Of a DNA stretch of 64,000 nt, positions 1 to 64,000 are shown piece after piece. The notes under the pieces are model-generated. The model searched no databases. It was not told the origin of the DNA and saw only the letters and a program-made list of their open reading frames with translations. The DNA comes from a virus, in IMG/VR virus record IMGVR_UViG_3300044684_000278, positions 1 through 64,000 of that record, one strand, 5' to 3'. How positions within the stretch are numbered: the first letter of the stretch is position 1; every line of letters starts with the position of its first letter. The translations under genes were made by a program, and so were the position numbers.

Positions 1-5
1 AGCTG

Positions 6-3000
6 ATGAATAAAGTACTCAAAGGAGGCAAAGACAGTGCAGACATCCTGTTCTTCCTTTCCTCTATGAGAGACAGTTTAAAGGAACTCAGTGACCTGGG
101 TAACAAACTCCAGGAGCAGCAGGATAAACTGGGCAGGTTACAGACGGCAGCCCAGGAAAAACGTCAGCTCTCCTCACTCCAGGACCGGGTGGATTTCTTA
201 AACCAGGTACAGCAGGTGCTGATCGAGGATAAGAACAAGGTAATACCTGTGAACCCGAATGCTCCTGCACCGGAAGGTCAGGATGCCTACGTTACAGACG
301 TGGAGCTGGAGAGTGATCCAGATGCCCCAACCTACAAGGATAAGAAACCTAAGTTTGAGGAAGTGGGCTTCAACAAGACCTTCGGAAGGCACTACCTGGA
401 TGAGGAAGATAAAGAACTCAATACAGCTGATGGCTCTGACCGCTTCTTTGCTTTTACCGGCAAGCAGAACGTCATGGGCCAGGGCTATGAACTCTTAGTA
501 GTCACTGAGCACAATGATGAATTCGGGATCCGTCAATCGGACAAGAATCCGGATGACATCAAGCTGGTGGTGGTTAAAAAAGTAAGTGGAGAAGATGGTA
601 AGCCTGTTTATAAGTATGTTGGAGTGGATGGTAAGTTGCTTGATGCTCCTGATAAAGACAATATTGTCTACCGTAGTATGGCTAACGTTAATACTCTTAG
701 CGTTCAGCGTGTCCGTGATGATTATACCGTTCATGAGTCTACTACGGATGAAGACATCCAAAAGAAAATAGACGAGCACAAGGAGTACCAGAAAAACCTG
801 GTGGAACGCTCCAAGGAAGGTCCTGTCTATCTCAATGCTGTATCTGCCTCTCCTGGCGTGCAGCGTATTGAACGTACTCATGATGGTAAACCTGCAGAAG
901 CAGAAGTGGAAGGCCGTGTGGTGGAGGATGATCCGGACTGGACCAACCTGCACTCTGCCAACAACCCTGAAGCAGGTATCGGACTCCGTGTATCCACTGC
1001 AGACGGATCACTGGCACCTGGTGTGCTGGCTGGTCGTGTGGTGATGCAGGAGTATACCAATGATGAGGGCAGGAAGATCTGGGGAGATAAGGTGACCCGT
1101 GTGTTCAACCGTCTGCTCAACAAGGATGAAAAAGGAAAAGTGATTGAGGCCCTGGTGCGTCTGACTTCCCTTTTCAACCGGAAGAATTCCAAGGATCCAA
1201 GCATCCGTCTTACTGATGCTGAAGAGGCAGAGTACAACCTGATCTTCGGATACCTGAAGAACGTACTTCCTTGGGGCGGATGGAAAAACGGAGGTAACTC
1301 CCAACGCAGGAAGCTGTCCAATATGTTCCGTATTGACAGTGGTCTGAAACGGGGTGACTTCTCTATTCCATTCACAGAGCTGTCTATTCGTCAGAATGCA
1401 GATAAGCTCCTGGATGGTGTATATCACAATGTGAACAACAACACCCTTCAAAACAATGAGGAGTTCCGTGACATCCAGGTAAAAGATGGAAAGATCGTTC
1501 CCGGTAAATCCTACAAGACCTATGAAGAATACCTGCTGGGTAAAAGAGAAAATGGTGAGATGCCTCCGGTGTATACCTCCCTTCCAAGGGTGGATGCAGC
1601 ACGTCCTCAGCGTACCAACTCTTACCTGAACTGGGTGGATCCGTCCGTACAGTCTGTTAAGGAGCAGTCTCCTTACCAGCAGGGACAGATGACCCAGGAA
1701 AGGCATGATGAGATCACCAGCAAGATGGGTAAGCTTGAACGGATCGTAGCTGCAAAAGACACACTGAAGGACGAGTCCACAGAGGACCTGGCTAAAAAGC
1801 TGGAATATTTTGCCAAAGAAAATCCGGAGCTGGAAAATACTTTTGATAAAGATTTCCTGGAGCCTGCTGTACAGAAACTCGTGGAAGGCAAGACTGAAGA
1901 AGATATTCTCAAATCATTTGGCTCAGAAAATGAGTTCAACCGTGCTGTAGTTGCCCAGGCCCTGTCTGATTACATTGACAAGACACAAGCTCCGCAACTG
2001 GAGACACTGAAGCGTCAGTTGGAAAATGCTCCTAAGCCTAAGAAGCAGGAAGTAAGCCTGGATAACCCAGCTCCTGTAGCAGCCCCAGTTCAGCAAGGCC
2101 CTAAGAAGGCATCTGACCTGTTGGGCGGACTGGGTAAACCACAGTCTCAACAACAGCAACAGCAGGCTCCTGCCGCAAAACCAGGAAGTGCTTCTGCTTT
2201 ACTGGCCTCCAAACTGGGACAGCCACAGCAGACTGCTATTCCAAAACCATTGGAGCAGAAACCTGCTAATAAACAAATCCCTACAGTAGCGGACAGTGCC
2301 AAAGCCTCCCAGATGCTGGCAGGCAAATTAGGACTGCAGAACCAGGAAGCTGTTAAAACAGCAGCTCCGGTAGCAACTGCTTCTGAGAAGCATACAGATA
2401 TTCCGGCAGCCGTTGAAGCAGCCCAGCCTAAACTGGGTAAGCTAACCGCTACGGTATATACCAGCAAGGACCCGGCTTCCGGGGAGCTGACCAACCCGAT
2501 CACTGCTACCGTGGATATTCCGGATGGAAGACTGCAGGCAGGTAAGATGCTGTTGAAGCAGGCACTAATGGCTCAGATTCCTAATGAGGATGAGGATGTC
2601 CCATACCGTCTTTCCTTGGGTGAGGTAGAGCAGACCGAGGATTTTAAAGCCCTGGACAAGTTCATGAAAGAGAACCTGCCTCAGATCCCTGTTAAAAAAG
2701 TAGCAGAGCTGATCCATGGCAAAGCCTGGGGTATGTTCAAAAACGGAGCTATCTACATTTACAACAATGCAGAAATCGGTACCGGTTTCCACGAGGCTTT
2801 TGAGGCCGTGTGGGGCAGCTACCTAAGTGATAAAGAACAGCAGGACCTGGCTGAAGAATTCCGTGGCCGTGATGGTAAGTTCAAAAACCCCTTCACCCGT
2901 CTGACCAAGAACTATAAGGATGCCTCCCTGTATGATGTACGTGAGATGCTGGCAGAGGAATTCCGTAACTACATCCTGAACGGGCAGTTACCAGCAGAGG

Positions 3001-6000
3001 AAAAGACCCGTGGTTTCTTCCAGAGACTATGGGATTTCATCAAGCGTATCCTGGGACTGGCTCCTGAGCAGGCACAGGAGATGAACAGCAAGATCAATGC
3101 TGTGTTCAAGGCCATCAAAGCCGGTCAGTTCAAAGACCTGGATCCGATCCGGGAGTACTCACCTGTTCCTGAATACCGTGCCATTGGCCGGTTGACCCAG
3201 GAAGAGACAGCCCGTGCCATCCAGGGTCTGAACTACTACTTCTTCATGGAGTTGTACAAGAACGGAAACAACATTGATGCTCTTATAGACCGCTATGAAC
3301 CTAAGCTGTCCAACCAAATCCTTAATGACATCTTCAACAAAAGCCATGATGCCGTGGTGAAGAATGTCCAGATCCTGGGTGAGGGTATGCAGGACGAGCT
3401 CCGTCTTCGCAAAGAGGAATTATATGAGGAGTTCAAGAAGAATCTTTCCAGGTTCGGCCTTGACTTTGACGAGCATGATGACCTCATGGTGAAGGAACAG
3501 AACACTGTGAATGCATTGGGTATCCGTGACTCCATTTCCATAGATCCCAAGAAGATGTCTACTGTGAACGTGAAGCTCTTGTTAGCCTCACTTCCGCAGA
3601 CCCGCTATAACAGTGAAGGCAAGATCACACCTGTACGTGACCTGCAGATGAACCAGCCTATGCTGGTGGATCATGTGAAAGTGCATAACCTGCTCTTAAA
3701 TGAGTTAAGCAATATCGTTCCATCTTATGATGAGAACGGAAACCAGGTTGCTGCCCTGGATCAGATGTTCCAGAAGCTGGATCAGAAATACAAGTATCCG
3801 CAAACCGGAAACTATAAAGAAGGCTACAACTGGATCCAGAACCTGAAGGCCCGTCTGCGTTATGAGATGATGGATGGTACCAAATTCCCGGCAGAGGCCC
3901 TGACTGCGGATGACATCCGCCTGAGGATTGGTTTTATCAAAACCTTTACCAACGTAAAGACCATCCCGCAGAAGACGATAGTGGGAGAAGATGGATACAT
4001 CTATAACCTGAACCCGGTAGAGGGTACCAACATCGAGCGGGTACGGGATGAGTGGAGCAACAACCTGAAAAATGACCTGATCCAAAGGAGAGGTCAGAAA
4101 GGTATGGTGAAGCTGAACCCTGATGGTACCATGGAGATCAACCGTGATACCGACGAGTACAAGGATCTGATGAAGATGCTAGATCGTAAGAACAGCTTCT
4201 CCACAGAGGATGCTCAGCTGGCCCTCCGTAAACTGGGAATTACTTTTACAGGCACACCTGCACAGATGGATAAATACGGATCTGTTATCCGGGAAGATGC
4301 TATCCAGATCCTGGAGCAGCTCAAGGCAGGTTCCCTGAACTCTATTTCAGACATCTATGGATCCAATAAGATCGGTGGCCGTATCAACAGGCTGCTTTCC
4401 ATAGAAGCCGGGTTCAGCGGTGAGGATAATATCTTAAACTACATCAACGCCAATGGTGAGACCCAATACTCCGTGGGTATTCCATCCCTGTTCAGCAATA
4501 TGATCAACACGCTGAACACCGTGAAGACCCAGAAAGAGCTGGTACAGTCTGCACCGTGGCTGGGCACTATAGATGCTAAAACAGGTGAGGTAGTGCTTCA
4601 TCCATACCAGCAGAACTCAGAGCTTCTGAAAAAAGACGGGATACTCTTTGACAAAAAGGGCCGCAGAAGAGACGGGGCACGCCTGGAGTACCAGGTGATC
4701 TCCGGTGTGGGTACATCAGACTTTGAAGGCACTTCCACAGATGAACTGCAGTTCCCGGAACGGGTGGCCAACAAGATCCACTACCTGCTTCAGAATACTG
4801 TATACTCCAACATCAACTCTGATAAGAGCACCGAGTTCGGTATCTCTCTTCCAGGAAAGCTGATCGTTTCCAAGGGAGATGTGGCCAGCCTCTTATACTT
4901 TGATGGTAAAGAGGTGATCAACCACTATGTAAACCAGCTTACAGATGAAATGGCTGCTGCCGTATACAACAAAGCAAGGCCAAGCAACATCCAGTACTAT
5001 AAAGACCAGGTGGCCTCATTAGGGCACTTCAGAGACATTTTAGGGGCTGACCTGGTAGATAAGTTCAAACGTGAGGTAATAAGCCCTGAGAGCCGCTATA
5101 AAGGCCCACAGGCACACCTTAGATTCATTGAGGATAACCGTGCTGCCATTGACAAGGCTATCAAGGGTTACATGGAAAACAAGATTGACCAGACCGTTAA
5201 GTTCTTAAAGGACCTGGATCTGTTCCAAAAACCTGCCCTTGCCGGAAATGACCTGTACACCACGGACGCTATTGACAACGACATGCTGTCAAAGATCCTG
5301 GATACCAAGAGCACAGTGGCTATCAAGCATGATGACGGGGAGATCACAGAGCGTGTGGGTCTGACAGAGAATGACCTGAAAACACTGGCAGGTGTCCTGG
5401 CACTCAACGAGGAGATCCTGGTTACAGAACAGCATAAGTTAATCTACGGTCACCCTGCCTTCTACAAAGACCTTCCAAAGCGTGCCAATGGTGCTACTTC
5501 AACCAAGGAGCCTATGGTGGATGATCCGGATGTGATCAAGTGGATGGACAATAACATGGCCCGTAATGATGGCAAGCAGCGTTCCTCCGAGACACACCAG
5601 ACCTTCAAAGTCGTATCCTTCAAGGACCAGGATGTGGTAAGCCACTATTACCAGGATATAGCTGAGGGTATGTTTGCCTCCATGATCAAGACAGAGTCCA
5701 GCAAGACGGCTGCAGAGAAGAAGATCGGTGCCAAATTCACGGATGATGGCAAGCTCAAAGGCTTCATCACAGATAAGAAAGGCGGATACACTGGTCTGAT
5801 CAAGGCTTACCTGGAGCTCAATGAAGCGGATGCCATGGCCTGGGGTATGCCAGACATGGTTCGGGACATGCTGTTCCTTACAGGAAAGCTATCCAAGGAA
5901 CAACAAAAGCAGTTTGATTACGAGATTGCCTATGAGAAACTGGCCCTGGCTAAAAAGGGTGAGGCCAGGTATTCCCGTGAGGAATTAGAGGCTGCCAAAA

Positions 6001-9000
6001 AGATCGTAGAAAAAGGAAACCCTGGCTACGTGTTCCAGGTACTGAAACCACAGTACTTCGGTTACGCTGTGGATGGGGATACCCTGCACCCTGTGTTCCT
6101 GAAACACGCGGTTCAGCCTAAGTTCTTCCGCCATGTAGAAGGCACCCAGTATGAGGATCTATACAAAGCCCTGAAGAAAAGCCAGGTGGACATCATCGGT
6201 TTTGAGTCCGGGGAGAAAGTAGGTAACGTGATGGGCAAGAACGGCAAGTTCACCAGCATCTATAATGATAAAGGTACCGTGAACGTGACCAAGGCAGGTA
6301 ACCAGTACAGTCTTCCAGGAGATCTTCCAGTCCAACAATTATACACCAAGTTCTATGGTATCCAGGTGGAGACCAATGCCAAACCTAAAACAGAGGTGGT
6401 GCGTGGTACCCAGGTGACCAAACTGATCATGGTAAACTACTTTGAGAACGGTAAACCGGTTACCGAGCAGATTGGAAAGAAAATCCAGGAGTATAATAAT
6501 ACCCTGAAGACCATGATGCAGCTGGGTAAACAGAACCTGATCAAGGAGCTGGGACTTCGCCAGGATGAACAGGGTAATTACCACACAGAGGATCTGACCA
6601 AACTGGTGAAGACCCTGAGACGTGAGGCAGAAAGCCGTGATCTCCCGGATAACATGATCCAGGGTATTGACACCCTGAGCAATGAGGACGGATCCACTTC
6701 CCTGAAATACAGGTTTGATACTTTGATCAACCGGGAAAAGATTGACAACATCCTGAACTCCATTGTGGATTCCCGTGTGATCTCTGAGAAGATCCATGGT
6801 AAGGCATCCGTGCAGGTAGCTTCTACCCTGTACGAGAGTCAGCCAAGGAGCTTCATGTACCTGAAAGATGGGGTGTATACCCAGATGACCCCTGAGAACA
6901 TGGGCTCACTGACTGCAGAGGAACGCAAGACCATCAAGATGAAGTCATCTGACCTGAAGTTCTATGCAGACCAGAATGGAAAGATCCAGAGCATGGAAGT
7001 ATATCTTACCTGGCCATTCAAGGATTTCTCTCCTGAGCAGCTGGGCCTGAAACTGGAGAACGGTATTTACAAGCTCTCCGGAGACAGCAAGGTGGACAGC
7101 AGGTTACTAAAGTCACTGGGATTCCGTATCCCTACCCAGGCCATGAACTCCATTGAGTCCATCCAGATCAAGGGATTCACCCCACAGAACAACGGGGACA
7201 TGATCGTGGTGCCATCAGAGATCGTTGGTAAATCCGGTTCCGACTTTGATATTGATAAACTCAATCTCTATTTGCCTAACTACTTCTTCAACAGTGCCAC
7301 TAAGTCACTGGAGTTTGCAGAGTGGAAGGGCTCTATTGAGAATACCAAAAAATACATTGCGGATCTCTTTGACAAGGGACACCTGCTTCCTGCAGATGCT
7401 GCCAAGGAGCTGGACCGCTATATTGCGGAAGAGAATGACCTGCTGGGTACTGATCCTGAGGATAAGCTGTTAAAGGCCATCTTCCAGGGCCTCTTCTCCG
7501 AGGAGCGTCTGACCTCAGAGTTCATGGATGACTTCTCCAAACAGAAGAACTACCAGTCCCTGAGAGATGAAGTTGTTGATTCCCTTACCAAGAAAGCCCT
7601 GCAGAACCACTTCATGAACCTGATGCATGACCTGGTGCAGGATCCGTTCAACTACCGTCAGCTGGTCGTGCCCAACGGTGTGGATACCATCAAGCCTCTG
7701 GCAGATGAGATCAATGCCCTGAAGATCCAGGCTGGCACCAAGTCAAAAGAAGACGAGAAGAGCTTTACTTTCCTAAGAAGTTTTGTGGGTAACAACCAGA
7801 TCCGTGAACGGTACTTAACGGCCAAACGAATGGTGGGCATTGCTGCCCTGCACTCTACTTTCCACTCTATGGCACAAGTATCAGGTCTGAAGATCAACCG
7901 TGACTTTGCAACCAAAGGCATCTATTACATTGCCGGGAAGAACGAAGAGCACAGGCTTGTAGATATTAAACTCACACACATCCCGGCCAACGAGGATGGT
8001 ACCTTCAACATCGGTCACCGTACTGATGCCAGTGGTGCCTGGGTGAGTGAGCTGATCTCGGAGGAACTATCCGGGTTCGTGGATGGTGCCAAAGATCCAT
8101 TCGTGTTTGACCTGAACTTCTCTATGAACACGGCTGCCACCTGGTTCTACCTGCAACACGTAGGGGTACCGGTGGACGAGATTGCCTACTTCTTTGGTCA
8201 GCCCGTGCTGGATCAGTACTTTGAGGAGTTTGCCAAGAACCGTGCAGGATTCAAGAAGATCAATGATGAAAGCCTGACCAGGGAAATGCTCTTCTACAAA
8301 GTGGTTAGTCCATACTTTGAAAAGATCACGGGCCGTAACATCATGGCTGAAATTGCAGCCGTGGAGGATGATCCTTTTGGGAAATCTGCCCTTAAGAAAT
8401 CCCTTGCTGTGGAGATGAACACCATTGCCAATCAGTTCTCCAAGTTCAATAAAACAGACTTAAGAGACCAAATTGCCCAGGGCAAACAGGCAGATCCAAA
8501 GATGCAGATTGCCATCCTGATGAATTACCTGGAGTATAACGCACAAGCACAACTGCTGGGTAACTTCATCAATGCCATCTCTTATGACAACAAGAAGACC
8601 AAGTCTTTACAGGAGAATATGATGCAGGTGGCACGCTGGGAGAAATCCAAGCAGGAAGGCTTCGTGGCCAATCCTGATGCCATCATGGATCATACGTTCC
8701 TGGGTGAGATGAAAAAACAGAAAGAAGACATCTTCAAGATGTTCAAGAACTTCTTCATCACTTTGAGTCCATCTGTTCAGAAAGCCTTTGAGCCTATGGA
8801 GAACAAGATCAATGATCCTGACTTCTTTGCATCCAAGGATAACACGGTGGATCTGCTCAACCGCTACCAGAACTTTGTGATCTCTTACCTGCTGCATACT
8901 ACTCCGTTCCAGGATGCAGATGAGCAGGAAGTGACCCTGAACAAGCTTTACAGGGATTACTTCCTTGGAGACAACTCCATGGCCAAGATCCTGCAGAAGT

Positions 9001-9926
9001 ATAAGAACTCTTCGGATCCTTACGTGTCCGGAAGCCTTGCCATACAGGAACTGCTCCCGGTAATGAGTGAGGATACTACCCGTCCAGATAATATCCGTCT
9101 GTTCCGCAACAAGCTGGACACCTACCAGATCAACAACATCGTTGAAGACCTGGATAACCTGAAAGCTTATGCCATGCAGGTGGCGGACAGTGACCTGGAA
9201 CACTTCGTGGACAACCTGGCCAAGTTTACCCTGGTACAAAGTGGTATGCAGGGAAGCCGTCTGGATTACCGCAAGATCCTTTCCACACAGGTATATTCTT
9301 CCCTGGTGAAGAACATCATAGATGCTTTTGAAGCTTCCGGAAAAGAACTGGATCCTAAGAGGGTATGGAAAGCTTTCCACCAGAACAACTGGAGCAACAA
9401 CTCAGTAGTACCTAAGGTACCTAACTGGCTGCGTCCTAAAGAAGGCAAGCTTTTAATTAAAGACGGATCTTCACTGCTGGTGAATGACTACCTGATGAAG
9501 TACGTGAAGAAACCAGGCATCTCCCGTCAACAGCTTAATGAGATGCGTAGAAATAAAACCATGCAGAATGCCTTTGAGCCGATCCTCTATGAAAAGAGAA
9601 ATCAGCTGGCAGATGGCAAGTGGGTTTATGCTCCTGTAAACAAACTGGGTGACGGTACCCGCTTTACAGAAATCTATGATGAGGATAAAGCATCCATCCT
9701 GCAGAAGAACGGAGATGTGGGAGACGCCGGTGGTGGATTCACAGGTGGCTATATCAGTGTGATGGAATTGTTGGCAAATAAGACAGCCAATAACGTAAAT
9801 GTGGAGGATAATTCGTATAATAGTACAACACCTAAAACAGCCTCCGAGCTCCTGCTCCAATCAGAAAAGCAGGCTGTCGTGCAACAACTAAAAGACAACG
9901 GAACCATAGAACAAAACTGCTCATGA
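6..9926 (+). CDS. Giant virion-packaged RNA polymerase (crAss-like, phi14:2 gp66-type), probably 5'-truncated by the window
   Basis: FRIPTQ...SGSDFDIDKL (DFDID at 7242-7256), GFVDGAKDP and FESGEKVG motifs; zincin-like FHEAFE...EMLAEEF segment; frame is open to the window edge. Confidence 0.9.
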   Translation: MNKVLKGGKDSADILFFLSSMRDSLKELSDLGNKLQEQQDKLGRLQTAAQEKRQLSSLQDRVDFLNQVQQVLIEDKNKVIPVNPNAPAPEGQDAYVTDVELESDPDAPTYKDKKPKFEEVGFNKTFGRHYLDEEDKELNTADGSDRFFAFTGKQNVMGQGYELLVVTEHNDEFGIRQSDKNPDDIKLVVVKKVSGEDGKPVYKYVGVDGKLLDAPDKDNIVYRSMANVNTLSVQRVRDDYTVHESTTDEDIQKKIDEHKEYQKNLVERSKEGPVYLNAVSASPGVQRIERTHDGKPAEAEVEGRVVEDDPDWTNLHSANNPEAGIGLRVSTADGSLAPGVLAGRVVMQEYTNDEGRKIWGDKVTRVFNRLLNKDEKGKVIEALVRLTSLFNRKNSKDPSIRLTDAEEAEYNLIFGYLKNVLPWGGWKNGGNSQRRKLSNMFRIDSGLKRGDFSIPFTELSIRQNADKLLDGVYHNVNNNTLQNNEEFRDIQVKDGKIVPGKSYKTYEEYLLGKRENGEMPPVYTSLPRVDAARPQRTNSYLNWVDPSVQSVKEQSPYQQGQMTQERHDEITSKMGKLERIVAAKDTLKDESTEDLAKKLEYFAKENPELENTFDKDFLEPAVQKLVEGKTEEDILKSFGSENEFNRAVVAQALSDYIDKTQAPQLETLKRQLENAPKPKKQEVSLDNPAPVAAPVQQGPKKASDLLGGLGKPQSQQQQQQAPAAKPGSASALLASKLGQPQQTAIPKPLEQKPANKQIPTVADSAKASQMLAGKLGLQNQEAVKTAAPVATASEKHTDIPAAVEAAQPKLGKLTATVYTSKDPASGELTNPITATVDIPDGRLQAGKMLLKQALMAQIPNEDEDVPYRLSLGEVEQTEDFKALDKFMKENLPQIPVKKVAELIHGKAWGMFKNGAIYIYNNAEIGTGFHEAFEAVWGSYLSDKEQQDLAEEFRGRDGKFKNPFTRLTKNYKDASLYDVREMLAEEFRNYILNGQLPAEEKTRGFFQRLWDFIKRILGLAPEQAQEMNSKINAVFKAIKAGQFKDLDPIREYSPVPEYRAIGRLTQEETARAIQGLNYYFFMELYKNGNNIDALIDRYEPKLSNQILNDIFNKSHDAVVKNVQILGEGMQDELRLRKEELYEEFKKNLSRFGLDFDEHDDLMVKEQNTVNALGIRDSISIDPKKMSTVNVKLLLASLPQTRYNSEGKITPVRDLQMNQPMLVDHVKVHNLLLNELSNIVPSYDENGNQVAALDQMFQKLDQKYKYPQTGNYKEGYNWIQNLKARLRYEMMDGTKFPAEALTADDIRLRIGFIKTFTNVKTIPQKTIVGEDGYIYNLNPVEGTNIERVRDEWSNNLKNDLIQRRGQKGMVKLNPDGTMEINRDTDEYKDLMKMLDRKNSFSTEDAQLALRKLGITFTGTPAQMDKYGSVIREDAIQILEQLKAGSLNSISDIYGSNKIGGRINRLLSIEAGFSGEDNILNYINANGETQYSVGIPSLFSNMINTLNTVKTQKELVQSAPWLGTIDAKTGEVVLHPYQQNSELLKKDGILFDKKGRRRDGARLEYQVISGVGTSDFEGTSTDELQFPERVANKIHYLLQNTVYSNINSDKSTEFGISLPGKLIVSKGDVASLLYFDGKEVINHYVNQLTDEMAAAVYNKARPSNIQYYKDQVASLGHFRDILGADLVDKFKREVISPESRYKGPQAHLRFIEDNRAAIDKAIKGYMENKIDQTVKFLKDLDLFQKPALAGNDLYTTDAIDNDMLSKILDTKSTVAIKHDDGEITERVGLTENDLKTLAGVLALNEEILVTEQHKLIYGHPAFYKDLPKRANGATSTKEPMVDDPDVIKWMDNNMARNDGKQRSSETHQTFKVVSFKDQDVVSHYYQDIAEGMFASMIKTESSKTAAEKKIGAKFTDDGKLKGFITDKKGGYTGLIKAYLELNEADAMAWGMPDMVRDMLFLTGKLSKEQQKQFDYEIAYEKLALAKKGEARYSREELEAAKKIVEKGNPGYVFQVLKPQYFGYAVDGDTLHPVFLKHAVQPKFFRHVEGTQYEDLYKALKKSQVDIIGFESGEKVGNVMGKNGKFTSIYNDKGTVNVTKAGNQYSLPGDLPVQQLYTKFYGIQVETNAKPKTEVVRGTQVTKLIMVNYFENGKPVTEQIGKKIQEYNNTLKTMMQLGKQNLIKELGLRQDEQGNYHTEDLTKLVKTLRREAESRDLPDNMIQGIDTLSNEDGSTSLKYRFDTLINREKIDNILNSIVDSRVISEKIHGKASVQVASTLYESQPRSFMYLKDGVYTQMTPENMGSLTAEERKTIKMKSSDLKFYADQNGKIQSMEVYLTWPFKDFSPEQLGLKLENGIYKLSGDSKVDSRLLKSLGFRIPTQAMNSIESIQIKGFTPQNNGDMIVVPSEIVGKSGSDFDIDKLNLYLPNYFFNSATKSLEFAEWKGSIENTKKYIADLFDKGHLLPADAAKELDRYIAEENDLLGTDPEDKLLKAIFQGLFSEERLTSEFMDDFSKQKNYQSLRDEVVDSLTKKALQNHFMNLMHDLVQDPFNYRQLVVPNGVDTIKPLADEINALKIQAGTKSKEDEKSFTFLRSFVGNNQIRERYLTAKRMVGIAALHSTFHSMAQVSGLKINRDFATKGIYYIAGKNEEHRLVDIKLTHIPANEDGTFNIGHRTDASGAWVSELISEELSGFVDGAKDPFVFDLNFSMNTAATWFYLQHVGVPVDEIAYFFGQPVLDQYFEEFAKNRAGFKKINDESLTREMLFYKVVSPYFEKITGRNIMAEIAAVEDDPFGKSALKKSLAVEMNTIANQFSKFNKTDLRDQIAQGKQADPKMQIAILMNYLEYNAQAQLLGNFINAISYDNKKTKSLQENMMQVARWEKSKQEGFVANPDAIMDHTFLGEMKKQKEDIFKMFKNFFITLSPSVQKAFEPMENKINDPDFFASKDNTVDLLNRYQNFVISYLLHTTPFQDADEQEVTLNKLYRDYFLGDNSMAKILQKYKNSSDPYVSGSLAIQELLPVMSEDTTRPDNIRLFRNKLDTYQINNIVEDLDNLKAYAMQVADSDLEHFVDNLAKFTLVQSGMQGSRLDYRKILSTQVYSSLVKNIIDAFEASGKELDPKRVWKAFHQNNWSNNSVVPKVPNWLRPKEGKLLIKDGSSLLVNDYLMKYVKKPGISRQQLNEMRRNKTMQNAFEPILYEKRNQLADGKWVYAPVNKLGDGTRFTEIYDEDKASILQKNGDVGDAGGGFTGGYISVMELLANKTANNVNVEDNSYNSTTPKTASELLLQSEKQAVVQQLKDNGTIEQNCS

Positions 9927-12900
9927 GTTGCAAACTGATATACAAGGGTCAGGAGTTTGATTCTCCTGACCAACTCCTGGATTATGCCCAGGAAAACAGA
10001 ATAGAAGAAATCACCTCTGTACTTCCACTTCCTCTTCCCGTAAGGGATGATACCTACCTGCAGAAAGAGACTCAGGCTCCCATGCCCACTGACAAGGAGA
10101 TCAATCAAAAGATAGAGAGCTTCCTGGAGAAGATAGGTGTGTCCGTCCACAGTGTCCGGGAGATTCGGGACAGTGAGGGAAAGCGTATCAATGCCATTGC
10201 CAAGGCAGACATGCTTCATAAAGTAATTGAGGTGGTAGAAGACCGGGCGGATATTACAACCCTTCCCGAAGAAGCTGCCCACTTCTTTGTGGAGATGCTG
10301 GGCCAGGATCATCCTTTGCTCAAAGAGATGATGGGTAAGATCACCGGGTATAAACTTTACCCGGACATCGTTGCCCAGTACAAGGGGCAGAAAGCCTATC
10401 GTAATGATGATGGCACCGTCAACTTTGACAAGTTGAAGAAGGAAGCCATTGGTAAGCTCATTGCCCAGCATATCATTCAGCAAGAACGGGGAAGTGAGAC
10501 GGAGACGAAGCTCACTACGGCCATGACCTGGTTTCACAAGCTGCTGGACTTTTTAAAGAATCTGTTCTCTAAGGCTAAAGTACAGGACAACCCTTTCAAT
10601 GAGATTGCGGAAAAGATCCGTACTCAGAACACAGAAGACTTATTAACCTCAAACCTGAAACAGGAAGGTGAATTCTACCAGCTGGACCAGAGTCTGGAAA
10701 AACTAAACACAGATCAGAGCCGGATCCACCTGGATAACAGTATAGATCCTGTATCAGGGCAGAAGCGTCACGTCTATACTTATGACGGAGTGCAGGCCAA
10801 GGGTTCTGTTACGTCTGTGTATGTGGATGCCTGGAGCAAAAAACGTTTCCGCAGTGACAACAGATCCGAGCAGCAAAAGCTCATTGACCTGACCAAGGCG
10901 GAATACGGGGATGTGATCCACGCTGAGATGGAGAACATTGTAAAGAGCTGGACCAACGAGGACGGTACGCTCCGTGATGTGCAGGCTCCTCATGCTGTTT
11001 TATCCAATAAGGAGACCTATGATAAGCTAAGCCGCTTTGTCCTGGAGCTGATGAACCAGTATCCTCCCGGAACTATTTTCAAATCAGAGACCAAGGTCTA
11101 TGACAAGAAGACCCGTGTGGCCGGTTCCATTGACTTTTTGGCTATTCAGCCTGACGGTAAGGTGGACATGTATGACTGGAAGTCACAGGAGATCTCCAAG
11201 GGCCAGGATGACCTGAAGCATTATAAGACAGAGATGTACCGGATCCAGCTGGAGAACTATAGAAAGATCCTGGAGCTGGAATACGGATTCAAGGACTTTG
11301 GAAAGATCCGTGCTATCCCGATCCGTACTGCCTTCATCTATGACAAAGGCCAGATTGCGGGTCTGAAAGAAATTGAAATAGGCACTGTGGATCCATCCCT
11401 GATCCCTGAGGATAAGAACTATCTCTTACCGGTGACGCTTAAGAATGAGTCTACCGGCAACGAAGAGGTGGATGAGATGATTGAGAAGCTTCATGGTATC
11501 TATGATAAGATTGCCACCCACCGCTACTCCAAGGACGAACTGTACAAGAAACGGGAAGAGATGGCCAAACTGGGCAGCGCGATCCGTGACCTGCAGTTGC
11601 GTGGAACCGTGGACAAGCTGGTGGAGCTGGGCCTCATTGAGTTCAACAAGTATAATGAAAAGATCAAGTCCGGTACCCTGACAGGTAAAGACATCATGGA
11701 AGCAGAAAAGATCCTCCAGGTCTTCAATGACTCTGGTACTTATCTCTATGACATGATGCAGGAGCTGCACTCCTCTGCCAAGGAATCCGAAGAGCCTGGT
11801 GCGCTACAAGCATATGAGGACCTGAAGAACAAGTTCCTCTCCATGACTGCCCGTACCGGTAAGCTGATCTCTGATATAGCCAAGTATCGTGACCGGGAAG
11901 CACAGAAGCTTGCTCAGTCCAATGGTATTGAAAACCTGCTGGATGCGGAGAAGCCTGTGGGCCCGATCAATGGTTTGTTTGCAGCTCTGAGCAAGATCAC
12001 CCAGAAGTCATTCAGGACCTTCTCCAAGATGTTGCAGCGGGTACAGAACACCCGTGATGCCAAATTTGACAAGATGGGTGAAGAGCTTTCCGGTCTTAAA
12101 AAGACCATGGAAGACTGGGCTGCCAAGAAAGGTATCTCCATGAGCAAAGCTTTTGAGATGATGCTCAACACCAAGGACGGCAACTGGAATGGTAACTTCC
12201 TGAGTGTCTACCGGTCTGAATTCTACAAACAAAAAGAGCAGGCCATCAAAAAAGGTGACGTGGACTGGATGATTAAGAACCTGGTCTTTGATGACGTGCG
12301 TTATGAAGAGCAGGAGAAAAAACAACTAGAATTTCTTAAGTCCATGCAGTATCACCTGGATGAGCAGAAGAACGAAGAGACCATCAAGCAGAAGTTTGCT
12401 GAATGGAAGCTCTATAACAATGTGGTGGATCCTAAGGGAGGCATCAACCAGGTGGCTCTCCTGAACCCTGCCAATAAATTCTTAAAGCCCAAGGAAGACT
12501 GGCAGACCGACCAGTGGAGGGAACTCCAGAAGCCAGAGAACAAACCGGTAAAGGATGTCTATGATTACTTCCAGAAGATGACCCGTTACGCGGAAGGTCT
12601 GGGTATGCTGGACGAGTATTCTCCAGGATTTATCCCTTCCATCGGGGCTACCAAGATTGACCAGCTGGTCTTTGGGGATATAAAAGATCTGTTTTCCACA
12701 AAGGGTTTATTTGAGAACCTGGAAGTGGATTCAGGTACCAAGTACACTCCGGAGATTGACCCTACGGACGGATCCGTGATCAACCGTATCCCAGTTTATT
12801 TCACCAGGGACATGGGTGTCGAACAGGAAGATGGTACCTATGATTATTCCAAGAAATCCCGTGACCTGTTCAAGGTCTTCGGAATCTGGGGTGCCCATAT

Positions 12901-14557
12901 GTATAACTATGAGGCCATGCAGAACATAGAAGATGCTGCCATGGTTTTACTGGAGGCAGAGCGTAATAAGAAGTCCCTGGTAACGGACCGTTTCGGTAAC
13001 GTGATTATGGAGAATGGTAAGGTAAAGGCTGCTAATAATAATGACCGTAACGCCAGGCTCCTGGAGGACTTTGTAAACTTTTATCTCTATGATAAAGTGA
13101 ATGGATTGGGAAGTGATGTAAAGTTCAAGGTACCATTCAGTGACAAGGAATACAGCTTGACCAAGACAGTGACCAAGGCTATCCATTTCTTTTCCTTCAA
13201 GACGCTGGCCCTGAACCCGATCTCTGGTACTTCACAATTCGTGGGTGGTACCGGTAACGCCCTGTTCATGGCCAAGAAGGGCATCTTCTTTACCAGTGGT
13301 GACTGGGCCAAAGCTATGTACCAGTACAGCTCAAGGGATAAGAAGGCATCTGCAGCCATTCACTGGTTCAATCCACACCTGGAGGGTAACCAGCGTCATA
13401 TCATTGATGGCTTGTCTATTTCATCCGGGAACAGGATCCTCTCTGAAGATAAAGCCTTCTTTATCCAGCGTAAAGCGGACGAGGCCGTACAGAACCCGGT
13501 TGCCATTGCCATGATGAACAATCACATGATTGAGGATGGCAAGATCGTGGACATCACTCAGTACGTCAAGAGCAAGTATAACTATAACGAGACGTTTTAC
13601 AGGATGAGTGCCCAGGAAAGAAAGGATATTCAACAGAAGATTGATAAAGAAGTGGGTGAGCTCAAGGAGACCCGTAGTTTACTCAAGGTGGGTACAGTGG
13701 ACGATCATGGTCATTTCTCTCTCCCAGGCATTGATAAAGATAGTGAGGCAGTCTCTGAGTTCCGGAACAAAATAAAAGGCGTCTATAAAAAGATCATTGG
13801 TAACGTAAACCGGGATGACATCAACCATATCCGTACTACCATGCTGGGTATGTCCCTGATGCAGTTCCGTAACTGGATCCCGGACATGGTAGAGGAGCGT
13901 CTGGCCGGTCTGAAGTATGATGATTCCCTGGGAACTTACACTTACGGCAAGATGAATCTGTTCTTCTCCGAGGTATTCAGCAAGCGTTTCCCTGCCCTGG
14001 CTAAGAGTATCATAACCGGTTTTGGTGATGACGCAATCAAGGGGGCCCTACAGAAATACGAGGAGCTGAAACGCAGTGCCCTGGAGAAAGGTGAGGATTT
14101 TAACATCTCTGAAGGTGAATTCATAGACATGTATATCGGCAACATCCGCTCACAGATGCTGGAGCTAATGACAGTGATCGGATTTACTGCAGGTGTACTG
14201 GCAATGGCCGGAGGTGGAGGAAGCTCCAACGACCAGCTCAAAGGAGCAAAGAAGTATGCCAAGCGTGCCCTTGCTAAATACTACAATGAGTTTGCATTTT
14301 ATTATAACCCGCTGGAGTTTACCAACCTGGTTAAGTCACCGCTTCCTGTGGTGGGTCTTGCAGAAGACTTCTACAGGTTCAGCGGGGCCATGGCCAAACA
14401 AGGGTATGGATTTGCTACCAGCAATGATAAGATGATGAAGAGTGCCCAGCCAAGCAAATACTTCTTCCGGATGTTCCCGGTAACAAAAGAAGCCATGCTG
14501 ATGATGGCTGCCTATGATGACCAGTTCCGAAAGGACTGGAATATTAAACTGGATTAA
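9923..14557 (+). CDS. Large virion cargo/ejection protein with zincin-like and PD-(D/E)xK nuclease-like segments
   Basis: 1544 aa, ATGA-coupled to the vRNAP; LPEEAAH; GSIDFL...DMYDWKS...QLENY; hydrophobic stretch near the C-terminus. Confidence 0.75.
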   Translation: MSCKLIYKGQEFDSPDQLLDYAQENRIEEITSVLPLPLPVRDDTYLQKETQAPMPTDKEINQKIESFLEKIGVSVHSVREIRDSEGKRINAIAKADMLHKVIEVVEDRADITTLPEEAAHFFVEMLGQDHPLLKEMMGKITGYKLYPDIVAQYKGQKAYRNDDGTVNFDKLKKEAIGKLIAQHIIQQERGSETETKLTTAMTWFHKLLDFLKNLFSKAKVQDNPFNEIAEKIRTQNTEDLLTSNLKQEGEFYQLDQSLEKLNTDQSRIHLDNSIDPVSGQKRHVYTYDGVQAKGSVTSVYVDAWSKKRFRSDNRSEQQKLIDLTKAEYGDVIHAEMENIVKSWTNEDGTLRDVQAPHAVLSNKETYDKLSRFVLELMNQYPPGTIFKSETKVYDKKTRVAGSIDFLAIQPDGKVDMYDWKSQEISKGQDDLKHYKTEMYRIQLENYRKILELEYGFKDFGKIRAIPIRTAFIYDKGQIAGLKEIEIGTVDPSLIPEDKNYLLPVTLKNESTGNEEVDEMIEKLHGIYDKIATHRYSKDELYKKREEMAKLGSAIRDLQLRGTVDKLVELGLIEFNKYNEKIKSGTLTGKDIMEAEKILQVFNDSGTYLYDMMQELHSSAKESEEPGALQAYEDLKNKFLSMTARTGKLISDIAKYRDREAQKLAQSNGIENLLDAEKPVGPINGLFAALSKITQKSFRTFSKMLQRVQNTRDAKFDKMGEELSGLKKTMEDWAAKKGISMSKAFEMMLNTKDGNWNGNFLSVYRSEFYKQKEQAIKKGDVDWMIKNLVFDDVRYEEQEKKQLEFLKSMQYHLDEQKNEETIKQKFAEWKLYNNVVDPKGGINQVALLNPANKFLKPKEDWQTDQWRELQKPENKPVKDVYDYFQKMTRYAEGLGMLDEYSPGFIPSIGATKIDQLVFGDIKDLFSTKGLFENLEVDSGTKYTPEIDPTDGSVINRIPVYFTRDMGVEQEDGTYDYSKKSRDLFKVFGIWGAHMYNYEAMQNIEDAAMVLLEAERNKKSLVTDRFGNVIMENGKVKAANNNDRNARLLEDFVNFYLYDKVNGLGSDVKFKVPFSDKEYSLTKTVTKAIHFFSFKTLALNPISGTSQFVGGTGNALFMAKKGIFFTSGDWAKAMYQYSSRDKKASAAIHWFNPHLEGNQRHIIDGLSISSGNRILSEDKAFFIQRKADEAVQNPVAIAMMNNHMIEDGKIVDITQYVKSKYNYNETFYRMSAQERKDIQQKIDKEVGELKETRSLLKVGTVDDHGHFSLPGIDKDSEAVSEFRNKIKGVYKKIIGNVNRDDINHIRTTMLGMSLMQFRNWIPDMVEERLAGLKYDDSLGTYTYGKMNLFFSEVFSKRFPALAKSIITGFGDDAIKGALQKYEELKRSALEKGEDFNISEGEFIDMYIGNIRSQMLELMTVIGFTAGVLAMAGGGGSSNDQLKGAKKYAKRALAKYYNEFAFYYNPLEFTNLVKSPLPVVGLAEDFYRFSGAMAKQGYGFATSNDKMMKSAQPSKYFFRMFPVTKEAMLMMAAYDDQFRKDWNIKLD

Positions 14558-14589
14558 AAAAGAAAGGGGGATTTAGGTCCCCCTTCTTG
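14558..14589. terminator. Bidirectional intrinsic terminator between convergent blocks
   Basis: AAGGGGGA-TTTAGG-TCCCCCTT hairpin with an A-run on the left and T-rich sequence on the right. Confidence 0.75.
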
Positions 14590-14782
14590 TTCTGATAAGG
14601 ATAGTAAAAAACACAAGTCCAATACTGAACACGTTGTATTCGGCCAGGATGGGATGCCCGTCCTCGTTGAATTTGAGGGTGGGTACTCCGTTTGCATCCT
14701 TGGCCTCACTGATACGCTCCAGCTGATAGTCAAAACCAAAGAGAGATCTCTCCGGGTTTAATAGTTCAAATCGTATAATCAT
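14573..14782 (-). CDS. Small hypothetical protein
   Basis: Internal ATG (MIIRFEL) just after the stop of the upstream minus-strand gene. Confidence 0.55.
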   Translation of the reverse strand: MIIRFELLNPERSLFGFDYQLERISEAKDANGVPTLKFNEDGHPILAEYNVFSIGLVFFTILIRTRRGT

Positions 14783-14786
14783 AATC

Positions 14787-15242
14787 TTAGTTGTCAATGT
14801 TGAATGACACCTTGCCGATCCAGCAGTCCTGGTCCCAGCCCATATGCTTCTTAAAGCCGTTGATATAACCCTGGATGTTGGTAGCTCCAACAGGGTTGTG
14901 TGAATGCACCTGGCAGTAGTTAAGCTTCCACCCCAGTGACGGGTTGCTCTCAATATATTGACAGAGCCACTGGGCACAGTCCAGTCCTGTCTTTTCCCGA
15001 TAGGCATCATAGGAAGGGCTTTGCCAGCCCATGCGTGCAAGCTGGTCAAAGTAATCCTTCATATGTTCATCTGCCAGGTCATGATCAAAGGAGATCAGAT
15101 CCGGTATGCCGTTGCCCAGTATATAGTTCTGGAACTCTTCAAAGTTTCTTACGATCACCCAGGGCTCATAGCCGGGAAGGGTGACAGTTGGTGTACGCTG
15201 GTCATCCAGGTACAGGCATTTCTTTAGCTTAGTTTCAGCCAT
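14787..15242 (-). CDS. Cyclic-phosphate processing receiver (cREC/REC-like) domain protein
   Basis: LYLDDQRTP, ISFDHDL and VHSHNPVG motifs. Confidence 0.75.
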   Translation of the reverse strand: MAETKLKKCLYLDDQRTPTVTLPGYEPWVIVRNFEEFQNYILGNGIPDLISFDHDLADEHMKDYFDQLARMGWQSPSYDAYREKTGLDCAQWLCQYIESNPSLGWKLNYCQVHSHNPVGATNIQGYINGFKKHMGWDQDCWIGKVSFNIDN

Positions 15243-15658
15243 CTCATTATTGTTCTGAATTCATTAATTGATTTACACTCACCCTGGAATATACTTTCCT
15301 CGTTACCCACATCTACTGCATTGATAAATAACCTATGATCAGTGCCATAATGAATTCTTATTTTATAGGAGGTCCAACTTCCTATCTCAAAGCTTCCTTC
15401 TTTTTCAAACCACATATCAATGGTTCTCCCGGTATATGTCCATCCTTCAGCTTCTATCTGTCCTTTTGTTAGATAAGGCACACGAATCCATCCACTCTCA
15501 TAGCCCTTCTCATACACGGCACGGATAAACCGTGTTTCCTCAGCCCACAGACCAAAGGTTTCCTTCTTCCAGTCATCCCCTGTTCCAGGAGCATACTGCT
15601 CATACTCAAATCCGGGGTAGAAGTCTTTCAGTTCGGGTACGTAGTATTTATTCTCCAT
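15224..15658 (-). CDS. Hypothetical protein
   Basis: Tightly packed ORF with phage-like composition. Confidence 0.65.
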   Translation of the reverse strand: MENKYYVPELKDFYPGFEYEQYAPGTGDDWKKETFGLWAEETRFIRAVYEKGYESGWIRVPYLTKGQIEAEGWTYTGRTIDMWFEKEGSFEIGSWTSYKIRIHYGTDHRLFINAVDVGNEESIFQGECKSINEFRTIMRWLKLS

Positions 15659-15863
15659 ATGTTGTCTCCTTTTCACGGGGTACGATCATGCGGGCTTCCT
15701 GAACAGGTCCTCCATTAAGGGAGGCATAAATAGAAACCCATGAAGTAGGATCTCCCTGTTCATTCACGATATAGGCAAGAGCACCACAGCATGGTGTGGA
15801 TCCTACCCAGTTCTTGTACTGTGCTCTGCACACAGGGCACTCAATCCAGAAATCCTTTTTCAT
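15648..15863 (-). CDS. Small Cys-rich (zinc-ribbon-like) protein
   Basis: CPVC...PCC; start re-called at MKKDFW. Confidence 0.6.
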   Translation of the reverse strand: MKKDFWIECPVCRAQYKNWVGSTPCCGALAYIVNEQGDPTSWVSIYASLNGGPVQEARMIVPREKETTYGE

Positions 15864-16069
15864 TGTCCTAATTAAAAAAAATGAACACTTGAACCTCCAT
15901 AGGGCAAAATGCTTTCCTATAAGAGACCGTTTGAGCTTCACTGCCGTAAGAACAGTCACCTGAAAGTGACAGGCTGTTTGGGTTACGTACAGTGAGCCTG
16001 GAGGTCCGTCATTCCCGATGTGTTCGTGGCCGGGACATGGTCTTCCTCTTATACCCACACTTGGACAAT
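15862..16069 (-). ncRNA. Putative structured ncRNA or cis-regulatory leader with two pseudoknots
   Basis: At least six complementary helices found by eye; most G-U wobbles favour the minus strand. Confidence 0.6.
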
Positions 16070-16073
16070 ATTT

Positions 16074-16433
16074 TTATGTAGCAGTGGTATACTGCTGTAA
16101 GTGCTTTTCTAAAGCTTCAATTCTTTTTTGCTGGGCAAGTAAGTGATGGATCAGGTTGCCTATATCATTTTTGGCATCCTTTAGTTCTGTTTCCAGCTTT
16201 GCAATGAATCGTGGTTGTTCTGCCTTCATCACGGCAGTACTACCAGTGATATGATGCCCATCAATTACAATTGATGAATTGACAATATGGTCACCGGGAG
16301 AAGCCGCTATTACACCTAATGGATCACTTACAGGATCAAAAGGGGCCACAGTGACCCTGATCTCCATAGTCCTTTTCAGATAAGCAATGAGCTCTTCACT
16401 CAGGAAGAACTCAGGAATGTGTTTTTCACTCAT
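16074..16433 (-). CDS. Hypothetical protein with C-terminal coiled coil
   Basis: ORF in operon; heptad pattern. Confidence 0.65.
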   Translation of the reverse strand: MSEKHIPEFFLSEELIAYLKRTMEIRVTVAPFDPVSDPLGVIAASPGDHIVNSSIVIDGHHITGSTAVMKAEQPRFIAKLETELKDAKNDIGNLIHHLLAQQKRIEALEKHLQQYTTAT

Positions 16434-16654
16434 GCTGCAACGGCCTCTTTTCTTGTTAGTCTGACGGCTATCTCTTTTCCCAACTTGGGAGAGTGGATCC
16501 GTTCTTTGCTTTTACATCTTCTGGCTATGGTCTGCTGGGGAATACCCAGTCCGAAGCCAGCTCTTTTGTAATTATCATAGGTGGCTATGACCTGTTTACT
16601 ATCCACGTCATAGACCTTCACACACAGGTTTTCTTCTTTAAAGTCAGTAGTCAT
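16430..16654 (-). CDS. NUMOD1-like small DNA-binding protein
   Basis: VKVYDVDSKQVIATYDN..RAG..LGIP..TI.RRC pattern. Confidence 0.55.
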   Translation of the reverse strand: MTTDFKEENLCVKVYDVDSKQVIATYDNYKRAGFGLGIPQQTIARRCKSKERIHSPKLGKEIAVRLTRKEAVAA

Positions 16655-16671
16655 TAATTAGAGAAGTAAGC

Positions 16672-16705
16672 TCTACAAATGTAGAGAGTTAAAGGTTATT
16701 CTACA
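16672..16705 (-). promoter_or_regulatory. Bacteroidota-type promoter (-7 TACATTTG) overlapped by TCTACA boxes
   Basis: CTCTACAAATGTAGAG palindrome; matches TAnnTTTG on the minus strand upstream of 16654. Confidence 0.55.
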
Positions 16706-16717
16706 ATATCTTGTTAA

Positions 16718-16753
16718 TAAAAAAGGGGCACCTGTTTATAACAAGTACCCCTT
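16718..16753 (-). terminator. Intrinsic terminator
   Basis: AAGGGG...CCCCTT stem with a poly-T run on the minus strand. Confidence 0.6.
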
Positions 16754-16772
16754 CAGTTGGTATGATGTAGGA

Positions 16773-17024
16773 TCAGGACCAGGTCTCATCAAAGAGCTTT
16801 TCCAGGTCTGCTTTTATTTGCTTCAGTTCTCCGTTGGCTTCCAGGTTTTTGTTGATGCCTTTGAATACGGCTCTGGAAACGGAGCGGAACTTGACAAGTT
16901 TATCCTCCAGTTGTTTATAGGGCTCTTTGGCTACCTTCAGCTCATGAATAGCTACTTCAAGATTTTCCATCAGTAGTTCTGCATGGGCATAGGCATGGGT
17001 TAATGCTTTCTCTCCCGGCGTCAT
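16773..17024 (-). CDS. Hypothetical helical protein
   Basis: ORF in operon. Confidence 0.6.
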   Translation of the reverse strand: MTPGEKALTHAYAHAELLMENLEVAIHELKVAKEPYKQLEDKLVKFRSVSRAVFKGINKNLEANGELKQIKADLEKLFDETWS

Positions 17025-17422
17025 AAGGTATCATTTGGTAATATGGTGCCATTATTAAGCCCCTGACTCATCTTTTGCTCTATATATTGATGAAGAAACT
17101 CTCCCTGTTTTTGCATATCCATAGCTTTTCTACTCCAGTCCTGCAATGCCTTCTTTCCGGCATCTCTCAGGTTGCCTTTGTTAATAGCCAGCTCTTGTGC
17201 TAATACTAATTGTTGTCTTAAATTACTTACTGATTTGGCATTCAAAGCATCAACCAGGCTATGGGTATTCACTGTATTAGGATGAATGTTATCTACAACC
17301 TGCCACTGACCTTTAACTTCCTGTGGCAGCTTATCATCAATGGCTTTCTTTAAAGCTCTTAATTCCTCTTCAGTGGCTTTAGTGTCAATCCACTGAAGAA
17401 TTAGTCCTGTGGTTTTGTTCAT
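17021..17422 (-). CDS. Hypothetical protein
   Basis: ORF in operon. Confidence 0.6.
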   Translation of the reverse strand: MNKTTGLILQWIDTKATEEELRALKKAIDDKLPQEVKGQWQVVDNIHPNTVNTHSLVDALNAKSVSNLRQQLVLAQELAINKGNLRDAGKKALQDWSRKAMDMQKQGEFLHQYIEQKMSQGLNNGTILPNDTL

Positions 17423-17439
17423 AGAATACTGGATCTTGG

Positions 17440-18018
17440 TTACTTGGGCTGTTCTTCCTGGTGCATCTGCTTATACTTCTTGAAGACATCAGCAAAGCGT
17501 CCTGTCAGAACACCTCCTTCAGGGACATCAAACTTTGGATTATCCTCCAAACGGATGTTGTCAATAAGCTTTCCTTCTGAATTCACTCTGCTCCCCTCAC
17601 GGTACATCATCTTTACCTGGAGATCACTTTTTTCCTCACTTTCAAAGTAAGTGATCATGGCCTCCTGCTTGGGAAGATCTTTCCAGTTCTTGGGAAGCTC
17701 TGTAACACCATCCGGTGTTTTTCTAAGCCAGGCTTCGGAGCTCCAGGAAAAGCAGACAGGGATCATATTATTGTGAGCAGCAGCATCCAGGATACGGGGA
17801 GCAACACTTGAAAAAGCATTCTTTCCTGCCTCTGAGTTCATGATGTCAGGAGGCACCATGACATAGAAGATGGCAAATTTTTCAGTCCCCTTGTTATAGA
17901 CCAGCACGGTAATAACAGGGTCAATATAACCCTGTTCTACCATGATCTTGGACATGTACTCGGTGTGGCTGGCTTTAAACTGTTGGATCTGCTGATCAGC
18001 ACTTTCTTTTGTAAACAT
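17440..18018 (-). CDS. Hypothetical protein
   Basis: 192-aa ORF in operon. Confidence 0.7.
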   Translation of the reverse strand: MFTKESADQQIQQFKASHTEYMSKIMVEQGYIDPVITVLVYNKGTEKFAIFYVMVPPDIMNSEAGKNAFSSVAPRILDAAAHNNMIPVCFSWSSEAWLRKTPDGVTELPKNWKDLPKQEAMITYFESEEKSDLQVKMMYREGSRVNSEGKLIDNIRLEDNPKFDVPEGGVLTGRFADVFKKYKQMHQEEQPK

Positions 18019-18033
18019 GACTTTGAGTTTTTA

Positions 18034-18492
18034 TTAGCTTGTAGTGGTGCTGGTCTGCGTCGTGGAGGCAGAAGTAGCAGCCGGTGCAATCACCAGGCTG
18101 TCGTCAGGAGCTGGAAGCACCTCCAAGGTCCTGCTTTTGGAATTATACAACACGTAGGTTATAGGTTTGTTTTGAGCTTTTGCCCAGCTGATCTCCTGCT
18201 GTACACCAGAGGAGTTCTTGATCTTGTCATAGCCCCATGCTGCAGTGCCATCTCCTGCAAGGACCAGCACATAGAGTTCATCAGCCCAGTTTACGAACTG
18301 CTCATCCAGTGCCATCCATGTATCCTGGCTGTGTCCCATCACGCCTGCCTTGCTGATAGGGTAACCATGGGAAATAGGTGAGAACACAAAGAGGCCCTGG
18401 CCGATCAAAAATGAAGCTGCCTCATTTACCCAGGCATAACTCATAGGCTCAATGCCACTGAAGGGCACGGCTAAATAGACTTTTTTACTCAT
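18034..18492 (-). CDS. DUF1937 / nucleoside 2-deoxyribosyltransferase-like protein
   Basis: VYLAVPFS, VFSPISH and SSGVQQEISWA motifs. Confidence 0.7.
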   Translation of the reverse strand: MSKKVYLAVPFSGIEPMSYAWVNEAASFLIGQGLFVFSPISHGYPISKAGVMGHSQDTWMALDEQFVNWADELYVLVLAGDGTAAWGYDKIKNSSGVQQEISWAKAQNKPITYVLYNSKSRTLEVLPAPDDSLVIAPAATSASTTQTSTTTS

Positions 18493-19007
18493 AGTGGTAC
18501 GGATACTTGTTTGTTTATCAATAAGGGTTCTAATAGTTCAATACGGGTCCTCAGGTCATAAAGGGTCCCTGAGTTTGGAATAATAAAATCAGACATCTCC
18601 CAGATGTCAATGTTGAAAGAAGTAGCTGGCTCCAGCGGCTTACGCGGATCAAAGACTCCGATCACCAGGTCAAATACTCCCTGCCTCCTGCACTCCTGGA
18701 TCTCTTCATCATCCCTCATGCCTACGTACATGTCCCCGTTACGCATGATTTCTTTGGCAAGCCTTGCCCGGTCTACGCTGTTATACTCGCAGATCAGATC
18801 ATACCATTCATCCCGGTGGTTTACCCGGTCTTCATAGCACTGTTCCGGGGTGAGGTACCCGTACTTCTTCTTCAGAACATCAAACAAAAAGATCCTGGAA
18901 GCTGCTACAGAGGAACTCTCGTACCGGAATCCATAGAGCTCTTTCATTATTTCAGCAGTGGTGTCTTTACCATGCTGGGCATGGCCGATTAGCAGTATTT
19001 GTTTCAT
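18489..19007 (-). CDS. Deoxynucleoside monophosphate kinase-like P-loop protein
   Basis: N-terminal IGHAQHGKDT; GMRDDEE. Confidence 0.7.
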   Translation of the reverse strand: MKQILLIGHAQHGKDTTAEIMKELYGFRYESSSVAASRIFLFDVLKKKYGYLTPEQCYEDRVNHRDEWYDLICEYNSVDRARLAKEIMRNGDMYVGMRDDEEIQECRRQGVFDLVIGVFDPRKPLEPATSFNIDIWEMSDFIIPNSGTLYDLRTRIELLEPLLINKQVSVPL

Positions 19008-19017
19008 AAGGATTAGC

Positions 19018-19305
19018 TTATAGTTCTACAGTGGTGACCGGCTCATTATTCCAAAGCTGAGTGGAATGATCCTGGTACACTTCTACTGTAGCATGGTAAT
19101 TGTTTTCTTTAAGACTCATTCTCTCCTCAGACTCATCCAGGAGCTCATAGTCAAGGCCATTTTCCCATGAGTCCGGGAATTCTTTCTCAATAGCATCTTC
19201 AATAGTGTCTCCGTTTTTAAGATGCCCGGTGATCTTTTGAATATCTGCACCATCAGGGATATGATACCTGCCCCAGATAGTACACTTTACGTCAATGTGT
19301 GCCAT
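19018..19305 (-). CDS. Hypothetical protein
   Basis: ORF in operon. Confidence 0.6.
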   Translation of the reverse strand: MAHIDVKCTIWGRYHIPDGADIQKITGHLKNGDTIEDAIEKEFPDSWENGLDYELLDESEERMSLKENNYHATVEVYQDHSTQLWNNEPVTTVEL

Positions 19306-19598
19306 TACAAGTTGTTCAAATCTTCATTCTGCTGCTGTGCCAGTAAACGATCAATCTCAGCTGCTATAAGGGCACCTGCTATAGCCAGCCGTTCCACCTT
19401 GCTTTCCTTAGCAGAGATCTTGTCATAAAACCACTGCTCCCAGGTAGGCGGATAGTAATACTCGTCTCCTGTGAGTACGAATATGGCCCCCATACGGAGT
19501 TGTTCATACTTGTTATGTTTCAGATCTTCTTCAATGGAGAACTTGTGTTTCTCCAGCTGCTCCGCCCTTTGTTTAGCTATGAATTCTATTCCTGTCAT
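19305..19598 (-). CDS. Conserved phage hypothetical protein
   Basis: RLAIAGALIAAEIDRL motif typical of a small phage family; start re-called. Confidence 0.65.
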   Translation of the reverse strand: MTGIEFIAKQRAEQLEKHKFSIEEDLKHNKYEQLRMGAIFVLTGDEYYYPPTWEQWFYDKISAKESKVERLAIAGALIAAEIDRLLAQQQNEDLNNL

Positions 19599-19599
19599 A

Positions 19600-20145
19600 T
19601 TATTCCTCCAGTATTTTACGTTCTGCTGCTGTATCCCGGTTGATGGCCTTATCTGCATCAAACTTCTCCGGATAACGAAGCCTGAGCTTGTTCACTACTT
19701 TCTGACGGGCCTCCCTCATATCAACACCCAGTTTGGTGGCTGTAGCTTCTATAGAGTAAAGGACTTTGTTAAGTGTCTCGGCACGCTGTTCAGCAGTGAT
19801 GTTTTTCTTCCCGTAAGCCAGTTCCTTCTTGTCATAATCCAGGAGCCTGCCTATATGAATATTCAGATCATCCAGGTAAGCTGTCAGCTGCCTGCGTTCA
19901 TGATAAGGGATCCGGTAGATGTGCTGTAACTCTATACCATAGATTGTAGCATAGTTACAGGCATACCACTGGGCATCTGCCAGCTCCTCGGAGATATTGA
20001 CAAAGTCTTTTTTCTCCATGGCAATGGTCAGTTCCTCCATGATCTCGGTAGCCATACCGGTGGTCATATGCAGTGAGTTTAGTAATAAACTGCCCAGGTC
20101 AGGCATGGTACGTTTTACTTCTTGTTGGTATTCTTTAATATTCAT
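19600..20145 (-). CDS. MazG-like nucleotide pyrophosphohydrolase
   Basis: GMATE...EELADAQWY...NKLRLRYPEKF. Confidence 0.8.
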   Translation of the reverse strand: MNIKEYQQEVKRTMPDLGSLLLNSLHMTTGMATEIMEELTIAMEKKDFVNISEELADAQWYACNYATIYGIELQHIYRIPYHERRQLTAYLDDLNIHIGRLLDYDKKELAYGKKNITAEQRAETLNKVLYSIEATATKLGVDMREARQKVVNKLRLRYPEKFDADKAINRDTAAERKILEE

Positions 20146-20195
20146 CTGGTTAGCTAAAAAGGAGCAGTGGTCATTACACCACTACTCCTGGTTTC

Positions 20196-21065
20196 TTACA
20201 AAAACAACACACCTGCAGTAGGAACGTATTCCACCTCTACCTGGGGTTGTATGACTTCCACTTCCTCTTCTAAAGGTTCCACTACGGGTTCCTCGATAAC
20301 CGGTTCAGGCTCCGGTGTATTGAATACCAGCTGTCCCTTACGGTTCACAGACAGGGAGAACTCCGCGTTAATGAACCGGTGCAGCTTGGAGTGGTCATCC
20401 AGCCAGGTGGTTGGGTGGGACTCTTTCAGGGCTGCAGTGACATGGTTGTACAGACACCATACGCTGTCCGGGTGTGCATTGTAGTTATAAGATGGTTTGT
20501 CCATCTCTCTTTTCACTACGGCCAGCTGTGAGAGGGTAAGGATCTCCAGGTCTGCAAAGAGCTTTCCTATGATGCCTGCCTGCGTGCTCCTGGAGATGGT
20601 GATCTGTTTCATCTTCTCCTTCTGCTCCACCAGCTCATCATAGAAGGCTGCTGCCTGGCTGATCTGTTCTTCAATAAACTGGAAGGCATCATCCTGTGCG
20701 GTACCTGTGTGTTTTCTCACGGCAGTACCCAGGTTACCTTCCATCATTCCGTTGCCACAGACAAAGACAAATGAGCCAATGGCACACTTGAACTTCTGTG
20801 TTTTGTCATATGAGTTGCTCCAGGCAAACATGAGTCCCAGGTCCGGATCAGACTTATAATCCAGGTGATAGATCCCCTGGGCAATCTGTCCGGTAATGGT
20901 GGCTCTGTACATGGATTTATTGATGGTAAATCCTGCCTTCTGCAACTCGGTTGTTACTTTGTTAATAATCTCTCCATGAGATACAACAGAGTACGTACTG
21001 GTCTGTTGAGGGACCGGTACGCTTCTGATCATTTCCTCTGAGGAGAGCTCAATCTTTACAGGCAT
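20196..21065 (-). CDS. DUF932/DUF945-like protein
   Basis: NSYDK...FVCGNG...RKHTG and W.LYN.VT motifs. Confidence 0.7.
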   Translation of the reverse strand: MPVKIELSSEEMIRSVPVPQQTSTYSVVSHGEIINKVTTELQKAGFTINKSMYRATITGQIAQGIYHLDYKSDPDLGLMFAWSNSYDKTQKFKCAIGSFVFVCGNGMMEGNLGTAVRKHTGTAQDDAFQFIEEQISQAAAFYDELVEQKEKMKQITISRSTQAGIIGKLFADLEILTLSQLAVVKREMDKPSYNYNAHPDSVWCLYNHVTAALKESHPTTWLDDHSKLHRFINAEFSLSVNRKGQLVFNTPEPEPVIEEPVVEPLEEEVEVIQPQVEVEYVPTAGVLFL

Positions 21066-21080
21066 AGTTTTATTTGATTG

Positions 21081-23063
21081 TTATTTCTTCCAATAAGTGG
21101 ATAATTCAGGCACAGCACGAAGCGGAACCCTCTTGCAATAAATATCAGCTGCTTTGTTCATGGATTCTTCCACAACCAAGGCTATATCTTTTGAAATGTT
21201 CAGTGGGGATTCAATGACGTGTTCATCATGAATAGTGTTTACAAATTTAACAGTTCCGAACAGGTTATTATCAAGAATATAATCATAGATATAAACAGCT
21301 GCTATTTTTGTTATTTCACTACTGGATCCTTGTATTGGGAAGTTCAGTGACTTCCGTTCTATGTCCCCCTTGTACCTGAAATACTTGCTGACCATCTCCT
21401 TCAGGGCCGGGAAGTCCTGTGTCTTCAGGTCCTTGGCCCTGCGGTATCTTTCCCAGAAGTCCTTATCCATTTTGCTTTCCAGGTCTTTAAACTCCTGGAA
21501 GAACGTGATGTAGCTTTTCCTTCTGGTGATGCCATTGATCAGGATGTAACCATCCTTGAGACCCTGTTTCTTTACCTGCTCGAAGTAGGTCTTCAGACCG
21601 GGGAATGCCTGGAAATAGGCATCGTAGATCTTGTTCCCTTCTTCCAGTGTAATGCCCAGGTTCTCCGCTATGGTAATGCCCTGACCTCCATAGTTGATAG
21701 CAAATCCTGCTGATTTTGCTGATTGTCTTTTTGCTTTGTGCTTGTCTTTGATCTCGTCCAGTGAGAGTCCTTCCAGTTCCGGATACATCTTTGAGGCCAC
21801 GAAGGAGTGCATGTCTGCCAGCCCGTTGTCATAAAACTCCAGGAGGTTCTTATCCATTGCCCGGTTAGCCAGCACAATCTGTTCCTGGCCGCTGTAGTCA
21901 GAGATGATAAGAGTGTTGCCTTCTTCTGCCACAAAGCAGGCCCGTGTCTCCTTATCCGATGGGATGTTCTGGAAGTTGATGTTGGTCTCTCCTGTGGCCT
22001 TATCCTGTCCTCCCGAAGAGATCCTTCCTGTATCCAGGATCTGTTTGAAGCTGGTATGCAGCCTTCCGGTGGCCGGGTTGATCTGGTCTATGAAGTTCTG
22101 TCCATAGGTGGTAACCACCTTCTCTGCTTTCTTATACTCCAGATAGAGCTTCACAATGTCATGTGAGTTCTGATACTTGGAGATTACGGAAGCTTCAATG
22201 GATTTTTTCCTCACACCTTTCTCTACCACGGTCACGTCCAGCCCGATGCTTTCAAACAGCTCGATCACCTGCTGGGAAGAGCTCCAGTTGATGGTACATC
22301 CCACAGGCTCGAACAGGTCCAGCTGTGCAGAGATGAACTTCTGAAGTCCATTGGCGAGCACCCACTCATTGAGCTTGTCCTCGGCCTCCCTTAAACGCTG
22401 GCTGTCCTTATTCATCTTGAACAGCCACTTGTCCACATCCAGCTTGAACCCACAGTATTCTATGTAGGCCAGTACCGGGGTGAAGCGGTTCTCGATGTTC
22501 ATGGCTCCCATCAGGTCATTTTCACGAAGGATCCTTTGCTGCTCCTCCATGATACGCGGGAGATACTTAATATCATCCGCAGCATACATGAGTACACGGT
22601 CAGTGAGTCCTTCTTTTTTGATGTTGGTCCTGATGGATTTATCCAGGCTGACACCGATGTAGCGTTGGGTCAGTACATCCAGGCTTGCCTTGGCCAGCTT
22701 ATCCCCGCAGTTGATTACTTTCTCGGCCACAAACGTGTCCCAGATCCTGCGTGGATAGATTCCGTGTTTGTACAGGTACTTGAGGTCAAACTTGAGGTTC
22801 TGGCCTACAATGATCTTGCTTTCCAGATAAGGCTTTAACCAGCTGAGATCCATTCCTGCTGCACAATCTATAATATACTGGTCCTTATCATTGCCGATCT
22901 GCAGACAGATCAGGTCTTCCCGGTGCGCGTCAAGACCAGTAGTCTCACTGTCCAGGCAGATGGTATCTGTTGAGTTCAGAAAGTCAATGATATTGTGTTT
23001 GTAACAAGGCACTGCTACCTGTGAAGGCACAGTGGTTGTCTGGTTGGAATATAAGAAGATCAT
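21081..23063 (-). CDS. polA: Family A DNA polymerase with 3'-5' exonuclease
   Basis: DSETTG exo I, YAADD exo III, DYSGQE motif A, R..AK...FAINYG motif B, HDE motif C. Confidence 0.95.
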   Translation of the reverse strand: MIFLYSNQTTTVPSQVAVPCYKHNIIDFLNSTDTICLDSETTGLDAHREDLICLQIGNDKDQYIIDCAAGMDLSWLKPYLESKIIVGQNLKFDLKYLYKHGIYPRRIWDTFVAEKVINCGDKLAKASLDVLTQRYIGVSLDKSIRTNIKKEGLTDRVLMYAADDIKYLPRIMEEQQRILRENDLMGAMNIENRFTPVLAYIEYCGFKLDVDKWLFKMNKDSQRLREAEDKLNEWVLANGLQKFISAQLDLFEPVGCTINWSSSQQVIELFESIGLDVTVVEKGVRKKSIEASVISKYQNSHDIVKLYLEYKKAEKVVTTYGQNFIDQINPATGRLHTSFKQILDTGRISSGGQDKATGETNINFQNIPSDKETRACFVAEEGNTLIISDYSGQEQIVLANRAMDKNLLEFYDNGLADMHSFVASKMYPELEGLSLDEIKDKHKAKRQSAKSAGFAINYGGQGITIAENLGITLEEGNKIYDAYFQAFPGLKTYFEQVKKQGLKDGYILINGITRRKSYITFFQEFKDLESKMDKDFWERYRRAKDLKTQDFPALKEMVSKYFRYKGDIERKSLNFPIQGSSSEITKIAAVYIYDYILDNNLFGTVKFVNTIHDEHVIESPLNISKDIALVVEESMNKAADIYCKRVPLRAVPELSTYWKK

Positions 23064-23085
23064 AGTAGGGCGGATTCTTTGGGTA

Positions 23086-23125
23086 AAAAGAAAGGGAGTA
23101 TAATTTAACCTATACCCCCTTCTTT
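23086..23125 (-). terminator. Intrinsic terminator-like hairpin
   Basis: AAGGGAGTATA...TATACCCCCTT with flanking A/T runs. Confidence 0.5.
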
Positions 23126-23147
23126 GTCTTAGGTAGAAATCAAAGTC

Positions 23148-23585
23148 TTAAGCTTCTGCTGGCTCAAGCTCTTCTTGAACCGCACTGTAACCTGTGGTTA
23201 CAACAGGGGCTGTGTAAGCCTGATCCAGGAAAGCCTGATAGTCAAAGCTGCTTTCATCAATGATAGCAAAGTGCTTAATGAAGAACTCAATGTCCTTGCG
23301 GTCACGGATGAAGTATTCATAGTAAGTGTCCACAGTTACACGCTGCTCTTTGTACGGCTTTCTTGTGGGACGTGGTTTTCCTTTTACCTCGTCTATGTCA
23401 CCATTGTCATTGAGACGTGGCAGCATATGAAAGCTTTCCTTTTTTTCTTTGCCTACAATGGCCAGGATCCTTTCTTTGGGATCAAAGATGGCTTCATTAT
23501 AAGGACAGTCCAGTGTAGCGGGGATCAACTTAAAGGTGGGTTGGTCCTTCCATTCGGAAGCAACCAGGATCATGTTCTTGGTCAT
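23148..23585 (-). CDS. Hypothetical protein of the replication block
   Basis: ORF with TCTACA boxes upstream. Confidence 0.7.
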   Translation of the reverse strand: MTKNMILVASEWKDQPTFKLIPATLDCPYNEAIFDPKERILAIVGKEKKESFHMLPRLNDNGDIDEVKGKPRPTRKPYKEQRVTVDTYYEYFIRDRKDIEFFIKHFAIIDESSFDYQAFLDQAYTAPVVTTGYSAVQEELEPAEA

Positions 23586-23614
23586 TGGTGTTATTCTACA
23601 AGTTGTTCTACAAA

Positions 23615-24175
23615 TTAAAATAATTCTCCTGACTTCTCCAAAATTTTTGTAGAAAAAACCAGCTTCTCCTTCTCCGGATTAAAGGCATCACAGAGCTCTC
23701 CTGAGCTGGCTACTATCTCTTTAGGAACTTCCAGCAGTTTGCTATACAGGTCAAAGTACTTTTCAGGGTACAGGTAGGTATCCATGTACTCATATTCTGG
23801 AGATGACTCTCCATAATAGATCTTCACGGCATTTTTGAAGGGCTCCGAGAGCCGGGAATACCGCCCGGTGAGAAAAATATCCCAGTCCTCATCATGTAAC
23901 TCATAGTCAAAGATGTACAGGCTGGGCTCTCCGGGATGGATGTCACAGTCCATGAAAAGGGGATTGCTGTATAGGAGCTTGTTTTCAAATTCTTCATACT
24001 TTGCGGTCTGCTCATGCTGGAACAGGCATACCAGCTTACGGTCCGTAGGCAGGATCTTACCCTCCAATCCAACAAAGGTCTGTATGGGGGCATAGGAAGA
24101 TCGTGGGATCCCCAGTGCCGGATACAGGAAAGAACGTGACTTTTGAAAATACTTTTTATACAGAGTATCAATCAT
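23615..24175 (-). CDS. Hypothetical protein
   Basis: 186-aa ORF in operon. Confidence 0.7.
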   Translation of the reverse strand: MIDTLYKKYFQKSRSFLYPALGIPRSSYAPIQTFVGLEGKILPTDRKLVCLFQHEQTAKYEEFENKLLYSNPLFMDCDIHPGEPSLYIFDYELHDEDWDIFLTGRYSRLSEPFKNAVKIYYGESSPEYEYMDTYLYPEKYFDLYSKLLEVPKEIVASSGELCDAFNPEKEKLVFSTKILEKSGELF

Positions 24176-24189
24176 AAATAATTCAGAGG

Positions 24190-25215
24190 TTATAAGATTA
24201 CCAGTTCCTTGTCAAATTCATAGGGCAGTTCATATCTTTTGGTTTGAAAATGATACTGGGCAACGGGTAATACGTCCTTGGTAAACCGTTCCAGCCATAG
24301 ATTACGTGTAGCCTCTGATACCGGGAAGGGATATACGTTAAAGAACTGGTCTATCACAATGAAGTGAAACTTCAGCTCATATCCCTTCTCCAGCAGCTCA
24401 AGGTACTTGTGTGATACCATGATCATATAGAGTACAGCCTGCAGCCAGTAGTTATAATACTCCACGCTTTCCTTGAAATCCTTGAGGGCCTTTGACGTGG
24501 TCTTGAAGTCATTGATGTAGATAATCTTGTTATCATGGTCAATCTTCAGGTTGTCAATGATTCCCTTGAACCCGAAGGGACAGCCGGATATGTTAGCTTC
24601 CATGTACTCTTCATTGAATACCTCCACGTGGTCAAAATCATCCTGATCCAGACCCAGCAGGTGTACTACCCTGGGATAGGTCTTAACCACATCCACCGCG
24701 TCCTGACAGTATTTTAGGGTCTCATTGTCTATGAGGTCCTTGCCTTCTCTTTTCTTGAGGAACTCCCAGTAGTTGGAAGCTTCTTTGGTGATCACCTTAC
24801 TGAGCTTGTCCTTGTCGGATTTGATCAGCTGGTAGTAGTTCATATCCCTCATTACTTCCAGGATCTCCTGGGAAAAGTCCTCAAACTTCAGTGACGGATC
24901 TGCTTTGTGCATATACCGTGTCTTGAAGTAGACTTTATCCACCAGGGTCTTGCTCATGCCGGAGGGAAGTGTAACCGGGGATACAACAAAGTTCTCTTCA
25001 AAAGATTTGTCATCCAGAAGTAAACAATGGATAAGTCTTCCTTCTATAAGATGCTTGTCCGTCTTGTCTTCCTTGTTGCCCAGCACATAAAGCTGGTAGA
25101 AAACTGCCGGGGAGTACAAGAGCTTACAAAGGCTACTGTAGGAAAAGCGGAATGGTTTACTGTAGAATTCCTCCTCCAGGTAATTAACTGATTCTGCTAA
25201 TAGATCGTCTAACAT
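24190..25215 (-). CDS. PD-(D/E)xK exonuclease (RecB/Cas4-like)
   Basis: FSYSSL, G.LIH, KGIIDNL...INDFKT, Y.LQA.LY. Confidence 0.85.
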   Translation of the reverse strand: MLDDLLAESVNYLEEEFYSKPFRFSYSSLCKLLYSPAVFYQLYVLGNKEDKTDKHLIEGRLIHCLLLDDKSFEENFVVSPVTLPSGMSKTLVDKVYFKTRYMHKADPSLKFEDFSQEILEVMRDMNYYQLIKSDKDKLSKVITKEASNYWEFLKKREGKDLIDNETLKYCQDAVDVVKTYPRVVHLLGLDQDDFDHVEVFNEEYMEANISGCPFGFKGIIDNLKIDHDNKIIYINDFKTTSKALKDFKESVEYYNYWLQAVLYMIMVSHKYLELLEKGYELKFHFIVIDQFFNVYPFPVSEATRNLWLERFTKDVLPVAQYHFQTKRYELPYEFDKELVIL

Positions 25216-25249
25216 ATAATATAGGGTTTGGATGCAGCTCTGTCCGGAC

Positions 25250-25432
25250 TTAGTCCTTGAACCAAATCCGTTCTTCACGGTAAGAGGCTTTTTCCCCTTC
25301 CCGCTGATGGTTAACTGAAATACCTACCTCGTTATGGGTGATAACGGTGGTGATATTCTCTGACTTAATTGTGATAACGTCACCCGGTCCGGTGACAATG
25401 GTGATGTCCTTCTTGCTTTCGGATACATCCAT
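25250..25432 (-). CDS. Small hypothetical protein
   Basis: Fills the operon gap. Confidence 0.5.
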   Translation of the reverse strand: MDVSESKKDITIVTGPGDVITIKSENITTVITHNEVGISVNHQREGEKASYREERIWFKD

Positions 25433-25435
25433 GGT

Positions 25436-25681
25436 TTAGAATTTTTGGTCTTTAAGAAATTTCTTAACCTGCTTCTCTTCTTTACTGAGAGGAAGGGTTA
25501 AGCTTTGAAGGAGTTCATGGGCCTCTCCGTCCTTGAAAATATAGTCCGGTGCGTGTATATCCTTCAGCTTATCACCTGCCTTCAGGTTATCATAATCAAT
25601 AATTACAATATCCATATCTACATTGGTATTTACAGACTGGATTACGCCACCTTGTACGGTGATCATTACTTTTGGCTTCAT
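25436..25681 (-). CDS. Small hypothetical protein
   Basis: ITVQGGVIQ.V...IIDYD pattern. Confidence 0.6.
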   Translation of the reverse strand: MKPKVMITVQGGVIQSVNTNVDMDIVIIDYDNLKAGDKLKDIHAPDYIFKDGEAHELLQSLTLPLSKEEKQVKKFLKDQKF

Positions 25682-25779
25682 TGCTTATTTTGTTTGCCAC
25701 ACTTCTTGCAGCAGCCGCTCCTGGGATCAAAGTTTCTTTCCCGTTTGCAGCTGTTGCAGTACTGGTAAAGGGTTATCAT
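25678..25779 (-). CDS. Tiny zinc-finger-like peptide
   Basis: CNSC...CKKC; ATGA-type coupling on both sides. Confidence 0.45.
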   Translation of the reverse strand: MITLYQYCNSCKRERNFDPRSGCCKKCGKQNKQ

Positions 25780-26081
25780 GCTCTTTTGTACTTGTTCGGG
25801 TCCATTCCCGTGATCCTGGAGAAGGCACTGCTTACGTGCCACTCCGATGGTTTGTAATAGCATTCCAGGAACTTGTCCGGATCCTTTCCGGGCTTGATCA
25901 GCTCATGGGTAATGCCCAGATCCTGCATCAGTTCATCACTGAAGCTGATATGGGACGCATTGAAGTAGAGCCAGGTCATGTACTGTTTCCCGGTACGATG
26001 CTGAAGGATCTGCTCCACTGTCCTCCCGGCATGGTATCCAAACTCAATCCGGGACCTGTACGTTAGTTTTCTGAGTTGCAT
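25776..26081 (-). CDS. DUF3820 / ExoX C-terminal-like protein
   Basis: FGYHAG.TV..I......Y..W pattern. Confidence 0.5.
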   Translation of the reverse strand: MQLRKLTYRSRIEFGYHAGRTVEQILQHRTGKQYMTWLYFNASHISFSDELMQDLGITHELIKPGKDPDKFLECYYKPSEWHVSSAFSRITGMDPNKYKRA

Positions 26082-26091
26082 AGTGAATTGA

Positions 26092-26538
26092 TTAGTTACA
26101 GTTCTCCATATCCCTGGAATAGAATTTCCCAAGGATGTTTCCATTGTAGGAATTAGTCTTTAATACATCATACTTGATCTGATAAGCCAGCTCACAATAC
26201 CCTAAGTACTTCTTACTGCAGCACAGCTCAATGATCTCCCGTTTGAAATGCTTCCTTCCCAGCTTCTCCACATCCTTTTTCAGCTCAATGGAGCTTCCAT
26301 AATACGATTGCCAGTCAGATTCCTTGACCACGGTCTTGAATGTCTTCCGGGTCTTAGTCTCCAGCTTCTCTTTTTTAGAGATCTTCGTCTTACGGGAATG
26401 ATGCAGGCTTTTCTTGCCTATGTAAATGGCTCCAGTCACCAGGTTGGTGATCTTGTATACGAAGCCCACAACATTTTCTTGGTTGGGAAGGTCTTCCAGG
26501 GTACGGATCTCTCTTCCTCTGTATATCCAACTCTCCAT
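26092..26538 (-). CDS. GIY-YIG (Seg-like) endonuclease
   Basis: GFVYKITN..TG.IYIGKK, YYGSS, YN motifs. Confidence 0.8.
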   Translation of the reverse strand: MESWIYRGREIRTLEDLPNQENVVGFVYKITNLVTGAIYIGKKSLHHSRKTKISKKEKLETKTRKTFKTVVKESDWQSYYGSSIELKKDVEKLGRKHFKREIIELCCSKKYLGYCELAYQIKYDVLKTNSYNGNILGKFYSRDMENCN

Positions 26539-26552
26539 TATGTATTCCTAAT

Positions 26553-26579
26553 TCTACAAATATAGAGCTAACCTCTACA
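26553..26579 (-). promoter_or_regulatory. Bacteroidota -7 promoter element TATATTTG with two TCTACA boxes
   Basis: Minus strand TATATTTGTAGAA just upstream of the ATG at 26538. Confidence 0.55.
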
Positions 26580-27558
26580 AATCACAAATCTTATTGTCTA
26601 TTAAAGGCACCAGCCGTTCCTGTACCGTCCTGGGACCATGATCCCTGGTGGCATCTGCCGGATCCTTGGAAAGGGTCAGCAGGATAGCAGGGGTCTTGTA
26701 CTCCTCCCGGTACTTTTTCATGGCCTTGATGCCCGCTTCGTCATTATCAAACAACACCAGGACACGCTTGTACTGTTTTTTCCACTTGTCCATAAGCTCT
26801 TTGGGGATCATGGTATTCTCACTGTCAGGAGCCACCAGGTCAATCCTCAAATTGAGGCTCTTAATGGCCATCAGGTCCTTGAGGGAAGAGGTGATCAGCA
26901 AATAGTCCTTACCACTGAGCTGGTCAGAGCCCTGGATATAGCTTTTTACTTTGATGAACTTCCTGTCCCGGACCTTGGGCTGATAGATCTTATAGAGTTC
27001 CCCGGTCTTGGTGAAGTATCCATAAAGATGAGAGCCGGTAATGTTGATGCATTTCTGCTGTCCCTGCTCTTCTTTACTCATTACATAGCTTTCCAGGGGA
27101 CGTACACAGTAATGTTCCAACATCCGGGATCCAATGTTGAACTGGGTCCAGAACTTCTGGTCATCTGAGTTCCATCCTCTGAGCTTGAATGCGGTTACCT
27201 TGTACCTGGAGTGTTCCCGGAACTCTTCCACATCATACCCTCCCTTATTATGCAGGGTATAATCATTATAATCCTCCACGATCCTGCGTGCCGCACGCTT
27301 GAAGTCCAGCTGGTGTTTGATCTGGACCAGGTCTACAGCATCCCCTTTGGTTCCCGTGGAGAAATCATTGAACATGTATTTCCCCTTGGTCTTGCTCCAG
27401 AAGATATGAAAGCTTGGAGTCTTGTCATCCGGATTGAACGGAGAATGGATCATCAGATCCTGGCCCTTCAGCTTCTCCGGGAGCCTGCAATAGTGTTCAA
27501 AGATCCATGTAGGAGGTACTTCTTTATAGTCATTGACAAGGTGTTTGGTGGATAGCAT
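26575..27558 (-). CDS. dnaG: DNA primase (DnaG-like, TOPRIM)
   Basis: SPF..DDKTPSF N-terminal region; FDNDEAG and KDPAD TOPRIM motifs. Confidence 0.85.
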   Translation of the reverse strand: MLSTKHLVNDYKEVPPTWIFEHYCRLPEKLKGQDLMIHSPFNPDDKTPSFHIFWSKTKGKYMFNDFSTGTKGDAVDLVQIKHQLDFKRAARRIVEDYNDYTLHNKGGYDVEEFREHSRYKVTAFKLRGWNSDDQKFWTQFNIGSRMLEHYCVRPLESYVMSKEEQGQQKCINITGSHLYGYFTKTGELYKIYQPKVRDRKFIKVKSYIQGSDQLSGKDYLLITSSLKDLMAIKSLNLRIDLVAPDSENTMIPKELMDKWKKQYKRVLVLFDNDEAGIKAMKKYREEYKTPAILLTLSKDPADATRDHGPRTVQERLVPLIDNKICDL

Positions 27559-27579
27559 ACGTACACGTTTGGTCTCTAC

Positions 27580-27623
27580 AAAAAGGGGGGAGCAGCTGCC
27601 ACGCCTACTCCCCCTTTCTTTTT
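27580..27623 (-). terminator. Intrinsic terminator
   Basis: AAAGGGGGGAG...CTCCCCCTTT hairpin. Confidence 0.6.
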
Positions 27624-27636
27624 ACCTGTTCAGGAA

Positions 27637-28308
27637 TTAGAGTTTGAACTCATCTTCCAGGACAGTGGTTGACTCTTGGGTTGGCTCAAAGGAATCCAAA
27701 GGCTTGGCAGCCGTTTTGCCTACGATGTGAATATTCGGATCAAAAGACATCAGCTTGCTTTTAGCCGGGTCTACGGTCTGTGGCTCGAAAGCATACTTAC
27801 CGTCTTTGGATGCTGGGAAGAACAGGTTATACTGTTTGTAACCATTCTTCTCATACTCTTTGCCTGCAATCACTGCATTGATATAAGTGTCCCCACTTAA
27901 TACATGGGAAGCCTCTGCTACGAACTCCTCAATGGTGTCAGCCTCGATCTGATCCAGCTGCTCCTTTCTTCCCAGGGCAACTGCCAGGGCGGAAAGAGCT
28001 TTCAGGATGTCCTGATCCCGGTTCTTTTTATAACCGGTCTTGGTAACACCATCTTTGTAAGCAAACTGGCTCATTTGCACACGACCAATCTGGCCACGGA
28101 AGCGGGGCCCGGTTGGATCATTGCGGTCAATGAGGAAGCCTTCAAAGTCGTCACCCAGGTCAGGACCTTCCACGGAAAGGTTAACATGATAAGAATCCGC
28201 TTCATATCCCTTACCAAGAGAGATTTCAAGGATTTTGATTTCATGCTTTCCTGGGTTTAAGCCTTTTGGAATTCTTGCAGATTCTGAGATGTTCTTTGTA
28301 CTTAACAT
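27637..28308 (-). CDS. Putative ssDNA-binding protein
   Basis: Sits between primase and the Sak4-like ATPase; acidic/aromatic C-terminus (LEDEFKL). Confidence 0.55.
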   Translation of the reverse strand: MLSTKNISESARIPKGLNPGKHEIKILEISLGKGYEADSYHVNLSVEGPDLGDDFEGFLIDRNDPTGPRFRGQIGRVQMSQFAYKDGVTKTGYKKNRDQDILKALSALAVALGRKEQLDQIEADTIEEFVAEASHVLSGDTYINAVIAGKEYEKNGYKQYNLFFPASKDGKYAFEPQTVDPAKSKLMSFDPNIHIVGKTAAKPLDSFEPTQESTTVLEDEFKL

Positions 28309-28364
28309 AAATGGTTTGAATTAATGAATAGTGTGTATTGGATGAATGAATTAAGCTTTGGTAA

Positions 28365-29183
28365 TTAGTCAATGTAGATTTTCTCCCAGTAGGTTACCAG
28401 CATACCATCTACTTCTTCTGACAGGGTGATCTCCTGGCCCCTTAAATGGTCCGGACGGGCACCACAGTTTACCTCGTCTGAGGTCTTGAATGAAAGCACG
28501 GTCTTCTTTCCCTTGCGTGCCAGGTAGCCAATGGCATCTGCTTTTGATGATGCTATACGCTTGATCTTACCGGTCAGGTCAATGTCTGCCGTGGTGAACG
28601 TGGTATCGTTCTTATCCAGGTAAATGTCCTTGATGTGGCCACTGAGGATCATTCTGGGAGCAAAGGTTTGGATGTAGTCCGTCACCTTCTCAAAGGCAAT
28701 GCGTAACCAGCGGTAACCCAGACCTTCCGGCAGGGATAAAAGATCTCCGTATTTCTGTTTTCCGGATTCCTCTCCCGGTTTACCTACGAACCAGTACTTA
28801 CCGATAGCTGTTTTGCTGTACAGCTCCTCTGCATAGGCCACGCAAAGGTCCTCCAGGGCAGTAGACGTATCAACGGCTACATAGTCATAAGGATTCCCGG
28901 CATCTTTAATGGCCTTTCCGATCTCCACCAGGTAGTATTTGTTCTGGGCATAACGCTTGGTCTTTTGCTCGTCTGTCTCCTTGGGAGGGTTGATGCCAAT
29001 GATCTTCACCTTTAAGGCATCTACATAGTCAGATCCGTCCTCAAAATCCAGGATCAGGCAGTTGGGAAGCTTACTGAGTAGAGTAGTCTTTCCCACCTTT
29101 GGTTTGGAGAACATGATCAGCCTTTTTGGAGACTTGATCTCGGACATGATTACGGTTGTAGGTAATGCAATAGTTGGAGTCAT
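28365..29183 (-). CDS. AAA_24 / Sak4-like ATPase
   Basis: SKPKVGKT Walker A, LDFEDG, VAVDT, LSGH. Confidence 0.8.
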   Translation of the reverse strand: MTPTIALPTTVIMSEIKSPKRLIMFSKPKVGKTTLLSKLPNCLILDFEDGSDYVDALKVKIIGINPPKETDEQKTKRYAQNKYYLVEIGKAIKDAGNPYDYVAVDTSTALEDLCVAYAEELYSKTAIGKYWFVGKPGEESGKQKYGDLLSLPEGLGYRWLRIAFEKVTDYIQTFAPRMILSGHIKDIYLDKNDTTFTTADIDLTGKIKRIASSKADAIGYLARKGKKTVLSFKTSDEVNCGARPDHLRGQEITLSEEVDGMLVTYWEKIYID

Positions 29184-29205
29184 ATAATTTAATAATTTTT
29201 ACTGA

Positions 29206-29736
29206 TTAAGTTAGCTGATCAATCATGTCATTCAGCCAGGGCTTTTCGGATACAGGACGCTGCCAGATGATGGCTGCAAAATCCCGGATAGTCATTTTGT
29301 TGATGTGATCATCCTGCTTTACGGATCCTTCCTGGATACCCTCAAGGTTGATCTCCTGGGTGATCTTTTTAAAGGTCACTGGCTTCACCTCTTCCAGGTT
29401 CTCAAGGGGAACCGCGTAAGATCCTGATGAAAGCATACCAAACACGTTTTCAAAGTTTTCTATAGGGGGAAGACGGTATAACTTCCTTTCCGGATCTGTA
29501 GGATCCAGGGCTTTGTCCACGAACTCAATGTAGAAGCCATTCTTCTTGGTGAATTCATTGGGGAAGATGCCTACCACCTTCTGGCCTTTGTCATAGAATA
29601 CCAGCTTTACGTTAAAGTCTGCATCAGGGACCCGGTAATGTTCCAGCACCTGACGATGGTACTCCCGGTGATTATTGATCTTTTCTTTTTTCTGAGCAGC
29701 GGTCAGTGTTACGCTCTTACTTGCTGTTGTTATCAT
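29206..29736 (-). CDS. Hypothetical protein
   Basis: ORF in operon; MTIRDFAAI C-terminal motif. Confidence 0.7.
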   Translation of the reverse strand: MITTASKSVTLTAAQKKEKINNHREYHRQVLEHYRVPDADFNVKLVFYDKGQKVVGIFPNEFTKKNGFYIEFVDKALDPTDPERKLYRLPPIENFENVFGMLSSGSYAVPLENLEEVKPVTFKKITQEINLEGIQEGSVKQDDHINKMTIRDFAAIIWQRPVSEKPWLNDMIDQLT

Positions 29737-29748
29737 GGTGTGAATTGA

Positions 29749-30756
29749 TTACGGATTAAAACCTGCTGTACTGAGTGATTGGGGTTGTTGGTTTCTTCTG
29801 CGGGCACCAACCTGTCTCTGAGGAGGGGTTGCTACTTCCACGATGGTCATGTGCTCAAACTCTGCCCTGAAAAAACAGAGCCTGTTGTCCCCGTTGCGTG
29901 TCTTTAAGAAATGCAGGGCAAGGGTACGGTCATCCACTTCAAACTGCTCCGGGCCATATACGTCTATACTATACAGTGATGGACGGTTAATGGCCACAAG
30001 AAGATCAGAGTGCTGCAGCAGTGCATCTGCTCCGAACACGTCTGCTGAAGTAGGATAGTTCCCTATGGTCCCTGGTATCTTCCTTGCCTGTTCCTCTATG
30101 CTCCTGTTCATCTGGGTGAGTACGATGAAGAGAACCGGGAGCTTCTTCTTAAGCTTGGTCATCATCTTTCCCAGGGAGTTCAGGGTATCCTGCACATCCT
30201 TTTCATCTGCTGCTTTGGCAATCAGCACACTGTGGTCAACGGTGACGATAACAGGCTTGTTGACAAACTTGATAAACTCAATAATGGTTCTTTCCATCTC
30301 AGCCACCGTCATAGGACTATCAATCTGGTAGATCTCCTGGTGTGCAGAGTGTTTTGCATAGAATTTGAGCTTCTCCATATCTTCATCAGGCAGGGGAGCA
30401 TCAACGGATAATAAATCTTTGTAGGACTTGTGGATCACGGCAGAGAACTCCCGTACCCCAGTGGTCTCACTTTTCATCTCAAACTGAAAATCCAGGACAG
30501 CAAAGTCCTGCTTCGGGTTCAGCTTGTGGGCATTGCGTGTGATCTCATTAACAATAAGTGTCTTTCCAGAACCTGGCCTCCCTGCAATGGTGGTAATACT
30601 ACCCCATTCCAGCCCACCAATTCCGGCATCATTGAACTTCTTCCACTTCGTCCGGATGGATTCTATTAATCCAGCCTTACGCTTTTCCATATACTCCAGT
30701 GCATCCTTGCGGATCTCACTGATGTGTTTCCATTTGGTCCTCGGATCTACACTCAT
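29749..30756 (-). CDS. dnaB: Replicative DnaB-like helicase (C-terminal domain only)
   Basis: AGRPGSGKT, QFEM, VDH, LTQMNR, KTRNG. Confidence 0.9.
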   Translation of the reverse strand: MSVDPRTKWKHISEIRKDALEYMEKRKAGLIESIRTKWKKFNDAGIGGLEWGSITTIAGRPGSGKTLIVNEITRNAHKLNPKQDFAVLDFQFEMKSETTGVREFSAVIHKSYKDLLSVDAPLPDEDMEKLKFYAKHSAHQEIYQIDSPMTVAEMERTIIEFIKFVNKPVIVTVDHSVLIAKAADEKDVQDTLNSLGKMMTKLKKKLPVLFIVLTQMNRSIEEQARKIPGTIGNYPTSADVFGADALLQHSDLLVAINRPSLYSIDVYGPEQFEVDDRTLALHFLKTRNGDNRLCFFRAEFEHMTIVEVATPPQRQVGARRRNQQPQSLSTAGFNP

Positions 30757-30764
30757 TGTGATGG

Positions 30765-30971
30765 TTACTTGAATACTTCGTCAGCTATTTGTTCTGCTCT
30801 TTTCATTCCGGCATTCTCCCCATAGAAGAAAGCCTTTTCCATCATCTTGTCAACGGCCAGCTTGAAGCCGTCAAAGCTGATGGCACGAATCTGTTGTCCA
30901 TCCAGGTCAGGAGACAGGCTGACCGTGGTGCCGAGGAATAGCTCCTCCAGCTCCTGTTCATGTGTCTGCAT
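30765..30971 (-). CDS. Small hypothetical protein
   Basis: ORF in operon. Confidence 0.55.
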   Translation of the reverse strand: MQTHEQELEELFLGTTVSLSPDLDGQQIRAISFDGFKLAVDKMMEKAFFYGENAGMKRAEQIADEVFK

Positions 30972-30981
30972 AATTGTTTCC

Positions 30982-31560
30982 TTAGCTTACATTATACATG
31001 GACTTCTTGGGTGCCGCAACATCCCCGTCTTCCAGGAGCATTTGGCAGTAAGAAGCCAGTTCTGAATCTCCATCCTTTGAGATGAAGTAACCTGCTGTCC
31101 TCATGTAGTTGTAGTCCTGCTTACGGAAATGCTCCACGTAAGACTCTGTTGCATCCAGGACAAGATCCCAGTCATAGCTGGGGTTGTCTATGAAGAACTG
31201 ACTCATCTTCTTTTTGAGTTCATTCAGGTTGGTTCTGGCCGGTTTTCCTGTAGGGAGGTTTCCCTTAGGGAAGATATTTCTGAACTCCTCCAGACGGGCC
31301 ATGAATTCCGGAGTGTCAAATAGTACTTTCTTTTTCTTGGCAGCCTTAAATAGTTTATCAGCGTCAGACAGCAGCTTCAAGGCTTTCGGCTGCAGCTCGT
31401 TCTGTGTATTGATCCATCCTGATTTCTGGCATAGTAAGAGCTCCGCATTCAGAGACGGAAGCAGTACTGATGGCCTGATCTTTTCGTGGATGCAATGCAA
31501 TAACAGAAGCTGATTGGGTGTTATCTTCTGCTGTATCAGCAGGTTGATGAGTTCTTGCAT
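30982..31560 (-). CDS. Putative replication initiator or helicase loader
   Basis: wHTH-like N-terminus; F...FPK and YMRTA.YFI.K pattern; upstream of DnaB. Confidence 0.5.
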   Translation of the reverse strand: MQELINLLIQQKITPNQLLLLHCIHEKIRPSVLLPSLNAELLLCQKSGWINTQNELQPKALKLLSDADKLFKAAKKKKVLFDTPEFMARLEEFRNIFPKGNLPTGKPARTNLNELKKKMSQFFIDNPSYDWDLVLDATESYVEHFRKQDYNYMRTAGYFISKDGDSELASYCQMLLEDGDVAAPKKSMYNVS

Positions 31561-32014
31561 ACTCTAATTGATATACTTTTTGAAGGGTATCTAGGATGGA
31601 GTTGTACTTCTCCCGGAACTGGGGGTTGCTCTTGATCAGGGCATTGGCTGTTTCTGCTCCATAGATGATGGTACTATGATGCATCTTGCCAGCTATTTCC
31701 CCGATGGTTTTTAGCGTGAGGTTCCCTTTCTCCCTTGCAATTTTCATGAAGATCATCCTGAGCTCCGAGAGCTCCCTTTTACGGGTCTTGGAGAAGATGG
31801 TTGGGTATTTTATTCTTAAGTGTGATGGAATGTAGGAGTTCAGCACGGATACCAGGATGCCCAGATCCCTGTCCTGTTCACTCTCAACTACCTTCTTCCA
31901 CTCCGGCTCTACGACGATGACCTCTGCATCCATTCCGAACCGTTCATAGAATTGTGTCCTGAACCGGCTGATGGCTACCATATGCTTCTTTTCCAGGTAC
32001 GGATTGTTGTTCAT
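31364..32014 (-). CDS. Stand-alone DnaA C-terminal (domain IV) HTH protein
   Basis: KTRKRELSELR.I.M.IARE...LTL..IG......HHSTIIYG matches the DnaA domain IV signature. Confidence 0.75.
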   Translation of the reverse strand: MNNNPYLEKKHMVAISRFRTQFYERFGMDAEVIVVEPEWKKVVESEQDRDLGILVSVLNSYIPSHLRIKYPTIFSKTRKRELSELRMIFMKIAREKGNLTLKTIGEIAGKMHHSTIIYGAETANALIKSNPQFREKYNSILDTLQKVYQLEYARTHQPADTAEDNTQSASVIALHPRKDQAISTASVSECGALTMPEIRMDQYTERAAAESLEAAV

Positions 32015-32062
32015 AAACTTTAAAGATTTAAGTGAATAGCTTGTCTGTATAGGGTATTATGG

Positions 32063-32135
32063 GTATATTATATTGTAGACTAACTACGGTTTGTCTACAT
32101 CTTACCCGTTTATTCTACAAATATAAGATCTACAA
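32063..32135. promoter_or_regulatory. Divergent control region with four TCTACA/TGTAGA boxes and a minus-strand TATATTTG
   Basis: Boxes at 32074, 32094, 32114 and 32129. Confidence 0.55.
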
Positions 32136-32136
32136 T

Positions 32137-32451
32137 ATGAGTTGCAAACTTTATTATGCAAAAAAAGATAAGAACGGCTTTCCGATACCGGGAACCATGA
32201 TGGGATATGATAAGGATCCTTGCAAAGATGACCTTGTACTCATTGAATCTCATGATACTATGTTGGGTGTGGATGCCAATGGAAATACCATTGAGCAGTG
32301 CTTTCACCCGGAACACTTACGCTACTTTGTCCGGCTGGATTGTGATGGGCATATACTACCCAACTCCCTGTTTAGCTCTCTAAAACATCCTGGAGGATCC
32401 GTAGCTGAATTCAAAAAGACATTTCTGGTGCCTGCTGGGGCTGCCGTATAA
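32137..32451 (+). CDS. Small Cys-containing protein, possibly virion-associated
   Basis: Start re-called at MSCKLYY; first gene of the plus-strand late cassette. Confidence 0.65.
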   Translation: MSCKLYYAKKDKNGFPIPGTMMGYDKDPCKDDLVLIESHDTMLGVDANGNTIEQCFHPEHLRYFVRLDCDGHILPNSLFSSLKHPGGSVAEFKKTFLVPAGAAV

Positions 32452-32478
32452 GAGCTTAACCTAAACTCCAAGTAACCC

Positions 32479-32829
32479 ATGACCCCTAAACCTAAACCAG
32501 ATAGCTTTGAAAACACCTTAGATAAGCTCAAGAGTTACCTCTTCCAGCCATTGCTGTTCATACTGTTCAGCGTAGCCACTTACTTCCTGTCCAGCATCAA
32601 TACCAAGCTCCAGAATATGGAGCAGATTGCCATCCAGGTCAATATTGACAAGACCAGGATTGATAACCTGGAACGCACCATCTACGGCCCTAAAACCAGA
32701 ACGGCTTCCCTGGACAGTTCCCAGAGAGTAGATAGTCTTTTCAGGAGATGGCCCCAGACAGCCTTCAAGAATGAAGAAGAGTTTGACATCAAGAAATACC
32801 TAAAGCCACCCTATAAACGTAACATATGA
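32479..32829 (+). CDS. Single-TM membrane protein (holin/antiholin candidate)
   Basis: One TM helix followed by coiled coil; lysis cassette context. Confidence 0.55.
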   Translation: MTPKPKPDSFENTLDKLKSYLFQPLLFILFSVATYFLSSINTKLQNMEQIAIQVNIDKTRIDNLERTIYGPKTRTASLDSSQRVDSLFRRWPQTAFKNEEEFDIKKYLKPPYKRNI

Positions 32830-33218
32830 AATTCGGACTTAGCCAACTTACACATCCCACACCTCCCAAGATCAAAGCCTTTGGCAAGGCACTCCGTACA
32901 GCTGCTGTAGCTGCTGCCGGTATTGCTGCCACTGCAGGTACCAGTGCTGCTATCAGTATTGGTCTCGTAGCTCTTGGTTTTATCGGGGACTTTATCTGTG
33001 ATCTGTTCAGTGATCCAGCCATAGTGGTTGAAGCACCAGAAGCAAAACCTGCTGAACCTACTGAAGCTCCAGTGGAAACTCCCGTAGAAGTACCGGTGGA
33101 AGCACCAGCTCCGGAACCCGCAGCTGCACCAGTAGAAGATGCTTCATCTCCTGCACCTGCTCCGGAGTCAGATCCTAAACCAGATGAAAGCACTAATGAA
33201 ACTCCTGCTCAGGCTTAA
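32826..33218 (+). CDS. Holin-like membrane protein with Pro/Ala/Glu-rich tail
   Basis: PTPPK motif followed by two hydrophobic segments. Confidence 0.55.
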   Translation: MKFGLSQLTHPTPPKIKAFGKALRTAAVAAAGIAATAGTSAAISIGLVALGFIGDFICDLFSDPAIVVEAPEAKPAEPTEAPVETPVEVPVEAPAPEPAAAPVEDASSPAPAPESDPKPDESTNETPAQA

Positions 33219-33729
33219 TATTCTTTTGCTGTTGTGGACTGTGAGTTCCTGTGCGGTCTTTAAGACCAGAACAGTGAACAAGCAGTCACACGACAGCCTG
33301 TCTGTTTCCCGCAGCCACATTGAGTTAAAGCTCAATGAAAAGCTGGTAGATACGGGCAGTGTAAAGAGTATTGTCCTTTTGAGCCATACAGATTCCTCTA
33401 CCACAGAAACAGACATCATCCCGGATGGGGATGTCACCGTGGGAAAAGACGGAGTCTTTCATGGAAAAGCCAAAAGCATACATACCAAAACAACTACGAC
33501 CAATAAGACCAATTCCAATACCCGGACAGAGGAGAAGAAGGGATTAACAAAGACCCTTCAGAAAGATTCCACTAATAACCAGGATCATAAGACAGAAGTC
33601 AAAGACTCGTCCAAGCATATTGTATCCAAACCGGATTTCGGATGGATGATCTATGCCGCAGCTATCCTGGCTGTGCTGGTAATCCTCTTTCTCATCTACC
33701 GGAAGTTCCGTTCTAAGATTCCCCTATGA
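33184..33729 (+). CDS. Unimolecular spanin candidate
   Basis: Lipoprotein signal (LLLLWTVSS-C), S/T-rich beta region, C-terminal TM followed by RKFR. Confidence 0.7.
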   Translation: MKALMKLLLRLNILLLLWTVSSCAVFKTRTVNKQSHDSLSVSRSHIELKLNEKLVDTGSVKSIVLLSHTDSSTTETDIIPDGDVTVGKDGVFHGKAKSIHTKTTTTNKTNSNTRTEEKKGLTKTLQKDSTNNQDHKTEVKDSSKHIVSKPDFGWMIYAAAILAVLVILFLIYRKFRSKIPL

Positions 33730-34247
33730 GTTTAACTGATAAGATTGTACAGATAGCCAAATCCTATGTAGGCCAGGAAGAGATCCCTGAGAATGCAGGA
33801 TTTAAGAATCCATCCTTTGAAGCCAAGATGAAGGCTGTTGGATGGTATAAGGGAGCTCCCTGGTGTGCGTTCCTTGCCAAACTGATCTGGACAGAGGCAT
33901 TTGCCCTGGCAGACACCTCAGCATCCGCTTTAATACGTAAGTATTCTAACGGATCTGCTACGGACACCTATCACAATTATGCTGCTTCCAAAGAATTCCA
34001 TGTACAGCAAACTCCTGTAGTGGGAGCTGTAGTGATCTGGAAAGAGGGAAATGGTCCTTCCGGACATGCAGGTGTGGTAACCCGCGTCATAGATGAACAC
34101 ACCATTGAGACCGTAGAGGGCAATACCAACACCAATGGATCCAGAGAAGGATACATTGCTGCAGTGAAGATCCGTAAGATCGGACAGCCCTTCAATCCAC
34201 ATGGTTTAAACCTGGTGGGTTTTATAGTACCAACAAGAATTGCCTAA
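33726..34247 (+). CDS. CHAP-domain endolysin
   Basis: PWCAF, GHAGVV and TVEGNT catalytic motifs. Confidence 0.88.
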   Translation: MSLTDKIVQIAKSYVGQEEIPENAGFKNPSFEAKMKAVGWYKGAPWCAFLAKLIWTEAFALADTSASALIRKYSNGSATDTYHNYAASKEFHVQQTPVVGAVVIWKEGNGPSGHAGVVTRVIDEHTIETVEGNTNTNGSREGYIAAVKIRKIGQPFNPHGLNLVGFIVPTRIA

Positions 34248-34308
34248 TATCCTATCACCCGCCTTATCACCGGATCCCTTCTGATTTCCGTATCAGAAAG
34301 CCGTGATC

Positions 34309-34341
34309 AAAGGGAAGAGTTTCAACCGCTCTTCCCTTTTT
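34309..34341. terminator. Bidirectional terminator
   Basis: AAGGGAAGAG-N9-CTCTTCCCTT-TTT between convergent genes. Confidence 0.8.
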
Positions 34342-34346
34342 CTATT

Positions 34347-36098
34347 TTACTTGATGGCATGACCACTGCGTCCTACCTTATAGGTACGCTTGCCATCAAA
34401 GACAATGACCTGGTCTCTTTGCTGGTAGAGAGGATTAAAGCCAGTGAATTTGGCTCCGGCCACACCAATAAAGAAAGCCTTGTCCGAATAGGCAGAGCAG
34501 TGATCCTCTGCATCCGTGATGACGATGGCATTGCGTTTATTGGCTTCTATTCTCTGGATCACCCTGCCGGTGGTGGTTCCACCTCCTCCACGGATATTGA
34601 GAATGTCCACGATCTGGTTACCTTCATACTTCACATGATCCTGGAAGGAATACACTTCGTTGAGCATGTTCAGCTCCTTCATCTTAAAGGCAAACGCCTT
34701 GGCAAATAAAAGCTTGGTCATATACCTTCCGTCCTGTCCTTGTACCCCGCAGGATTGCTCCATGGATCCTGAAGCATCAATGAACAGGTCGATCTTACCC
34801 ATCTTCCTGATCTCCTTCACCAGTATATCCTCTGTGAATATTTTACGCAGTACAGGATGCAGTAGTGTGATGTCCTCCAGCCCGTCAAGGGTACCAGCAT
34901 CAAAAATACTCTCAAAGTAAGGCTTGTCCTTGGCAGAGAAGTAAGAGTTGGACTGGTCCAGCAGGTTCTTGATCTTGCTCTTGATAGCATTCAGGTTAAG
35001 CCCTACACTTCTCAGTTCCTGCTCCACCTTCTCCAGGTATTGCCGGTTGGTCTTTTCTGCTGCACGGTTGGCTTCTCCCCATCGGTCAGAGGCCAGCTCC
35101 TTCCACATATCATCCATCTGCTTTTCACTCATCACAGCTCCCAGCATTTCCACGGTCTTGCGTGCATCTTCCAGCACCTCTTCCAGAATCTGCTTGGACC
35201 CTTTGACCTTGTCAAAGCGTTCCATCAGGGTCTTCAGGTGAGCATTCTCACTCTGACGGGTGTTACCCGTACCAGCCTGATTGCCTCCGCCTGTCTGGGA
35301 ATCACTGTGATCCTTTTCCTGCTCCTGCTCATCATCACCTCCTCCGCCATTGCCTTGCGGATCTTCATCATCCTCATCCTCATCCTGACCTCCCTGGGAA
35401 GGTTGATTGCCGGGATTTCCCTGCTGCCCATGATCCTGAGGATCCTGTGGTTGTGGTTGGGGGTTAGGCTGACCTTTTCCAGGACCCTTTCCACCCATTC
35501 CTTTCTGCTGCTTCTGGTCCTGGGGGTCCTTTCCCTGCAGGTTGTTCATCAGGTCATCAAATGCCTGCTTGTCCTCCTGCTGCAGCATGGCCAGGTTCAT
35601 CAGGTAATACTGTATCATGTTCCTGGTATAGACCATGGATTTGATATTGTTCTGACGGGTGATCACCTTGGCAATAGGGTTGTTGGACTTTTCAATCATA
35701 TGGTAGCGGAACTTGTTCTTCTCGGTCCGCTCCTCAAACTTGAGATCCTGGATGTCCTCATAGTTGATATTGTAAATATCATTGAGCACTTCCTTGGGAA
35801 ACTTCTGATAGATCTTCATCATCTCCTCAGTCAGTGTCTGTGGACTCACCAGCTTTTTGTTCATTTTCTCAGCCATCTGCTGTATCCGCTGGTGGGATAC
35901 AGGTGTCTGGATATAGTTATCTACTGCTTTTTGCAGTGCCCGTTCATCCAGGGAATGCAGGTAGGGCTTGATGATCTCACCCCTTACATTGTACTGCACG
36001 TTGGAGAAGAGACGGGGCCTGTTCTCAAAGCCCAGTTCCCCTCTCTTTGCCTTTTCCAGGATGGTATAAGGATTTTTGAATTGTCTCTTCTTGCTCAT
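34347..36098 (-). CDS. VWA-domain protein with Q/G/D/E-rich linker (MoxR partner 1)
   Basis: MIDAS DASGS, GGGT, ITDA. Confidence 0.85.
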   Translation of the reverse strand: MSKKRQFKNPYTILEKAKRGELGFENRPRLFSNVQYNVRGEIIKPYLHSLDERALQKAVDNYIQTPVSHQRIQQMAEKMNKKLVSPQTLTEEMMKIYQKFPKEVLNDIYNINYEDIQDLKFEERTEKNKFRYHMIEKSNNPIAKVITRQNNIKSMVYTRNMIQYYLMNLAMLQQEDKQAFDDLMNNLQGKDPQDQKQQKGMGGKGPGKGQPNPQPQPQDPQDHGQQGNPGNQPSQGGQDEDEDDEDPQGNGGGGDDEQEQEKDHSDSQTGGGNQAGTGNTRQSENAHLKTLMERFDKVKGSKQILEEVLEDARKTVEMLGAVMSEKQMDDMWKELASDRWGEANRAAEKTNRQYLEKVEQELRSVGLNLNAIKSKIKNLLDQSNSYFSAKDKPYFESIFDAGTLDGLEDITLLHPVLRKIFTEDILVKEIRKMGKIDLFIDASGSMEQSCGVQGQDGRYMTKLLFAKAFAFKMKELNMLNEVYSFQDHVKYEGNQIVDILNIRGGGGTTTGRVIQRIEANKRNAIVITDAEDHCSAYSDKAFFIGVAGAKFTGFNPLYQQRDQVIVFDGKRTYKVGRSGHAIK

Positions 36099-36107
36099 GG
36101 GTTATGA

Positions 36108-37265
36108 TTAGATGGTGGCCGCTTGCGGCTGTGTGGTAAGTACATCCTCCAGCAAGTCCTCAATCTCTTTCTCTTTCTGCTTTACAGGATGCCCTTCCAG
36201 GATATGGGCTACCACAGCTTCAACCTCTTCTACCTGGGACTGATCCAGTTTACCTGCAGAAGCATAGCCGGTAAGGAGTGCATCAATCTCTGCCACGGCC
36301 TCATCCACGCTCTGTGCATCATGCAGTGACCACAGCATGTCCGCCTTGCTCATCAGGGCTTTCATTTCCTGGTTCATTAGCTGGGCTGCCAGTTGGTTTC
36401 CGGCTTCCGCATCAATCATGATGGTGGCTACCTTCACCATGGATTTATCCAGGGTATAGTTCCACACGAAAGAGACGGCTTTGATCAGTTCAGGAACGAA
36501 AGTCAGTGTCCGGTCAGAACACCTGTTATAAGCTACGTTCAAGAACTTCTCCAGCTTAGATGTTGGAATGGTTACTCCATCCATTTCTGCCCTGGTAGGG
36601 AGACCGATCTTCATGGTCTCTTTATACTCTTTGGCACCCCGGTCATAGTAACGGATCATGTCTCCGGCTGAGATCCGGTTCACCTGCATTTTCAGCAGGA
36701 ACCTGTCCCAGAAAGGAGAGCCCGCTTCTTCTTTGGGGATCTCGTTACAGGTAGCAATAAAGAGCTTCCATTTGCAGGGGATCTTATGCTTACCATTAAA
36801 GAGGAACTTCTCGTTCATGATAGAGAGCAGTGAATTTCTAATATTACTGCTGGCCTTGTCCACCTCGTTGATGATTACGATCTCTGCCTCTGTGATAGGG
36901 GCAATGATCTCATAACGGGGTTCGGCTCCAAAGAGCTTGGCCATGTCGGGTAATCCTTTGACCTCGCTACTTTTGGTGCCTTCATCTGTTTCCAGGATGT
37001 AGATCTTTTCCATGAACTCCTGCTGTGCCTTCTTCATGGCAGCCACATCTCCTGGAGGTACGTCTTTCAATAACCAGGCTTTGGCAAAATCAATAACGGT
37101 CTTGGTCTTACCGGTTCCAGGAGGGCCTACCAGTAATACCGGCTTTTCTGTTGCTCGGGCAAGGGAGAGCATTCTGAACACTTCTTCTTTGTTGATTAGA
37201 TTGGTGTCAATAGTAAGTACGTTCTGAGCTTTATTTTTAGTAAGGGATTTGATAGCTTTTGCCAT
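36108..37265 (-). CDS. MoxR/RavA-like AAA+ ATPase 1
   Basis: GPPGTGKT, INEVDKA, ATCNE, FWDRF; start re-called at MAKAIK. Confidence 0.88.
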   Translation of the reverse strand: MAKAIKSLTKNKAQNVLTIDTNLINKEEVFRMLSLARATEKPVLLVGPPGTGKTKTVIDFAKAWLLKDVPPGDVAAMKKAQQEFMEKIYILETDEGTKSSEVKGLPDMAKLFGAEPRYEIIAPITEAEIVIINEVDKASSNIRNSLLSIMNEKFLFNGKHKIPCKWKLFIATCNEIPKEEAGSPFWDRFLLKMQVNRISAGDMIRYYDRGAKEYKETMKIGLPTRAEMDGVTIPTSKLEKFLNVAYNRCSDRTLTFVPELIKAVSFVWNYTLDKSMVKVATIMIDAEAGNQLAAQLMNQEMKALMSKADMLWSLHDAQSVDEAVAEIDALLTGYASAGKLDQSQVEEVEAVVAHILEGHPVKQKEKEIEDLLEDVLTTQPQAATI

Positions 37266-37332
37266 GATTTCTTGTAGTTGTGTTTGATCTGAATTAGTAG
37301 TGGAAACAGGGGAAGCGTCGTCCCCCTGCTGA

Positions 37333-37899
37333 TTAGAGGTTGAGGAAGCTTTGACCGGCTTCCACGTCAGAATCTTGCTGGGACTCTGATGCAACCAGGC
37401 TGTTATCACTAATGCCAGCTGATCCAGCCTGGGTACTACCCACACCTGGTTTTGAGGCTCCCAAAGGAAGTACGACTCCGTTGGATTTGTTAGCCTGGGC
37501 TGGTAGGTCAGCACCACTTCCTGAGGATTGGTTGGTCTGCCCAGCTTCTTTAGCCGCTGCTGGTACATTCCCTGTACTGACGGTTGGCTGTTGGCTATCT
37601 TTTGCAGCATCCACTGATGGAGTTGCTCCAGTTCCTGCTGCAGGTTTGTTTGCTGCTGATTCCGTATTGTTAGCATTGTCTTTGTCTTTTGTGTCATCAA
37701 TAATGCGGAAGATGACTCCTTCCGGCTCTTTACCTACAAGCTTGGGGTGCTTCATGATCACTTTGATCTGGAACTCCTTGGCATTATACTTCTCTTCAAT
37801 GCTACCGAACCCCTGGTCTTCTGCTTTCAGCCAGGTTAAACCGTTACTTAAATCCTCTAATAACTGACTCACAGTCAGATCTACTGGTTTGAATGCCAT
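37333..37899 (-). CDS. Hypothetical protein, folded N-terminus plus disordered tail
   Basis: In operon directly upstream of MoxR 1. Confidence 0.7.
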   Translation of the reverse strand: MAFKPVDLTVSQLLEDLSNGLTWLKAEDQGFGSIEEKYNAKEFQIKVIMKHPKLVGKEPEGVIFRIIDDTKDKDNANNTESAANKPAAGTGATPSVDAAKDSQQPTVSTGNVPAAAKEAGQTNQSSGSGADLPAQANKSNGVVLPLGASKPGVGSTQAGSAGISDNSLVASESQQDSDVEAGQSFLNL

Positions 37900-37919
37900 G
37901 ATTACAATCTTTTTTGGTT

Positions 37920-38249
37920 TTACTTTTTGTTAATTAGTTCACTAATCTGGTCACAGAGATCAGGGTTTGCATAGAGTGCCCCTGTGACCTTTCTTAAGAA
38001 ATCTTTCTGTTGTTCCTGGGTGGCAGTACGCCAGTCCAGTGATGGTCTGTACAGCTCAAAGAAGTCCTGAAACACCCATTCAGTGAGTTTCTCCTGCTTC
38101 TCGTGCTGAAATAGTCCTCTGCCGTCCTTATGTACCTGTGATTTGGTTACTGTCAGGTACGTTCCATATTTGTTATAATCTTTTCCATGTGATTCACGGA
38201 ATTGAGGTTTGAGCCTTACCCTGTCTCCGGGGTTAAATAGGTATTCCAT
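37920..38249 (-). CDS. SH3/KOW-like small protein (divergent C-terminus)
   Basis: FNPGDRVRL. Confidence 0.65.
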   Translation of the reverse strand: MEYLFNPGDRVRLKPQFRESHGKDYNKYGTYLTVTKSQVHKDGRGLFQHEKQEKLTEWVFQDFFELYRPSLDWRTATQEQQKDFLRKVTGALYANPDLCDQISELINKK

Positions 38250-38511
38250 GCTCCAGTTGCTTACTTAATTTGTCCAGTGCTTCTTCAATATCTTGTATTG
38301 AGTAGTACAACTCCAGCTCACCTACATATCCTTTCCATCCCGATTGTTCCGGGAAATCAATATAAACCTTCATCCCAAGTGTACTTATAGTTTCATCAGG
38401 AAGTAACTGCCTTATTACACCCACAGATTTTGCAGTAACACTTCCCCAATCGTGATAGGGATTGGTTGCAATAACACGGACTGTGTCTCCCACTTTAAAG
38501 TAAGTTTCCAT
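38233..38511 (-). CDS. SH3-like protein with shared tail
   Basis: FKVGDTVRV...SIQDIEEALDKLSKQL. Confidence 0.7.
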   Translation of the reverse strand: METYFKVGDTVRVIATNPYHDWGSVTAKSVGVIRQLLPDETISTLGMKVYIDFPEQSGWKGYVGELELYYSIQDIEEALDKLSKQLEHGIPI

Positions 38512-38719
38512 CTTTCATCCTTTCTTCTAACTTGGTTAGGGCATTCATTAGATCGTCTATACTAACAGCATCCACTTTTTCAAAAAAAGAAATATCAATC
38601 CAGCTCTTAGGTAAGTTTTCCTTGCACTTGAATGTTAGTTTACCTGAATTATCTGAATATGGATCTTCCCTAAATTTCTTTTGTGGTATGATCCTGTCAC
38701 CTATCTTAAAGTTTTCCAT
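38495..38719 (-). CDS. SH3-like protein with shared tail
   Basis: FKIGDRI...SIDDLMNALTKLEERM. Confidence 0.7.
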   Translation of the reverse strand: MENFKIGDRIIPQKKFREDPYSDNSGKLTFKCKENLPKSWIDISFFEKVDAVSIDDLMNALTKLEERMKDGNLL

Positions 38720-38999
38720 TTTCCATCCTTTCTATCTTCTCATCCAGGGCCTGGAACAAATCTTCTATGGATGGACCTACAAGCTCGTAGTAGCTACAGG
38801 TCCAGCTACCAGTTCTGCCTTTTGTTTTGAATAACCAGTTACCCTCGGCATTTTTACTAAGCTCAGATATAGTGACACCATTTATCAGCAGATTCTTTAC
38901 TTCAGGATTTTTAATGGTACTAAACCTTTCAAAATATGCATCAGGATTTCTCAGCCTGACTGTATCCCCTACTTTAAAAGGAGCTTCATTGTCTGTCAT
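38706..38999 (-). CDS. SH3-like protein with shared tail
   Basis: FKVGDTVRL...PSIEDLFQALDEKIERM. Confidence 0.7.
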   Translation of the reverse strand: MTDNEAPFKVGDTVRLRNPDAYFERFSTIKNPEVKNLLINGVTISELSKNAEGNWLFKTKGRTGSWTCSYYELVGPSIEDLFQALDEKIERMENGKL

Positions 39000-39300
39000 T
39001 TTCCATCCTCCTTATTTTATCGTCAAGAGCATTAAATAAATTTTCTATAGTAGGATCAGTAAGCTGATAAAACATGCAGCTAAATCCTCCATTAAATCCA
39101 TATTCAGCAGGATCAAACCTCCATCTTTCTGACCCTTTTGAATAGTAGATTTTTTTTATGGTAACTCCTTCGGTTAAGAGAGATACTTTACGTGCCTCTT
39201 TCTTGATATGAGGAAATTCATTAAAGTATTCATCCGGATTAATTAATCTGACTTTATCTCCTATGTTAAAAGGAGGCTCACCATTTGATTCTGGTTCCAT
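38986..39300 (-). CDS. SH3-like protein with shared tail
   Basis: FNIGDKVRL...PTIENLFNALDDKIRRM. Confidence 0.7.
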   Translation of the reverse strand: MEPESNGEPPFNIGDKVRLINPDEYFNEFPHIKKEARKVSLLTEGVTIKKIYYSKGSERWRFDPAEYGFNGGFSCMFYQLTDPTIENLFNALDDKIRRMENDRQ

Positions 39301-40033
39301 TGGCTTGCTGTAATAATTCGTTACACTTCATGAATACATCTTCACAATCCCATTCTGCCTGGTTGTTATACGCAGCAGAGGCCGGGTGGGATGCAAATAG
39401 TTTGTAATGCCTGTCCTCATCAATGAGATCAGCCAGTTCCTGTGCTTTCCTGCCCAGGAAGATGAATACCACACCTGAGTTGATCGTGTTCAGCATGTCC
39501 AGCAGGTAACTCATGAAAGGTCTCCATATGCCCTGATGCTTCCCAGGACTGCCCAGCTCAACGGAGAGTGCTGTGTTTAATAGTAAAACTCCCTGGTTAG
39601 CCCATCGGGTCAGATCAGGATCATTACTGGGAATCTCATTTTCTTCTGAAGGATGCTTGAACGGATCTCCCGCCCACAGGTAGGTGGTCTTGTAAATAGC
39701 TTTCAGTATATACTGCAGGCTGGGCTGGGCCTCACCTGTAAGGGAGCAGGAGAATGCCATTCCGTCGGCAGTTCCAAGTTGTGGGTAGGGATCCTGTCCG
39801 ACGATGACTACTTTAAGATCCTTGTAAGGGCAGTTCTCAAAAGCAGAGAACATATGCTTTAAGGGTGGACCAAAACGTCTTCCCTGGGCCCGTTCATCAT
39901 GCAGGAACTGCAGGATCTTCTCAAAGTCAGAAGCCATCACAAATCCCTTCAGTTTGTCCGCCCATCCACTGGGACGGAGTTTGTCTACAAGCTTCGTCTG
40001 AATTTCTTGTAGATCAATTGTTGGATTACTCAT
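39278..40033 (-). CDS. ung: Uracil-DNA glycosylase family 1
   Basis: GQDPY, A.GMAFS, WANQGVLLLNT, HP motifs. Confidence 0.93.
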   Translation of the reverse strand: MSNPTIDLQEIQTKLVDKLRPSGWADKLKGFVMASDFEKILQFLHDERAQGRRFGPPLKHMFSAFENCPYKDLKVVIVGQDPYPQLGTADGMAFSCSLTGEAQPSLQYILKAIYKTTYLWAGDPFKHPSEENEIPSNDPDLTRWANQGVLLLNTALSVELGSPGKHQGIWRPFMSYLLDMLNTINSGVVFIFLGRKAQELADLIDEDRHYKLFASHPASAAYNNQAEWDCEDVFMKCNELLQQANGTRIKW

Positions 40034-40082
40034 TTTATAGACTTATTGTTATATTTGGATTACACCATTAGATAGTTACCCT

Positions 40083-40352
40083 ATGTCTGAAATTCACTAC
40101 TTACCCAAGGATGCCGTTGTTCCTGTAGAAGTTGGAGCCGGTCTCCTGTTCCGGCTCCAAAAACTACTACTGTTCCTGGTTCATGATAAAACCAAGGAAG
40201 AGCTGGAAGAACTTAAGGAGCGTGTGGAGAAAAACGATATTCCAGAAGACAGCTGGATGTTCCACTACATCACTATTCATTCCTTCATTACCATCGTGGA
40301 ACACCAGGCGATGACCAAAAAGATCACAGTGACCAAAGACCCGGAAGCTTAA
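40083..40352 (+). CDS. Lone plus-strand hypothetical protein with its own promoter
   Basis: TATATTTG at about 40051; fills the gap between minus-strand genes exactly. Confidence 0.65.
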   Translation: MSEIHYLPKDAVVPVEVGAGLLFRLQKLLLFLVHDKTKEELEELKERVEKNDIPEDSWMFHYITIHSFITIVEHQAMTKKITVTKDPEA

Positions 40353-40744
40353 GCAACCGGGTGGTTCACCTGTTCTCCGATCTCCACGGCTGCTTTGATA
40401 GCCAGGGAGAGTTCCTCTCTGCTGCAATCACCAAAGGACTTGCACTCGAAGTACTCTTTCCCCTGGAGCTTGTAGGTAAAACACAGTCCGGCACGGTCCT
40501 TCACCAGTAGCTTTACTTCATGAAAAGTATAGCCTGTGTGATGGGCCAGCTCCCGGATCATGGCATGTAGCTTGGCCAGTTGCGCCAAAGTACCATCATC
40601 ATGATACTCCTCCGCCCACAGCTCAATGGTCGTGCCTTCCGGAAGGTTGTTTCGGAACTGGTCATACAGAGCAGCATCTGCTGTCTTTACATGAATCAGC
40701 TTCCCGTTCTCTTTTTTCAGTTTACCGTGATAATGCAGTTTCAT
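40349..40744 (-). CDS. NinB/YbcN-like protein
   Basis: TLAQLAKLHAMIRELA..TG and KS....S.EE patterns. Confidence 0.5.
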   Translation of the reverse strand: MKLHYHGKLKKENGKLIHVKTADAALYDQFRNNLPEGTTIELWAEEYHDDGTLAQLAKLHAMIRELAHHTGYTFHEVKLLVKDRAGLCFTYKLQGKEYFECKSFGDCSREELSLAIKAAVEIGEQVNHPVA

Positions 40745-41858
40745 ACTTTTCCAGGTCAAATTCTACGTACTTGATTTTGCTCTGATCCAGGTCTTCCAGG
40801 GCCCTGAATACCCACGTCTCATCCACCGTGCCTCTGAAACAGAGCAGGTGAATGGTGGCCATTTCATCCGGCCCAAGTCCCAGGCATCTTCCAAACCGTT
40901 GCATGAACTTCCTTTCATTTCCATATGAGTGAAGGACAATAGCTGCTTTCAGGTCGGGAACCGTGACACCTTCGGAGAGCTGCAGTACGCAACTCAGCCG
41001 GTCAATCATTCCTGCCTTGAAAAGACTCAGATTTTGCTCGCTCGTTGGATTCTTACTGTGATAACTATGCTGACAGAGTTTGTCTGCCTGCTCCTGGGTA
41101 TTGGCAAAGACAATGCACTTCTCCTCTATGTGCTGCATCAGCTTGCGGGCATACCGGATCTTGCTGGGGAGTTCCATCATGGCCTTCATCCGCATTACAG
41201 AGGATACCTGTTTTGCCTTGGCTCCCTCTGCTTCCATCACCCGCTTGCTCCAGTAGTTATAGATGCTTCTCTCTGAGTTGTAGAATACACCCCCGTCTTT
41301 CTTTTTGACAGGTACGTTCTTCACCTCACTCAGGGAGATCATGTGTACCAGGATACGGTAATCATTGAGGACATTATCCTCTACGGCATCATTGGTAATG
41401 TAAGAGTAAACGATAGGACAATAAGCGTCCACCATCTTGTATTTGGCTGAATTCCTGTATCTGGGCGGAGTCCCGGTCAGCCCCAGGATTTTTCCTTTGA
41501 AGCCACTCAGATAATCGTTGTGAGAAGGAAGCAGGCTATGGCACTCATCCAGGATGATGATGTCATAGTCCTGCTCCTGCTTGTCAAGAGATAAATAGGT
41601 ACTGAAAGTGATGTGATCGAGCAGGTGCGGATAGCCGAACTTTACAGCGTCTTCCTTCCAGCCCTGGAATACAGCAAGCTTGGGAGCTACCACAAGGGCT
41701 TTAAGTTTCCCAAGGTTATTGCCATACTCCGCGTTCAACCTGTCCAATCCAATCTTGGTCTTTCCGGTACGCATGGACAGAGCCAGCCCGCAGCGGTAAT
41801 GCTGCAGGGACTCCATCAATGCCTGTTCTTGTACTTCCTCTCTCTTTTCGTTAGACAT
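40722..41858 (-). CDS. Superfamily 2 helicase
   Basis: RTGKT, DECH, LTGT, LSEG, QRFGR. Confidence 0.9.
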   Translation of the reverse strand: MSNEKREEVQEQALMESLQHYRCGLALSMRTGKTKIGLDRLNAEYGNNLGKLKALVVAPKLAVFQGWKEDAVKFGYPHLLDHITFSTYLSLDKQEQDYDIIILDECHSLLPSHNDYLSGFKGKILGLTGTPPRYRNSAKYKMVDAYCPIVYSYITNDAVEDNVLNDYRILVHMISLSEVKNVPVKKKDGGVFYNSERSIYNYWSKRVMEAEGAKAKQVSSVMRMKAMMELPSKIRYARKLMQHIEEKCIVFANTQEQADKLCQHSYHSKNPTSEQNLSLFKAGMIDRLSCVLQLSEGVTVPDLKAAIVLHSYGNERKFMQRFGRCLGLGPDEMATIHLLCFRGTVDETWVFRALEDLDQSKIKYVEFDLEKYETALSR

Positions 41859-42117
41859 GTTCGTCTGATTTAGTCATGAATTCGTGGGCCCAGTCCTGGG
41901 TACACTTGCCACAGGGACATACCCATCCTGCCTCCGTTGCTATAAGCAACCCATCATTAGGACATAACTCTCTTGTTCTTTCCATTGCTGGCTGGAGTTT
42001 GTTAATGATCCTTGGTTTGCCAATGCAGGTGTAGGGATGAAATGCCCCTGAACGCTGGTACTTATTCAGAGCTTCCACTTGCTCCGCTGTGAAGGGAGCC
42101 TTGATCTTGTTTGACAT
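41851..42117 (-). CDS. Small Cys-rich protein
   Basis: FHPYTC...L.AT..GWVCPC..C.QDWA. Confidence 0.65.
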   Translation of the reverse strand: MSNKIKAPFTAEQVEALNKYQRSGAFHPYTCIGKPRIINKLQPAMERTRELCPNDGLLIATEAGWVCPCGKCTQDWAHEFMTKSDEHV

Positions 42118-42472
42118 ATATTTCCTGGTCTGTTATAACCAGTGGGATGATCTGGTGCGTTTCTATGTTCACCAGACGGAGTTCTCTTCCTTTGAATCTC
42201 CAGTGATTTTTAATAGTTTCTTTCTTTCCTGGGAGTATTGCACTGCGGCCCTGTTTGTTCAGTTCCCGCACACCCTGTTCCACAGTTGTGAACTTCTCCC
42301 AGTGGTCCCGGTACCATACGCCCGTTTCCTTCCCTTCATGGAACCACTTGGCCTCGTCAATGACAGCCTTGTCTGTGAACATATGCTCCAGTCTCCAGGG
42401 CTTGTCTGTCTTTTTATGGTTACCTGTTTTGGGTCTCTCCGGATCCTTCGTTGTATTCTTGTGCGGTTTCAT
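42062..42472 (-). CDS. Hypothetical protein
   Basis: ORF in operon. Confidence 0.6.
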   Translation of the reverse strand: MKPHKNTTKDPERPKTGNHKKTDKPWRLEHMFTDKAVIDEAKWFHEGKETGVWYRDHWEKFTTVEQGVRELNKQGRSAILPGKKETIKNHWRFKGRELRLVNIETHQIIPLVITDQEIYVKQDQGSLHSGASGSSE

Positions 42473-42804
42473 ATGATTTCAAAGACTTTTACCCCTGCCT
42501 TGCCAAGAGCTTCCTGACAGGCATCACAGAAGAAACTGTGTCCATGAATTACTGCCCTGTAAGGAGTGGCTCCCTGGGGCAGACTGTTCAAAGCATTTAT
42601 CTCAGCATGAGTCCAGTTACAGCTTGATTCCTTATCGTAGTTCTCTTTGCTCTGGCTTAAGCCCAGACGGTGACAGATACCACCTTCCGGACTGCACCGG
42701 TTGCTTTCCCTGGCAAGCAGGACATTATCTGCTCCGTATAGTTCACAGACTACAACCCGCTTCTGGCAGGTTGATTCTTTAATGGCTTCAGCTGTTGTTT
42801 TCAT
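42469..42804 (-). CDS. dCMP deaminase-like zinc deaminase
   Basis: STC.KR.V, HAE.NAL, C..C. Confidence 0.8.
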   Translation of the reverse strand: MKTTAEAIKESTCQKRVVVCELYGADNVLLARESNRCSPEGGICHRLGLSQSKENYDKESSCNWTHAEINALNSLPQGATPYRAVIHGHSFFCDACQEALGKAGVKVFEII

Positions 42805-43372
42805 CTTTCTGTAATTTTTCCCTGGCAATTGTTTCTTTCTGATCACGGATGGCCAAGGCCTCTTCCAAAGTGATGGGGGTATAATTAATCATCATGGCAT
42901 CCACATTCACATACTTGTATTGGGATGGCAGGACGATAGCTCCCGGATCGTTATAGGGATAGGAGACATGTGCTTCTGCCAGTACATTCTCGTGAATGTG
43001 TGCATGGATATTGGCCCGGTAAAAGCCAATCTCAGAAGGGTGGATAGGAGCATGTGTTAAGACACAGCCCTTGTAGTCCACCATACCGGTAACACCATCC
43101 ACATACTTCAGAAGCTCAGGTACGTCCTGATACCTGTCATGGTTACCCAGGACAACGATCTTGCGTCCATTCAGACGATCCAGCTGGTAGTAATGATCTT
43201 TGGTCTCCATGGTCACGTCTCCCAGGATATAGGTAGTGTCTTTTTTATTCACCACACGATTCCAGGAGTCAATGATCTTTTCATCATGGTAGAACTCTTC
43301 ACCGAATCCACGGTGAAGAGCCATCCATTTGTGGCCCAGATGGAGACATCCGATAAAGCGGACTACACTCAT
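42788..43372 (-). CDS. Calcineurin-like metallophosphoesterase
   Basis: xLHLGH, LGDV, GNHD, HAHIH. Confidence 0.85.
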   Translation of the reverse strand: MSVVRFIGCLHLGHKWMALHRGFGEEFYHDEKIIDSWNRVVNKKDTTYILGDVTMETKDHYYQLDRLNGRKIVVLGNHDRYQDVPELLKYVDGVTGMVDYKGCVLTHAPIHPSEIGFYRANIHAHIHENVLAEAHVSYPYNDPGAIVLPSQYKYVNVDAMMINYTPITLEEALAIRDQKETIAREKLQKDENNS

Positions 43373-43373
43373 G

Positions 43374-43754
43374 TTATACCTCCTGGTCTTTTTTGATACG
43401 TTCCTGTAATTCCTCAAGAGCTTCTCCTGCGGAAGGGATCTTACCGGCTATATAGTCGGGAGTTCCGATCACAAGGCCCTCTATTTCGGTTGCATCCTGA
43501 TCCACTACAAGGCCCCAGCCTAAAGTGAGAATGGAATGAATAAGCGTTTTATATGGGTCCGCTACAGTAAGCGCGTCTCCTGAGTCTGCAGCCTGGAGGC
43601 TCAGTTCCTTATCTGCCTGATACATGTTCAGGATAAGACAGGCTACTTCCTCACCGGATTTGCCTGTTTGTTTCATTAAGAATTCTACAAACTCTTTTGT
43701 ACTGATACCGGGTAATCCCTGGGATTCCACTTGTTCTTTGTTGATCTCTGACAT
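43374..43754 (-). CDS. Hypothetical protein
   Basis: ORF in operon. Confidence 0.6.
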   Translation of the reverse strand: MSEINKEQVESQGLPGISTKEFVEFLMKQTGKSGEEVACLILNMYQADKELSLQAADSGDALTVADPYKTLIHSILTLGWGLVVDQDATEIEGLVIGTPDYIAGKIPSAGEALEELQERIKKDQEV

Positions 43755-43758
43755 ATTC

Positions 43759-43977
43759 TTAGGGTACTTGATTTTCTTCCAGCTCCCTGCGGAGCTCTTT
43801 TTGCTGTTGCTTCTTTAAGCCATTTACCTTGGCATGATTAGGACTGCACATATAACAGCTACATGGCTTGGTCTGGTGTTTATAGCACCAGAATCCACAG
43901 GCTGGATCCAGTCCTAATCTTTTCAATCTCTTCAGATGTTTGAGTTTGGTAAGCTCTCTTCTACGGCCCTTATTCAT
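43759..43977 (-). CDS. Small basic Cys-rich protein
   Basis: KPCSCYMC. Confidence 0.6.
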   Translation of the reverse strand: MNKGRRRELTKLKHLKRLKRLGLDPACGFWCYKHQTKPCSCYMCSPNHAKVNGLKKQQQKELRRELEENQVP

Positions 43978-44233
43978 TGCTTTGCTGCCTGATTATGCTG
44001 TTGATATTGTCTTCTATAATAAATGATAACACACTGTTTAGGGTGGTATAAAACCTACAGCTACCAAACTTTAGCTTAATCTGTGAGTATTGGAACCCTG
44101 GGATCTTAGTAAGATCCTTGAATATATTATCCAGGAATAAGGTGACTTTCTCATTGTCAAATTCCAGCCCTTGGTCTTCAAAGCCAGGCTCAATAAAGCC
44201 TTTATACTTTTCATTAAACTGTGCTGCTGTCAT
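43970..44233 (-). CDS. Hypothetical protein (QIK.KFG.RFY family)
   Basis: QIKLKFGSCRFY motif. Confidence 0.6.
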   Translation of the reverse strand: MTAAQFNEKYKGFIEPGFEDQGLEFDNEKVTLFLDNIFKDLTKIPGFQYSQIKLKFGSCRFYTTLNSVLSFIIEDNINSIIRQQSNE

Positions 44234-44238
44234 AACTT

Positions 44239-44997
44239 TTATCCTCTTCCTTTCTGGTCTGGGTAGAGATCTTTTACAAAGTCACTCTGGAAAATTTCTT
44301 TGGTTTTTATGTCCATCATGGTCAGCTTTCCATTCCATCCGGCACCTGTATCCAGATTGGTTACTCCACCTTTAGTAAGTGGTTTGCAATCCTGGTTCTT
44401 GTGATTGTACACTTGTGTGTGTCCAATGTAAATATGCTCCCAGCCATCCACCGATTTTAACTGCTGGCCTTCTGCACAGCTCTGTGCCTGCTTCCATAGT
44501 TCACGGTCCCAGAACAGTTCCCAGGGCTCGTTGGTAAGCTGATCATCCAGGGTTTTCTCCCGGTCAATACCAGCATGTACAAATAATACCTTACCTGTTT
44601 CAAAGTAGGGAACCTGGTCTTTTAAAAAGAAGTTCCTGTGTGTATCAGGAATATCACTTGGATGAAGGGATGCTGTAACACCCACTGCAGTACGCTGGTA
44701 ATTTTTGCCCAGGTTTCTGCAGTAAGATTCCAGAGTACCTAATCCACCCTGCTGCCAGGAAGGATGCTGACCTGTTTGCAGGAACTCAGCCCACCACTGG
44801 TCATGGTTGCCCATAATGGGAATTAGTTTCTTAATGGTTAATAATTCTTCCACGCACTCATATACCTCATTCCACCCATCTGCTACATCTCCCAGTTGAA
44901 TGAGTACGTCTTCTTCTTTATTAAACCCGGATCTTTCCAGGCATTGGACTAATGCTTTGTGGGCTCCATGGATGTCACCCATCACAAATACTTTCAT
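44239..44997 (-). CDS. Ser/Thr protein phosphatase-like metallophosphoesterase (NinI-like)
   Basis: GDIHG, GDVAD, GNHD, HAG, GHT, LDTG. Confidence 0.9.
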   Translation of the reverse strand: MKVFVMGDIHGAHKALVQCLERSGFNKEEDVLIQLGDVADGWNEVYECVEELLTIKKLIPIMGNHDQWWAEFLQTGQHPSWQQGGLGTLESYCRNLGKNYQRTAVGVTASLHPSDIPDTHRNFFLKDQVPYFETGKVLFVHAGIDREKTLDDQLTNEPWELFWDRELWKQAQSCAEGQQLKSVDGWEHIYIGHTQVYNHKNQDCKPLTKGGVTNLDTGAGWNGKLTMMDIKTKEIFQSDFVKDLYPDQKGRG

Positions 44998-45015
44998 AGC
45001 AGTACGGATTATTTC

Positions 45016-45429
45016 TTAGTGTATAAAGTAGCGGAACCTATATTCCATTTTGCCAAATCCCATGTTGCCTTCCAGAGCATTTACATACATGTAAAACCGA
45101 ATTTTATAGGCATTCTTTTCCAGCATGGCCTTCATGATAGGTCTGGCCACCCGGAAGATTTCAAAAGCCCCGTTCATATAGCTTTCTCCATTAAGAGTAA
45201 CTACTATTTCATCCTGGTAGGGAAGAGAGTAACGGTCAGTCTTTACAGATGCATGGATGTCTACTTTGCCAAAGGTTTTGATCAGGCTTTTTTCAATCTT
45301 CTGCTCAAAATCCTTGATAGCATCCAGATAATCTGTCTCTACTTTTACCAGCTTTCCATTTTTGTTTTCAAACTTCTCAGTAAGAAAATCAGCTACCATT
45401 GATTTAGGCTTGGTCCTTGTTTCTGTCAT
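45016..45429 (-). CDS. Hypothetical protein
   Basis: ORF in operon. Confidence 0.6.
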   Translation of the reverse strand: MTETRTKPKSMVADFLTEKFENKNGKLVKVETDYLDAIKDFEQKIEKSLIKTFGKVDIHASVKTDRYSLPYQDEIVVTLNGESYMNGAFEIFRVARPIMKAMLEKNAYKIRFYMYVNALEGNMGFGKMEYRFRYFIH

Positions 45430-45775
45430 TGTGCTTTTTGATTGTGTTCATGATATTACTTGCCAGGAATACGGATGAACGTTTGCTGTCCTCCCAGTCC
45501 TTGATAGTCTTTTTAATATCAGTATAGAGGGCTTCCTCTTTTTTCTGGAGATCTATTTGAATAGGATCTGTTTTTCTTACAACAGCTTTATCAACTGTTA
45601 TATTCAGTCTTCCGGATTCCCAGTCAAAACCTGGATGGATCCCGGTTACATTGACATAAGATCTGCCTCCTATACTGGGATCACTGGTGACCACTACTAC
45701 ATCCAGATCATCCTGATCAAACGGGCTGTTTGCTGAGTAGTGATCAATGAATTTTTTTAGTTCACTTAGTTTCAT
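45404..45775 (-). CDS. Hypothetical protein
   Basis: ORF in operon. Confidence 0.6.
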   Translation of the reverse strand: MKLSELKKFIDHYSANSPFDQDDLDVVVVTSDPSIGGRSYVNVTGIHPGFDWESGRLNITVDKAVVRKTDPIQIDLQKKEEALYTDIKKTIKDWEDSKRSSVFLASNIMNTIKKHNDRNKDQA

Positions 45776-46020
45776 TTCATGATTTCATAAATCAGCTGGT
45801 CTTTGTCATACTGTTCTACCCGTACCATTAACACTGGTGCGGAGAACGTAATCTGTACTTGACCCTCTGTGGTTTCAATAATCAGTGTGTTTTTCTTAAA
45901 GGTGTTGCTCAGGAAGGTCCACTTGTTTTTAAAGTTGATAATGAATTCATCCTTTAAATTCTCCCAGTGGTTGCCTTCCATAAAGAGCAGCTCTTCACCC
46001 TTTTTAACTGTTGCTTTCAT
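45772..46020 (-). CDS. Hypothetical protein
   Basis: ORF in operon. Confidence 0.55.
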   Translation of the reverse strand: MKATVKKGEELLFMEGNHWENLKDEFIINFKNKWTFLSNTFKKNTLIIETTEGQVQITFSAPVLMVRVEQYDKDQLIYEIMK

Positions 46021-46234
46021 CTTCTAACTGATCCAGCATTCCTACGTAATAGTCTCCCCAGTGTAACTTGTAAGGGATTTCATGCTCGGACAGGATCTCG
46101 TCTATATCCACATGACACAGGCAGTGATCCATGTCTTCGTCCAGCACCCCCGGATTTATCTTAAAGTGTTCCTCAAACTCCCTTGGAGTCTGGATCTCTT
46201 TTTCTCCTTTGTTGATTACAATTACTACACACAT
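46004..46234 (-). CDS. Hypothetical protein
   Basis: ORF in operon. Confidence 0.55.
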   Translation of the reverse strand: MCVVIVINKGEKEIQTPREFEEHFKINPGVLDEDMDHCLCHVDIDEILSEHEIPYKLHWGDYYVGMLDQLEDESNS

Positions 46235-46240
46235 GGCTGA

Positions 46241-46537
46241 TTATTTAGCTAAGAAGCTTCTTACGGTTTTTAGTTGCATTGGTTCCTCTGAGGGTACATA
46301 GTTCACCCAGCTTTCGTAACGTCCGTTACAGCCAGGAGAAGGATGACTCTGTGTCTTTTTACACCACTGACATTCCCTTACCGGGAAGATGTGGTGTGTG
46401 ATAGAGGGTAACCCGTCTATCTGTACTCTCCGGTTTACCCGGTAGTATTTCCACCAGTGCGGACAGATGCTTTTTAAAAGCAGGACCACGATGTTAAGCA
46501 TGGCCCTGCTGATGTTTTTAATTGTCTTCATTATCAA
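46241..46537 (-). CDS. Small zinc-binding protein
   Basis: C.H.W...REC..C.K. Confidence 0.55.
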   Translation of the reverse strand: MIMKTIKNISRAMLNIVVLLLKSICPHWWKYYRVNRRVQIDGLPSITHHIFPVRECQWCKKTQSHPSPGCNGRYESWVNYVPSEEPMQLKTVRSFLAK

Positions 46538-46937
46538 GTCTTGAAAGTGATAGACCCATCTGTTTGGCTTCTTCAGGGTGTGTTTCCACCCACTGATGAT
46601 GCGGCCAGCAGAGGGCTTTGAAATAACGTTTGTCAGTAAGGAAGGAGCCTATCCTCCCTTTGGCGTGATGGAGCGTAACTTCTGTGCTTGTACACCCTGG
46701 AAACTCACAGGTCTTTCCCTCCAGGAACTTGTCCCGTTTGCGTCTGTATATCTTTAGCTTTTCTTCCTGTCTTTGGCTGACGGGTCGGATCCTGACCTTT
46801 CTTACCACCGGGACTTTTTTCAGGTTCTCCGGCTTTATCCTGTTCCAGCAAAGAAGGCAATACTTCTGTCCCTGGTAGTTCTTCCAGATGAGCTTCTTTT
46901 CCAGGCAGTGGTCACAGATCTTTTCCTTGGCTCTCAT
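46518..46937 (-). CDS. HNH/NinG-like zinc-binding nuclease
   Basis: CEFPGC...LHH.KGR...ALC..HH plus an N-terminal CxxC pair. Confidence 0.65.
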   Translation of the reverse strand: MRAKEKICDHCLEKKLIWKNYQGQKYCLLCWNRIKPENLKKVPVVRKVRIRPVSQRQEEKLKIYRRKRDKFLEGKTCEFPGCTSTEVTLHHAKGRIGSFLTDKRYFKALCWPHHQWVETHPEEAKQMGLSLSRLDNEDN

Positions 46938-47473
46938 TACACTAGTTCATAGTAGTTAGCTGGAAGGACTCCTACCTCAATGAGTCTGGCCACGATCTGC
47001 TCCTTGCGGATACCCAGCTGACGGAAGGTCACTGTGCACTTATCCCAGGGATTGATAGCCTTGGGATAATGAGCCAGGGCTTTGGCAAACTCAGATCTGT
47101 GGAAGATGGTAGTAAGGAAGGATCCTATTTTTTCATGTACCAGCTGTTGCTTCCATAGGTTCAATTGATGTTGTGCCTGTTCAAACAGTTCCAGGATGGC
47201 CATCTTTTTTACATAGCTCATCTTGCGGATCTCCTCTTCAGAATAGTTCTTCAGACCATACATAGCATGGTTATAGAGCAGTTTCTGAATAGGAGTTTCA
47301 TCATGGACAACAGTCTGGTAACGAGTTTCTTTGTATTGTGTCCCACTGACCTGTAGTTCTTTCAGTGGACTGTTTTCATCATAGCTGATGCTACGAGATT
47401 TCTGGGTATCCGTGTAATAAACCTGGATCCCTAAGCTGCCTGCCATGACAGCTTTATTTGGATTGTGTTTCAT
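46937..47473 (-). CDS. Hypothetical protein
   Basis: 178-aa ORF. Confidence 0.7.
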   Translation of the reverse strand: MKHNPNKAVMAGSLGIQVYYTDTQKSRSISYDENSPLKELQVSGTQYKETRYQTVVHDETPIQKLLYNHAMYGLKNYSEEEIRKMSYVKKMAILELFEQAQHQLNLWKQQLVHEKIGSFLTTIFHRSEFAKALAHYPKAINPWDKCTVTFRQLGIRKEQIVARLIEVGVLPANYYELV

Positions 47474-47591
47474 AAAGTATCCAATTTGGAGAGGTGAAAT
47501 TAGAGATTATCTACAAAATAAACAAATGTTGGAGAGAAAAAAGGGGACCGGAATACCTCCAGCCCCCTTCCAAGTAAACCAAAACACATGA

Positions 47592-48092
47592 TTACAACAC
47601 AGCTTCTCTCTGCTGTGAGGTTGTGGCCATGGTCTTCAACGCATCCATTGCGGAGAGATTGGCCAGCTCTTTCTGGGCAGCCACAGCTTCCCGTATTTCC
47701 TCAGTGTTGGTATGCGGGATGAATTCATCCACTGCATTGGGATCCTGGGTAAAGAATGTTTCCCTGAAAATAGGCTGATCTCCATAGAGACACTGCACCC
47801 CTGTCTTCCCGGCCATTTTGTAATGACGTTCCGGTTTGGTAGGATCAAATGGTTCCAGAGATTCTTTTACAATAATCCGTCCTGGGATTTCATCACCGGC
47901 ATTAAATCCTGCCTGTTTGAGTTCATCCACTTTACCCTTGATCAGGGCGGATCGTTTAGCTAACTTGAACCAGCCTCCTTCTGTGATCTGGTTCACGACC
48001 TGTTCTACACGGATGTAGCCATACTCCGGGTTGTTCTGTGATAAGCCGATAACGGCTCCCGTTTGATCTGCTGTTACTGTTACTGTGTACAT
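47592..48092 (-). CDS. Hypothetical protein (possible OB-fold)
   Basis: 166-aa ORF bounded by terminator-like hairpins. Confidence 0.7.
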   Translation of the reverse strand: MYTVTVTADQTGAVIGLSQNNPEYGYIRVEQVVNQITEGGWFKLAKRSALIKGKVDELKQAGFNAGDEIPGRIIVKESLEPFDPTKPERHYKMAGKTGVQCLYGDQPIFRETFFTQDPNAVDEFIPHTNTEEIREAVAAQKELANLSAMDALKTMATTSQQREAVL

Positions 48093-48126
48093 AGATCTGA
48101 TTTTTGATTTGATAAATGATTGGAAA

Positions 48127-48159
48127 TAAAAAAGCCCGGACTGTCACAGCCCAGGCTTC
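48127..48159 (-). terminator. Intrinsic terminator
   Basis: AAGCCCGG...CCAGGCTT stem with poly-T on the minus strand. Confidence 0.6.
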
Positions 48160-48186
48160 AACTATATGATTTGAAAGGTAATATGC

Positions 48187-48453
48187 TTAATCTTCGGAGA
48201 TCTCTATATCCAGATCCGGGTCGGAGAGCTTCTCTTCATCCGGGATCAGGGTGAGATCCTCAATAACCGGTTCTTCCGGCAGGTAGTAGTCTTCCACTGG
48301 TGGCATCTTGTTCAGCACAGACCCAAACCATGGGTCTTCCACTGCATCACCAGTATAATAAGCATTCAGATAGTCCAGGTCTTCATCGGACATATCCAGG
48401 TATTGTTCAAGAGAGATTTCTATAGTTCTTCCAGAGGGTAGCTGATAGATCAT
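48187..48453 (-). CDS. Small acidic protein
   Basis: D/E-rich 88-aa ORF. Confidence 0.7.
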   Translation of the reverse strand: MIYQLPSGRTIEISLEQYLDMSDEDLDYLNAYYTGDAVEDPWFGSVLNKMPPVEDYYLPEEPVIEDLTLIPDEEKLSDPDLDIEISED

Positions 48454-48552
48454 GGTTCATATGTTTTAGAGTTACCTAAATGTAACTTCTACAACATGAT
48501 CCGTCAATACCTCTTACTCTCTAATATGGATAATAGAGCTATAAGTGTATAA

Positions 48553-48729
48553 TTAGTGTACGGCTTCCCGTTTTTTGGAGTTCTTGGAGTACAATTTCTT
48601 CTTCCAGAACTCATTGACCTTATTGATGTGCTGCTGCTTTTCAGCCAGCTTCTGTCTCAAAACTGTGTTTTCATTCTTCAGTTTTGTGTTCTCATGCAGG
48701 ACCTCTTTACAGATGATTGCTTTTATCAT
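48553..48729 (-). CDS. 58-aa coiled-coil protein (below the ORF-track cutoff)
   Basis: Hand translation MIKAIICKEVLHENTKLKNENTVLRQKLAEKQQHINKVNEFWKKK... Confidence 0.55.
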   Translation of the reverse strand: MIKAIICKEVLHENTKLKNENTVLRQKLAEKQQHINKVNEFWKKKLYSKNSKKREAVH

Positions 48730-48792
48730 AGTCTACGCATTAAAAAAGGTATGAGCCGGGCCCATACCTCTGTTATAAATAATAGTTTAGTT

Positions 48793-49185
48793 TCAAAATC
48801 TGATTTCCATGGAGTCCTTCCCGATGTTAACGGATTTAGCCCCGTCTCCAATCTCAACTGATACTCCGTTAATGATGAATTTATACGTGCTGGTATTGTT
48901 CATGACTCCAACCACACTGGATCCGGTAGTGGATGTCCTGTTGGAGTCTGGCTTCATCTGCTCCCGGACCTTTGCTAAACTGTCTGTGGGAGAGATGGCC
49001 CCGGATGGCCTCTTGCCTTTTACAGAGGGGAACTGCAGTCCTTCCTCCCTAAACCGGTTCTTATAGTTGTGTACACTGGATACAGCAATATGGAAGTGCT
49101 GGGCAATGTCCTCAGGATATACACCCTGTACAACCATTGCTTTCATTTCTTCTACCTGATCAGTGGATAGTCTTTTGTTTGCCAT
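48793..49185 (-). CDS. HTH DNA-binding protein divergent from the integrase
   Basis: PEDIAQHFHIAVSSVHNY helix-turn-helix. Confidence 0.75.
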   Translation of the reverse strand: MANKRLSTDQVEEMKAMVVQGVYPEDIAQHFHIAVSSVHNYKNRFREEGLQFPSVKGKRPSGAISPTDSLAKVREQMKPDSNRTSTTGSSVVGVMNNTSTYKFIINGVSVEIGDGAKSVNIGKDSMEIRF

Positions 49186-49223
49186 GTTCTTCTTTTTGTA
49201 GATACGGAATCCTTGTTTCCTGT

Positions 49224-49390
49224 TGGTTAAGATTACAAAATTAGGCTGAATTATCCAAATATATAGTCAGGATACTGGATAACAGCTTGTTAATATCTAC
49301 AAAATGTGAGCCAAACTCATCCATTATTCTGTAGATTTTTTCTTTAGGGAAAACCACTTAACTTGGACTACAAGTAATACATTTGTAGAA
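49224..49390. promoter_or_regulatory. Divergent Bacteroidota-type promoters with TCTACA boxes
   Basis: Minus TAATTTTG (about 49236-49243) and TATATTTG (about 49256-49263); plus TACATTTG (about 49378-49385). Confidence 0.55.
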
Positions 49391-49448
49391 ATTCAGGCTT
49401 CCAGGATATAACGTATCCCAGAAACCCTTTACTTTGTCCAGCAGAATT

Positions 49449-49660
49449 CAGTGAGTAATACGTGAGTAGGTCACTTTGGTGAGTAAGAATATCAGCTTCC
49501 AGCAACGGTTTGAAGATGCGGGTTCGAGTCCCGTCCGGTCCGCTTTATAGTTCTTAAGTAGCTGATAATCAAGATATTCTTAGTCCCAAAAGTGAGTCTT
49601 TTGAGTGGTTCCAGTGAGTAATCCGTGAGTAACTCCGGATTGATGAAAAAATCTACTCAC
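49449..49660 (+). mobile_element. attP site: tRNA-Asp 3'-half core flanked by integrase arm-type repeats
   Basis: Core GCGGGTTCGAGTCCCGTCCGGTCCGC at 49518-49543; GTGAGTA repeats at 49451, 49462, 49479, 49614, 49625 and inverted at 49654. Confidence 0.85.
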
Positions 49661-49703
49661 TGAATCCGCTGAAACCCAAGCCAGGATTCAATCACATAAG
49701 ACT

Positions 49704-50819
49704 ATGAATATCTTGTTTTATTTAAAGGACTCAAAGAACAAAGCCGGTGAGAAAGCTCTCTATGTCCGGCTCTCCCAAGGCACCCAAATTACAGAATTAT
49801 CCCTGGGTGTCCGCATGAAACCCTCCCAGTTTAAGTCTACATCTTCCAAGCAGTACATGAATGCTGTTCAAGCCAAGCTCCTGGAGATAGAGGGAGAACT
49901 TCTTCTACAAAGTACCTGTACCCCACAAATGATCAAGCATGAGTACTTAAGCCGTACTACGCAGGTATATAACCTCCTTGATGTGTGGGATCAGTACCTG
50001 GTGTATTACCAAAAGAACAAGCTCCAGACCGGAGAGGTCAAGGAGGTGTCCTATGATAAGTTCGTCCTTTCCCAGGATTACATGAAAAAGTACCTCAGAG
50101 AGCTGAAACTTACGGACATCCCTTTGAACATGATCCATTCTGATTTCATCATGGAGTTTTTCAATTTTCTCAGAAGGAGTGTATCCCATAATCATGCTCA
50201 GAAGATGGTCAGCAAGTTCAAGACAGTGATCATCTGGGCCCATTCCAAGGGCTGGATCACCAAGACCCCCTTTACCCAGGTCAAGATCCGGCCAAACAAA
50301 ACCAAGGTGGTCTATCTGGTGGACAGTGAGCTGAAGAGGCTGCACAAGACCAAGTACCATCCCCGGCTGGAGAAGGTGCGTGATGCTTTTCTTTTTCAGT
50401 GTTATACAGGGCTTGCCTACATAGACATGAGCCAGCTTACCCAGGAAATGATTGAGGATAACAAGATCATGATTGACCGTCAGAAGACGGGTGAGCCCTG
50501 CTACATCCCCTTAATGAAGCCAGCCAAGGAAATACTGGAAAAGTACAGGTATAAGCTCCCGGTAAATTCCAACCAGAAAATGAATGCTTACTTAAAAGAA
50601 GTAGGCACCCTGGCAAAAATCAACAAAGAGCTGCATACTCACGTTGGCAGGCATACTTTTGCCACCATTGCCCTAAATAACGGAATGCCCGTGACCACTT
50701 TACAGGTCATACTGGGGCACTCTGACATCAGGACCACAATGAAGTATGCCAAGTTGATCCGGAATACGATAGATCAGGACATGGTCAAGCTGGAAGATAA
50801 GTTATCTGCTATAGTATAA
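49704..50819 (+). CDS. int: Tyrosine integrase, Bacteroidota type
   Basis: Arm-binding N-terminus (ILFYLK..LYVRL), SAM-like domain, TGLAYID, RQKT, HVGRHTFAT, LGH, T..Y. Confidence 0.93.
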   Translation: MNILFYLKDSKNKAGEKALYVRLSQGTQITELSLGVRMKPSQFKSTSSKQYMNAVQAKLLEIEGELLLQSTCTPQMIKHEYLSRTTQVYNLLDVWDQYLVYYQKNKLQTGEVKEVSYDKFVLSQDYMKKYLRELKLTDIPLNMIHSDFIMEFFNFLRRSVSHNHAQKMVSKFKTVIIWAHSKGWITKTPFTQVKIRPNKTKVVYLVDSELKRLHKTKYHPRLEKVRDAFLFQCYTGLAYIDMSQLTQEMIEDNKIMIDRQKTGEPCYIPLMKPAKEILEKYRYKLPVNSNQKMNAYLKEVGTLAKINKELHTHVGRHTFATIALNNGMPVTTLQVILGHSDIRTTMKYAKLIRNTIDQDMVKLEDKLSAIV

Positions 50820-50820
50820 A

Positions 50821-50852
50821 GAAAGGAGGATTAAGTTCCTCCTTTTTGTTTT
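50821..50852. terminator. Terminator between convergent genes
   Basis: AAAGGAGGA...TCCTCCTTT followed by T-run. Confidence 0.7.
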
Positions 50853-51079
50853 TGTTCCAGGGTATTCAGGGCTTCCATGATCTGGTCAATGACCGGTGTC
50901 TCACGTTTAAGAAAAGTAAAAGCTTTAACATCCCACATAGGAGATCCGTCACCAGCTTTATAACTCCCAGTATCTTCAATTACTTTGCCCCTGAAGTAGT
51001 TTCCTCTTATTTCTTGAACCCTTACCTTAGTTCCAAGTTTACCTACTACTATATCACCGGGCTTAAATGGCTCATTCAT
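50831..51079 (-). CDS. SH3-like protein with shared tail
   Basis: FKPGDIV...PVIDQIMEALNTLEQKQ. Confidence 0.7.
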   Translation of the reverse strand: MNEPFKPGDIVVGKLGTKVRVQEIRGNYFRGKVIEDTGSYKAGDGSPMWDVKAFTFLKRETPVIDQIMEALNTLEQKQKGGT

Positions 51080-51330
51080 TCCTCTGCCTTTCCCCACTCT
51101 TTATTGAGCTGGTCAAACTGTTCTTTGGTAAACGCATAGTGATTGGTAAGGCCCCGTTCCCTCTTCCCGTTGATATAATCACACAGGCTCTTGGCCGTGT
51201 ATTCATCCGTGCGGAACTGCCAGTTTATGGCTGCTGCTTCTATTTCTTCCGGGAGGTTGTGTACTATAGTGAAGCTGCTTCCGTCTGATAGCCGGATCTC
51301 CGTTTCAAAAAATTTCATATCATCCATCAT
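51076..51330 (-). CDS. Hypothetical protein
   Basis: ORF coupled to the downstream gene. Confidence 0.6.
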   Translation of the reverse strand: MMDDMKFFETEIRLSDGSSFTIVHNLPEEIEAAAINWQFRTDEYTAKSLCDYINGKRERGLTNHYAFTKEQFDQLNKEWGKAEE

Positions 51331-51388
51331 ATTGTAATTGTTTATAATATTTTGTATATTAAACTAACCACCTTATCCTCATTGCTTT

Positions 51389-51919
51389 ATGTGCAACTGT
51401 AACAAATTCCTGGTAACACCCGTGAGCTGCAAAAGAGCAGTCTACACAGACTATGTTGCCACCTGCTCTGACTCACCCGGTGCCTTCCTAAAAGAGTCAG
51501 CCTGTCCGCCCTGTACAGACGGGCCGGACATCAATACCCTGGAAATAGACTATCTGAACGCTCAGTGGACCTATCAGATGAGTGCTAACGATACTGGCAG
51601 AACTGCACTGGACTTTTATAACGGGTGGTTTTTACCTTACAAGGCACAACTGGGATTTACAGATAATACGATTTTCCAGATCTATGTAACCTCAGGCAGT
51701 TTCAGCCAACCTTTGGATGTTACTCAATACAGTCAGGGACCAGTTTCTTTTACTGACTCCAGCGGGAACACTTCTTATACGCTCCAGGGATCTGCCGCAC
51801 CAGGCACTGGTATGGCCGTTAATATAAACTCTGGCTGGGGAAACTATTCTATTCTGGCAGTAGGTAATGATGGAAAAACAATCATTTTTAACAATATCAT
51901 AGCCATCTGGGGCTCTTAA
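51389..51919 (+). CDS. MCNCN-type Cys-leader protein, paralog 1
   Basis: Cys-rich N-terminus, S/T/G-rich beta body. Confidence 0.75.
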   Translation: MCNCNKFLVTPVSCKRAVYTDYVATCSDSPGAFLKESACPPCTDGPDINTLEIDYLNAQWTYQMSANDTGRTALDFYNGWFLPYKAQLGFTDNTIFQIYVTSGSFSQPLDVTQYSQGPVSFTDSSGNTSYTLQGSAAPGTGMAVNINSGWGNYSILAVGNDGKTIIFNNIIAIWGS

Positions 51920-51930
51920 TCCATATTACC

Positions 51931-52470
51931 ATGTGTAACTGTAACTGTAATCGTTTCGTCATCAGGAAGAACAACAAGTATCTTCCTACCTTTACTAACT
52001 ATATAGCGGTTCCCACAGATTGTGCGGATGCATATATAAAGCCCGGAGACTGTCCCGGATGTAACCCTTTGCGTTATGCTGTCCGGGAGGATATGGCAAA
52101 CCCCGCGTACCAGGTGGATACCGGTACTGCTGATGGCATTACCATCAATGCCATGGATATTTACTATGGCCTGTCCGGGAAGTATTACACCCAGATCCAG
52201 GTAGACAGCAGTACAGCCTTCACTTTCTACACCTATCCCGGCACTTATGCACCTACCAAAAGAATTGATACAAGCGTACTTTCTCCGGTAGGCACGATCA
52301 CCTATTCAGGTGGGCCTACTATGTCTGCCAGTGACAATGGGGCGGGACAGAGTGTAACCTTAAGCGGGTTTAGTGGGCAGAATGGAAACTTTAGTGTGAT
52401 CATGTATGATCAGAAGCAAGGAAAGGCCATTATCCTCAACAACCTGATCCAGTTTTACCATGAACGTTAA
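51931..52470 (+). CDS. MCNCN-type Cys-leader protein, paralog 2
   Basis: Aligns with paralog 1 at both ends. Confidence 0.75.
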   Translation: MCNCNCNRFVIRKNNKYLPTFTNYIAVPTDCADAYIKPGDCPGCNPLRYAVREDMANPAYQVDTGTADGITINAMDIYYGLSGKYYTQIQVDSSTAFTFYTYPGTYAPTKRIDTSVLSPVGTITYSGGPTMSASDNGAGQSVTLSGFSGQNGNFSVIMYDQKQGKAIILNNLIQFYHER

Positions 52471-52712
52471 ACCTGGGCTATCTTGGCTCCCACAATGAAG
52501 GTCTCCGCTGTATCATTGTCAAACCTGACAAGATAGGCATCAACACCATTCATAGAGACACTTCCTGTGACCACACCCTGGTCCTGCTCAAAGTGTACAT
52601 CCTTATCTTCCCGTACTACTTTTTTTACCCTTTGACCAAGCTTGATCTTGCATCTCGGATCCCCTGAGTGCAGGAGCTCTAAGATGGCAGGGTTGAGGTC
52701 ATGTAAGATCAT
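52467..52712 (-). CDS. Small SH3-like protein (no tail)
   Basis: LGQRVKK...G.V......YLVRFD. Confidence 0.6.
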   Translation of the reverse strand: MILHDLNPAILELLHSGDPRCKIKLGQRVKKVVREDKDVHFEQDQGVVTGSVSMNGVDAYLVRFDNDTAETFIVGAKIAQV

Positions 52713-52729
52713 AATGATAAGTTGTTAAT

Positions 52730-52768
52730 GAATCCGGACTAATATAAGAATCAGTCCGGATTTTTTTT
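52730..52768. terminator. Terminator-like hairpin
   Basis: AATCCGGACT...AGTCCGGATT followed by T-run. Confidence 0.65.
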
Positions 52769-52769
52769 G

Positions 52770-54023
52770 TTACTTGTTTAATTGTGCATCTGTTTCCGGA
52801 GTCACATTGATATACTTCCCACCTGTACGCTCACAAAGACTTTTCAGCTCATTGTTAGGTCCGTTGTAAAGAGTGATGGCATTGGTCTTCCAGGTAAGCT
52901 TGTCTGTCTTCACGCTATCCTGGCCATCGTTGATCACCAGGATCTCCGGCTGATCTACGGACAGGTCAATGTTCAGATTGAACAGCTTGTGGTTTTCCAT
53001 GATCTCTTTACGGATCCTGTCAATGATGAGTCCCACTTCTGTGTCTCCACCACTGGGGTTATTGTTGAAGTGTTTCCAGAACTCCAGGGCAGTCTCCCGG
53101 TTATAGATATGATACCATTTAAACGTACCATGCTCCAGGTTGTTTTTGGTCAGGAAGAAGCAGAAGAAGATCTCACACTCTTCCTTGATACAGTAAGATA
53201 ACCTGTCGGCCACGATGGACATCACCCACTGTTGTTTCTGTGGGGAGTTCATGGATCCTGAAAAGTCCACCAGCATGATGATCTTCTGCTTGGACTCTTC
53301 ACTTGTTACCGGGGTGTTGACGATCAGGTCCTTGGTTACCAGTTTCTGGTTGAAGTTGGGCATCATACGCTGATACAGCTGGCTGTTTACCAGCTCACCA
53401 TATTCTGCCATCCTTTTCTGCTTATGTACCTGGGAGTTGGTCACCCTTCTCTCATGCACCACCTTCTTGATCTCAAAGCTCTTACCGAAGGCTTCCACCA
53501 TGGCAATCCGCTGCATCATATCCAGCCTTTTATCAAAGTCCTGCATGTCTGCCCGGTTGTCAAAGAGCTCATTTATAGTAGAAGACTCAAACTGCTCCTC
53601 ATCCGGCACGCCAACAAATACCTCTGTGAGGTCTTTCTCCGTCATCTTATCCGGGGAAGGCATAGCTCCGCCCTTTTGTTTCTGCTTCCGCTTCATCAGC
53701 ATGAGCAGGTTCATAGCCTTGTCCAAAGGAGAGATGCCAGGAACAAACTTGGTCCTTAAAGCCTCATAGAATCCTTCCTTGGCGTTTGCCCTTTCCAGCT
53801 CCTCCGGACTTAGCTTAGCCGGATCTTTGTATTTATCTTCCACGATGTCATAGGACATCACCATCTTGTGGTAGAAGAAACGGGCCAGCTCTTTGGCTAC
53901 ATGGGTATTCTGCAGGTCAAGACCCTTGCGGTGGAGAGTGCTCTCCACCACATAGGTCATTGGGGTCCAGTAATACTCATGTTCCCGTATGTAAAAATCT
54001 TCTTGCTTATTTCTCAATAACAT
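52770..54023 (-). CDS. VWA-domain protein (MoxR partner 2)
   Basis: VDFSGSM, GGDT, INDG. Confidence 0.85.
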   Translation of the reverse strand: MLLRNKQEDFYIREHEYYWTPMTYVVESTLHRKGLDLQNTHVAKELARFFYHKMVMSYDIVEDKYKDPAKLSPEELERANAKEGFYEALRTKFVPGISPLDKAMNLLMLMKRKQKQKGGAMPSPDKMTEKDLTEVFVGVPDEEQFESSTINELFDNRADMQDFDKRLDMMQRIAMVEAFGKSFEIKKVVHERRVTNSQVHKQKRMAEYGELVNSQLYQRMMPNFNQKLVTKDLIVNTPVTSEESKQKIIMLVDFSGSMNSPQKQQWVMSIVADRLSYCIKEECEIFFCFFLTKNNLEHGTFKWYHIYNRETALEFWKHFNNNPSGGDTEVGLIIDRIRKEIMENHKLFNLNIDLSVDQPEILVINDGQDSVKTDKLTWKTNAITLYNGPNNELKSLCERTGGKYINVTPETDAQLNK

Positions 54024-55146
54024 CTTGGATCTCCTTCAGTTTAGATTGTAAGAATTTTTCATAGCCGGATACGCGGCCACTGATCTGTTTCATCAGCTCG
54101 TCATCCACCTTCTTGGCTTTCAGAGTCTGAATATCCGCATGGATCTCTTTCAGTACCACTTTGGCACGACGAACATTGTCCAGGGAATTCAGGGTGACAC
54201 TATTGGCCTCTTTGATGTTACCATCAATCTTAGCTATCAGGTCCTCAATCACCTGTACATTTTTGTACTTGGAGATCTCAGCATCCACCAGGGATTTGTT
54301 CTTGCCAGAGAAATCTGCCATGAACTTCAGGCCACCCATATCACCACCGGTCTTCTCCAGGATACGGGCTGCTTTAATGGCAGTACGCGGAGAAACCACG
54401 GTTCCGTTCTGGGCCAGTTTCTCCATGATATAAGAAAGCTGGCTGAATGGCTTGCCGAACATTTTGTTGAACATGAAGGAATAAGTATCCTTAGTGTATG
54501 CATTCCACTCTACTTTATACTCTAAAGGAAAACGTTCCATGAGGGCCTTCAGTGAGTCGTTCTTGGTGAACTCTTCACGGGTCTTGTTAGTACAGCACAC
54601 GATGAGCTTGGTCTTGATCTCAAATACCTGTGTGCCGTTACGGAACTTGCCGGAGGTCAGGATGTCTTTTAACTGTTCCAGGATATAATCCGGAGCATCC
54701 ATCAACTCTTCAAAGATCACGTACTCAAAGTTCATGAAAGAGTTTTCTACCAGGAATTCCAGGGCACCTGTGTCATTGAACTTCTTGATGTCAATGCCAC
54801 CAAACAGGGAATCGGTAGTAGTACCGCTACCCATTGTCTTTACAAACGGCTCAATACCTTTTGATTCAAAGAAGTATTCAGTGAACTCTGATTTACCGTG
54901 ACCGCCTTTACCAAACAGGATGATATTCTCTCCGGTCAGGAGTGCCAAGTCAAGGGCCTTGTTCAGATCTTCCATGAATACGAACTTGGTAGGATCTGAT
55001 TTGGTTTTTGGAGCAGCAGCAGGAGCTTCTGCAGGAGCAGGAGTTTCTTTTCCGGTTTCAGCTTGAGCTGATTTGTTTTTTAACATGCTTGGTGCTTTGA
55101 TAGCCACACCATTGGTTTTCTTTACTGCTGTTTCAGTGGTACTCAT
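54007..55146 (-). CDS. MoxR-like AAA+ ATPase 2
   Basis: GKGGHGKS, IFEEL.DA, CCTN, ALMERF, SPR; start re-called at MSTTET. Confidence 0.88.
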   Translation of the reverse strand: MSTTETAVKKTNGVAIKAPSMLKNKSAQAETGKETPAPAEAPAAAPKTKSDPTKFVFMEDLNKALDLALLTGENIILFGKGGHGKSEFTEYFFESKGIEPFVKTMGSGTTTDSLFGGIDIKKFNDTGALEFLVENSFMNFEYVIFEELMDAPDYILEQLKDILTSGKFRNGTQVFEIKTKLIVCCTNKTREEFTKNDSLKALMERFPLEYKVEWNAYTKDTYSFMFNKMFGKPFSQLSYIMEKLAQNGTVVSPRTAIKAARILEKTGGDMGGLKFMADFSGKNKSLVDAEISKYKNVQVIEDLIAKIDGNIKEANSVTLNSLDNVRRAKVVLKEIHADIQTLKAKKVDDELMKQISGRVSGYEKFLQSKLKEIQDVIEK

Positions 55147-55180
55147 GATTTTTGTGTTGATTAAATAGTGAATTATTTTG

Positions 55181-55465
55181 TTAACTGTTTTTTGCTTGTA
55201 GCTGTAAAGCCAGCCGGTCAAGGGCTGACTCAATTAGAATAATAGTGTCGGAGAGGGGATCTTTAGCAAGTTCTCTCCAGTAGTAACGACCTTCCTGGCC
55301 GTCCTCCCAGCGGACTCCTGCACCTATATCGGAGATCCATTTTGTGATGATCCCCTTTTTACCCTCTCCTCTCTTGGTTCGGTCGTTGCTGGATTTTATA
55401 CCTTCCTCAGAGATGATAACCTTTGTTCCTACCGGACCAGTACTTTGGGTAAGGTGCTTAGACAT
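55181..55465 (-). CDS. SH3/Mib-like protein with shared tail
   Basis: VGTKV...G.I...VRWEDG...Y...IILIESALDRLALQL. Confidence 0.7.
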   Translation of the reverse strand: MSKHLTQSTGPVGTKVIISEEGIKSSNDRTKRGEGKKGIITKWISDIGAGVRWEDGQEGRYYWRELAKDPLSDTIILIESALDRLALQLQAKNS

Positions 55466-55793
55466 AGAACGGACTTAGTTTTTGCTTTTGCTTTTTCTCG
55501 TGCTTATCCAGCTCTATGAGTGTCTGGCGGATCAGCTCCGCACAGTTATCACACTTCTCCTGGAGGATCTTTTCTTCTGAAGGAACATATACCAGCTCCT
55601 TCATGTAATAGGCTTCCCGGTGACCGTTGGACCACAGCACGTAGCATGTGTTTCCACTACTACCATCAAGTGTCCCGATCATACCTTTACCATTTTTAAT
55701 ACGGTCTTCATGGGGAGGTGCGGTGGGACTTAACTCTACCTCAGCCCCCTTCTGGTAGTTTCCTTCGTTTACCTGGACTTTTTGTTTTGTCAT
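55458..55793 (-). CDS. SH3/Mib-like protein with divergent tail
   Basis: KGAEV...VLWSNG...Y..KEL...LIRQTLIELDKHEKK. Confidence 0.65.
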   Translation of the reverse strand: MTKQKVQVNEGNYQKGAEVELSPTAPPHEDRIKNGKGMIGTLDGSSGNTCYVLWSNGHREAYYMKELVYVPSEEKILQEKCDNCAELIRQTLIELDKHEKKQKQKLSPFYV

Positions 55794-56032
55794 GTTTCAA
55801 AAGTTTCAATGGTTTTGATAATGTTTTGGAGGGCATTCCAGAAGGACTTGTCTTCTCTCATCTCTTCCAGCTCCCCATCCGTTGGTTTACGGATGGCCTG
55901 GTTATCCTCAAAGAGCAGGATACTTTTGCAATGGAAGCAGATGCTGACATCACCTTTGGAAGGCCGCACATCTTTCTGATAAGTTTCGTGATTGTTTAAT
56001 TGGGTTGAACAATAGGGACACGGTATACTCAT
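55790..56032 (-). CDS. Zinc-ribbon protein
   Basis: CPYC...CFHC. Confidence 0.65.
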   Translation of the reverse strand: MSIPCPYCSTQLNNHETYQKDVRPSKGDVSICFHCKSILLFEDNQAIRKPTDGELEEMREDKSFWNALQNIIKTIETFET

Positions 56033-56052
56033 AGTTTTTCAGGGAAATGGAA

Positions 56053-56589
56053 TCAGAGTTTTAACTTGTTACGTATGTTTAAGAGTTTCTGTTTGTAGCT
56101 GTCATCCTTTGAATAGAACTTGCTGATATAATTCACCCAGGAAGACTCTGAGGAGATGTTCTCCGGATCTTCTACAAAGCCCTGCCACATGGCATAGTCA
56201 ATACAGCTTTGTCTCCAGTGTGAATAATAAGCATGGTTGTTCTTTTCTCCCAGGGCTGTGGTTGGACGGTGTTCGGCCAGCTTCATTCCGAAGAGATTGT
56301 TGTTTTCATTGAATACCTTAGAGGATCCATTGGCGGATTCCAGTTTCATTTGTGCAATAGCTACTTCCGGGTACTTGACGTGTAGCTGTCTTAAATAATC
56401 ACGAACCTTGATCTCAGAAAAGGGGTCATTGAGATCATAGACGATCTGGGTGCTTACGCTCTGTTGTGTAACTGTCTTAGGTTCCTGGAACCTGGCTGTA
56501 TAGGCTATGTAGCAGAAGCCTATCAGCAAAACAGCAAGAAAGATGATGGTTACAACGTCTCTGATTGATACTTTTTTTAATAGTTGCAT
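56053..56589 (-). CDS. Membrane-anchored glucosaminidase (GH73/FlgJ-like)
   Basis: N-terminal TM; AQMKLES, NNLFGMK, YS.D..Y. Confidence 0.8.
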   Translation of the reverse strand: MQLLKKVSIRDVVTIIFLAVLLIGFCYIAYTARFQEPKTVTQQSVSTQIVYDLNDPFSEIKVRDYLRQLHVKYPEVAIAQMKLESANGSSKVFNENNNLFGMKLAEHRPTTALGEKNNHAYYSHWRQSCIDYAMWQGFVEDPENISSESSWVNYISKFYSKDDSYKQKLLNIRNKLKL

Positions 56590-56766
56590 TAGGGTAGGGT
56601 TAAATAAGAGGACCAACCTAACCCCTTAGTTGATCCTTGATCAGGTGCCAGAGGTCAGCCTCAGCTCTTCTATCCGTCATAGCCTTTTGGAGGTAAGAAC
56701 CTCACTCCGGGATATGATCAGATTTACGCTCTGCTTGTGTGGGAGCAAGGGATTCACCTGTTGGTC

Positions 56767-56955
56767 TTAATAGCAATCCCTGGCACGCTGTTCGTTCCAT
56801 TGCTGCTCTTTGATCTGATCCACTTCTTCTGAAGAGAGATCAGATGAGAATACGTTTGACTGTGTCTGGTATGAATCCCTTACGTAAGCAGGATCTTTTT
56901 TTTGTATGTCTGCTATAGATTCTCCGGCATACTTGCCTCTTGTAAACTTTGTCAT
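56767..56955 (-). CDS. DUF3820-like small protein
   Basis: GKYAG.SI.DI...DP.YV. Confidence 0.6.
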   Translation of the reverse strand: MTKFTRGKYAGESIADIQKKDPAYVRDSYQTQSNVFSSDLSSEEVDQIKEQQWNEQRARDCY

Positions 56956-56971
56956 AGTGATTTGATTTTTG

Positions 56972-57042
56972 CACGGGCAGACAGACTCGAACTGCCAATC
57001 TCCTCCTCAAATGGGGTGTCCTATCCATTAGACGATACCCGT
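56972..57042 (-). tRNA. tRNA-like gene (probably Gln-UUG) with a degenerate anticodon stem
   Basis: ACGGGTA/TGCCCGT acceptor stem, GTC-TAATGGATAG-GAC D arm, GGCAG-TTCGAGT-CTGTC T arm; no encoded CCA. Confidence 0.7.
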
Positions 57043-57077
57043 GTGTAGTAAGCCCGGATCACTCCGGGACTTAAAGC

Positions 57078-57365
57078 TTATTTTACCTGGAACACAGTGC
57101 CACCAATTCTTACAGAACGGAGGGTACGGGGATCCACGTTTTTGAATGATTTGGATTTGGTCTCCTTAACAGGGAGGTAACCAAGGTTGGTCAGGGTCTG
57201 ACCTTTGGCCACTTTACAGTTCATGGTGCGTTCCTCTTCATTTTTCTTCTGAAAAGTCACGGTCAGGAACCGGCCATTGGACTGGTATCTCATCAGGTCT
57301 ACCAGTGCAGTACGTGATACTTTTTGAATGCTTGGAGCAGCTTGCTCCATTTGTTTGGTTGCCAT
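57078..57365 (-). CDS. SH3 beta-barrel (DUF2693/WYL_2-like) protein
   Basis: VTFQKKN.E.R.M.C pattern. Confidence 0.6.
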   Translation of the reverse strand: MATKQMEQAAPSIQKVSRTALVDLMRYQSNGRFLTVTFQKKNEEERTMNCKVAKGQTLTNLGYLPVKETKSKSFKNVDPRTLRSVRIGGTVFQVK

Positions 57366-57398
57366 AAGGATTTGAATTATTGATTTTTACTTGGTTGA

Positions 57399-57701
57399 TT
57401 AGTCCTCATCATAGAGGATAGTGAACAACATTTTTTCTTCTAACTTTTCCAGCCCTGCATCCAGTTCACCGAAGATGCTATCCAGGCTGGACATTGACTC
57501 ATTATTGGCCCATTCCACACGGTATCCTTTTCCCAATTTTTCATTATACTTCTTGTCCCAGTCATCTATGTGATAAGTGTACTTGGTTCCGGCAGTACCT
57601 ACTTTTCCGTAGGTTGCCACGAACTGATTTCCACTAATCTCTTCCATTTCATAGAACTTATGACTGGAACCGTCCTTAAAAACGAGTCTTGCTTTTTTCA
57701 T
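57399..57701 (-). CDS. WGR-domain protein with shared-tail-like C-terminus
   Basis: SHKFYE...YGKVG..G...EKLGKGY; SSLDSIFGELDAGLEKLEEKM. Confidence 0.8.
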   Translation of the reverse strand: MKKARLVFKDGSSHKFYEMEEISGNQFVATYGKVGTAGTKYTYHIDDWDKKYNEKLGKGYRVEWANNESMSSLDSIFGELDAGLEKLEEKMLFTILYDED

Positions 57702-57702
57702 T

Positions 57703-58191
57703 TTACTGCTTGTATATAACTACTGTGACATCACAGTACGGAGCCAGTTCCTTCTGGATGATCTCTTTGATCCGATTCCAATCCCCACCGGCAAGTCCGG
57801 CACCGATCTGTGGTAGCCCTACACGCTTTTGAAAATAGCGTGAGGCCAGCTTACGCATAACCAGGGTCAGTGCCTCATAGTCAATATCTCCCTTGGGATT
57901 GCCATAACCAAACTGGGTGTAGGCATTCACTACATCCAGGAAGGATGTCTTGGGAGAGCTTCGGGCATCCAGTACAAACCGCATGGCTTCTATCTGTCCT
58001 ATCTTATTTACGTCCCCTTTGTACTCCTTGGCTTCCATCGGATAGGTATCCGTAGCAAAGGCAGCTACCATCTGGGTAGCCAGTCCTTTTTTCTGTGTAC
58101 AGAAACAGTTGCAGCCATGGGCTATGGCATCAAAATGACCCTCCCTGGCCAGGGTTATGAGGTTTCCCTCTACTTCATTGTATGTCCCCAT
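57703..58191 (-). CDS. Macrodomain (Poa1p/TARG1-like ADP-ribose-processing) protein
   Basis: GNL, IAHGCNC, N.YTQ, LPQIGAGLAGGDW. Confidence 0.88.
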   Translation of the reverse strand: MGTYNEVEGNLITLAREGHFDAIAHGCNCFCTQKKGLATQMVAAFATDTYPMEAKEYKGDVNKIGQIEAMRFVLDARSSPKTSFLDVVNAYTQFGYGNPKGDIDYEALTLVMRKLASRYFQKRVGLPQIGAGLAGGDWNRIKEIIQKELAPYCDVTVVIYKQ

Positions 58192-58233
58192 AGTGTAAGT
58201 TGTTCCGGTTGACCTCCACCGGAAGGATTAAGG

Positions 58234-59304
58234 TTAAAATACCAGTTTGTAGGTACGAAGCTGCTTCATGATCAGCTTGTTGTGTGGCACCTGCCATGGA
58301 TCTGATGGTTTGTTCTTCAGTTCCAGTACCATAATGCCTTCTTCCGGCTGGGTGATATTGCAGTCTGCAAAGACTACCCTTGTGGTGTAATCGAAAAGCG
58401 GACTTTCCATGTCATCCCACTGCTCATCTGTCCAGCCTTTAGGTTTACTTGGGTTATGACTCCTGGAAAACATGAAGCTTTCTGCATCACCCTGGATCTC
58501 CACATATTGCTGAAGCTGAATCTTCCCGTCAATCTCTTCAAAGAGCTCATACTTCTTTTTCTCACTTTCCAGGTTCAGGTGGGATCCGCATACCAGAGCG
58601 TCCTCGTTAAAGAGATTCATTTCTTTGATGAGGTTCACCAGCAGGTCAAACGTCTGCATGTTGATCTTCTTGAAGAACTGGTAGATGGACTCTCTGTGCT
58701 CTTTGTTGACCAGCATGTCATCAATCACTTCATCCATAGTGGCCTGATCCAGGTCTATGTAATCCTTACGGTATTTCACGCGGTTCAACCGGTTCATGAG
58801 AAAATTATTAATTCTCATCTCATTCACCGTAAGCAGGAAAATGAACCGGGTTGGATAGTTACCATCCATAAGCAACAGCAGATCATTGCTCTTCTCGTTG
58901 TTGGCATACACTTTTTCAAATTCATCAATGAAGATGATAGCATCCGGGAACTGGGTGATGTAATCAATAAAGTCACTACCAAAGAATGGTTCGGTGATCA
59001 TGATTACCGGTTTGTTTGCTTCTACACAGAACTTCTGTGCAGTAATAGTTTTACCAGAACCTTTCAGACCAGAGAGGATGATACCCATGTTTTTCTCAGA
59101 ATTCTCCTGGTATGATTTCAGCCAGCGGTGTACAATAGAGTGATCTCCATAGATCTTTTTAGGAAGCTTGAATGCTTCTTTCTTTACCAGGTAGTAGCCT
59201 TCTTTCGGGCTAAACTTGAGCATGTAGTTGCCTACCGGTAATTTGTCATGAGTGGCTGTTACGCTTGCTGTCGTGAAGACACCATTTGATTCAATGATTT
59301 TCAT
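58234..59304 (-). CDS. AAA+ ATPase (classical/BCS1-like clade)
   Basis: GLKGSGKT, FIDEFEK, LL.LMDG, NR..R. Confidence 0.85.
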   Translation of the reverse strand: MKIIESNGVFTTASVTATHDKLPVGNYMLKFSPKEGYYLVKKEAFKLPKKIYGDHSIVHRWLKSYQENSEKNMGIILSGLKGSGKTITAQKFCVEANKPVIMITEPFFGSDFIDYITQFPDAIIFIDEFEKVYANNEKSNDLLLLMDGNYPTRFIFLLTVNEMRINNFLMNRLNRVKYRKDYIDLDQATMDEVIDDMLVNKEHRESIYQFFKKINMQTFDLLVNLIKEMNLFNEDALVCGSHLNLESEKKKYELFEEIDGKIQLQQYVEIQGDAESFMFSRSHNPSKPKGWTDEQWDDMESPLFDYTTRVVFADCNITQPEEGIMVLELKNKPSDPWQVPHNKLIMKQLRTYKLVF

Positions 59305-59340
59305 ATAATTATCTGTACGGATTAAGTGGGGTGACAAAGC

Positions 59341-59370
59341 AATAGCCGGTAGCGGTTACCACCGGCTATA
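59341..59370 (-). terminator. Hairpin, probable terminator
   Basis: ATAGCCGGT...ACCGGCTAT. Confidence 0.6.
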
Positions 59371-59401
59371 AATAGTTTAAATGATGGTTAGTGTTACAGG
59401 T

Positions 59402-60190
59402 TTAGAGGCTTACCTCTTTAGTCTGTTTTTTCTCTGCAGGTGCAGTGATAAAGTGAGCATACCGGGCAAAGAAATCCTTTACCTTCTGCTCATCTGTGCA
59501 TTCTGCAGCAATAGTTTGTTTCTGCTTTCCGATGTAACGGAGCATGACATTGTGGTCGTAGGCTTTGCCCAAAGATCTTACTGTGTTCACAAACTCCTGG
59601 ATGAAGTACTTTTGACAAGTCCTTCCCATCTCCGGCATGAGTTTCATCACTTCTGATGTCTGGGAAACCAATAGTTCAGCGGGGCCCTCATTCACAACGG
59701 TAAAGGTTCCGGTCTTCAGGGCTGAGTTGATACGGTGACCGAAGAAAAAGCCTGTATTGCTTAAGATACCTGCTGCTATGGTGATCTCTATATCATACTT
59801 GTTATAGATAACCATCAGCTTGCGGTAGTCCGGCTTGATACTGCTCCAGGCATGGATGTAATCATCCAGCTTCCAGGATTTGGAGCTTGAGTTTAAAAGA
59901 GCAATGGTCTTCACCAGGTCCTCATAATTACTGATGCCATGGATGGTCACGTAAGGAATATCTATACCCAGTGCCATACAAGCTTCATACTTGTGCTGAC
60001 CCTCTATGATATAGGTTTCCTTCTTTCCGGTAATAAAGCTCAGTTCTGCTACAATGATTGCCTGAAGCATTCCTATTTCAGAGATGGATTTTTTCAGCTT
60101 GGCAATGTGTGCAGGGGCTGTTTCACGGTTGATCCCAACTAACTTCTTGAAGCCCTTCTTGGAATCCTTTTTGAGAATTTGGATGTTCAT
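59402..60190 (-). CDS. ParB/Srx N-terminal domain protein
   Basis: NR....HI..L..SI...G....IIV, IIEGQHK..AC. Confidence 0.75.
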   Translation of the reverse strand: MNIQILKKDSKKGFKKLVGINRETAPAHIAKLKKSISEIGMLQAIIVAELSFITGKKETYIIEGQHKYEACMALGIDIPYVTIHGISNYEDLVKTIALLNSSSKSWKLDDYIHAWSSIKPDYRKLMVIYNKYDIEITIAAGILSNTGFFFGHRINSALKTGTFTVVNEGPAELLVSQTSEVMKLMPEMGRTCQKYFIQEFVNTVRSLGKAYDHNVMLRYIGKQKQTIAAECTDEQKVKDFFARYAHFITAPAEKKQTKEVSL

Positions 60191-60198
60191 AGTTTATA

Positions 60199-60714
60199 CT
60201 AATTGTTACTTGTTTGCTTGTCTTTAAGCATTTGGATGAGCTCCTCCTTGGATTTACTCTTCAGGCTATCTTCAGCAGCAGCCTTCTCTCCGGTTACGGT
60301 CTCTTTCAGGGAGGTTTCCTTAATCTCTTCCTTAATCTTTGTCCTTAACAGTAACATGACTTCCGAAGGGATTTGTCTGGCAGAGGAATCACGGGTCACG
60401 AAATTGCCCACGGCTCCCCCAGCTATGATAATTAATGCATCCTTTTTAGAAGGAGTAATAGCCCATAAGATCCATAGAACAGTCATCATAGTAAAACAAA
60501 ACCAGAAGGTCCTGGAGGTATACTTTCTCCAAGTACGAGCTGATGTTTTATCGTCACTGGTACTGACTGAATCCACAGAAATAATAAATGTTACCCCATA
60601 AACAATTGCGGATATGATGCTGAAAGCCAGGAACCAGTTTGAAAAAATATCAAAAGTGTGCTTGGCACTATCTGCCATGGTCAGCCACCAGAATATTTTG
60701 TACCAGTTAGTCAT
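60199..60714 (-). CDS. Multi-TM membrane protein
   Basis: Two to three hydrophobic helices. Confidence 0.7.
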   Translation of the reverse strand: MTNWYKIFWWLTMADSAKHTFDIFSNWFLAFSIISAIVYGVTFIISVDSVSTSDDKTSARTWRKYTSRTFWFCFTMMTVLWILWAITPSKKDALIIIAGGAVGNFVTRDSSARQIPSEVMLLLRTKIKEEIKETSLKETVTGEKAAAEDSLKSKSKEELIQMLKDKQTSNN

Positions 60715-60988
60715 TGGGCAGTGCCTCCTTTCTGTCTTCCTTGTTAAGGGCCTTGTGAATGGCTTCTTCCATGGCAATGCAGTACTCAGTGGCATCAATA
60801 CAGGCCAGGAACAGAGCTACTATGCCTAAATCCATGGTGAGACCAGCTATCTTGTCACAGAGTTTTTCTATGAAATGGGTAGCAGTCCAATGCCATCCGT
60901 AAATAAATTGAAACAGGATTGTTTCAGCAATGTTGAAGTAGAGGCCCCACCTGACAAGCCAGGACCCTATTTTTAGTTTTTTCTTCAT
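60707..60988 (-). CDS. Two-TM membrane protein
   Basis: Hydrophobic segments. Confidence 0.6.
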   Translation of the reverse strand: MKKKLKIGSWLVRWGLYFNIAETILFQFIYGWHWTATHFIEKLCDKIAGLTMDLGIVALFLACIDATEYCIAMEEAIHKALNKEDRKEALPND

Positions 60989-61515
60989 GATACGGTTACT
61001 TGATTAAGTTCTTTCCACCGGGCAACGACAGACCTGCCAAGGTCCGTGTCCCACAGGACTGAATAATGAATATTGTCTTTTGCAGTATCCTGGTCTTTCT
61101 TACAGCACGCTTCCCTTCCCTGTTCCGGTTTAAGTCCCAGGTCATGCAGACCACAGAGGTTATCCTCTGTAAGCATGACACATTTTCCACTTGGATTCAG
61201 TGGAGCGTACCTGCCTCCGGTATGTTCGGACTTGTATTTCTTCTCCTCACCGGTTGCCCTGGCAATCATGGAGAGCATCATACTGAACATATCTGCCAGT
61301 TCACTATCTCCAAGACCCATATCTTCCGGGTAAATAGCCATGGTCAGCACATGTATATCATGCTTACCTTCTCCAATACCATGGTAGACATCACGCTGGA
61401 TGAGTCCTGCATATCCGGCATCCAGAAGCTTTGAAAATTCTTCCGGAGTACCCCAGCAGGGACGTTTATAACACATAGCTACTCCCTTAGAGCAGCCCGT
61501 ACAGGTAACTCCCAT
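60985..61515 (-). CDS. YkgJ-like Cys-cluster protein
   Basis: CTGC...C...PC and C.ML..D.LC.LH...KP motifs. Confidence 0.6.
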   Translation of the reverse strand: MGVTCTGCSKGVAMCYKRPCWGTPEEFSKLLDAGYAGLIQRDVYHGIGEGKHDIHVLTMAIYPEDMGLGDSELADMFSMMLSMIARATGEEKKYKSEHTGGRYAPLNPSGKCVMLTEDNLCGLHDLGLKPEQGREACCKKDQDTAKDNIHYSVLWDTDLGRSVVARWKELNQVTVS

Positions 61516-61559
61516 TACATTTAATAAGTTTAACGGTAAGACTTACAAACCTGTGAGGT

Positions 61560-61820
61560 TTACTTCAGTATCACAGTGACACTGGTAGACCTCTGGTCCA
61601 ATTGTGATCGGGTTATGATACCGGCTGCTTTCAATTCCTTCAGCCAGCGTTTAATGGTTGAATGACCCGCATTCAGCTCATCAGATAGACGGTTGATACC
61701 TGGATTACAGGTGTTGGTGACGCTGTCTTTGTAACAGCATAATAGTGCATAGAGGCTTTTTGCTCCTGGAGACAAGGAAGGATCAGCCAATACTTCTTTA
61801 CTGACCTTGCCAAAACCCAT
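61560..61820 (-). CDS. Winged-helix (HTH_36-like) protein
   Basis: LSPGAK.LY..L...C.P....L...L......TI.R.L.EL...G.I. Confidence 0.8.
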   Translation of the reverse strand: MGFGKVSKEVLADPSLSPGAKSLYALLCCYKDSVTNTCNPGINRLSDELNAGHSTIKRWLKELKAAGIITRSQLDQRSTSVTVILK

Positions 61821-61844
61821 AAAAGTGTGATTAAAATGGGTGAC

Positions 61845-62471
61845 CTATTGATCACCCATGTCTGGATCTTTTCCAAAAAGTTTTCCCAGCAGCTCATTGA
61901 GGTTGCCTTTGACACCGGACTTCTTCATACCCTGAATTTCAGAATCAATCTGGTCCATTTTGTCTTTGGGGCAAACCTTTTCTATGAACTTATCCCAGGT
62001 AAAATTGCTGTCCTTGATAGCTCTGATGGCCATTTGGATAGGAGCATACCGTGTTTTGGTAAACATATCCTCAATAACCATTCTCAGCCCTCTGACGAAT
62101 TTATCCTGAGCATCCTCTTCCTTCTTGTCTCCCTCGGGCTTCTTTTCGGATTTTTTGTTCTCCATTGCCTCAAGCTCTTCATAGAGCCCCAGCACTTCTG
62201 AACGGACATCCCTGAAGATCAATAGACAATAGGTCTGCTCTTCCGGGGTTCTCAGATGAGAAAAGGCCAGGTCAAGAGTGCCTGTTGCAGTGGTCAGCTC
62301 ATCCGGAGCCTCATCCGGGCTGTCATACAGGTCTTTAACCAGCATCCTGGCGGACAATGCCTCAAACAGGATGGCATTACTCACAAAGTTTCTCTGATAG
62401 AAAGAGAGACCCAGGGAATCTTCCCAGTTCTCTGCTTTGTGGTTCAATTTGGGTAGGATTAGCTTTTGCAT
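61845..62471 (-). CDS. Hypothetical protein
   Basis: 208-aa ORF downstream of a TCTACA cluster. Confidence 0.7.
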   Translation of the reverse strand: MQKLILPKLNHKAENWEDSLGLSFYQRNFVSNAILFEALSARMLVKDLYDSPDEAPDELTTATGTLDLAFSHLRTPEEQTYCLLIFRDVRSEVLGLYEELEAMENKKSEKKPEGDKKEEDAQDKFVRGLRMVIEDMFTKTRYAPIQMAIRAIKDSNFTWDKFIEKVCPKDKMDQIDSEIQGMKKSGVKGNLNELLGKLFGKDPDMGDQ

Positions 62472-62505
62472 TTCTTTTAAAGATTGGGTAAAAATAATAA
62501 GATTC

Positions 62506-62562
62506 TGTAGAATACCAAAAAACTTCTACAGTTTAAACCTAAAAAATGTAGAGTGGTCTACA
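62506..62562. promoter_or_regulatory. Cluster of four TCTACA/TGTAGA boxes in two inverted pairs
   Basis: Boxes at 62506, 62525, 62547 and 62557. Confidence 0.55.
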
Positions 62563-62568
62563 AAATGG

Positions 62569-62904
62569 TCATTTCAGCTTTTCAGCTAATTGGTCAAGTG
62601 CTTTTTCCAGGTCTTCCATGGAAGGTGGATTCTCATAGTAGGACAGCTCATAGAGTCCTTTTTTCTCACTTATGTAGTAGCTGCAATAATCGTTGGTATC
62701 ATCCCATTTAACTAAGGCTACGTCAGTATTAATTTGTGTAAGAGTTCCTCTTGGTTTAAAACCGGTATACTTTTCTTCCCAGAGGCCACCTTTTCTTTTT
62801 CCCCAGTCAGGGCCGGGCATGACACGTAATCCGACCTTTGCGTTCAACGGGGTAATGGGTTCTCCGTGATATATTACCTTGTCACAGGATTTAGGAAAGT
62901 ACAT
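62569..62904 (-). CDS. Mib/HERC2-like protein with shared tail
   Basis: VGLRVMPGPDW...VKWD...YEL...PSMEDLEKALDQLAEKL. Confidence 0.75.
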   Translation of the reverse strand: MYFPKSCDKVIYHGEPITPLNAKVGLRVMPGPDWGKRKGGLWEEKYTGFKPRGTLTQINTDVALVKWDDTNDYCSYYISEKKGLYELSYYENPPSMEDLEKALDQLAEKLK

Positions 62905-63205
62905 ATAAACTCCTTTCAAATTTTTCTTCCAATTTATCAAGGGCTTCTGTGAATTCATCCAGGGATGGCATATCCTCAACATAATACAGGTCATAAGAAT
63001 CCTTAGCTCCTGCACGGTAATCATTATCTATACAGTTATCTTCCCATTCTACAGTGACCCAACCAATAGATCCATACCTTTCCAACTCTACCAGCTTACC
63101 TATACCGGTTTTATCACCATCCTGGTCGCCCCATTCCCAGTCTTTACCCCGTTTTACACGAGCTCCTTTTTTATAGTTTTCAACTGTTACCGGTATCTCC
63201 ATCAT
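62891..63205 (-). CDS. Mib/HERC2-domain protein with shared tail
   Basis: GARVKRGKDWEWGDQDG...V.VEW...YR.G....YDL; PSLDEFTEALDKLEEKF. Confidence 0.82.
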   Translation of the reverse strand: MMEIPVTVENYKKGARVKRGKDWEWGDQDGDKTGIGKLVELERYGSIGWVTVEWEDNCIDNDYRAGAKDSYDLYYVEDMPSLDEFTEALDKLEEKFERSLYVLS

Positions 63206-63497
63206 TCCTCCTTTTCAGCTGGGAAGCAAGCCTGTTCAGAGCAGCTTCAATATCCTTAAACTCTACTTCGGGGTAGATCAGAGGAATCTTTCCAGACTTT
63301 ATCTGGTACCCTGGCCATATCCCTTTGGCAAGCTGTGGAAATCCTTTCCATTTTACCTGGATGATTTCTGAGTACTTGTGGATCTCTACAATCCTGCCCT
63401 TTTTTACTCCCTTAAACCGGGAATCGTGAGGTCCCCAGTCAGGGCCTGGAATTACTATGTCTCCAATTTTGGCAGTATTAACGTTAACTGGTTTCAT
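63180..63497 (-). CDS. Mib/HERC2-like protein with shared tail
   Basis: IGDIVIPGPDW...VKW...EFKDIEAALNRLASQL. Confidence 0.7.
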   Translation of the reverse strand: MKPVNVNTAKIGDIVIPGPDWGPHDSRFKGVKKGRIVEIHKYSEIIQVKWKGFPQLAKGIWPGYQIKSGKIPLIYPEVEFKDIEAALNRLASQLKRRNDGDTGNS

Positions 63498-63798
63498 GAT
63501 TTATCCTTTCTTGCTTTTCAATGAGTTTCTCCACTTCCTGGAATAAGGTTGTTAAATCCTCTGTAGTTGAATCATAGACTGCCAGTTCGTATTTTCCCGC
63601 CGCTCCAATTCGGTAAGAATAGTTGAATCCTCCTGGTTTCCACCTCACATCAGCATACCATCCGGCAATGTCATCACATACTTCGGTAATAATACCATAC
63701 TGACTAACACCAACGTGATGATTCTCCGAATGATTCCAATCAGGGCCTTTGCAGACTTTCATGCCTACAAAAGCATTTTCATGCGTCACCTTTTCCAT
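63484..63798 (-). CDS. Mib/HERC2-like protein with shared tail
   Basis: VGMKVCKGPDW...VRW...YRIG..GKYEL; TTEDLTTLFQEVEKLIEK. Confidence 0.75.
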   Translation of the reverse strand: MEKVTHENAFVGMKVCKGPDWNHSENHHVGVSQYGIITEVCDDIAGWYADVRWKPGGFNYSYRIGAAGKYELAVYDSTTEDLTTLFQEVEKLIEKQERINHETS

Positions 63799-63989
63799 AG
63801 AACTTTACTCATCAGATACAGTGTTTCTATAAATATCCTGGGGATACTCAGCAGGAACTTCTTGATCTTCCTGGGAAGACGTAGCAGCCAGGCTATCAGG
63901 TTACCATGCTTTTTACCCAGCATGATGTCTGCCTGGATCTGGTCCAGTCCATCCATGATCTGCTCAATGGTCTCCTGTTTCTTCTCCAC
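63786..63989 (-). CDS. Small protein with a tail-like helix at its N-terminus
   Basis: ETIEQIMDGLDQIQ followed by a basic amphipathic segment; GTG start. Confidence 0.5.
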   Translation of the reverse strand: MEKKQETIEQIMDGLDQIQADIMLGKKHGNLIAWLLRLPRKIKKFLLSIPRIFIETLYLMSKVLWKR

Positions 63990-64000
63990 TGTAGATTCAG

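Follow-up and report, generated by a model that had tools for sequence, protein, structure and literature searches.

A lineage-specific family of small soil-phage proteins that joins dissimilar heads to a common C-terminal helix

Introduction

Viral MoxR-VWA pairs are known chaperone/co-chaperone systems, as set out in parts of an earlier account (PMC7824862). We analysed a window of 64,000 nucleotides from a soil phage genome of 136,320 bp with terminal repeats, in which two pairs of this type neighbour arrays of small genes:

34347..36098 (-): ViaA-like VWA partner of MoxR1; DxSGSM, GGT and TDxED invariant
36108..37700 (-): MoxR-type AAA+ ATPase 1 (MoxR1); Pfam bpMoxR E 2.4e-25, AAA_5 7.8e-13
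52770..54023 (-): candidate VWA partner of MoxR2, lineage-specific, missing from 24 relatives
54007..55233 (-): MoxR-type AAA+ ATPase 2 (MoxR2), lineage-specific; Pfam bpMoxR E 6.5e-16

A preliminary description had taken these for two MoxR-VWA machines. This stands for the ATPases, which both give bpMoxR/AAA_5 matches, and for the pair-1 partner, which hhalign places on the VWA region of E. coli ViaA with a probability of 80.7% (E 1.3e-5) and which has no Pfam and no PDB sequence match. The pair-2 partner, however, is only a candidate: against the family of pair-1 partners its DxSGSM, GGDT and NDGQD line up at a probability of 10% (E 0.003), DxSGSM alone aligns with ViaA, and Pfam finds no VWA family in either partner protein. 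MoxR1, which probably starts downstream of the listed TTG, has 97 relatives in viral contigs, and its first 150 aa have no blastp match outside a sister strain, whose contig comes from the same sample. MoxR1 and its partner lie side by side in 80 of 80 related loci, and a small gene upstream of MoxR1 is conserved with them (78 ORF matches); the close relatives of MoxR2 are confined to the sister strain and a single fragment of 8 kb.

Results

The small proteins of the window are listed below with their E values for a tail HMM seeded with 13 tails and for left-out searches, in which each of these tails was sought with a profile built without its own head group:

37920..38249 (-): last gene of the array, 109 aa; first strand FNPGDRVRL related; no tail motif and no tail HMM match
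38233..38511 (-): tail protein, 92 aa; head grouped as SH3a together with 38706 and 38986 (head phmmer to 38706 2.2e-4); tail SIQDIEEALDKL; tail HMM E 6.7e-9, left-out E 6.9e-6; no Pfam match
38495..38719 (-): tail protein with a short head, 74 aa; tail HMM E 2.8e-9, left-out E 1.5e-6
38706..38999 (-): tail protein, 97 aa; SH3-like head in an AF2 model; tail HMM E 7.4e-9
38986..39300 (-): tail-bearing paralog of 38706, 104 aa; head phmmer 8e-15; weak Pfam SH3_15 match under the cut-off; tail HMM E 1.1e-7, left-out E 0.13
50831..51079 (-): solitary tail protein, 82 aa from ATG or 88 aa from GTG at 51097; head not linked to other classes; tail HMM E 1.6e-8, left-out E 4.9e-5
55181..55465 (-): Mib/HERC2-like head (head-only iterative HMM) and tail, 94 aa, immediately upstream of MoxR2; tail HMM E 2.1e-6, left-out E 0.27
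55458..55793 (-): Mib/HERC2-like head (joins at iteration 1 of the head-only HMM), longer divergent C-terminal helix, 111 aa; tail HMM E 3
57399..57701 (-): WGR protein with a C-terminal acidic helix, 100 aa; Pfam WGR E 7.1e-7, 29.7 bits (cut-off 22); left-out E 0.57
62569..62904 (-): Mib/HERC2-like head and tail, 111 aa; left-out E 3.8e-5
62891..63205 (-): Mib/HERC2 protein with tail, 104 aa; Pfam MIB_HERC2 E 3.7e-17, 62.4 bits (cut-off 33.5)
63180..63497 (-): Mib/HERC2-like head and tail, 105 aa; head phmmer to 62569 1.9e-6; tail HMM E 1.7e-6, left-out E 0.47
63484..63798 (-): Mib/HERC2 protein with divergent tail DLTTLFQEVEKLIEKQ, 104 aa; Pfam MIB_HERC2 E 9.8e-11; tail HMM E 1.4
63786..64000 (-): 3' part of a gene of 204 aa reaching 64400, beyond the window; Mib-like head, linker, internal tail-like stretch and basic/hydrophobic C-end

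Among the 840 ORFs of 40 aa or more in the whole genome, the tail HMM found 15 copies, comprising the 13 seeds (E 2.8e-9 to 2.1e-6) and two unseeded ones at 75465-75806 (E 3.9e-5) and 79441-79743 (E 0.0022), with the top non-family ORF at E 0.78. A helix shared by about 12 proteins, as first described, is thus borne out beyond chance, and the two members then called weak, 55458 and 63484, are weak here as well. An 18-row tail profile brings in three further, weaker copies; the E of 1.7e-11 that 63484 reaches in it arises by construction. All tail HMM matches are the C-ends of minus-strand ORFs listed at 74-151 aa, and for the listed 151-aa ORF 62569-63024 a start at 62904, with a product of 111 aa, is most likely; family products have 74-114 aa each. 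Seven copies lie beyond the window (64394, 64729, 65034, 75465, 75799, 79123 and 79441). A check independent of the motif, in which the C-terminal 34-mers of small ORFs were compared all against all, gave a single cluster of 8 in this genome and no cluster of more than 2 in two complete relatives. These roughly 18 genes are a lineage-specific multigene family that makes up about one tenth of the genes of the phage.

The head is followed by a linker of 2-5 residues, usually with Pro, and then by an amphipathic helix of 16-18 residues, in which hydrophobics are spaced 3-4-3-4 (I..L...L..L...L), Ala-Leu is invariant and acidic and basic positions are conserved. Among 14 aligned tails, Ala8, Leu9, I/L/F at position 5 and Lys/Arg/Gln15 are present in all, Asp/Asn10 in 13 and Leu12 in 12; positions 6 and 13 are commonly Glu and position 15 commonly Lys. 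Mean pairwise identity is 0.39, compared to 0.105 in shuffled tails. The left-out searches recovered 8 of the 13 tails at E 1.5e-6 to 8.2e-5 (38233, 38495, 50831, 62569, 62891, 65034, 75799 and 79123) and that of 38706 at E 0.0029, with top non-family ORFs at E 0.38-1.8; the remaining four (38986, 55181, 63180 and 57399) were below significance. Judged by these profiles, the tail family joins head classes without detectable sequence similarity. The proposed occurrence of the tail on an unrelated WGR fold found no statistical support, and the membership of 57399, which has no relatives beyond the sister strain, is doubtful on its sequence.

There are at least six head classes. Nine heads are Mib/HERC2-like by head-only iterative HMM and one other group is SH3-like in a model, in agreement with the SH3, Mib/HERC2 and WGR heads of the preliminary description as far as these and the WGR protein go, whereas the rest are unclassified. 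Pfam MIB_HERC2 is above the cut-off for 62891-63205 and 63484-63798, and the domain ends ahead of the tail, which other Mib/HERC2 relatives lack. In the gene at 63786, MIB_HERC2 is under the cut-off (E 3e-4), the Mib-like class comes from the head-only HMM, and the internal tail-like stretch was recognised by eye only (tail HMM E 3.9). The match of 37920 to the SH3a group (hhalign probability 69%) covers 14 columns only. Structure modelling of the non-Mib heads covered one head, that of 38706. The model shows a small beta-barrel of SH3-like type into which two helices are inserted, and a tail helix at residues 78-93; pLDDT averages 79.9, with 84-91 in the blocks of the barrel and 70/66/59 in those of the tail. 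A Foldseek search of this model against the PDB gave nothing at E <= 1e-3; the list consists of SH3-like barrels, topped by SH3, HERC2 (9l8y), Mind bomb (4tse), Tudor, KOW and chromo domains. For two other heads, ESM Atlas gave eL21 and DUF4314 with scores below 0.9, as leads only.

We then compared the family with the sister strain, in which two heads are swapped: where this phage has 316 and 153 bases of head, the sister has unalignable DNA of 317 and 156 bases, and tail islands of 34 and 45 bases remain alignable. These swaps, like the common tail of the dissimilar head classes, support the earlier picture of variable heads on a constant tail. In 62569, positions 62604-62921 are replaced by 317 other bases, which encode a different Mib-like head, and the tail aligns over 62571-62604. 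In 62891, the middle of the head (62965-63119) is replaced and the island 62921-62965 is retained, leaving alleles that are 56-57% identical and keep the tail. The tail evolves slower than the head in both divergent allele pairs (62891, dN/dS 0.47 in the head and 0.21 in the tail; 75799, dN 0.41 and 0.21). Three near-identical allele pairs have too few changes for this comparison; in one of them, 63180, the last 27 codons carry 7 non-synonymous changes and 1 synonymous change. The counterpart of 38495 is 97 aa in the sister, and 38495 therefore has a head deletion of 23 aa.

Beyond these two phages, the tail profile found no real match in 24 related phage records, against 17 matches in the sister; one match at E 0.083 inside a 2185-aa frame of a related record was taken as chance. 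Of 25 records, 1 has PF06701. A search of 1.84 billion representative proteins gave 18 matches at E <= 1e-3, of which 14 were small proteins, all from this phage or its sister, and four were long repeat proteins. In these searches, made with a short profile from one genome that more diverged tails could escape, the tail family appears to be confined to this phage and the sister strain.

Discussion

Our best explanation, which we favour tentatively, is a private, fast-changing family of variable binders whose common coiled-coil-like helix serves self- or mutual association. In this reading, the accessory slots of the leftward, non-structural gene block are where the family has grown, through tandem duplications and the replacement of cassettes; its heads turn over fast, and purifying selection on the protein preserves the helix. 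The helix would be a common protein-protein interaction element, most likely a short coiled coil, which the heptad-like spacing together with Glu 6/13 and Lys 15 would suit. Members that associate with themselves or each other would form multivalent binders, whose variable heads may recognise different targets of host or phage. Neighbouring genes in the arrays overlap at their stop and start codons, by 14-17 bases, which suggests co-expression.

With about 2.3 heptads, the helix is short for a coiled coil that would be stable by itself. Its conserved polar positions equally suit a single external partner, and the short linker, together with near-full-length chromo-barrel/PWWP alignments, allows packing on the protein's own barrel.

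Docking of the helix on one common phage or host protein outside MoxR1/VWA1, such as a chaperone, a protease or a polymerase, seems to us somewhat unlikely. It would agree with a tail that is shorter than a strong coiled coil would need, polar at conserved positions, more constrained than the heads and retained where co-occurring strains swap heads. However, no candidate hub emerged. The tails belong to no Pfam family, the one match among 18 members being at chance level, and have no match below E 0.015 among solved structures; with the family confined to a single lineage, co-occurrence cannot point to a hub.

A helix that packs over its own barrel in the manner of chromo-barrel and PWWP domains, and is conserved for the hydrophobic core, is unlikely. 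The short linker fits this reading, and the Foldseek alignments of the 38706 model to the chromo-barrels of MSL3, MRG15 and MRG701 and to a PWWP domain span 92-98 of 97 residues; these have E > 0.2 and rmsd of 8-11 Å, however, and the lowest pLDDT of the model falls on the helix. The other Mib/HERC2 relatives lack the helix and are nevertheless complete. The same helix is also carried by heads that differ in sequence and in charge, with pI from 4.4 to 9.8, and a helix packed on such diverse heads would be expected to drift along with them.

The preliminary description had the tail dock the heads onto the phage MoxR-VWA machines beside the arrays, which we now consider very unlikely. The arrangement is as described, with two of 7 clusters at most two genes upstream of a MoxR gene, but such adjacency is not unusual when the 7 clusters are slotted at random (P = 0.11), and the other five (14 of the 20 genes counted) lie far from any MoxR. 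A uracil-DNA glycosylase gene adjoins the MoxR1 module in relatives, and the array 37920-39300 is therefore an insertion between genes that are adjacent there. The expected co-occurrence fails, since none of the 80 non-sister MoxR1 loci, like the 24 related records, gives a match to the tail profile; the distribution is independent of MoxR/VWA, which by the measure set in the preliminary description refutes pair 1 as the hub. Since pair 2 shares the lineage-specific occurrence of the tail family, a link to it is still conceivable, although the stretches of 8 kb and 17 kb covered from two other contigs that carry a pair-2-like module contain no tail gene. In summary, a functional link between the family and the adjoining MoxR-VWA pairs could not be demonstrated.

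Conservation at the DNA or RNA level, as a recombination site or a translational-coupling or other regulatory 3' element with the peptide motif as a by-product, is most improbable: tail islands of 24-58 bases are the only alignable DNA inside swapped cassettes, and the stop/start overlaps would fit too, but identical residues share a codon in 268 of 670 pairs (0.40, against 0.378 expected from codon usage), so freely do synonymous codons vary, tails of divergent alleles have dS of 0.74-1.09 against dN of 0.16-0.21, and the solitary copies 50831 and 65034 retain the motif with no family gene after them. By these codon comparisons, selection on the tail acts on the protein, not the DNA.

We return to variable binders that would associate through a common helix. 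Were the helix instead to dock on a single hub, the heads would bring different targets to it, and the family could be likened to F-box or PRANC adaptors.

A C-terminal helix shared by a family of small proteins

The preliminary description of this phage had proposed that about twelve small proteins with variable N-terminal beta-barrels (heads) end in one common amphipathic helix (the tail), and the shared tail proved to be real. A crude pattern search of the whole genome returned the copies described before and three more beyond the window. When a hidden Markov model (HMM) of 13 tails was run against 840 open reading frames (ORFs) of at least 40 aa, the seeds came back at E 2.8e-9 to 2.1e-6, compared to E 0.78 for the best unrelated ORF, and two unseeded copies were found (75465-75806, E 3.9e-5, and 79441-79743, E 0.0022). 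The matches always lie at the extreme C-terminal end of small proteins. An all-against-all comparison of the C-terminal 34-mers of small ORFs, which is blind to the motif, gave one cluster of eight in this genome and a largest cluster of at most two in each of two complete related genomes.

In an alignment (18 rows) of the C-terminal 40 residues, the last barrel strand is followed by a short linker, usually with a proline, and then by the helix. Ala8 and Leu9 are present in 14/14 tails, and positions 2, 5, 9, 12 and 16 are I, L, M or F in 13, 14, 14, 12 and 13 of the 14, respectively. Position 10 is Asp or Asn in 13/14 and position 15 is Lys, Arg or Gln in all 14. The columns follow the heptad pattern of hydrophobic a/d positions over a span of only ~2.3 heptads. 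The mean pairwise identity of the tails is 0.39, compared to 0.105 for shuffled tails. Where two tails have the same residue, the codon is also the same in 268 of 670 pairs (0.40, compared to 0.378 expected from codon usage); the constraint on the tail is on the protein and not on the DNA. A Pfam search of the tail matched one of 18 members, at chance level, and nothing was found in the PDB below E 0.015, the closest segments being coiled coils (E ≥ 0.015).

The tail connects different classes of heads

The Pfam matches among the family members, which are named here by their start coordinates, are the following, and no match was found for the remaining members:

62891-63205, minus strand, Mib/HERC2 (PF06701) member, 62.4 bits, above the Pfam gathering score of 33.5
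63484-63798, minus strand, Mib/HERC2 (PF06701) member, 41.8 bits, above the gathering score of 33.5
62569-62904, minus strand, sub-threshold match to Mib/HERC2 (PF06701), 13.9 bits against the gathering score of 33.5
63786-64400, minus strand, sub-threshold match to Mib/HERC2 (PF06701), 21.1 bits against the gathering score of 33.5
57399-57701, minus strand, WGR protein (PF05406), 29.7 bits, E 7.1e-7, gathering score 22 bits

With the tails removed, phmmer sorted the heads into five multi-member groups (Mib-like; 38706/38986/38233; 64394/64729; 79123/79441; 75465/75799) and four singletons (38495, 50831, 65034 and the WGR protein). A head-only iterative profile brought the Mib-like class to nine members (62891, 63484, 62569, 63180, 63786, 55181, 55458, 79441 and 79123, the last at E 0.01), and such profiles found no link among the remaining, non-Mib classes. 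Comparison of the head groups by hhalign showed little in common past the first strand, 'FKxGDxVR'. The global pairwise identity of the heads (0.317) was left out of the evidence, as free end gaps inflate it. The tail model was then rebuilt without each head group in turn. Eight of the 13 tails were still recovered at E 1.5e-6 to 8.2e-5, as was 38706 at E 0.0029, and therefore the tail connects head classes that lack detectable sequence similarity, as had been claimed. The tails left unrecovered were those of 38986 (E 0.13), 55181 (E 0.27), 63180 (E 0.47) and the WGR protein (E 0.57), so that the tail on a WGR fold, the strongest example in the preliminary description, fails statistically.

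An AlphaFold2 model of 38706 from a seven-row alignment (mean pLDDT 79.9) shows a small barrel into which two helices are inserted and, after it, a helix at residues 78-93 at lower confidence. Foldseek found no PDB match to it at E ≤ 1e-3; the entries at the top of the list were all barrels of the SH3, Tudor, KOW, chromo, HERC2 and Mind bomb types (TM 0.31-0.48), with HERC2 (9l8y) and Mind bomb (4tse/4xi6) among the closest folds for this head group. Neighbours of 75799 and 64394 in the ESM Atlas (eL21, DUF4314) are leads only. The heads are probably not very different folds; in our reading, the members are variants of a single small-barrel architecture, the WGR protein being a doubtful outlier.

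Searches for homologous proteins with the WGR protein and with 38986 each recovered only the query, and none of four small proteins compared with PHROGs fell into a family there. The relatives of the 62891 head outside the phage are few and all without the tail; among genome contigs, the 62891 protein gave 84 pattern matches and no relatives.

The 204-aa family relative 63786-64400, which crosses the window end, consists of a Mib-like head, a ~55-residue linker, a tail-like stretch (TIEQIMDGLDQIQ) recognised by eye (tail HMM E 3.9) and a basic hydrophobic C-terminal end, and may represent an anchored or ancestral version. The gene directly upstream of the WGR gene encodes a macrodomain protein (57703-58191, minus strand), which matches PDB 5e3b at E 5.7e-6 and the Appr-1-p processing domain 5m31 at E 0.0024. 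Macrodomain and WGR are both familiar from PARP-type ADP-ribose biology, and their pairing here may be a clue to a function in ADP-ribosylation conflicts.

Heads are exchanged between co-occurring strains

Heads are being swapped at present between this phage and a sister strain, a related phage from the same sample (contig of 136,148 bp). Most proteins of the two genomes are 97-100% identical, and several family members are replaced by divergent alleles. The sister contig matches the window well on either side of the array at its end, where 62604-62921 is replaced by 317 other bases and 62965-63119 by 156 other bases, and 470 additional bases are found at 62547-62571. The only alignable islands inside the replaced stretch, 62571-62604 and 62921-62965, are two tail-coding stretches. 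In the sister's replacement of 62569, a different Mib-like head is present and the tail is kept.

In both divergent allele pairs the tail evolves more slowly than the head, with a dN/dS of 0.21 in the tail and 0.47 in the head for 62891, and a dN of 0.21 in the tail and 0.41 in the head for 75799. Three near-identical allele pairs have too few changes to compare, one of them with seven non-synonymous and one synonymous change in the last 27 codons. The sister counterpart of 38495 is 23 residues longer. Outside the tail family, the AAA ATPase at 58234-59337 (minus strand, phrog_2376) is 68% identical to its sister counterpart, with neighbours at 99-100%, and is another swapped cassette.

The MoxR-VWA modules and the distribution of the tail

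The tail had been proposed to dock on a common hub, either the MoxR-VWA proteins of the phage or a host protease. The genes concerned are:

34347-36098, minus strand, ViaA-like candidate VWA partner of MoxR1 (pair 1)
36108-37700, minus strand, MoxR1, bpMoxR 89.3 bits and AAA_5 49.1 bits, above Pfam cut-offs
52770-54023, minus strand, candidate VWA partner of MoxR2 (pair 2)
54007-55233, minus strand, MoxR2, bpMoxR 58.5 bits and AAA_5 31.9 bits, above Pfam cut-offs

Neither partner has a VWA match in Pfam, and the MoxR1 partner has no sequence match in the PDB. Two of its 34 homologs match the VWA-like DUF2201 (E 0.059). Its family profile can be aligned to the VWA region of ViaA from E. coli, with DxSGSM, GGT and ITD in register (probability 80.7%, E 1.3e-5). 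The pair-2 partner shares these motifs with the pair-1 partner only weakly (E 0.003), and DxSGSM alone aligns with ViaA. The MoxR1 partner has 583 aa, compared to ~500 aa in most relatives, and by eye its surplus length at residues ~190-290 is of low complexity, rich in Gly, Gln, Pro, Asp and Glu. A tail-like stretch near the N-terminal end of MoxR2 (FVFMEDLNKALD), which precedes the P-loop (residues 103 onward), was taken as chance (tail HMM E 2.7).

A 188-aa ORF at 37333-37899 (minus strand) shares 368 bases with the long MoxR1 ORF. The ~70 residues at its start are found conserved in an independent ORF of 104-150 aa just upstream of MoxR1 (78 ORF hits), and residues 1-150 of the long MoxR1 ORF match the sister strain only. 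Therefore, the conserved unit is a trio of the small protein, MoxR1 and the ViaA-like partner, and the true start of MoxR1 probably lies further downstream.

At least 97 relatives of MoxR1 were found in viral contigs, with a partner homolog following MoxR1 in all 80 loci retained. A tail HMM search of 6232 ORFs from 82 loci matched the sister alone, the next hits falling on an internal motif of the uracil-DNA glycosylase. The comparison of whole records covered 25 related records, of which 11 reach a completeness of 90% or more. Here, the 18-row tail profile gave 17 hits in the sister and left 23 records blank, and a hit at E 0.083 inside a 2185-aa frame of one related record was taken as chance. 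PF06701 was found in 1/25 records. Against 1.84 billion representative proteins, the tail profile gave 18 matches at E ≤ 1e-3, 14 of them small proteins encoded by this phage or the sister and four of them long repeat proteins. With MoxR1 and its partner in 24/24 related records and the tail in the sister only, a specific tie of the tail to this pair is contradicted by the distribution, and the practical outcome for the proposed MoxR/VWA link is negative.

In the relatives, the glycosylase gene lies directly before the MoxR1 module, which makes the block of five small genes at 37920-39300 an insertion. Random placement of the seven family clusters put two or more of them no further than two genes upstream of a MoxR gene in 11% of trials.

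None of the 24 relatives has pair 2. A similar module was found elsewhere only in an 8-kb fragment and, at 33% identity, in a 22.8-kb contig; the sequence examined of these two contigs, both fragments, contained no tail genes (0/2). A tie of the tail to pair 2 may exist, but no support for one was found. An alignment of the pair-2 partner gave 585 pattern matches and no relatives among metagenome contigs. In the 8-kb fragment (L083; region 1-186, plus strand), the MoxR gene is preceded by genes without relation to the tail family, and a further AAA-like protein, of 402 aa, follows the partner gene.

Genome setting

The virus record (136,320 bp, of which the window is the first 64 kb) has direct terminal repeats and is rated 100% complete. 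The tail-family and MoxR/VWA genes are all on the minus strand, inside a long non-structural block that also contains a uracil-DNA glycosylase (by sequence motifs), a helicase, a ParB-like protein, a glucosaminidase and a family A DNA polymerase. Among cultured relatives of the polymerase, that of a Leptolyngbya phage comes closest (49.8% identity), next to those of crAss-like phages (~38-40%), and no close relative of the MoxR1 protein was found among deposited phage genomes. Two giant ORFs, 6-9926 (plus strand, 3306 aa) and 9923-14557 (plus strand, 1544 aa), matched no Pfam family at E ≤ 1e-5; together with the crAss-like relatives of the polymerase they are reminiscent of the giant virion proteins of crAss-like phages.

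The public runs with this sequence are all soil or rhizosphere metagenome assemblies or contigs, and there are no RNA runs among those listed. A promoter and terminator scan of 50000-64000 gave nothing usable, promoter-like sites being rarer than in shuffles. Shine-Dalgarno use was dropped as a clue to the host (17/155 genes, compared to 10 in the shuffled control). The sole tRNA of the window is a tRNA-Ser (anticodon TGA, 56971-57042, minus strand). A tyrosine integrase (49704-50819, plus strand, Phage_int_SAM_5 and Arm-DNA-bind_5) lies on the opposite strand within the minus-strand block of this terminal-repeat phage. Two tandem plus-strand paralogs, 51389-51919 (176 aa) and 51931-52470 (179 aa), both begin with MCNCN and are alike at their ends.

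Discussion

These genes most likely form a private and fast-diversifying multigene family, whose products are small barrel proteins ending in a constant amphipathic helix. The 3-4 hydrophobic spacing, the acidic and basic flanking positions and the presence of the same helix on heads of very different charge (the head pI ranges from 4.4 to 9.8) point to a shared interaction surface. We favour a self-association of the helix, or a mutual association of family members through it, as a short coiled coil, which would produce multivalent binders.

That the tail binds a single external hub is a serious alternative. Poxvirus ankyrin-repeat/PRANC (F-box-like) proteins are a multi-copy family with rapid turnover in a large virus genome, in which a variable binding module is joined to a short constant C-terminal helical module, and the phage family resembles them, as well as the cellular F-box adaptors, in these respects. 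However, the hub of those proteins (Skp1) is known, whereas no hub was found for the phage family, which has a single ~17-residue helix and small-barrel heads and belongs to one phage lineage. It is also a serious alternative that the helix packs on its own barrel. Chromo-barrel/Royal-family domains likewise have an SH3-like barrel followed by a C-terminal helix, and the Foldseek alignments cover both, but neither structure nor sequence gives a significant match (E > 0.2). The helix of those domains belongs to the fold itself; in the present case there are related heads that do without it. The most far-reaching reading, which we consider unlikely, is an F-box/PRANC-type phage adaptor family: the constant 17-residue helix would plug ~18 interchangeable SH3-like or Mib/HERC2-like heads into one hub, either the lineage-specific MoxR2-VWA2 pair or a host machine, so that one remodelling or degradation engine could be re-aimed at many targets, with heads swapped between co-occurring strains as the targets change.

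If the helix is a common connector, the phage carries a kit of interchangeable small binders, and the head exchange between strains of one soil sample is a visible signature of an arms race in an uncultured phage. The family is a clean set of ~100-aa proteins, amenable to oligomerisation and pull-down tests. No published account of this arrangement was found in open-access full text or bioRxiv, and the same sources yielded no paper on a HERC2 domain in phage proteins, on MoxR in crAss-like phages or on tandem small SH3-like proteins of phages.

Mib/HERC2-type domains are known chiefly from eukaryotic ubiquitin ligases, and about nine stand-alone copies in one phage family are unusual. To our knowledge, peptide binding is known for the eukaryotic domains only. 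Like the Mind bomb and HERC2 E3 ligases (PF06701), two members pass Pfam and seven more join by the head profile; unlike them, the phage domain stands alone in a ~100-aa protein with a C-terminal helix, without a ligase or other domain.

MoxR-VWA chaperone pairs include RavA-ViaA of E. coli, the pair required for tail growth of the Acidianus two-tailed virus and pairs of jumbo phages. The neighbouring genes here are of that kind (bpMoxR/AAA_5 and a ViaA-like MIDAS region), and pair 1 is a core module of its clade that exists without the tail family. For viral MoxR-vWA pairs, a role as assembly chaperones in virion assembly has been proposed (PMC7824862), and no account of a tail-bearing adaptor family beside them was found there.

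In contrast to polymorphic cassette systems, it is the N-terminal head that is exchanged here and the C-terminal part that is constant, with no toxin or immunity function indicated. These systems and the 'genomic accordions' are tandem expansions of paralogs with cassette exchange, and the phage family is like them in its tandem arrays, its overlapping genes and the replacement of alleles between co-occurring strains.

What the first reader, a model, noticed from the sequence alone, without database searches (positions are those of the whole stretch)
48793..50819. Complete integration module (HTH regulator, attP, integrase) in a virion-RNAP crAss-like phage
Seen: a 26-bp core equal to the T arm plus acceptor strand of a tRNA-Asp-like 3' end (49518-49543), with no 5' half. 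It is flanked by a 19/20 direct repeat (CAGTGAGTAATACGTGAGTA at 49449 and CAGTGAGTAATCCGTGAGTA at 49612), further GTGAGT copies with an 11-bp period, and a perfect inverted 10-mer (TAAGAATATC at 49484, GATATTCTTA at 49573). An intact tyrosine integrase follows, and an HTH gene is divergent. Phage genes continue on both sides, so this is attP rather than attL/attR. Known: cultured crAss-like phages are generally described as lytic or carrier-state. A non-Arg residue in the TGLxY box is seen in active Bacteroides integrases such as IntDOT. Inference: this is a temperate crAss-like phage that integrates in host tRNA-Asp. That raises the question of how an induced prophage starts early transcription without an injected vRNAP.
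Basis: partly seen in the sequence, partly recalled or inferred. Interest (0 to 1): 0.8.

Follow-up and report, generated by a model that had tools for sequence, protein, structure and literature searches.

The report
Integration cassette in soil crAss-like phage
A 136-kb soil phage related to the crAss phages carries what looks like a working cassette for inserting itself into its host's tRNA-Asp gene, a lifestyle not usually ascribed to this group, although no inserted copy has yet been seen.

Summary
Window 49518-49543 is a single-copy 26-mer identical to the last 26 nt of tRNA-Asp(GTC) genes, with no 5' half. Clustered GTGAGTA repeats flank it. It lies 160 nt upstream of an intact Bacteroidota-type tyrosine integrase and is divergent from a small HTH gene.

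The genome is a complete, circularly assembled 136,320-bp phage. Its TerL, portal and MCP are crAss-like, and a 3306-aa protein is homologous to the phi14:2 virion RNA polymerase.

Decisive new evidence comes from relatives (MCP 75-80% identical where the record holds one). These carry the same cassette at the same syntenic spot. Three integrase lineages are only 34-38% identical, yet all keep the identical 26-mer while the flanks have diverged. A fourth lineage instead carries the 3' 26 nt of tRNA-Ser(TGA). Integrase, HTH gene and core co-occur strictly: 1 of 50 relatives searched holds all three, and 49 hold none. Between two strains the integrase differs at 17 nucleotides but only 1 residue.

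So this is very probably a functional attP-int module, and the likely hosts are Chitinophagales. Lysogeny itself is not shown. Every copy found is the attP form. No related capsid gene turned up in 3 x 401 Bacteroidota genomes, and no repressor was recognised. The module is classical; finding it in this phage group is new.

The parts
48793..49185 (-). Small HTH DNA-binding protein (130 aa), part of the cassette. Its role is open: recombination directionality factor or repressor.
   Evidence: The ORF is. HTH hits are weak (HTH_23, 21.3 bits, below cut-off). The model shows a 3-helix HTH at residues 8-47, a disordered linker and a small C-terminal beta domain, at pLDDT 62. Atlas neighbours are small Bacteroidota GerE/HTH_7 proteins. 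Homologs (29-47% identity) follow the integrase in all related cassettes. The profile hits only G001 among 50 relatives.
49186..49703 (.). Non-coding attP region of 518 bp, holding the arms and the core.
   Evidence: No ORF of 60 aa or more and no Rfam family lies here. Only 1 difference separates the two strains, against 17 in the 1116-nt integrase gene.
49449..49468 (+). P-arm copy of the 20-nt direct repeat. It holds two GTGAGTA motifs 11 bp apart, which are candidate arm-type integrase sites.
49479..49485 (+). Third GTGAGTA motif of the P arm.
49471..49493 (+). Left arm of the 23-nt inverted repeat that brackets the core.
   Evidence: pair I1, 87% complementary
49518..49543 (+). attP core, identical to the last 26 nt of tRNA-Asp(GTC): T stem, T loop and 3' acceptor strand.
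   Evidence: The core is invariant in 7 of 7 aligned attP versions from three integrase lineages.
49523..49529 (+). T-loop heptamer TTCGAGT between the T-stem halves GCGGG and CCCGT. This is the predicted strand-exchange (overlap) region.
   Evidence: Inference from the sequence and from recalled knowledge of tRNA-targeting integrases. Not tested.
49573..49595 (+). Right arm of the 23-nt inverted repeat.
49612..49631 (+). P'-arm copy of the 20-nt direct repeat (19/20), holding two GTGAGTA motifs 11 bp apart.
49654..49660 (-). Inverted GTGAGTA motif in the P' arm.
49704..50819 (+). Tyrosine integrase (371 aa) of the Bacteroidota type, with arm-binding N domain, SAM-like core-binding domain and catalytic domain.
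   Evidence: Pfam gives PF00589 at 63.3 bits and PF13102 at 42.8 bits. PF17293 Arm-DNA-bind_5 scores 21.7 bits, just under its 22.6 cut-off. PHROGs places it in phrog_1 integrase at 1.7e-40. The catalytic residues are conserved. Between strains there are 17 nt differences and 1 aa difference.
50820..50847 (+). Terminator-like stem-loop that reads on both strands, closing the integrase gene.
6..9926 (+). Context: a 3306-aa protein homologous to the virion RNA polymerase gp66 of crAss-like phage phi14:2.
   Evidence: phmmer against PDB chain 6VR4_A gives E 4.6e-20, aligning query 1931-2743 to chain 965-1675. Packaging into virions is inferred, not tested.

Best explanation
The region is a genuine site-specific integration cassette (attP, int and a small HTH protein) belonging to a complete 136-kb crAss-like phage from soil.

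The integrase is a heterobivalent tyrosine recombinase of the Bacteroidota type. The proposed mechanism has four parts.
1. The catalytic and core-binding domains recognise the T-stem inverted repeat of the 26-bp core and exchange strands in or near the 7-nt T loop.
2. The N-terminal arm-binding domain binds the GTGAGTA repeats in the P and P' arms.
3. Recombination with the tRNA-Asp(GTC) gene of the host, most likely a member of Chitinophagales, would insert the phage. The phage-borne 26-mer would restore the 3' end of the tRNA, and int would lie directly downstream of the tRNA.
4. The HTH protein travels with int and most likely acts as the directionality (excision) factor or as a regulator of the cassette.

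Shown here: the anatomy, the identity of the core to tRNA-Asp, the conservation and co-occurrence of the parts across related phages, and purifying selection on int.

Inferred: the crossover position, the arm-site function, the role of the HTH protein, the host, and the claim that integration really happens.
For: 1. The core is a unique 26-mer in the genome. It equals the 3' end of tRNA-Asp(GTC) in 30 of 31 bacterial loci checked.
2. It occurs exactly in 14 of 281 Bacteroidota genomes drawn across the phylum. Thirteen of those 14 carry handles first issued in the Chitinophagales search, out of 24 such genomes in the draw.
3. The same orphan 26-mer lies 140 nt upstream of an integrase in related phage contigs: L243 (G001), L234, L247, L254, L238 and L250, plus L257 from a metagenome. 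The arrangement is always core, int, HTH, then homologs of window genes 48187-48453, 46518-46937 and 40722-41858.
4. These integrases form three lineages, 34-38% identical between and 77% within. In the alignment of 7 attP versions the 26 core columns are the only long invariant run.
5. A fourth lineage (G1241, 109 kb, MCP 75% identical) has the same cassette layout, including a roughly 20-nt direct repeat on each side. Its core is the 3' 26 nt of tRNA-Ser(TGA). That core is an orphan in the phage, lies within tRNA-Ser in 6 of 6 bacterial loci, and is exact in 20 of 301 Bacteroidota genomes.
6. Co-occurrence is strict. Among 50 MCP relatives searched (8 of them at least 90% complete), only G001 has the core, only G001 has PF00589, and only G001 has the HTH profile.
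7. The integrase is intact. K261, H313, R316, H339 and Y348 are invariant in 24 family members. The Ala at the canonical Arg-I position is the family norm, and R259 is invariant.
8. Between two strains of this phage, int differs at 17 nt but only 1 residue. The 518-bp attP region differs at 1 nt, and that nucleotide is the base just 5' of the core. It changes to the base found in the tRNA.
9. Six of the 12 GTGAGTA copies in 64 kb lie within 210 bp around the core.
10. The five phage integrases fall in one subtree with 4 unnamed proteins (SH-aLRT 86).
Against: - No integrated form was seen anywhere. Every copy found is attP: 8 IMG/VR loci and 2 metagenome loci.
- None of the 20 full tRNA-Asp loci in IMG/VR is followed by such an integrase. 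None of 121 bacterial tRNA-Asp loci is followed by a P'-arm-like sequence.
- Logan contigs of two strains run through attP without a joint. Contigs do drop rare forms, so this is weak.
- The MCP was not found in 401 Chitinophagales, 401 Sphingobacteriales or 401 phylum-wide Bacteroidota genomes. These sets overlap in part.
- No integrase closer than 40% identity exists outside this phage among the proteins searched.
- No CI/S24 repressor, antirepressor or excisionase family was recognised among 120 early and middle ORFs.
- Seven of 8 complete relatives lack the cassette. One relative (L251) has cleanly deleted int and most of the HTH gene. The cassette is therefore dispensable for propagation.
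- The canonical Arg-I is absent and the arm-binding domain scores just below Pfam's cut-off.
Confidence: 0.75

Rival explanations
1. The recombinase and its site work, but not for chromosomal lysogeny. They might resolve replication dimers or circularise the genome, as Cre/loxP does in phage P1, or support a plasmid-like carrier state. They might also insert the phage into tRNA genes carried by other replicons.
For: No lysogen, attL or attR was found. No repressor was recognised. A weak ParB_N-like hit lies at 59402-60190, below its cut-off. The prototypic crAssphage is reported as a non-integrating phage-plasmid (PMC10983915, passages read). The same 26-mer lies within tRNA-Asp genes on 20 of the 29 IMG/VR contigs that hold it, many in phage tRNA arrays and three on records classed as provirus.
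Against: A dimer-resolution site has no need to match a host tRNA. Here three integrase lineages keep the exact tRNA-Asp 3' end while everything around it diverged, and a fourth switched to the tRNA-Ser 3' end. The arm-repeat architecture and the arm-binding N domain are those of integrative recombinases. Seven of 8 complete relatives replicate without the cassette.
Confidence: 0.1
2. The cassette is an inactive relic, picked up from a host integrative element or left over from a temperate ancestor, and the phage is now strictly lytic.
For: Most relatives lack it. One relative shows a fresh deletion of int and most of the HTH gene. No lysogens were found. The canonical Arg-I is missing.
Against: The ORFs are intact. 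Int shows 17 nucleotide changes but only 1 residue change between strains, and attP shows 1 change in 518 bp. The core is invariant across lineages that are 34-38% identical. The missing Arg-I is family-wide and is accompanied by an invariant R259.
Confidence: 0.1
3. The cassette is a small independent mobile element, such as a satellite or integrative element, that inserted into the phage genome and is not part of the phage.
For: The cassette is patchy among relatives. In the window, its attP-int part is inverted relative to the layout in the other lineages.
Against: The whole genome holds only one core copy, so there are no flanking att sites. The cassette sits at the same syntenic position, next to the same phage genes, in all lineages. 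The five integrases of lineages A-C that were put in the tree fall in one subtree with 4 unnamed proteins.
Confidence: 0.04

Closest known systems
tRNA-targeting integration modules of temperate phages and integrative elements, such as phage HP1 integrase (PDB 1AIH) and NBU1/CTnDOT-type Bacteroides integrases. The targets of HP1 and NBU1 are recalled, not checked here.
   Same: A tyrosine integrase lies next to an attP whose core copies the 3' part of a host tRNA gene, so that insertion restores the tRNA. Repeated arm sites flank the core. HP1 integrase is the best solved-structure match (E 9.5e-09), with the H-x-x-R, H and Y motifs aligned. The domain set (Arm-DNA-bind_5, SAM_5, catalytic) and the named homologs are from Bacteroidota.
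   Different: The carrier is a 136-kb crAss-like phage with a virion-RNAP homolog. The integrase is at most 40% identical to anything outside this phage. No partner excisionase or repressor family was recognised. No integrated state has been observed.
IntDOT of CTnDOT (Bacteroides conjugative transposon integrase)
   Same: It belongs to the tyrosine recombinase family with an arm-binding N domain (PMC2817482, introduction passage read). In the family aligned here, the canonical Arg-I position is Ala in at least 90% of members.
   Different: IntDOT tolerates heterology in its overlap region and uses several chromosomal sites (PMC3809561, passage read). The phage cores here are exact copies of one tRNA 3' end. 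No direct alignment with IntDOT was made here, and the paper on IntDOT's catalytic residues could not be opened.
Epsilon crAss-like phages (crAssE-Sib) and two incomplete Parabacteroides prophages
   Same: These are crAss-like phages with a virion RNAP for which a temperate lifestyle has been proposed (PMC11054128, passages read).
   Different: That proposal rests on repressor and antirepressor genes. The authors state that their search for an integrase failed. The present case is the reverse: an integrase and attP are present, but no repressor was recognised.
Carjivirus communis (prototypic crAssphage) as a phage-plasmid
   Same: A crAss-group phage with a non-lytic persistence strategy (PMC10983915, passages read).
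   Different: It is reported to lack integration genes and not to integrate. The present phage has an integration cassette, and only a weak, sub-threshold ParB_N hit.
Cellulophaga phage phi14:2 (gp66 virion RNA polymerase, PDB 6VR4)
   Same: The 3306-aa protein at window 6-9926 is homologous to gp66 (E 4.6e-20). The TerL tblastn hits are crAss-like phages, including Cellulophaga and Flavobacterium phages.
   Different: TerL identity to described crAss-like phages is only about 23-25%. The vRNAP homolog is half as long again. No lysogeny genes are reported for cultured crAss-like phages (PMC10354031, passage read).

Membership tests
Tyrosine recombinase / phage integrase (Pfam PF00589), Bacteroidota type | Catalytic domain with nucleophilic Tyr, the H-x-x-R box, a second His and a beta-hairpin Lys | tested here: met
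   PF00589 scores 63.3 bits against a 27.1 cut-off. K261, H313, R316, H339 and Y348 are invariant in 24 aligned family members and align with HP1 integrase.
Tyrosine recombinase / phage integrase (Pfam PF00589), Bacteroidota type | Canonical Arg-I in box I (TGxR) | tested here: not met
   A238 stands opposite the Arg of HP1's 'TGAR'. This is the family norm: Ala in at least 90% of 24 sequences, with an invariant R259 two residues before K261. Whether R259 substitutes is inference.
Tyrosine recombinase / phage integrase (Pfam PF00589), Bacteroidota type | N-terminal arm-type DNA-binding domain and SAM-like core-binding domain | tested here: inconclusive
   PF13102 scores 42.8 bits, above its cut-off. 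PF17293 Arm-DNA-bind_5 scores 21.7 bits, just under its 22.6 cut-off. Most homologs carry PF17293 in the precomputed annotation.
Tyrosine recombinase / phage integrase (Pfam PF00589), Bacteroidota type | Catalyses site-specific recombination | not testable with these tools
   Needs an expression and recombination assay.
Phage attP that targets a tRNA gene | Core identical to the 3' part of a host tRNA gene, without the 5' part | tested here: met
Phage attP that targets a tRNA gene | Single copy in a complete phage genome, next to the integrase gene | tested here: met
   There is one copy in 136,320 bp, 160 nt upstream of int. The genome is rated complete with terminal overlap, and a second assembly has another start point.
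Phage attP that targets a tRNA gene | Repeated arm-type sites on both sides of the core | tested here: met
   A 19/20 direct repeat and 6 clustered GTGAGTA motifs are present. Analogous repeats occur in lineages B, C and D. Binding by Int was not tested.
Phage attP that targets a tRNA gene | Matching attL/attR junctions or prophages in host genomes | tested here: not met
   None was found. The sampling is partial (one genome per species, contigs only).
Temperate phage (lysogeny module) | Repressor or maintenance function and an excision factor | tested here: inconclusive
   No repressor, antirepressor or Xis family was found among 120 ORFs. The HTH protein is an unassigned candidate.
crAss-like phages (Crassvirales in the broad sense) | TerL, portal and MCP related to those of crAss-like phages | tested here: met
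   PHROG hits exist for TerL, portal and MCP. TerL tblastn hit 134 phage records; those listed or tallied by name are crAss-like or phages of Bacteroidota (uncultured 'cr' phages, Bacteroides, Flavobacterium, Cellulophaga, Azobacteroides), at 23-25% identity.
crAss-like phages (Crassvirales in the broad sense) | Giant virion RNA polymerase of the gp66 type | tested here: met
   PDB 6VR4_A matches at E 4.6e-20 over about 800 residues. Packaging was not tested.
crAss-like phages (Crassvirales in the broad sense) | Placement inside the ICTV order by marker phylogeny | not tested
   No TerL, portal or MCP tree with reference families was built. At about 25% TerL identity the phage may lie outside the named families.

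The most novel reading that the evidence does not exclude
A widespread clade of soil and freshwater crAss-like phages that depend on an injected virion RNA polymerase includes truly temperate members. These would integrate into tRNA-Asp or tRNA-Ser of Chitinophagales. An induced prophage would then have to restart its early programme without injected polymerase, for instance from host-type promoters, with the int-linked HTH protein as the switch. That would make the long-debated lifestyle of crAss-like phages, and the logic of vRNAP-dependent transcription, directly testable.
Probability: 0.45. Interest if true: 0.8.

Novelty: new member of a known kind. Interest (0 to 1): 0.6.

Why it matters
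CrAss-like phages are described in the papers I could read as virulent, as carrier-state phages or as phage-plasmids:
- 'incapable of lysogeny' (PMC8375218, abstract in the listing);
- no lysogeny genes in 25 isolates (PMC10354031);
- an integrase search failed in the epsilon group (PMC11054128).

My full-text searches found no paper describing a crAss-like phage with an integrase and a tRNA attP.

Here the cassette is conserved, under selection and diversified across at least five integrase lineages and two tRNA targets, all within one environmental crAss-like clade. This gives three things: concrete attP and attB sequences for an assay, a predicted host order (Chitinophagales) for isolation attempts, and a natural test case for how a phage with injected RNA polymerase could leave the prophage state.

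The module itself is textbook, and integration has not been observed, so the interest is moderate to high rather than exceptional.

Tried and rejected
- Megablast of 48500-51200 against GenBank phages gave no match.
- The right-flank gene 52770-54023 has no homolog in 5 relatives, so the right boundary of the variable region could not be set by synteny.
- Integrase search in IMG/VR with the window protein found only a twin assembly and one unrelated 28% hit. The related cassettes were found only through whole-genome comparison and by scanning for the core.
- Logan contigs of 4 runs (at most 2 samples) were laid on 47500-52000. The 136-kb contigs span attP, with no joint or loose end at the core. 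The two loose ends at 50570 and 50604 belong to an unrelated 1.6-kb contig matching 35 nt. Contigs cannot show rare junctions.
- The metagenome scan with the lineage-B integrase returned 80 loci. Only L256 (the same 97-kb contig as L234) and L257 are close, and both are attP forms.
- The MCP search in genomes holding orphan tRNA-Asp cores (L066, L101, L112) found no match, so those cores belong to other elements.
- The HTH protein was scanned against Pfam and PHROGs, using five homologs. Only sub-threshold HTH, terminase-small and regulator hits came back. The structure model has pLDDT 62, too low for a fold search.
- The sigma-70 promoter scan and the recalled Bacteroidota -7 motif TAnnTTTG gave matches not above chance (2 against 5.8 expected; 4 against 2.35 expected). 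No promoter claim is made.
- IntDOT catalytic-residue literature: the two open papers read do not discuss it, and the key paper is not held.
- Reading the orphan core as a decayed phage tRNA gene was rejected. It co-occurs strictly with int, and lineage D carries the 3' end of a different tRNA in the same place.
Full report
OBSERVATION

The 26-mer GCGGGTTCGAGTCCCGTCCGGTCCGC lies at 49518-49543.
- It is unique in the window even with 3 mismatches allowed, against 0 matches in 100 shuffles.
- It is unique in the whole genome with 2 mismatches allowed.
- ARAGORN finds no tRNA there; the only tRNA in the window is at 56971-57042. Rfam finds nothing in 49100-49800.
- The 20-nt direct repeat (49449 and 49612, 19/20) and the inverted repeat are confirmed. 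The inverted repeat is really 23 nt at 87%, 49471-49493 / 49573-49595.
- GTGAGTA occurs 12 times in the 64-kb window, and 6 of these lie in 49451-49660.
- The integrase ORF (49704-50819) and the divergent HTH ORF (48793-49185) are intact.

THE GENOME

The window is bases 1-64000 of a 136,320-bp virus record rated 100% complete, with a 127-bp terminal repeat.
- A second record of 136,295 bp holds the same integrase at a different offset.
- Logan contigs of 136,223 and 136,148 nt cover the region in two strains.
- The sequence therefore assembles as a circle. That a 127-bp overlap is typical of an assembler word length is recalled, not tested.

Evidence that the phage is crAss-like:
- TerL, portal and MCP match PHROG families.
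- TerL tblastn hit 134 phage records. Those listed or tallied by name are crAss-like or phages of Bacteroidota, at about 23-25% identity.
- The 3306-aa protein at 6-9926 is homologous to the phi14:2 virion RNA polymerase, PDB 6VR4, at E 4.6e-20.

'CrAss-like with a vRNAP homolog' therefore holds. Placement inside the ICTV order was not tested.

The MCP has at least 598 relatives in IMG/VR, and the best 80 are 67-87% identical, so the clade is large. The run records that hold the phage are soil and rhizosphere metagenomes. There are 6 rows from 4 studies, and two rows may be the source sample.

THE CORE IS A tRNA-Asp 3' END

- ARAGORN placed tRNA-Asp(GTC) over it in 30 of 31 loci examined. In Bacteroidota the gene ends at the last base of the core.
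- Across 137 occurrences in these loci, identity to the window never extends more than 1 nt upstream or 2 nt downstream.
- In an even draw of 281 Bacteroidota genomes, 14 hold the exact core.
- Thirteen of those 14 carry handles first issued in the search of the order of G054. There are 24 such genomes in the draw. G054 is titled Niabella defluvii, order Chitinophagales.
- Among the rest, the counts are 0 of 4 in the Sphingobacteriales range and 1 of 253 others.
- Reading order membership from handle numbers is my inference.
- Some Gammaproteobacteria also carry the 26-mer. However, the integrase family and the phage group point to Bacteroidota.

THE PROTEINS

The integrase has the Phage_integrase and SAM_5 domains. 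It also has an Arm-DNA-bind_5 match just below cut-off.
- Its nearest relatives outside this phage are at most 40% identical. Where they are named, they come from Bacteroidota.
- In an alignment of 24 family members, R259, K261, H313, R316, H317, H339 and Y348 are invariant.
- The canonical Arg-I position, opposite HP1's TGAR, is Ala in at least 90% of members. The 'missing' arginine is therefore a family trait, not a defect.
- That IntDOT shares this trait is recalled. I could not open the relevant paper.

The HTH protein has only sub-threshold HTH matches.
- The model is of modest confidence. It shows an N-terminal three-helix HTH, a disordered linker and a small beta domain.
- Its Atlas neighbours are small Bacteroidota GerE/HTH_7 proteins.

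COMPARATIVE EVIDENCE (the main new result)

A tblastn of 175 ORFs of this genome against two complete relatives gave a clear contrast.
- G004 lacks the cassette.
- G001 (120,708 bp, MCP 80% identical) has an integrase (34% identical) and an HTH homolog (29% identical).
- In G001 these lie next to the homologs of window genes 48187-48453, 46518-46937 and the helicase 40722-41858.
- G001 carries the identical 26-mer 140 nt upstream of its integrase.

Scanning IMG/VR for the 26-mer gave 29 loci.
- Twenty are full tRNA-Asp genes, in phage tRNA arrays or at provirus ends.
- Nine have no tRNA over the core.
- Eight of those nine show the same synteny: core, int, HTH, then the 48187 homolog. The ninth (L233) lies in a tRNA array and was not resolved.
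- One of the eight (L234) lies in a record with an MCP 80% identical.
- A metagenome contig (L257) adds another attP form.

The integrases form lineages:
- A: this phage.
- B: G001/L234, L247/L254 and L257.
- C: L238 and L250.
- Identity is 34-38% between lineages and 77% within them.

In the alignment of seven attP versions, the 26 core columns are invariant while the flanks have diverged beyond easy alignment.

Two further lineages were found.
- Lineage D (L336/L337/L344) lies in a 109-kb record with an MCP 75% identical and has the same gene order.
- Lineage D has a roughly 20-nt direct repeat on both sides of an orphan 26-mer.
- That 26-mer is the 3' end of tRNA-Ser(TGA) in 6 of 6 Bacteroidota loci. 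It is exact in 20 of 301 genomes.
- Lineage E (L358/L360) has the same downstream synteny but is cut off before the core.

In a quick tree of 123 integrases, the five sequences of lineages A-C fall in one 9-row subtree (SH-aLRT 86). The other four rows are unnamed proteins, and two of them correspond to lineage E.

Co-occurrence is strict. I searched 50 MCP-relative records, the longer ones among the 80 loci, of which 8 are at least 90% complete. Only G001 has the core, only G001 has PF00589, and only G001 has the HTH profile.

In the window, the attP-int unit is inverted relative to the HTH gene when compared with the other lineages. The internal order is kept, with the core 140-160 nt upstream of int.

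SELECTION

- The twin strain (L244, matching the variant contig of run X3) differs from the window at 17 nt of int but only 1 residue (K284Q). It differs at 1 nt of the HTH gene with no residue change.
- It differs at 1 nt in the 518-bp attP region.
- That single change is at 49517, the base just 5' of the core. It goes from T to C, which is the base found in tRNA-Asp. The identity to the tRNA thus varies at its 5' edge. It runs from 26 to 31 nt among the lineages, while the 3' edge is fixed.
- The low divergence of attP could also reflect mosaic recombination, so I treat it as suggestive only.

TESTS FOR INTEGRATION (all negative)

- No joint or loose end at the core appears in Logan contigs of two strains.
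- Every close copy in IMG/VR and in the metagenome contigs is the attP form.
- No full tRNA-Asp locus in IMG/VR is followed by such an integrase. None of 121 bacterial tRNA-Asp loci is followed by a P'-arm-like sequence.
- The MCP was not found in 401 Chitinophagales, 401 Sphingobacteriales or 401 phylum-wide genomes. These sets overlap in part. The same query did ring in virus records, so the method works.
- Pfam recognised no repressor, antirepressor or excisionase among 120 early and middle ORFs.
- One relative (L251) has a clean 1.49-kb deletion of int and most of the HTH gene, yet keeps attP.

MECHANISM

The most likely reading is a classical heterobivalent integrase system.
- The T stem (GCGGG / CCCGT) would provide inverted core-type sites around the 7-nt T loop, where strands are exchanged. 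This is inferred, and the general rule for tRNA-targeting integrases is recalled.
- The GTGAGTA repeats would be arm-type sites for the N domain.
- After integration the phage 26-mer would complete the tRNA, and int would lie just downstream of it.
- The HTH protein, which always travels with int, is the best candidate for the directionality factor or a local regulator.

A strictly lytic cycle is plainly possible without the cassette, since 7 of 8 complete relatives lack it. The cassette is therefore an accessory lifestyle option within the clade.

Motif scans gave nothing above chance.

LITERATURE

Seven full-text searches found no description of a crAss-like phage with an integrase and a tRNA attP.

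Passages read:
- no lysogeny genes in 25 isolates (PMC10354031);
- the crAssphage does not integrate, and Crassvirales lysogeny is rare (PMC10983915);
- epsilon crAss-like phages have a repressor and antirepressors, but the integrase search failed, and two incomplete Parabacteroides prophages are reported (PMC11054128);
- Yutin et al. 2021 mention possible crAss-like prophages once and integrases never (PMC7886860);
- the 2018 taxonomy preprint mentions neither.

Supplements were not opened, and subscription papers are not covered.

VERDICT

The attP-int reading is strongly supported by conservation, co-occurrence and selection. Temperate behaviour is plausible but unproven. The module is of a known kind; its carrier is new.

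Noticed in passing
L251:2001-2523 compared with L247:2001-4026 (IMG/VR relatives): L251 is about 95% identical to L247 but has a clean 1,494-bp deletion. The deletion removes the integrase and most of the HTH gene and keeps the attP core and arms. It is a natural int-minus derivative.
   Followed up: yes
L344:2776-2801 (record G1241, 109,118 bp): A related crAss-like phage has the same cassette layout, but its orphan core is the 3' 26 nt of tRNA-Ser(TGA). A roughly 20-nt direct repeat flanks it.
   Followed up: yes
window 49517: There is a T/C difference between two strains exactly at the base 5' of the core. The C variant extends identity to tRNA-Asp by one base. It is the only difference in the 518-bp intergenic region.
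   Followed up: partly
window 48092-48126 and 51045-51112: The variant strain (run X3, 136,148-nt contig) replaces 33 nt with 690 nt at the first site and 66 nt with 578 nt at the second. These are small indel cassettes on both sides of the integration module.
   Followed up: no
window 52770-55146 and 34347-37697: There are two pairs of a bpMoxR-type AAA ATPase (54007-55146 and 36108-37697) next to a large unassigned protein (417 and 583 aa). The Pfam family is named for MoxR-vWA-beta-propeller ternary systems.
   Followed up: no
window 14787-15242; L238:430-846; L250:426-869: A cREC_REC (cyclic-phosphate processing receiver) domain protein is present. In lineage-C relatives its homolog lies directly upstream of attP.
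   Followed up: no
window 56971-57042 (-): ARAGORN calls a tRNA with anticodon TGA (Ser) that is only 72 nt long, too short for the long variable arm that I recall for bacterial tRNA-Ser. Its identity is doubtful.
   Followed up: no
L066, L101, L112 (bacterial genome loci): These are orphan tRNA-Asp 3' ends without the 5' half in bacterial genomes (a Niabella sp. and two others). They are probably att junctions of other elements at tRNA-Asp. The phage MCP is absent from these genomes.
   Followed up: partly
L227-L255 (IMG/VR): The identical 26-mer lies within full tRNA-Asp genes on 20 of the 29 viral contigs that hold it. Many sit in large phage tRNA arrays and three on records classed as provirus.
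   Followed up: partly
window 26092-26538, 59402-60190 and 31364-32014: Other hits: a SegE-like GIY-YIG homing endonuclease (99 bits), a weak ParB_N-like hit (21.9 bits, below cut-off), and a DnaA C-terminal HTH protein.
   Followed up: no
genome ends (1-127 and 136194-136320): The 'direct terminal repeat' is exactly 127 bp, and other assemblies of the same phage start elsewhere. It may be an assembly overlap of a circular contig rather than the physical ends of the genome.
   Followed up: partly
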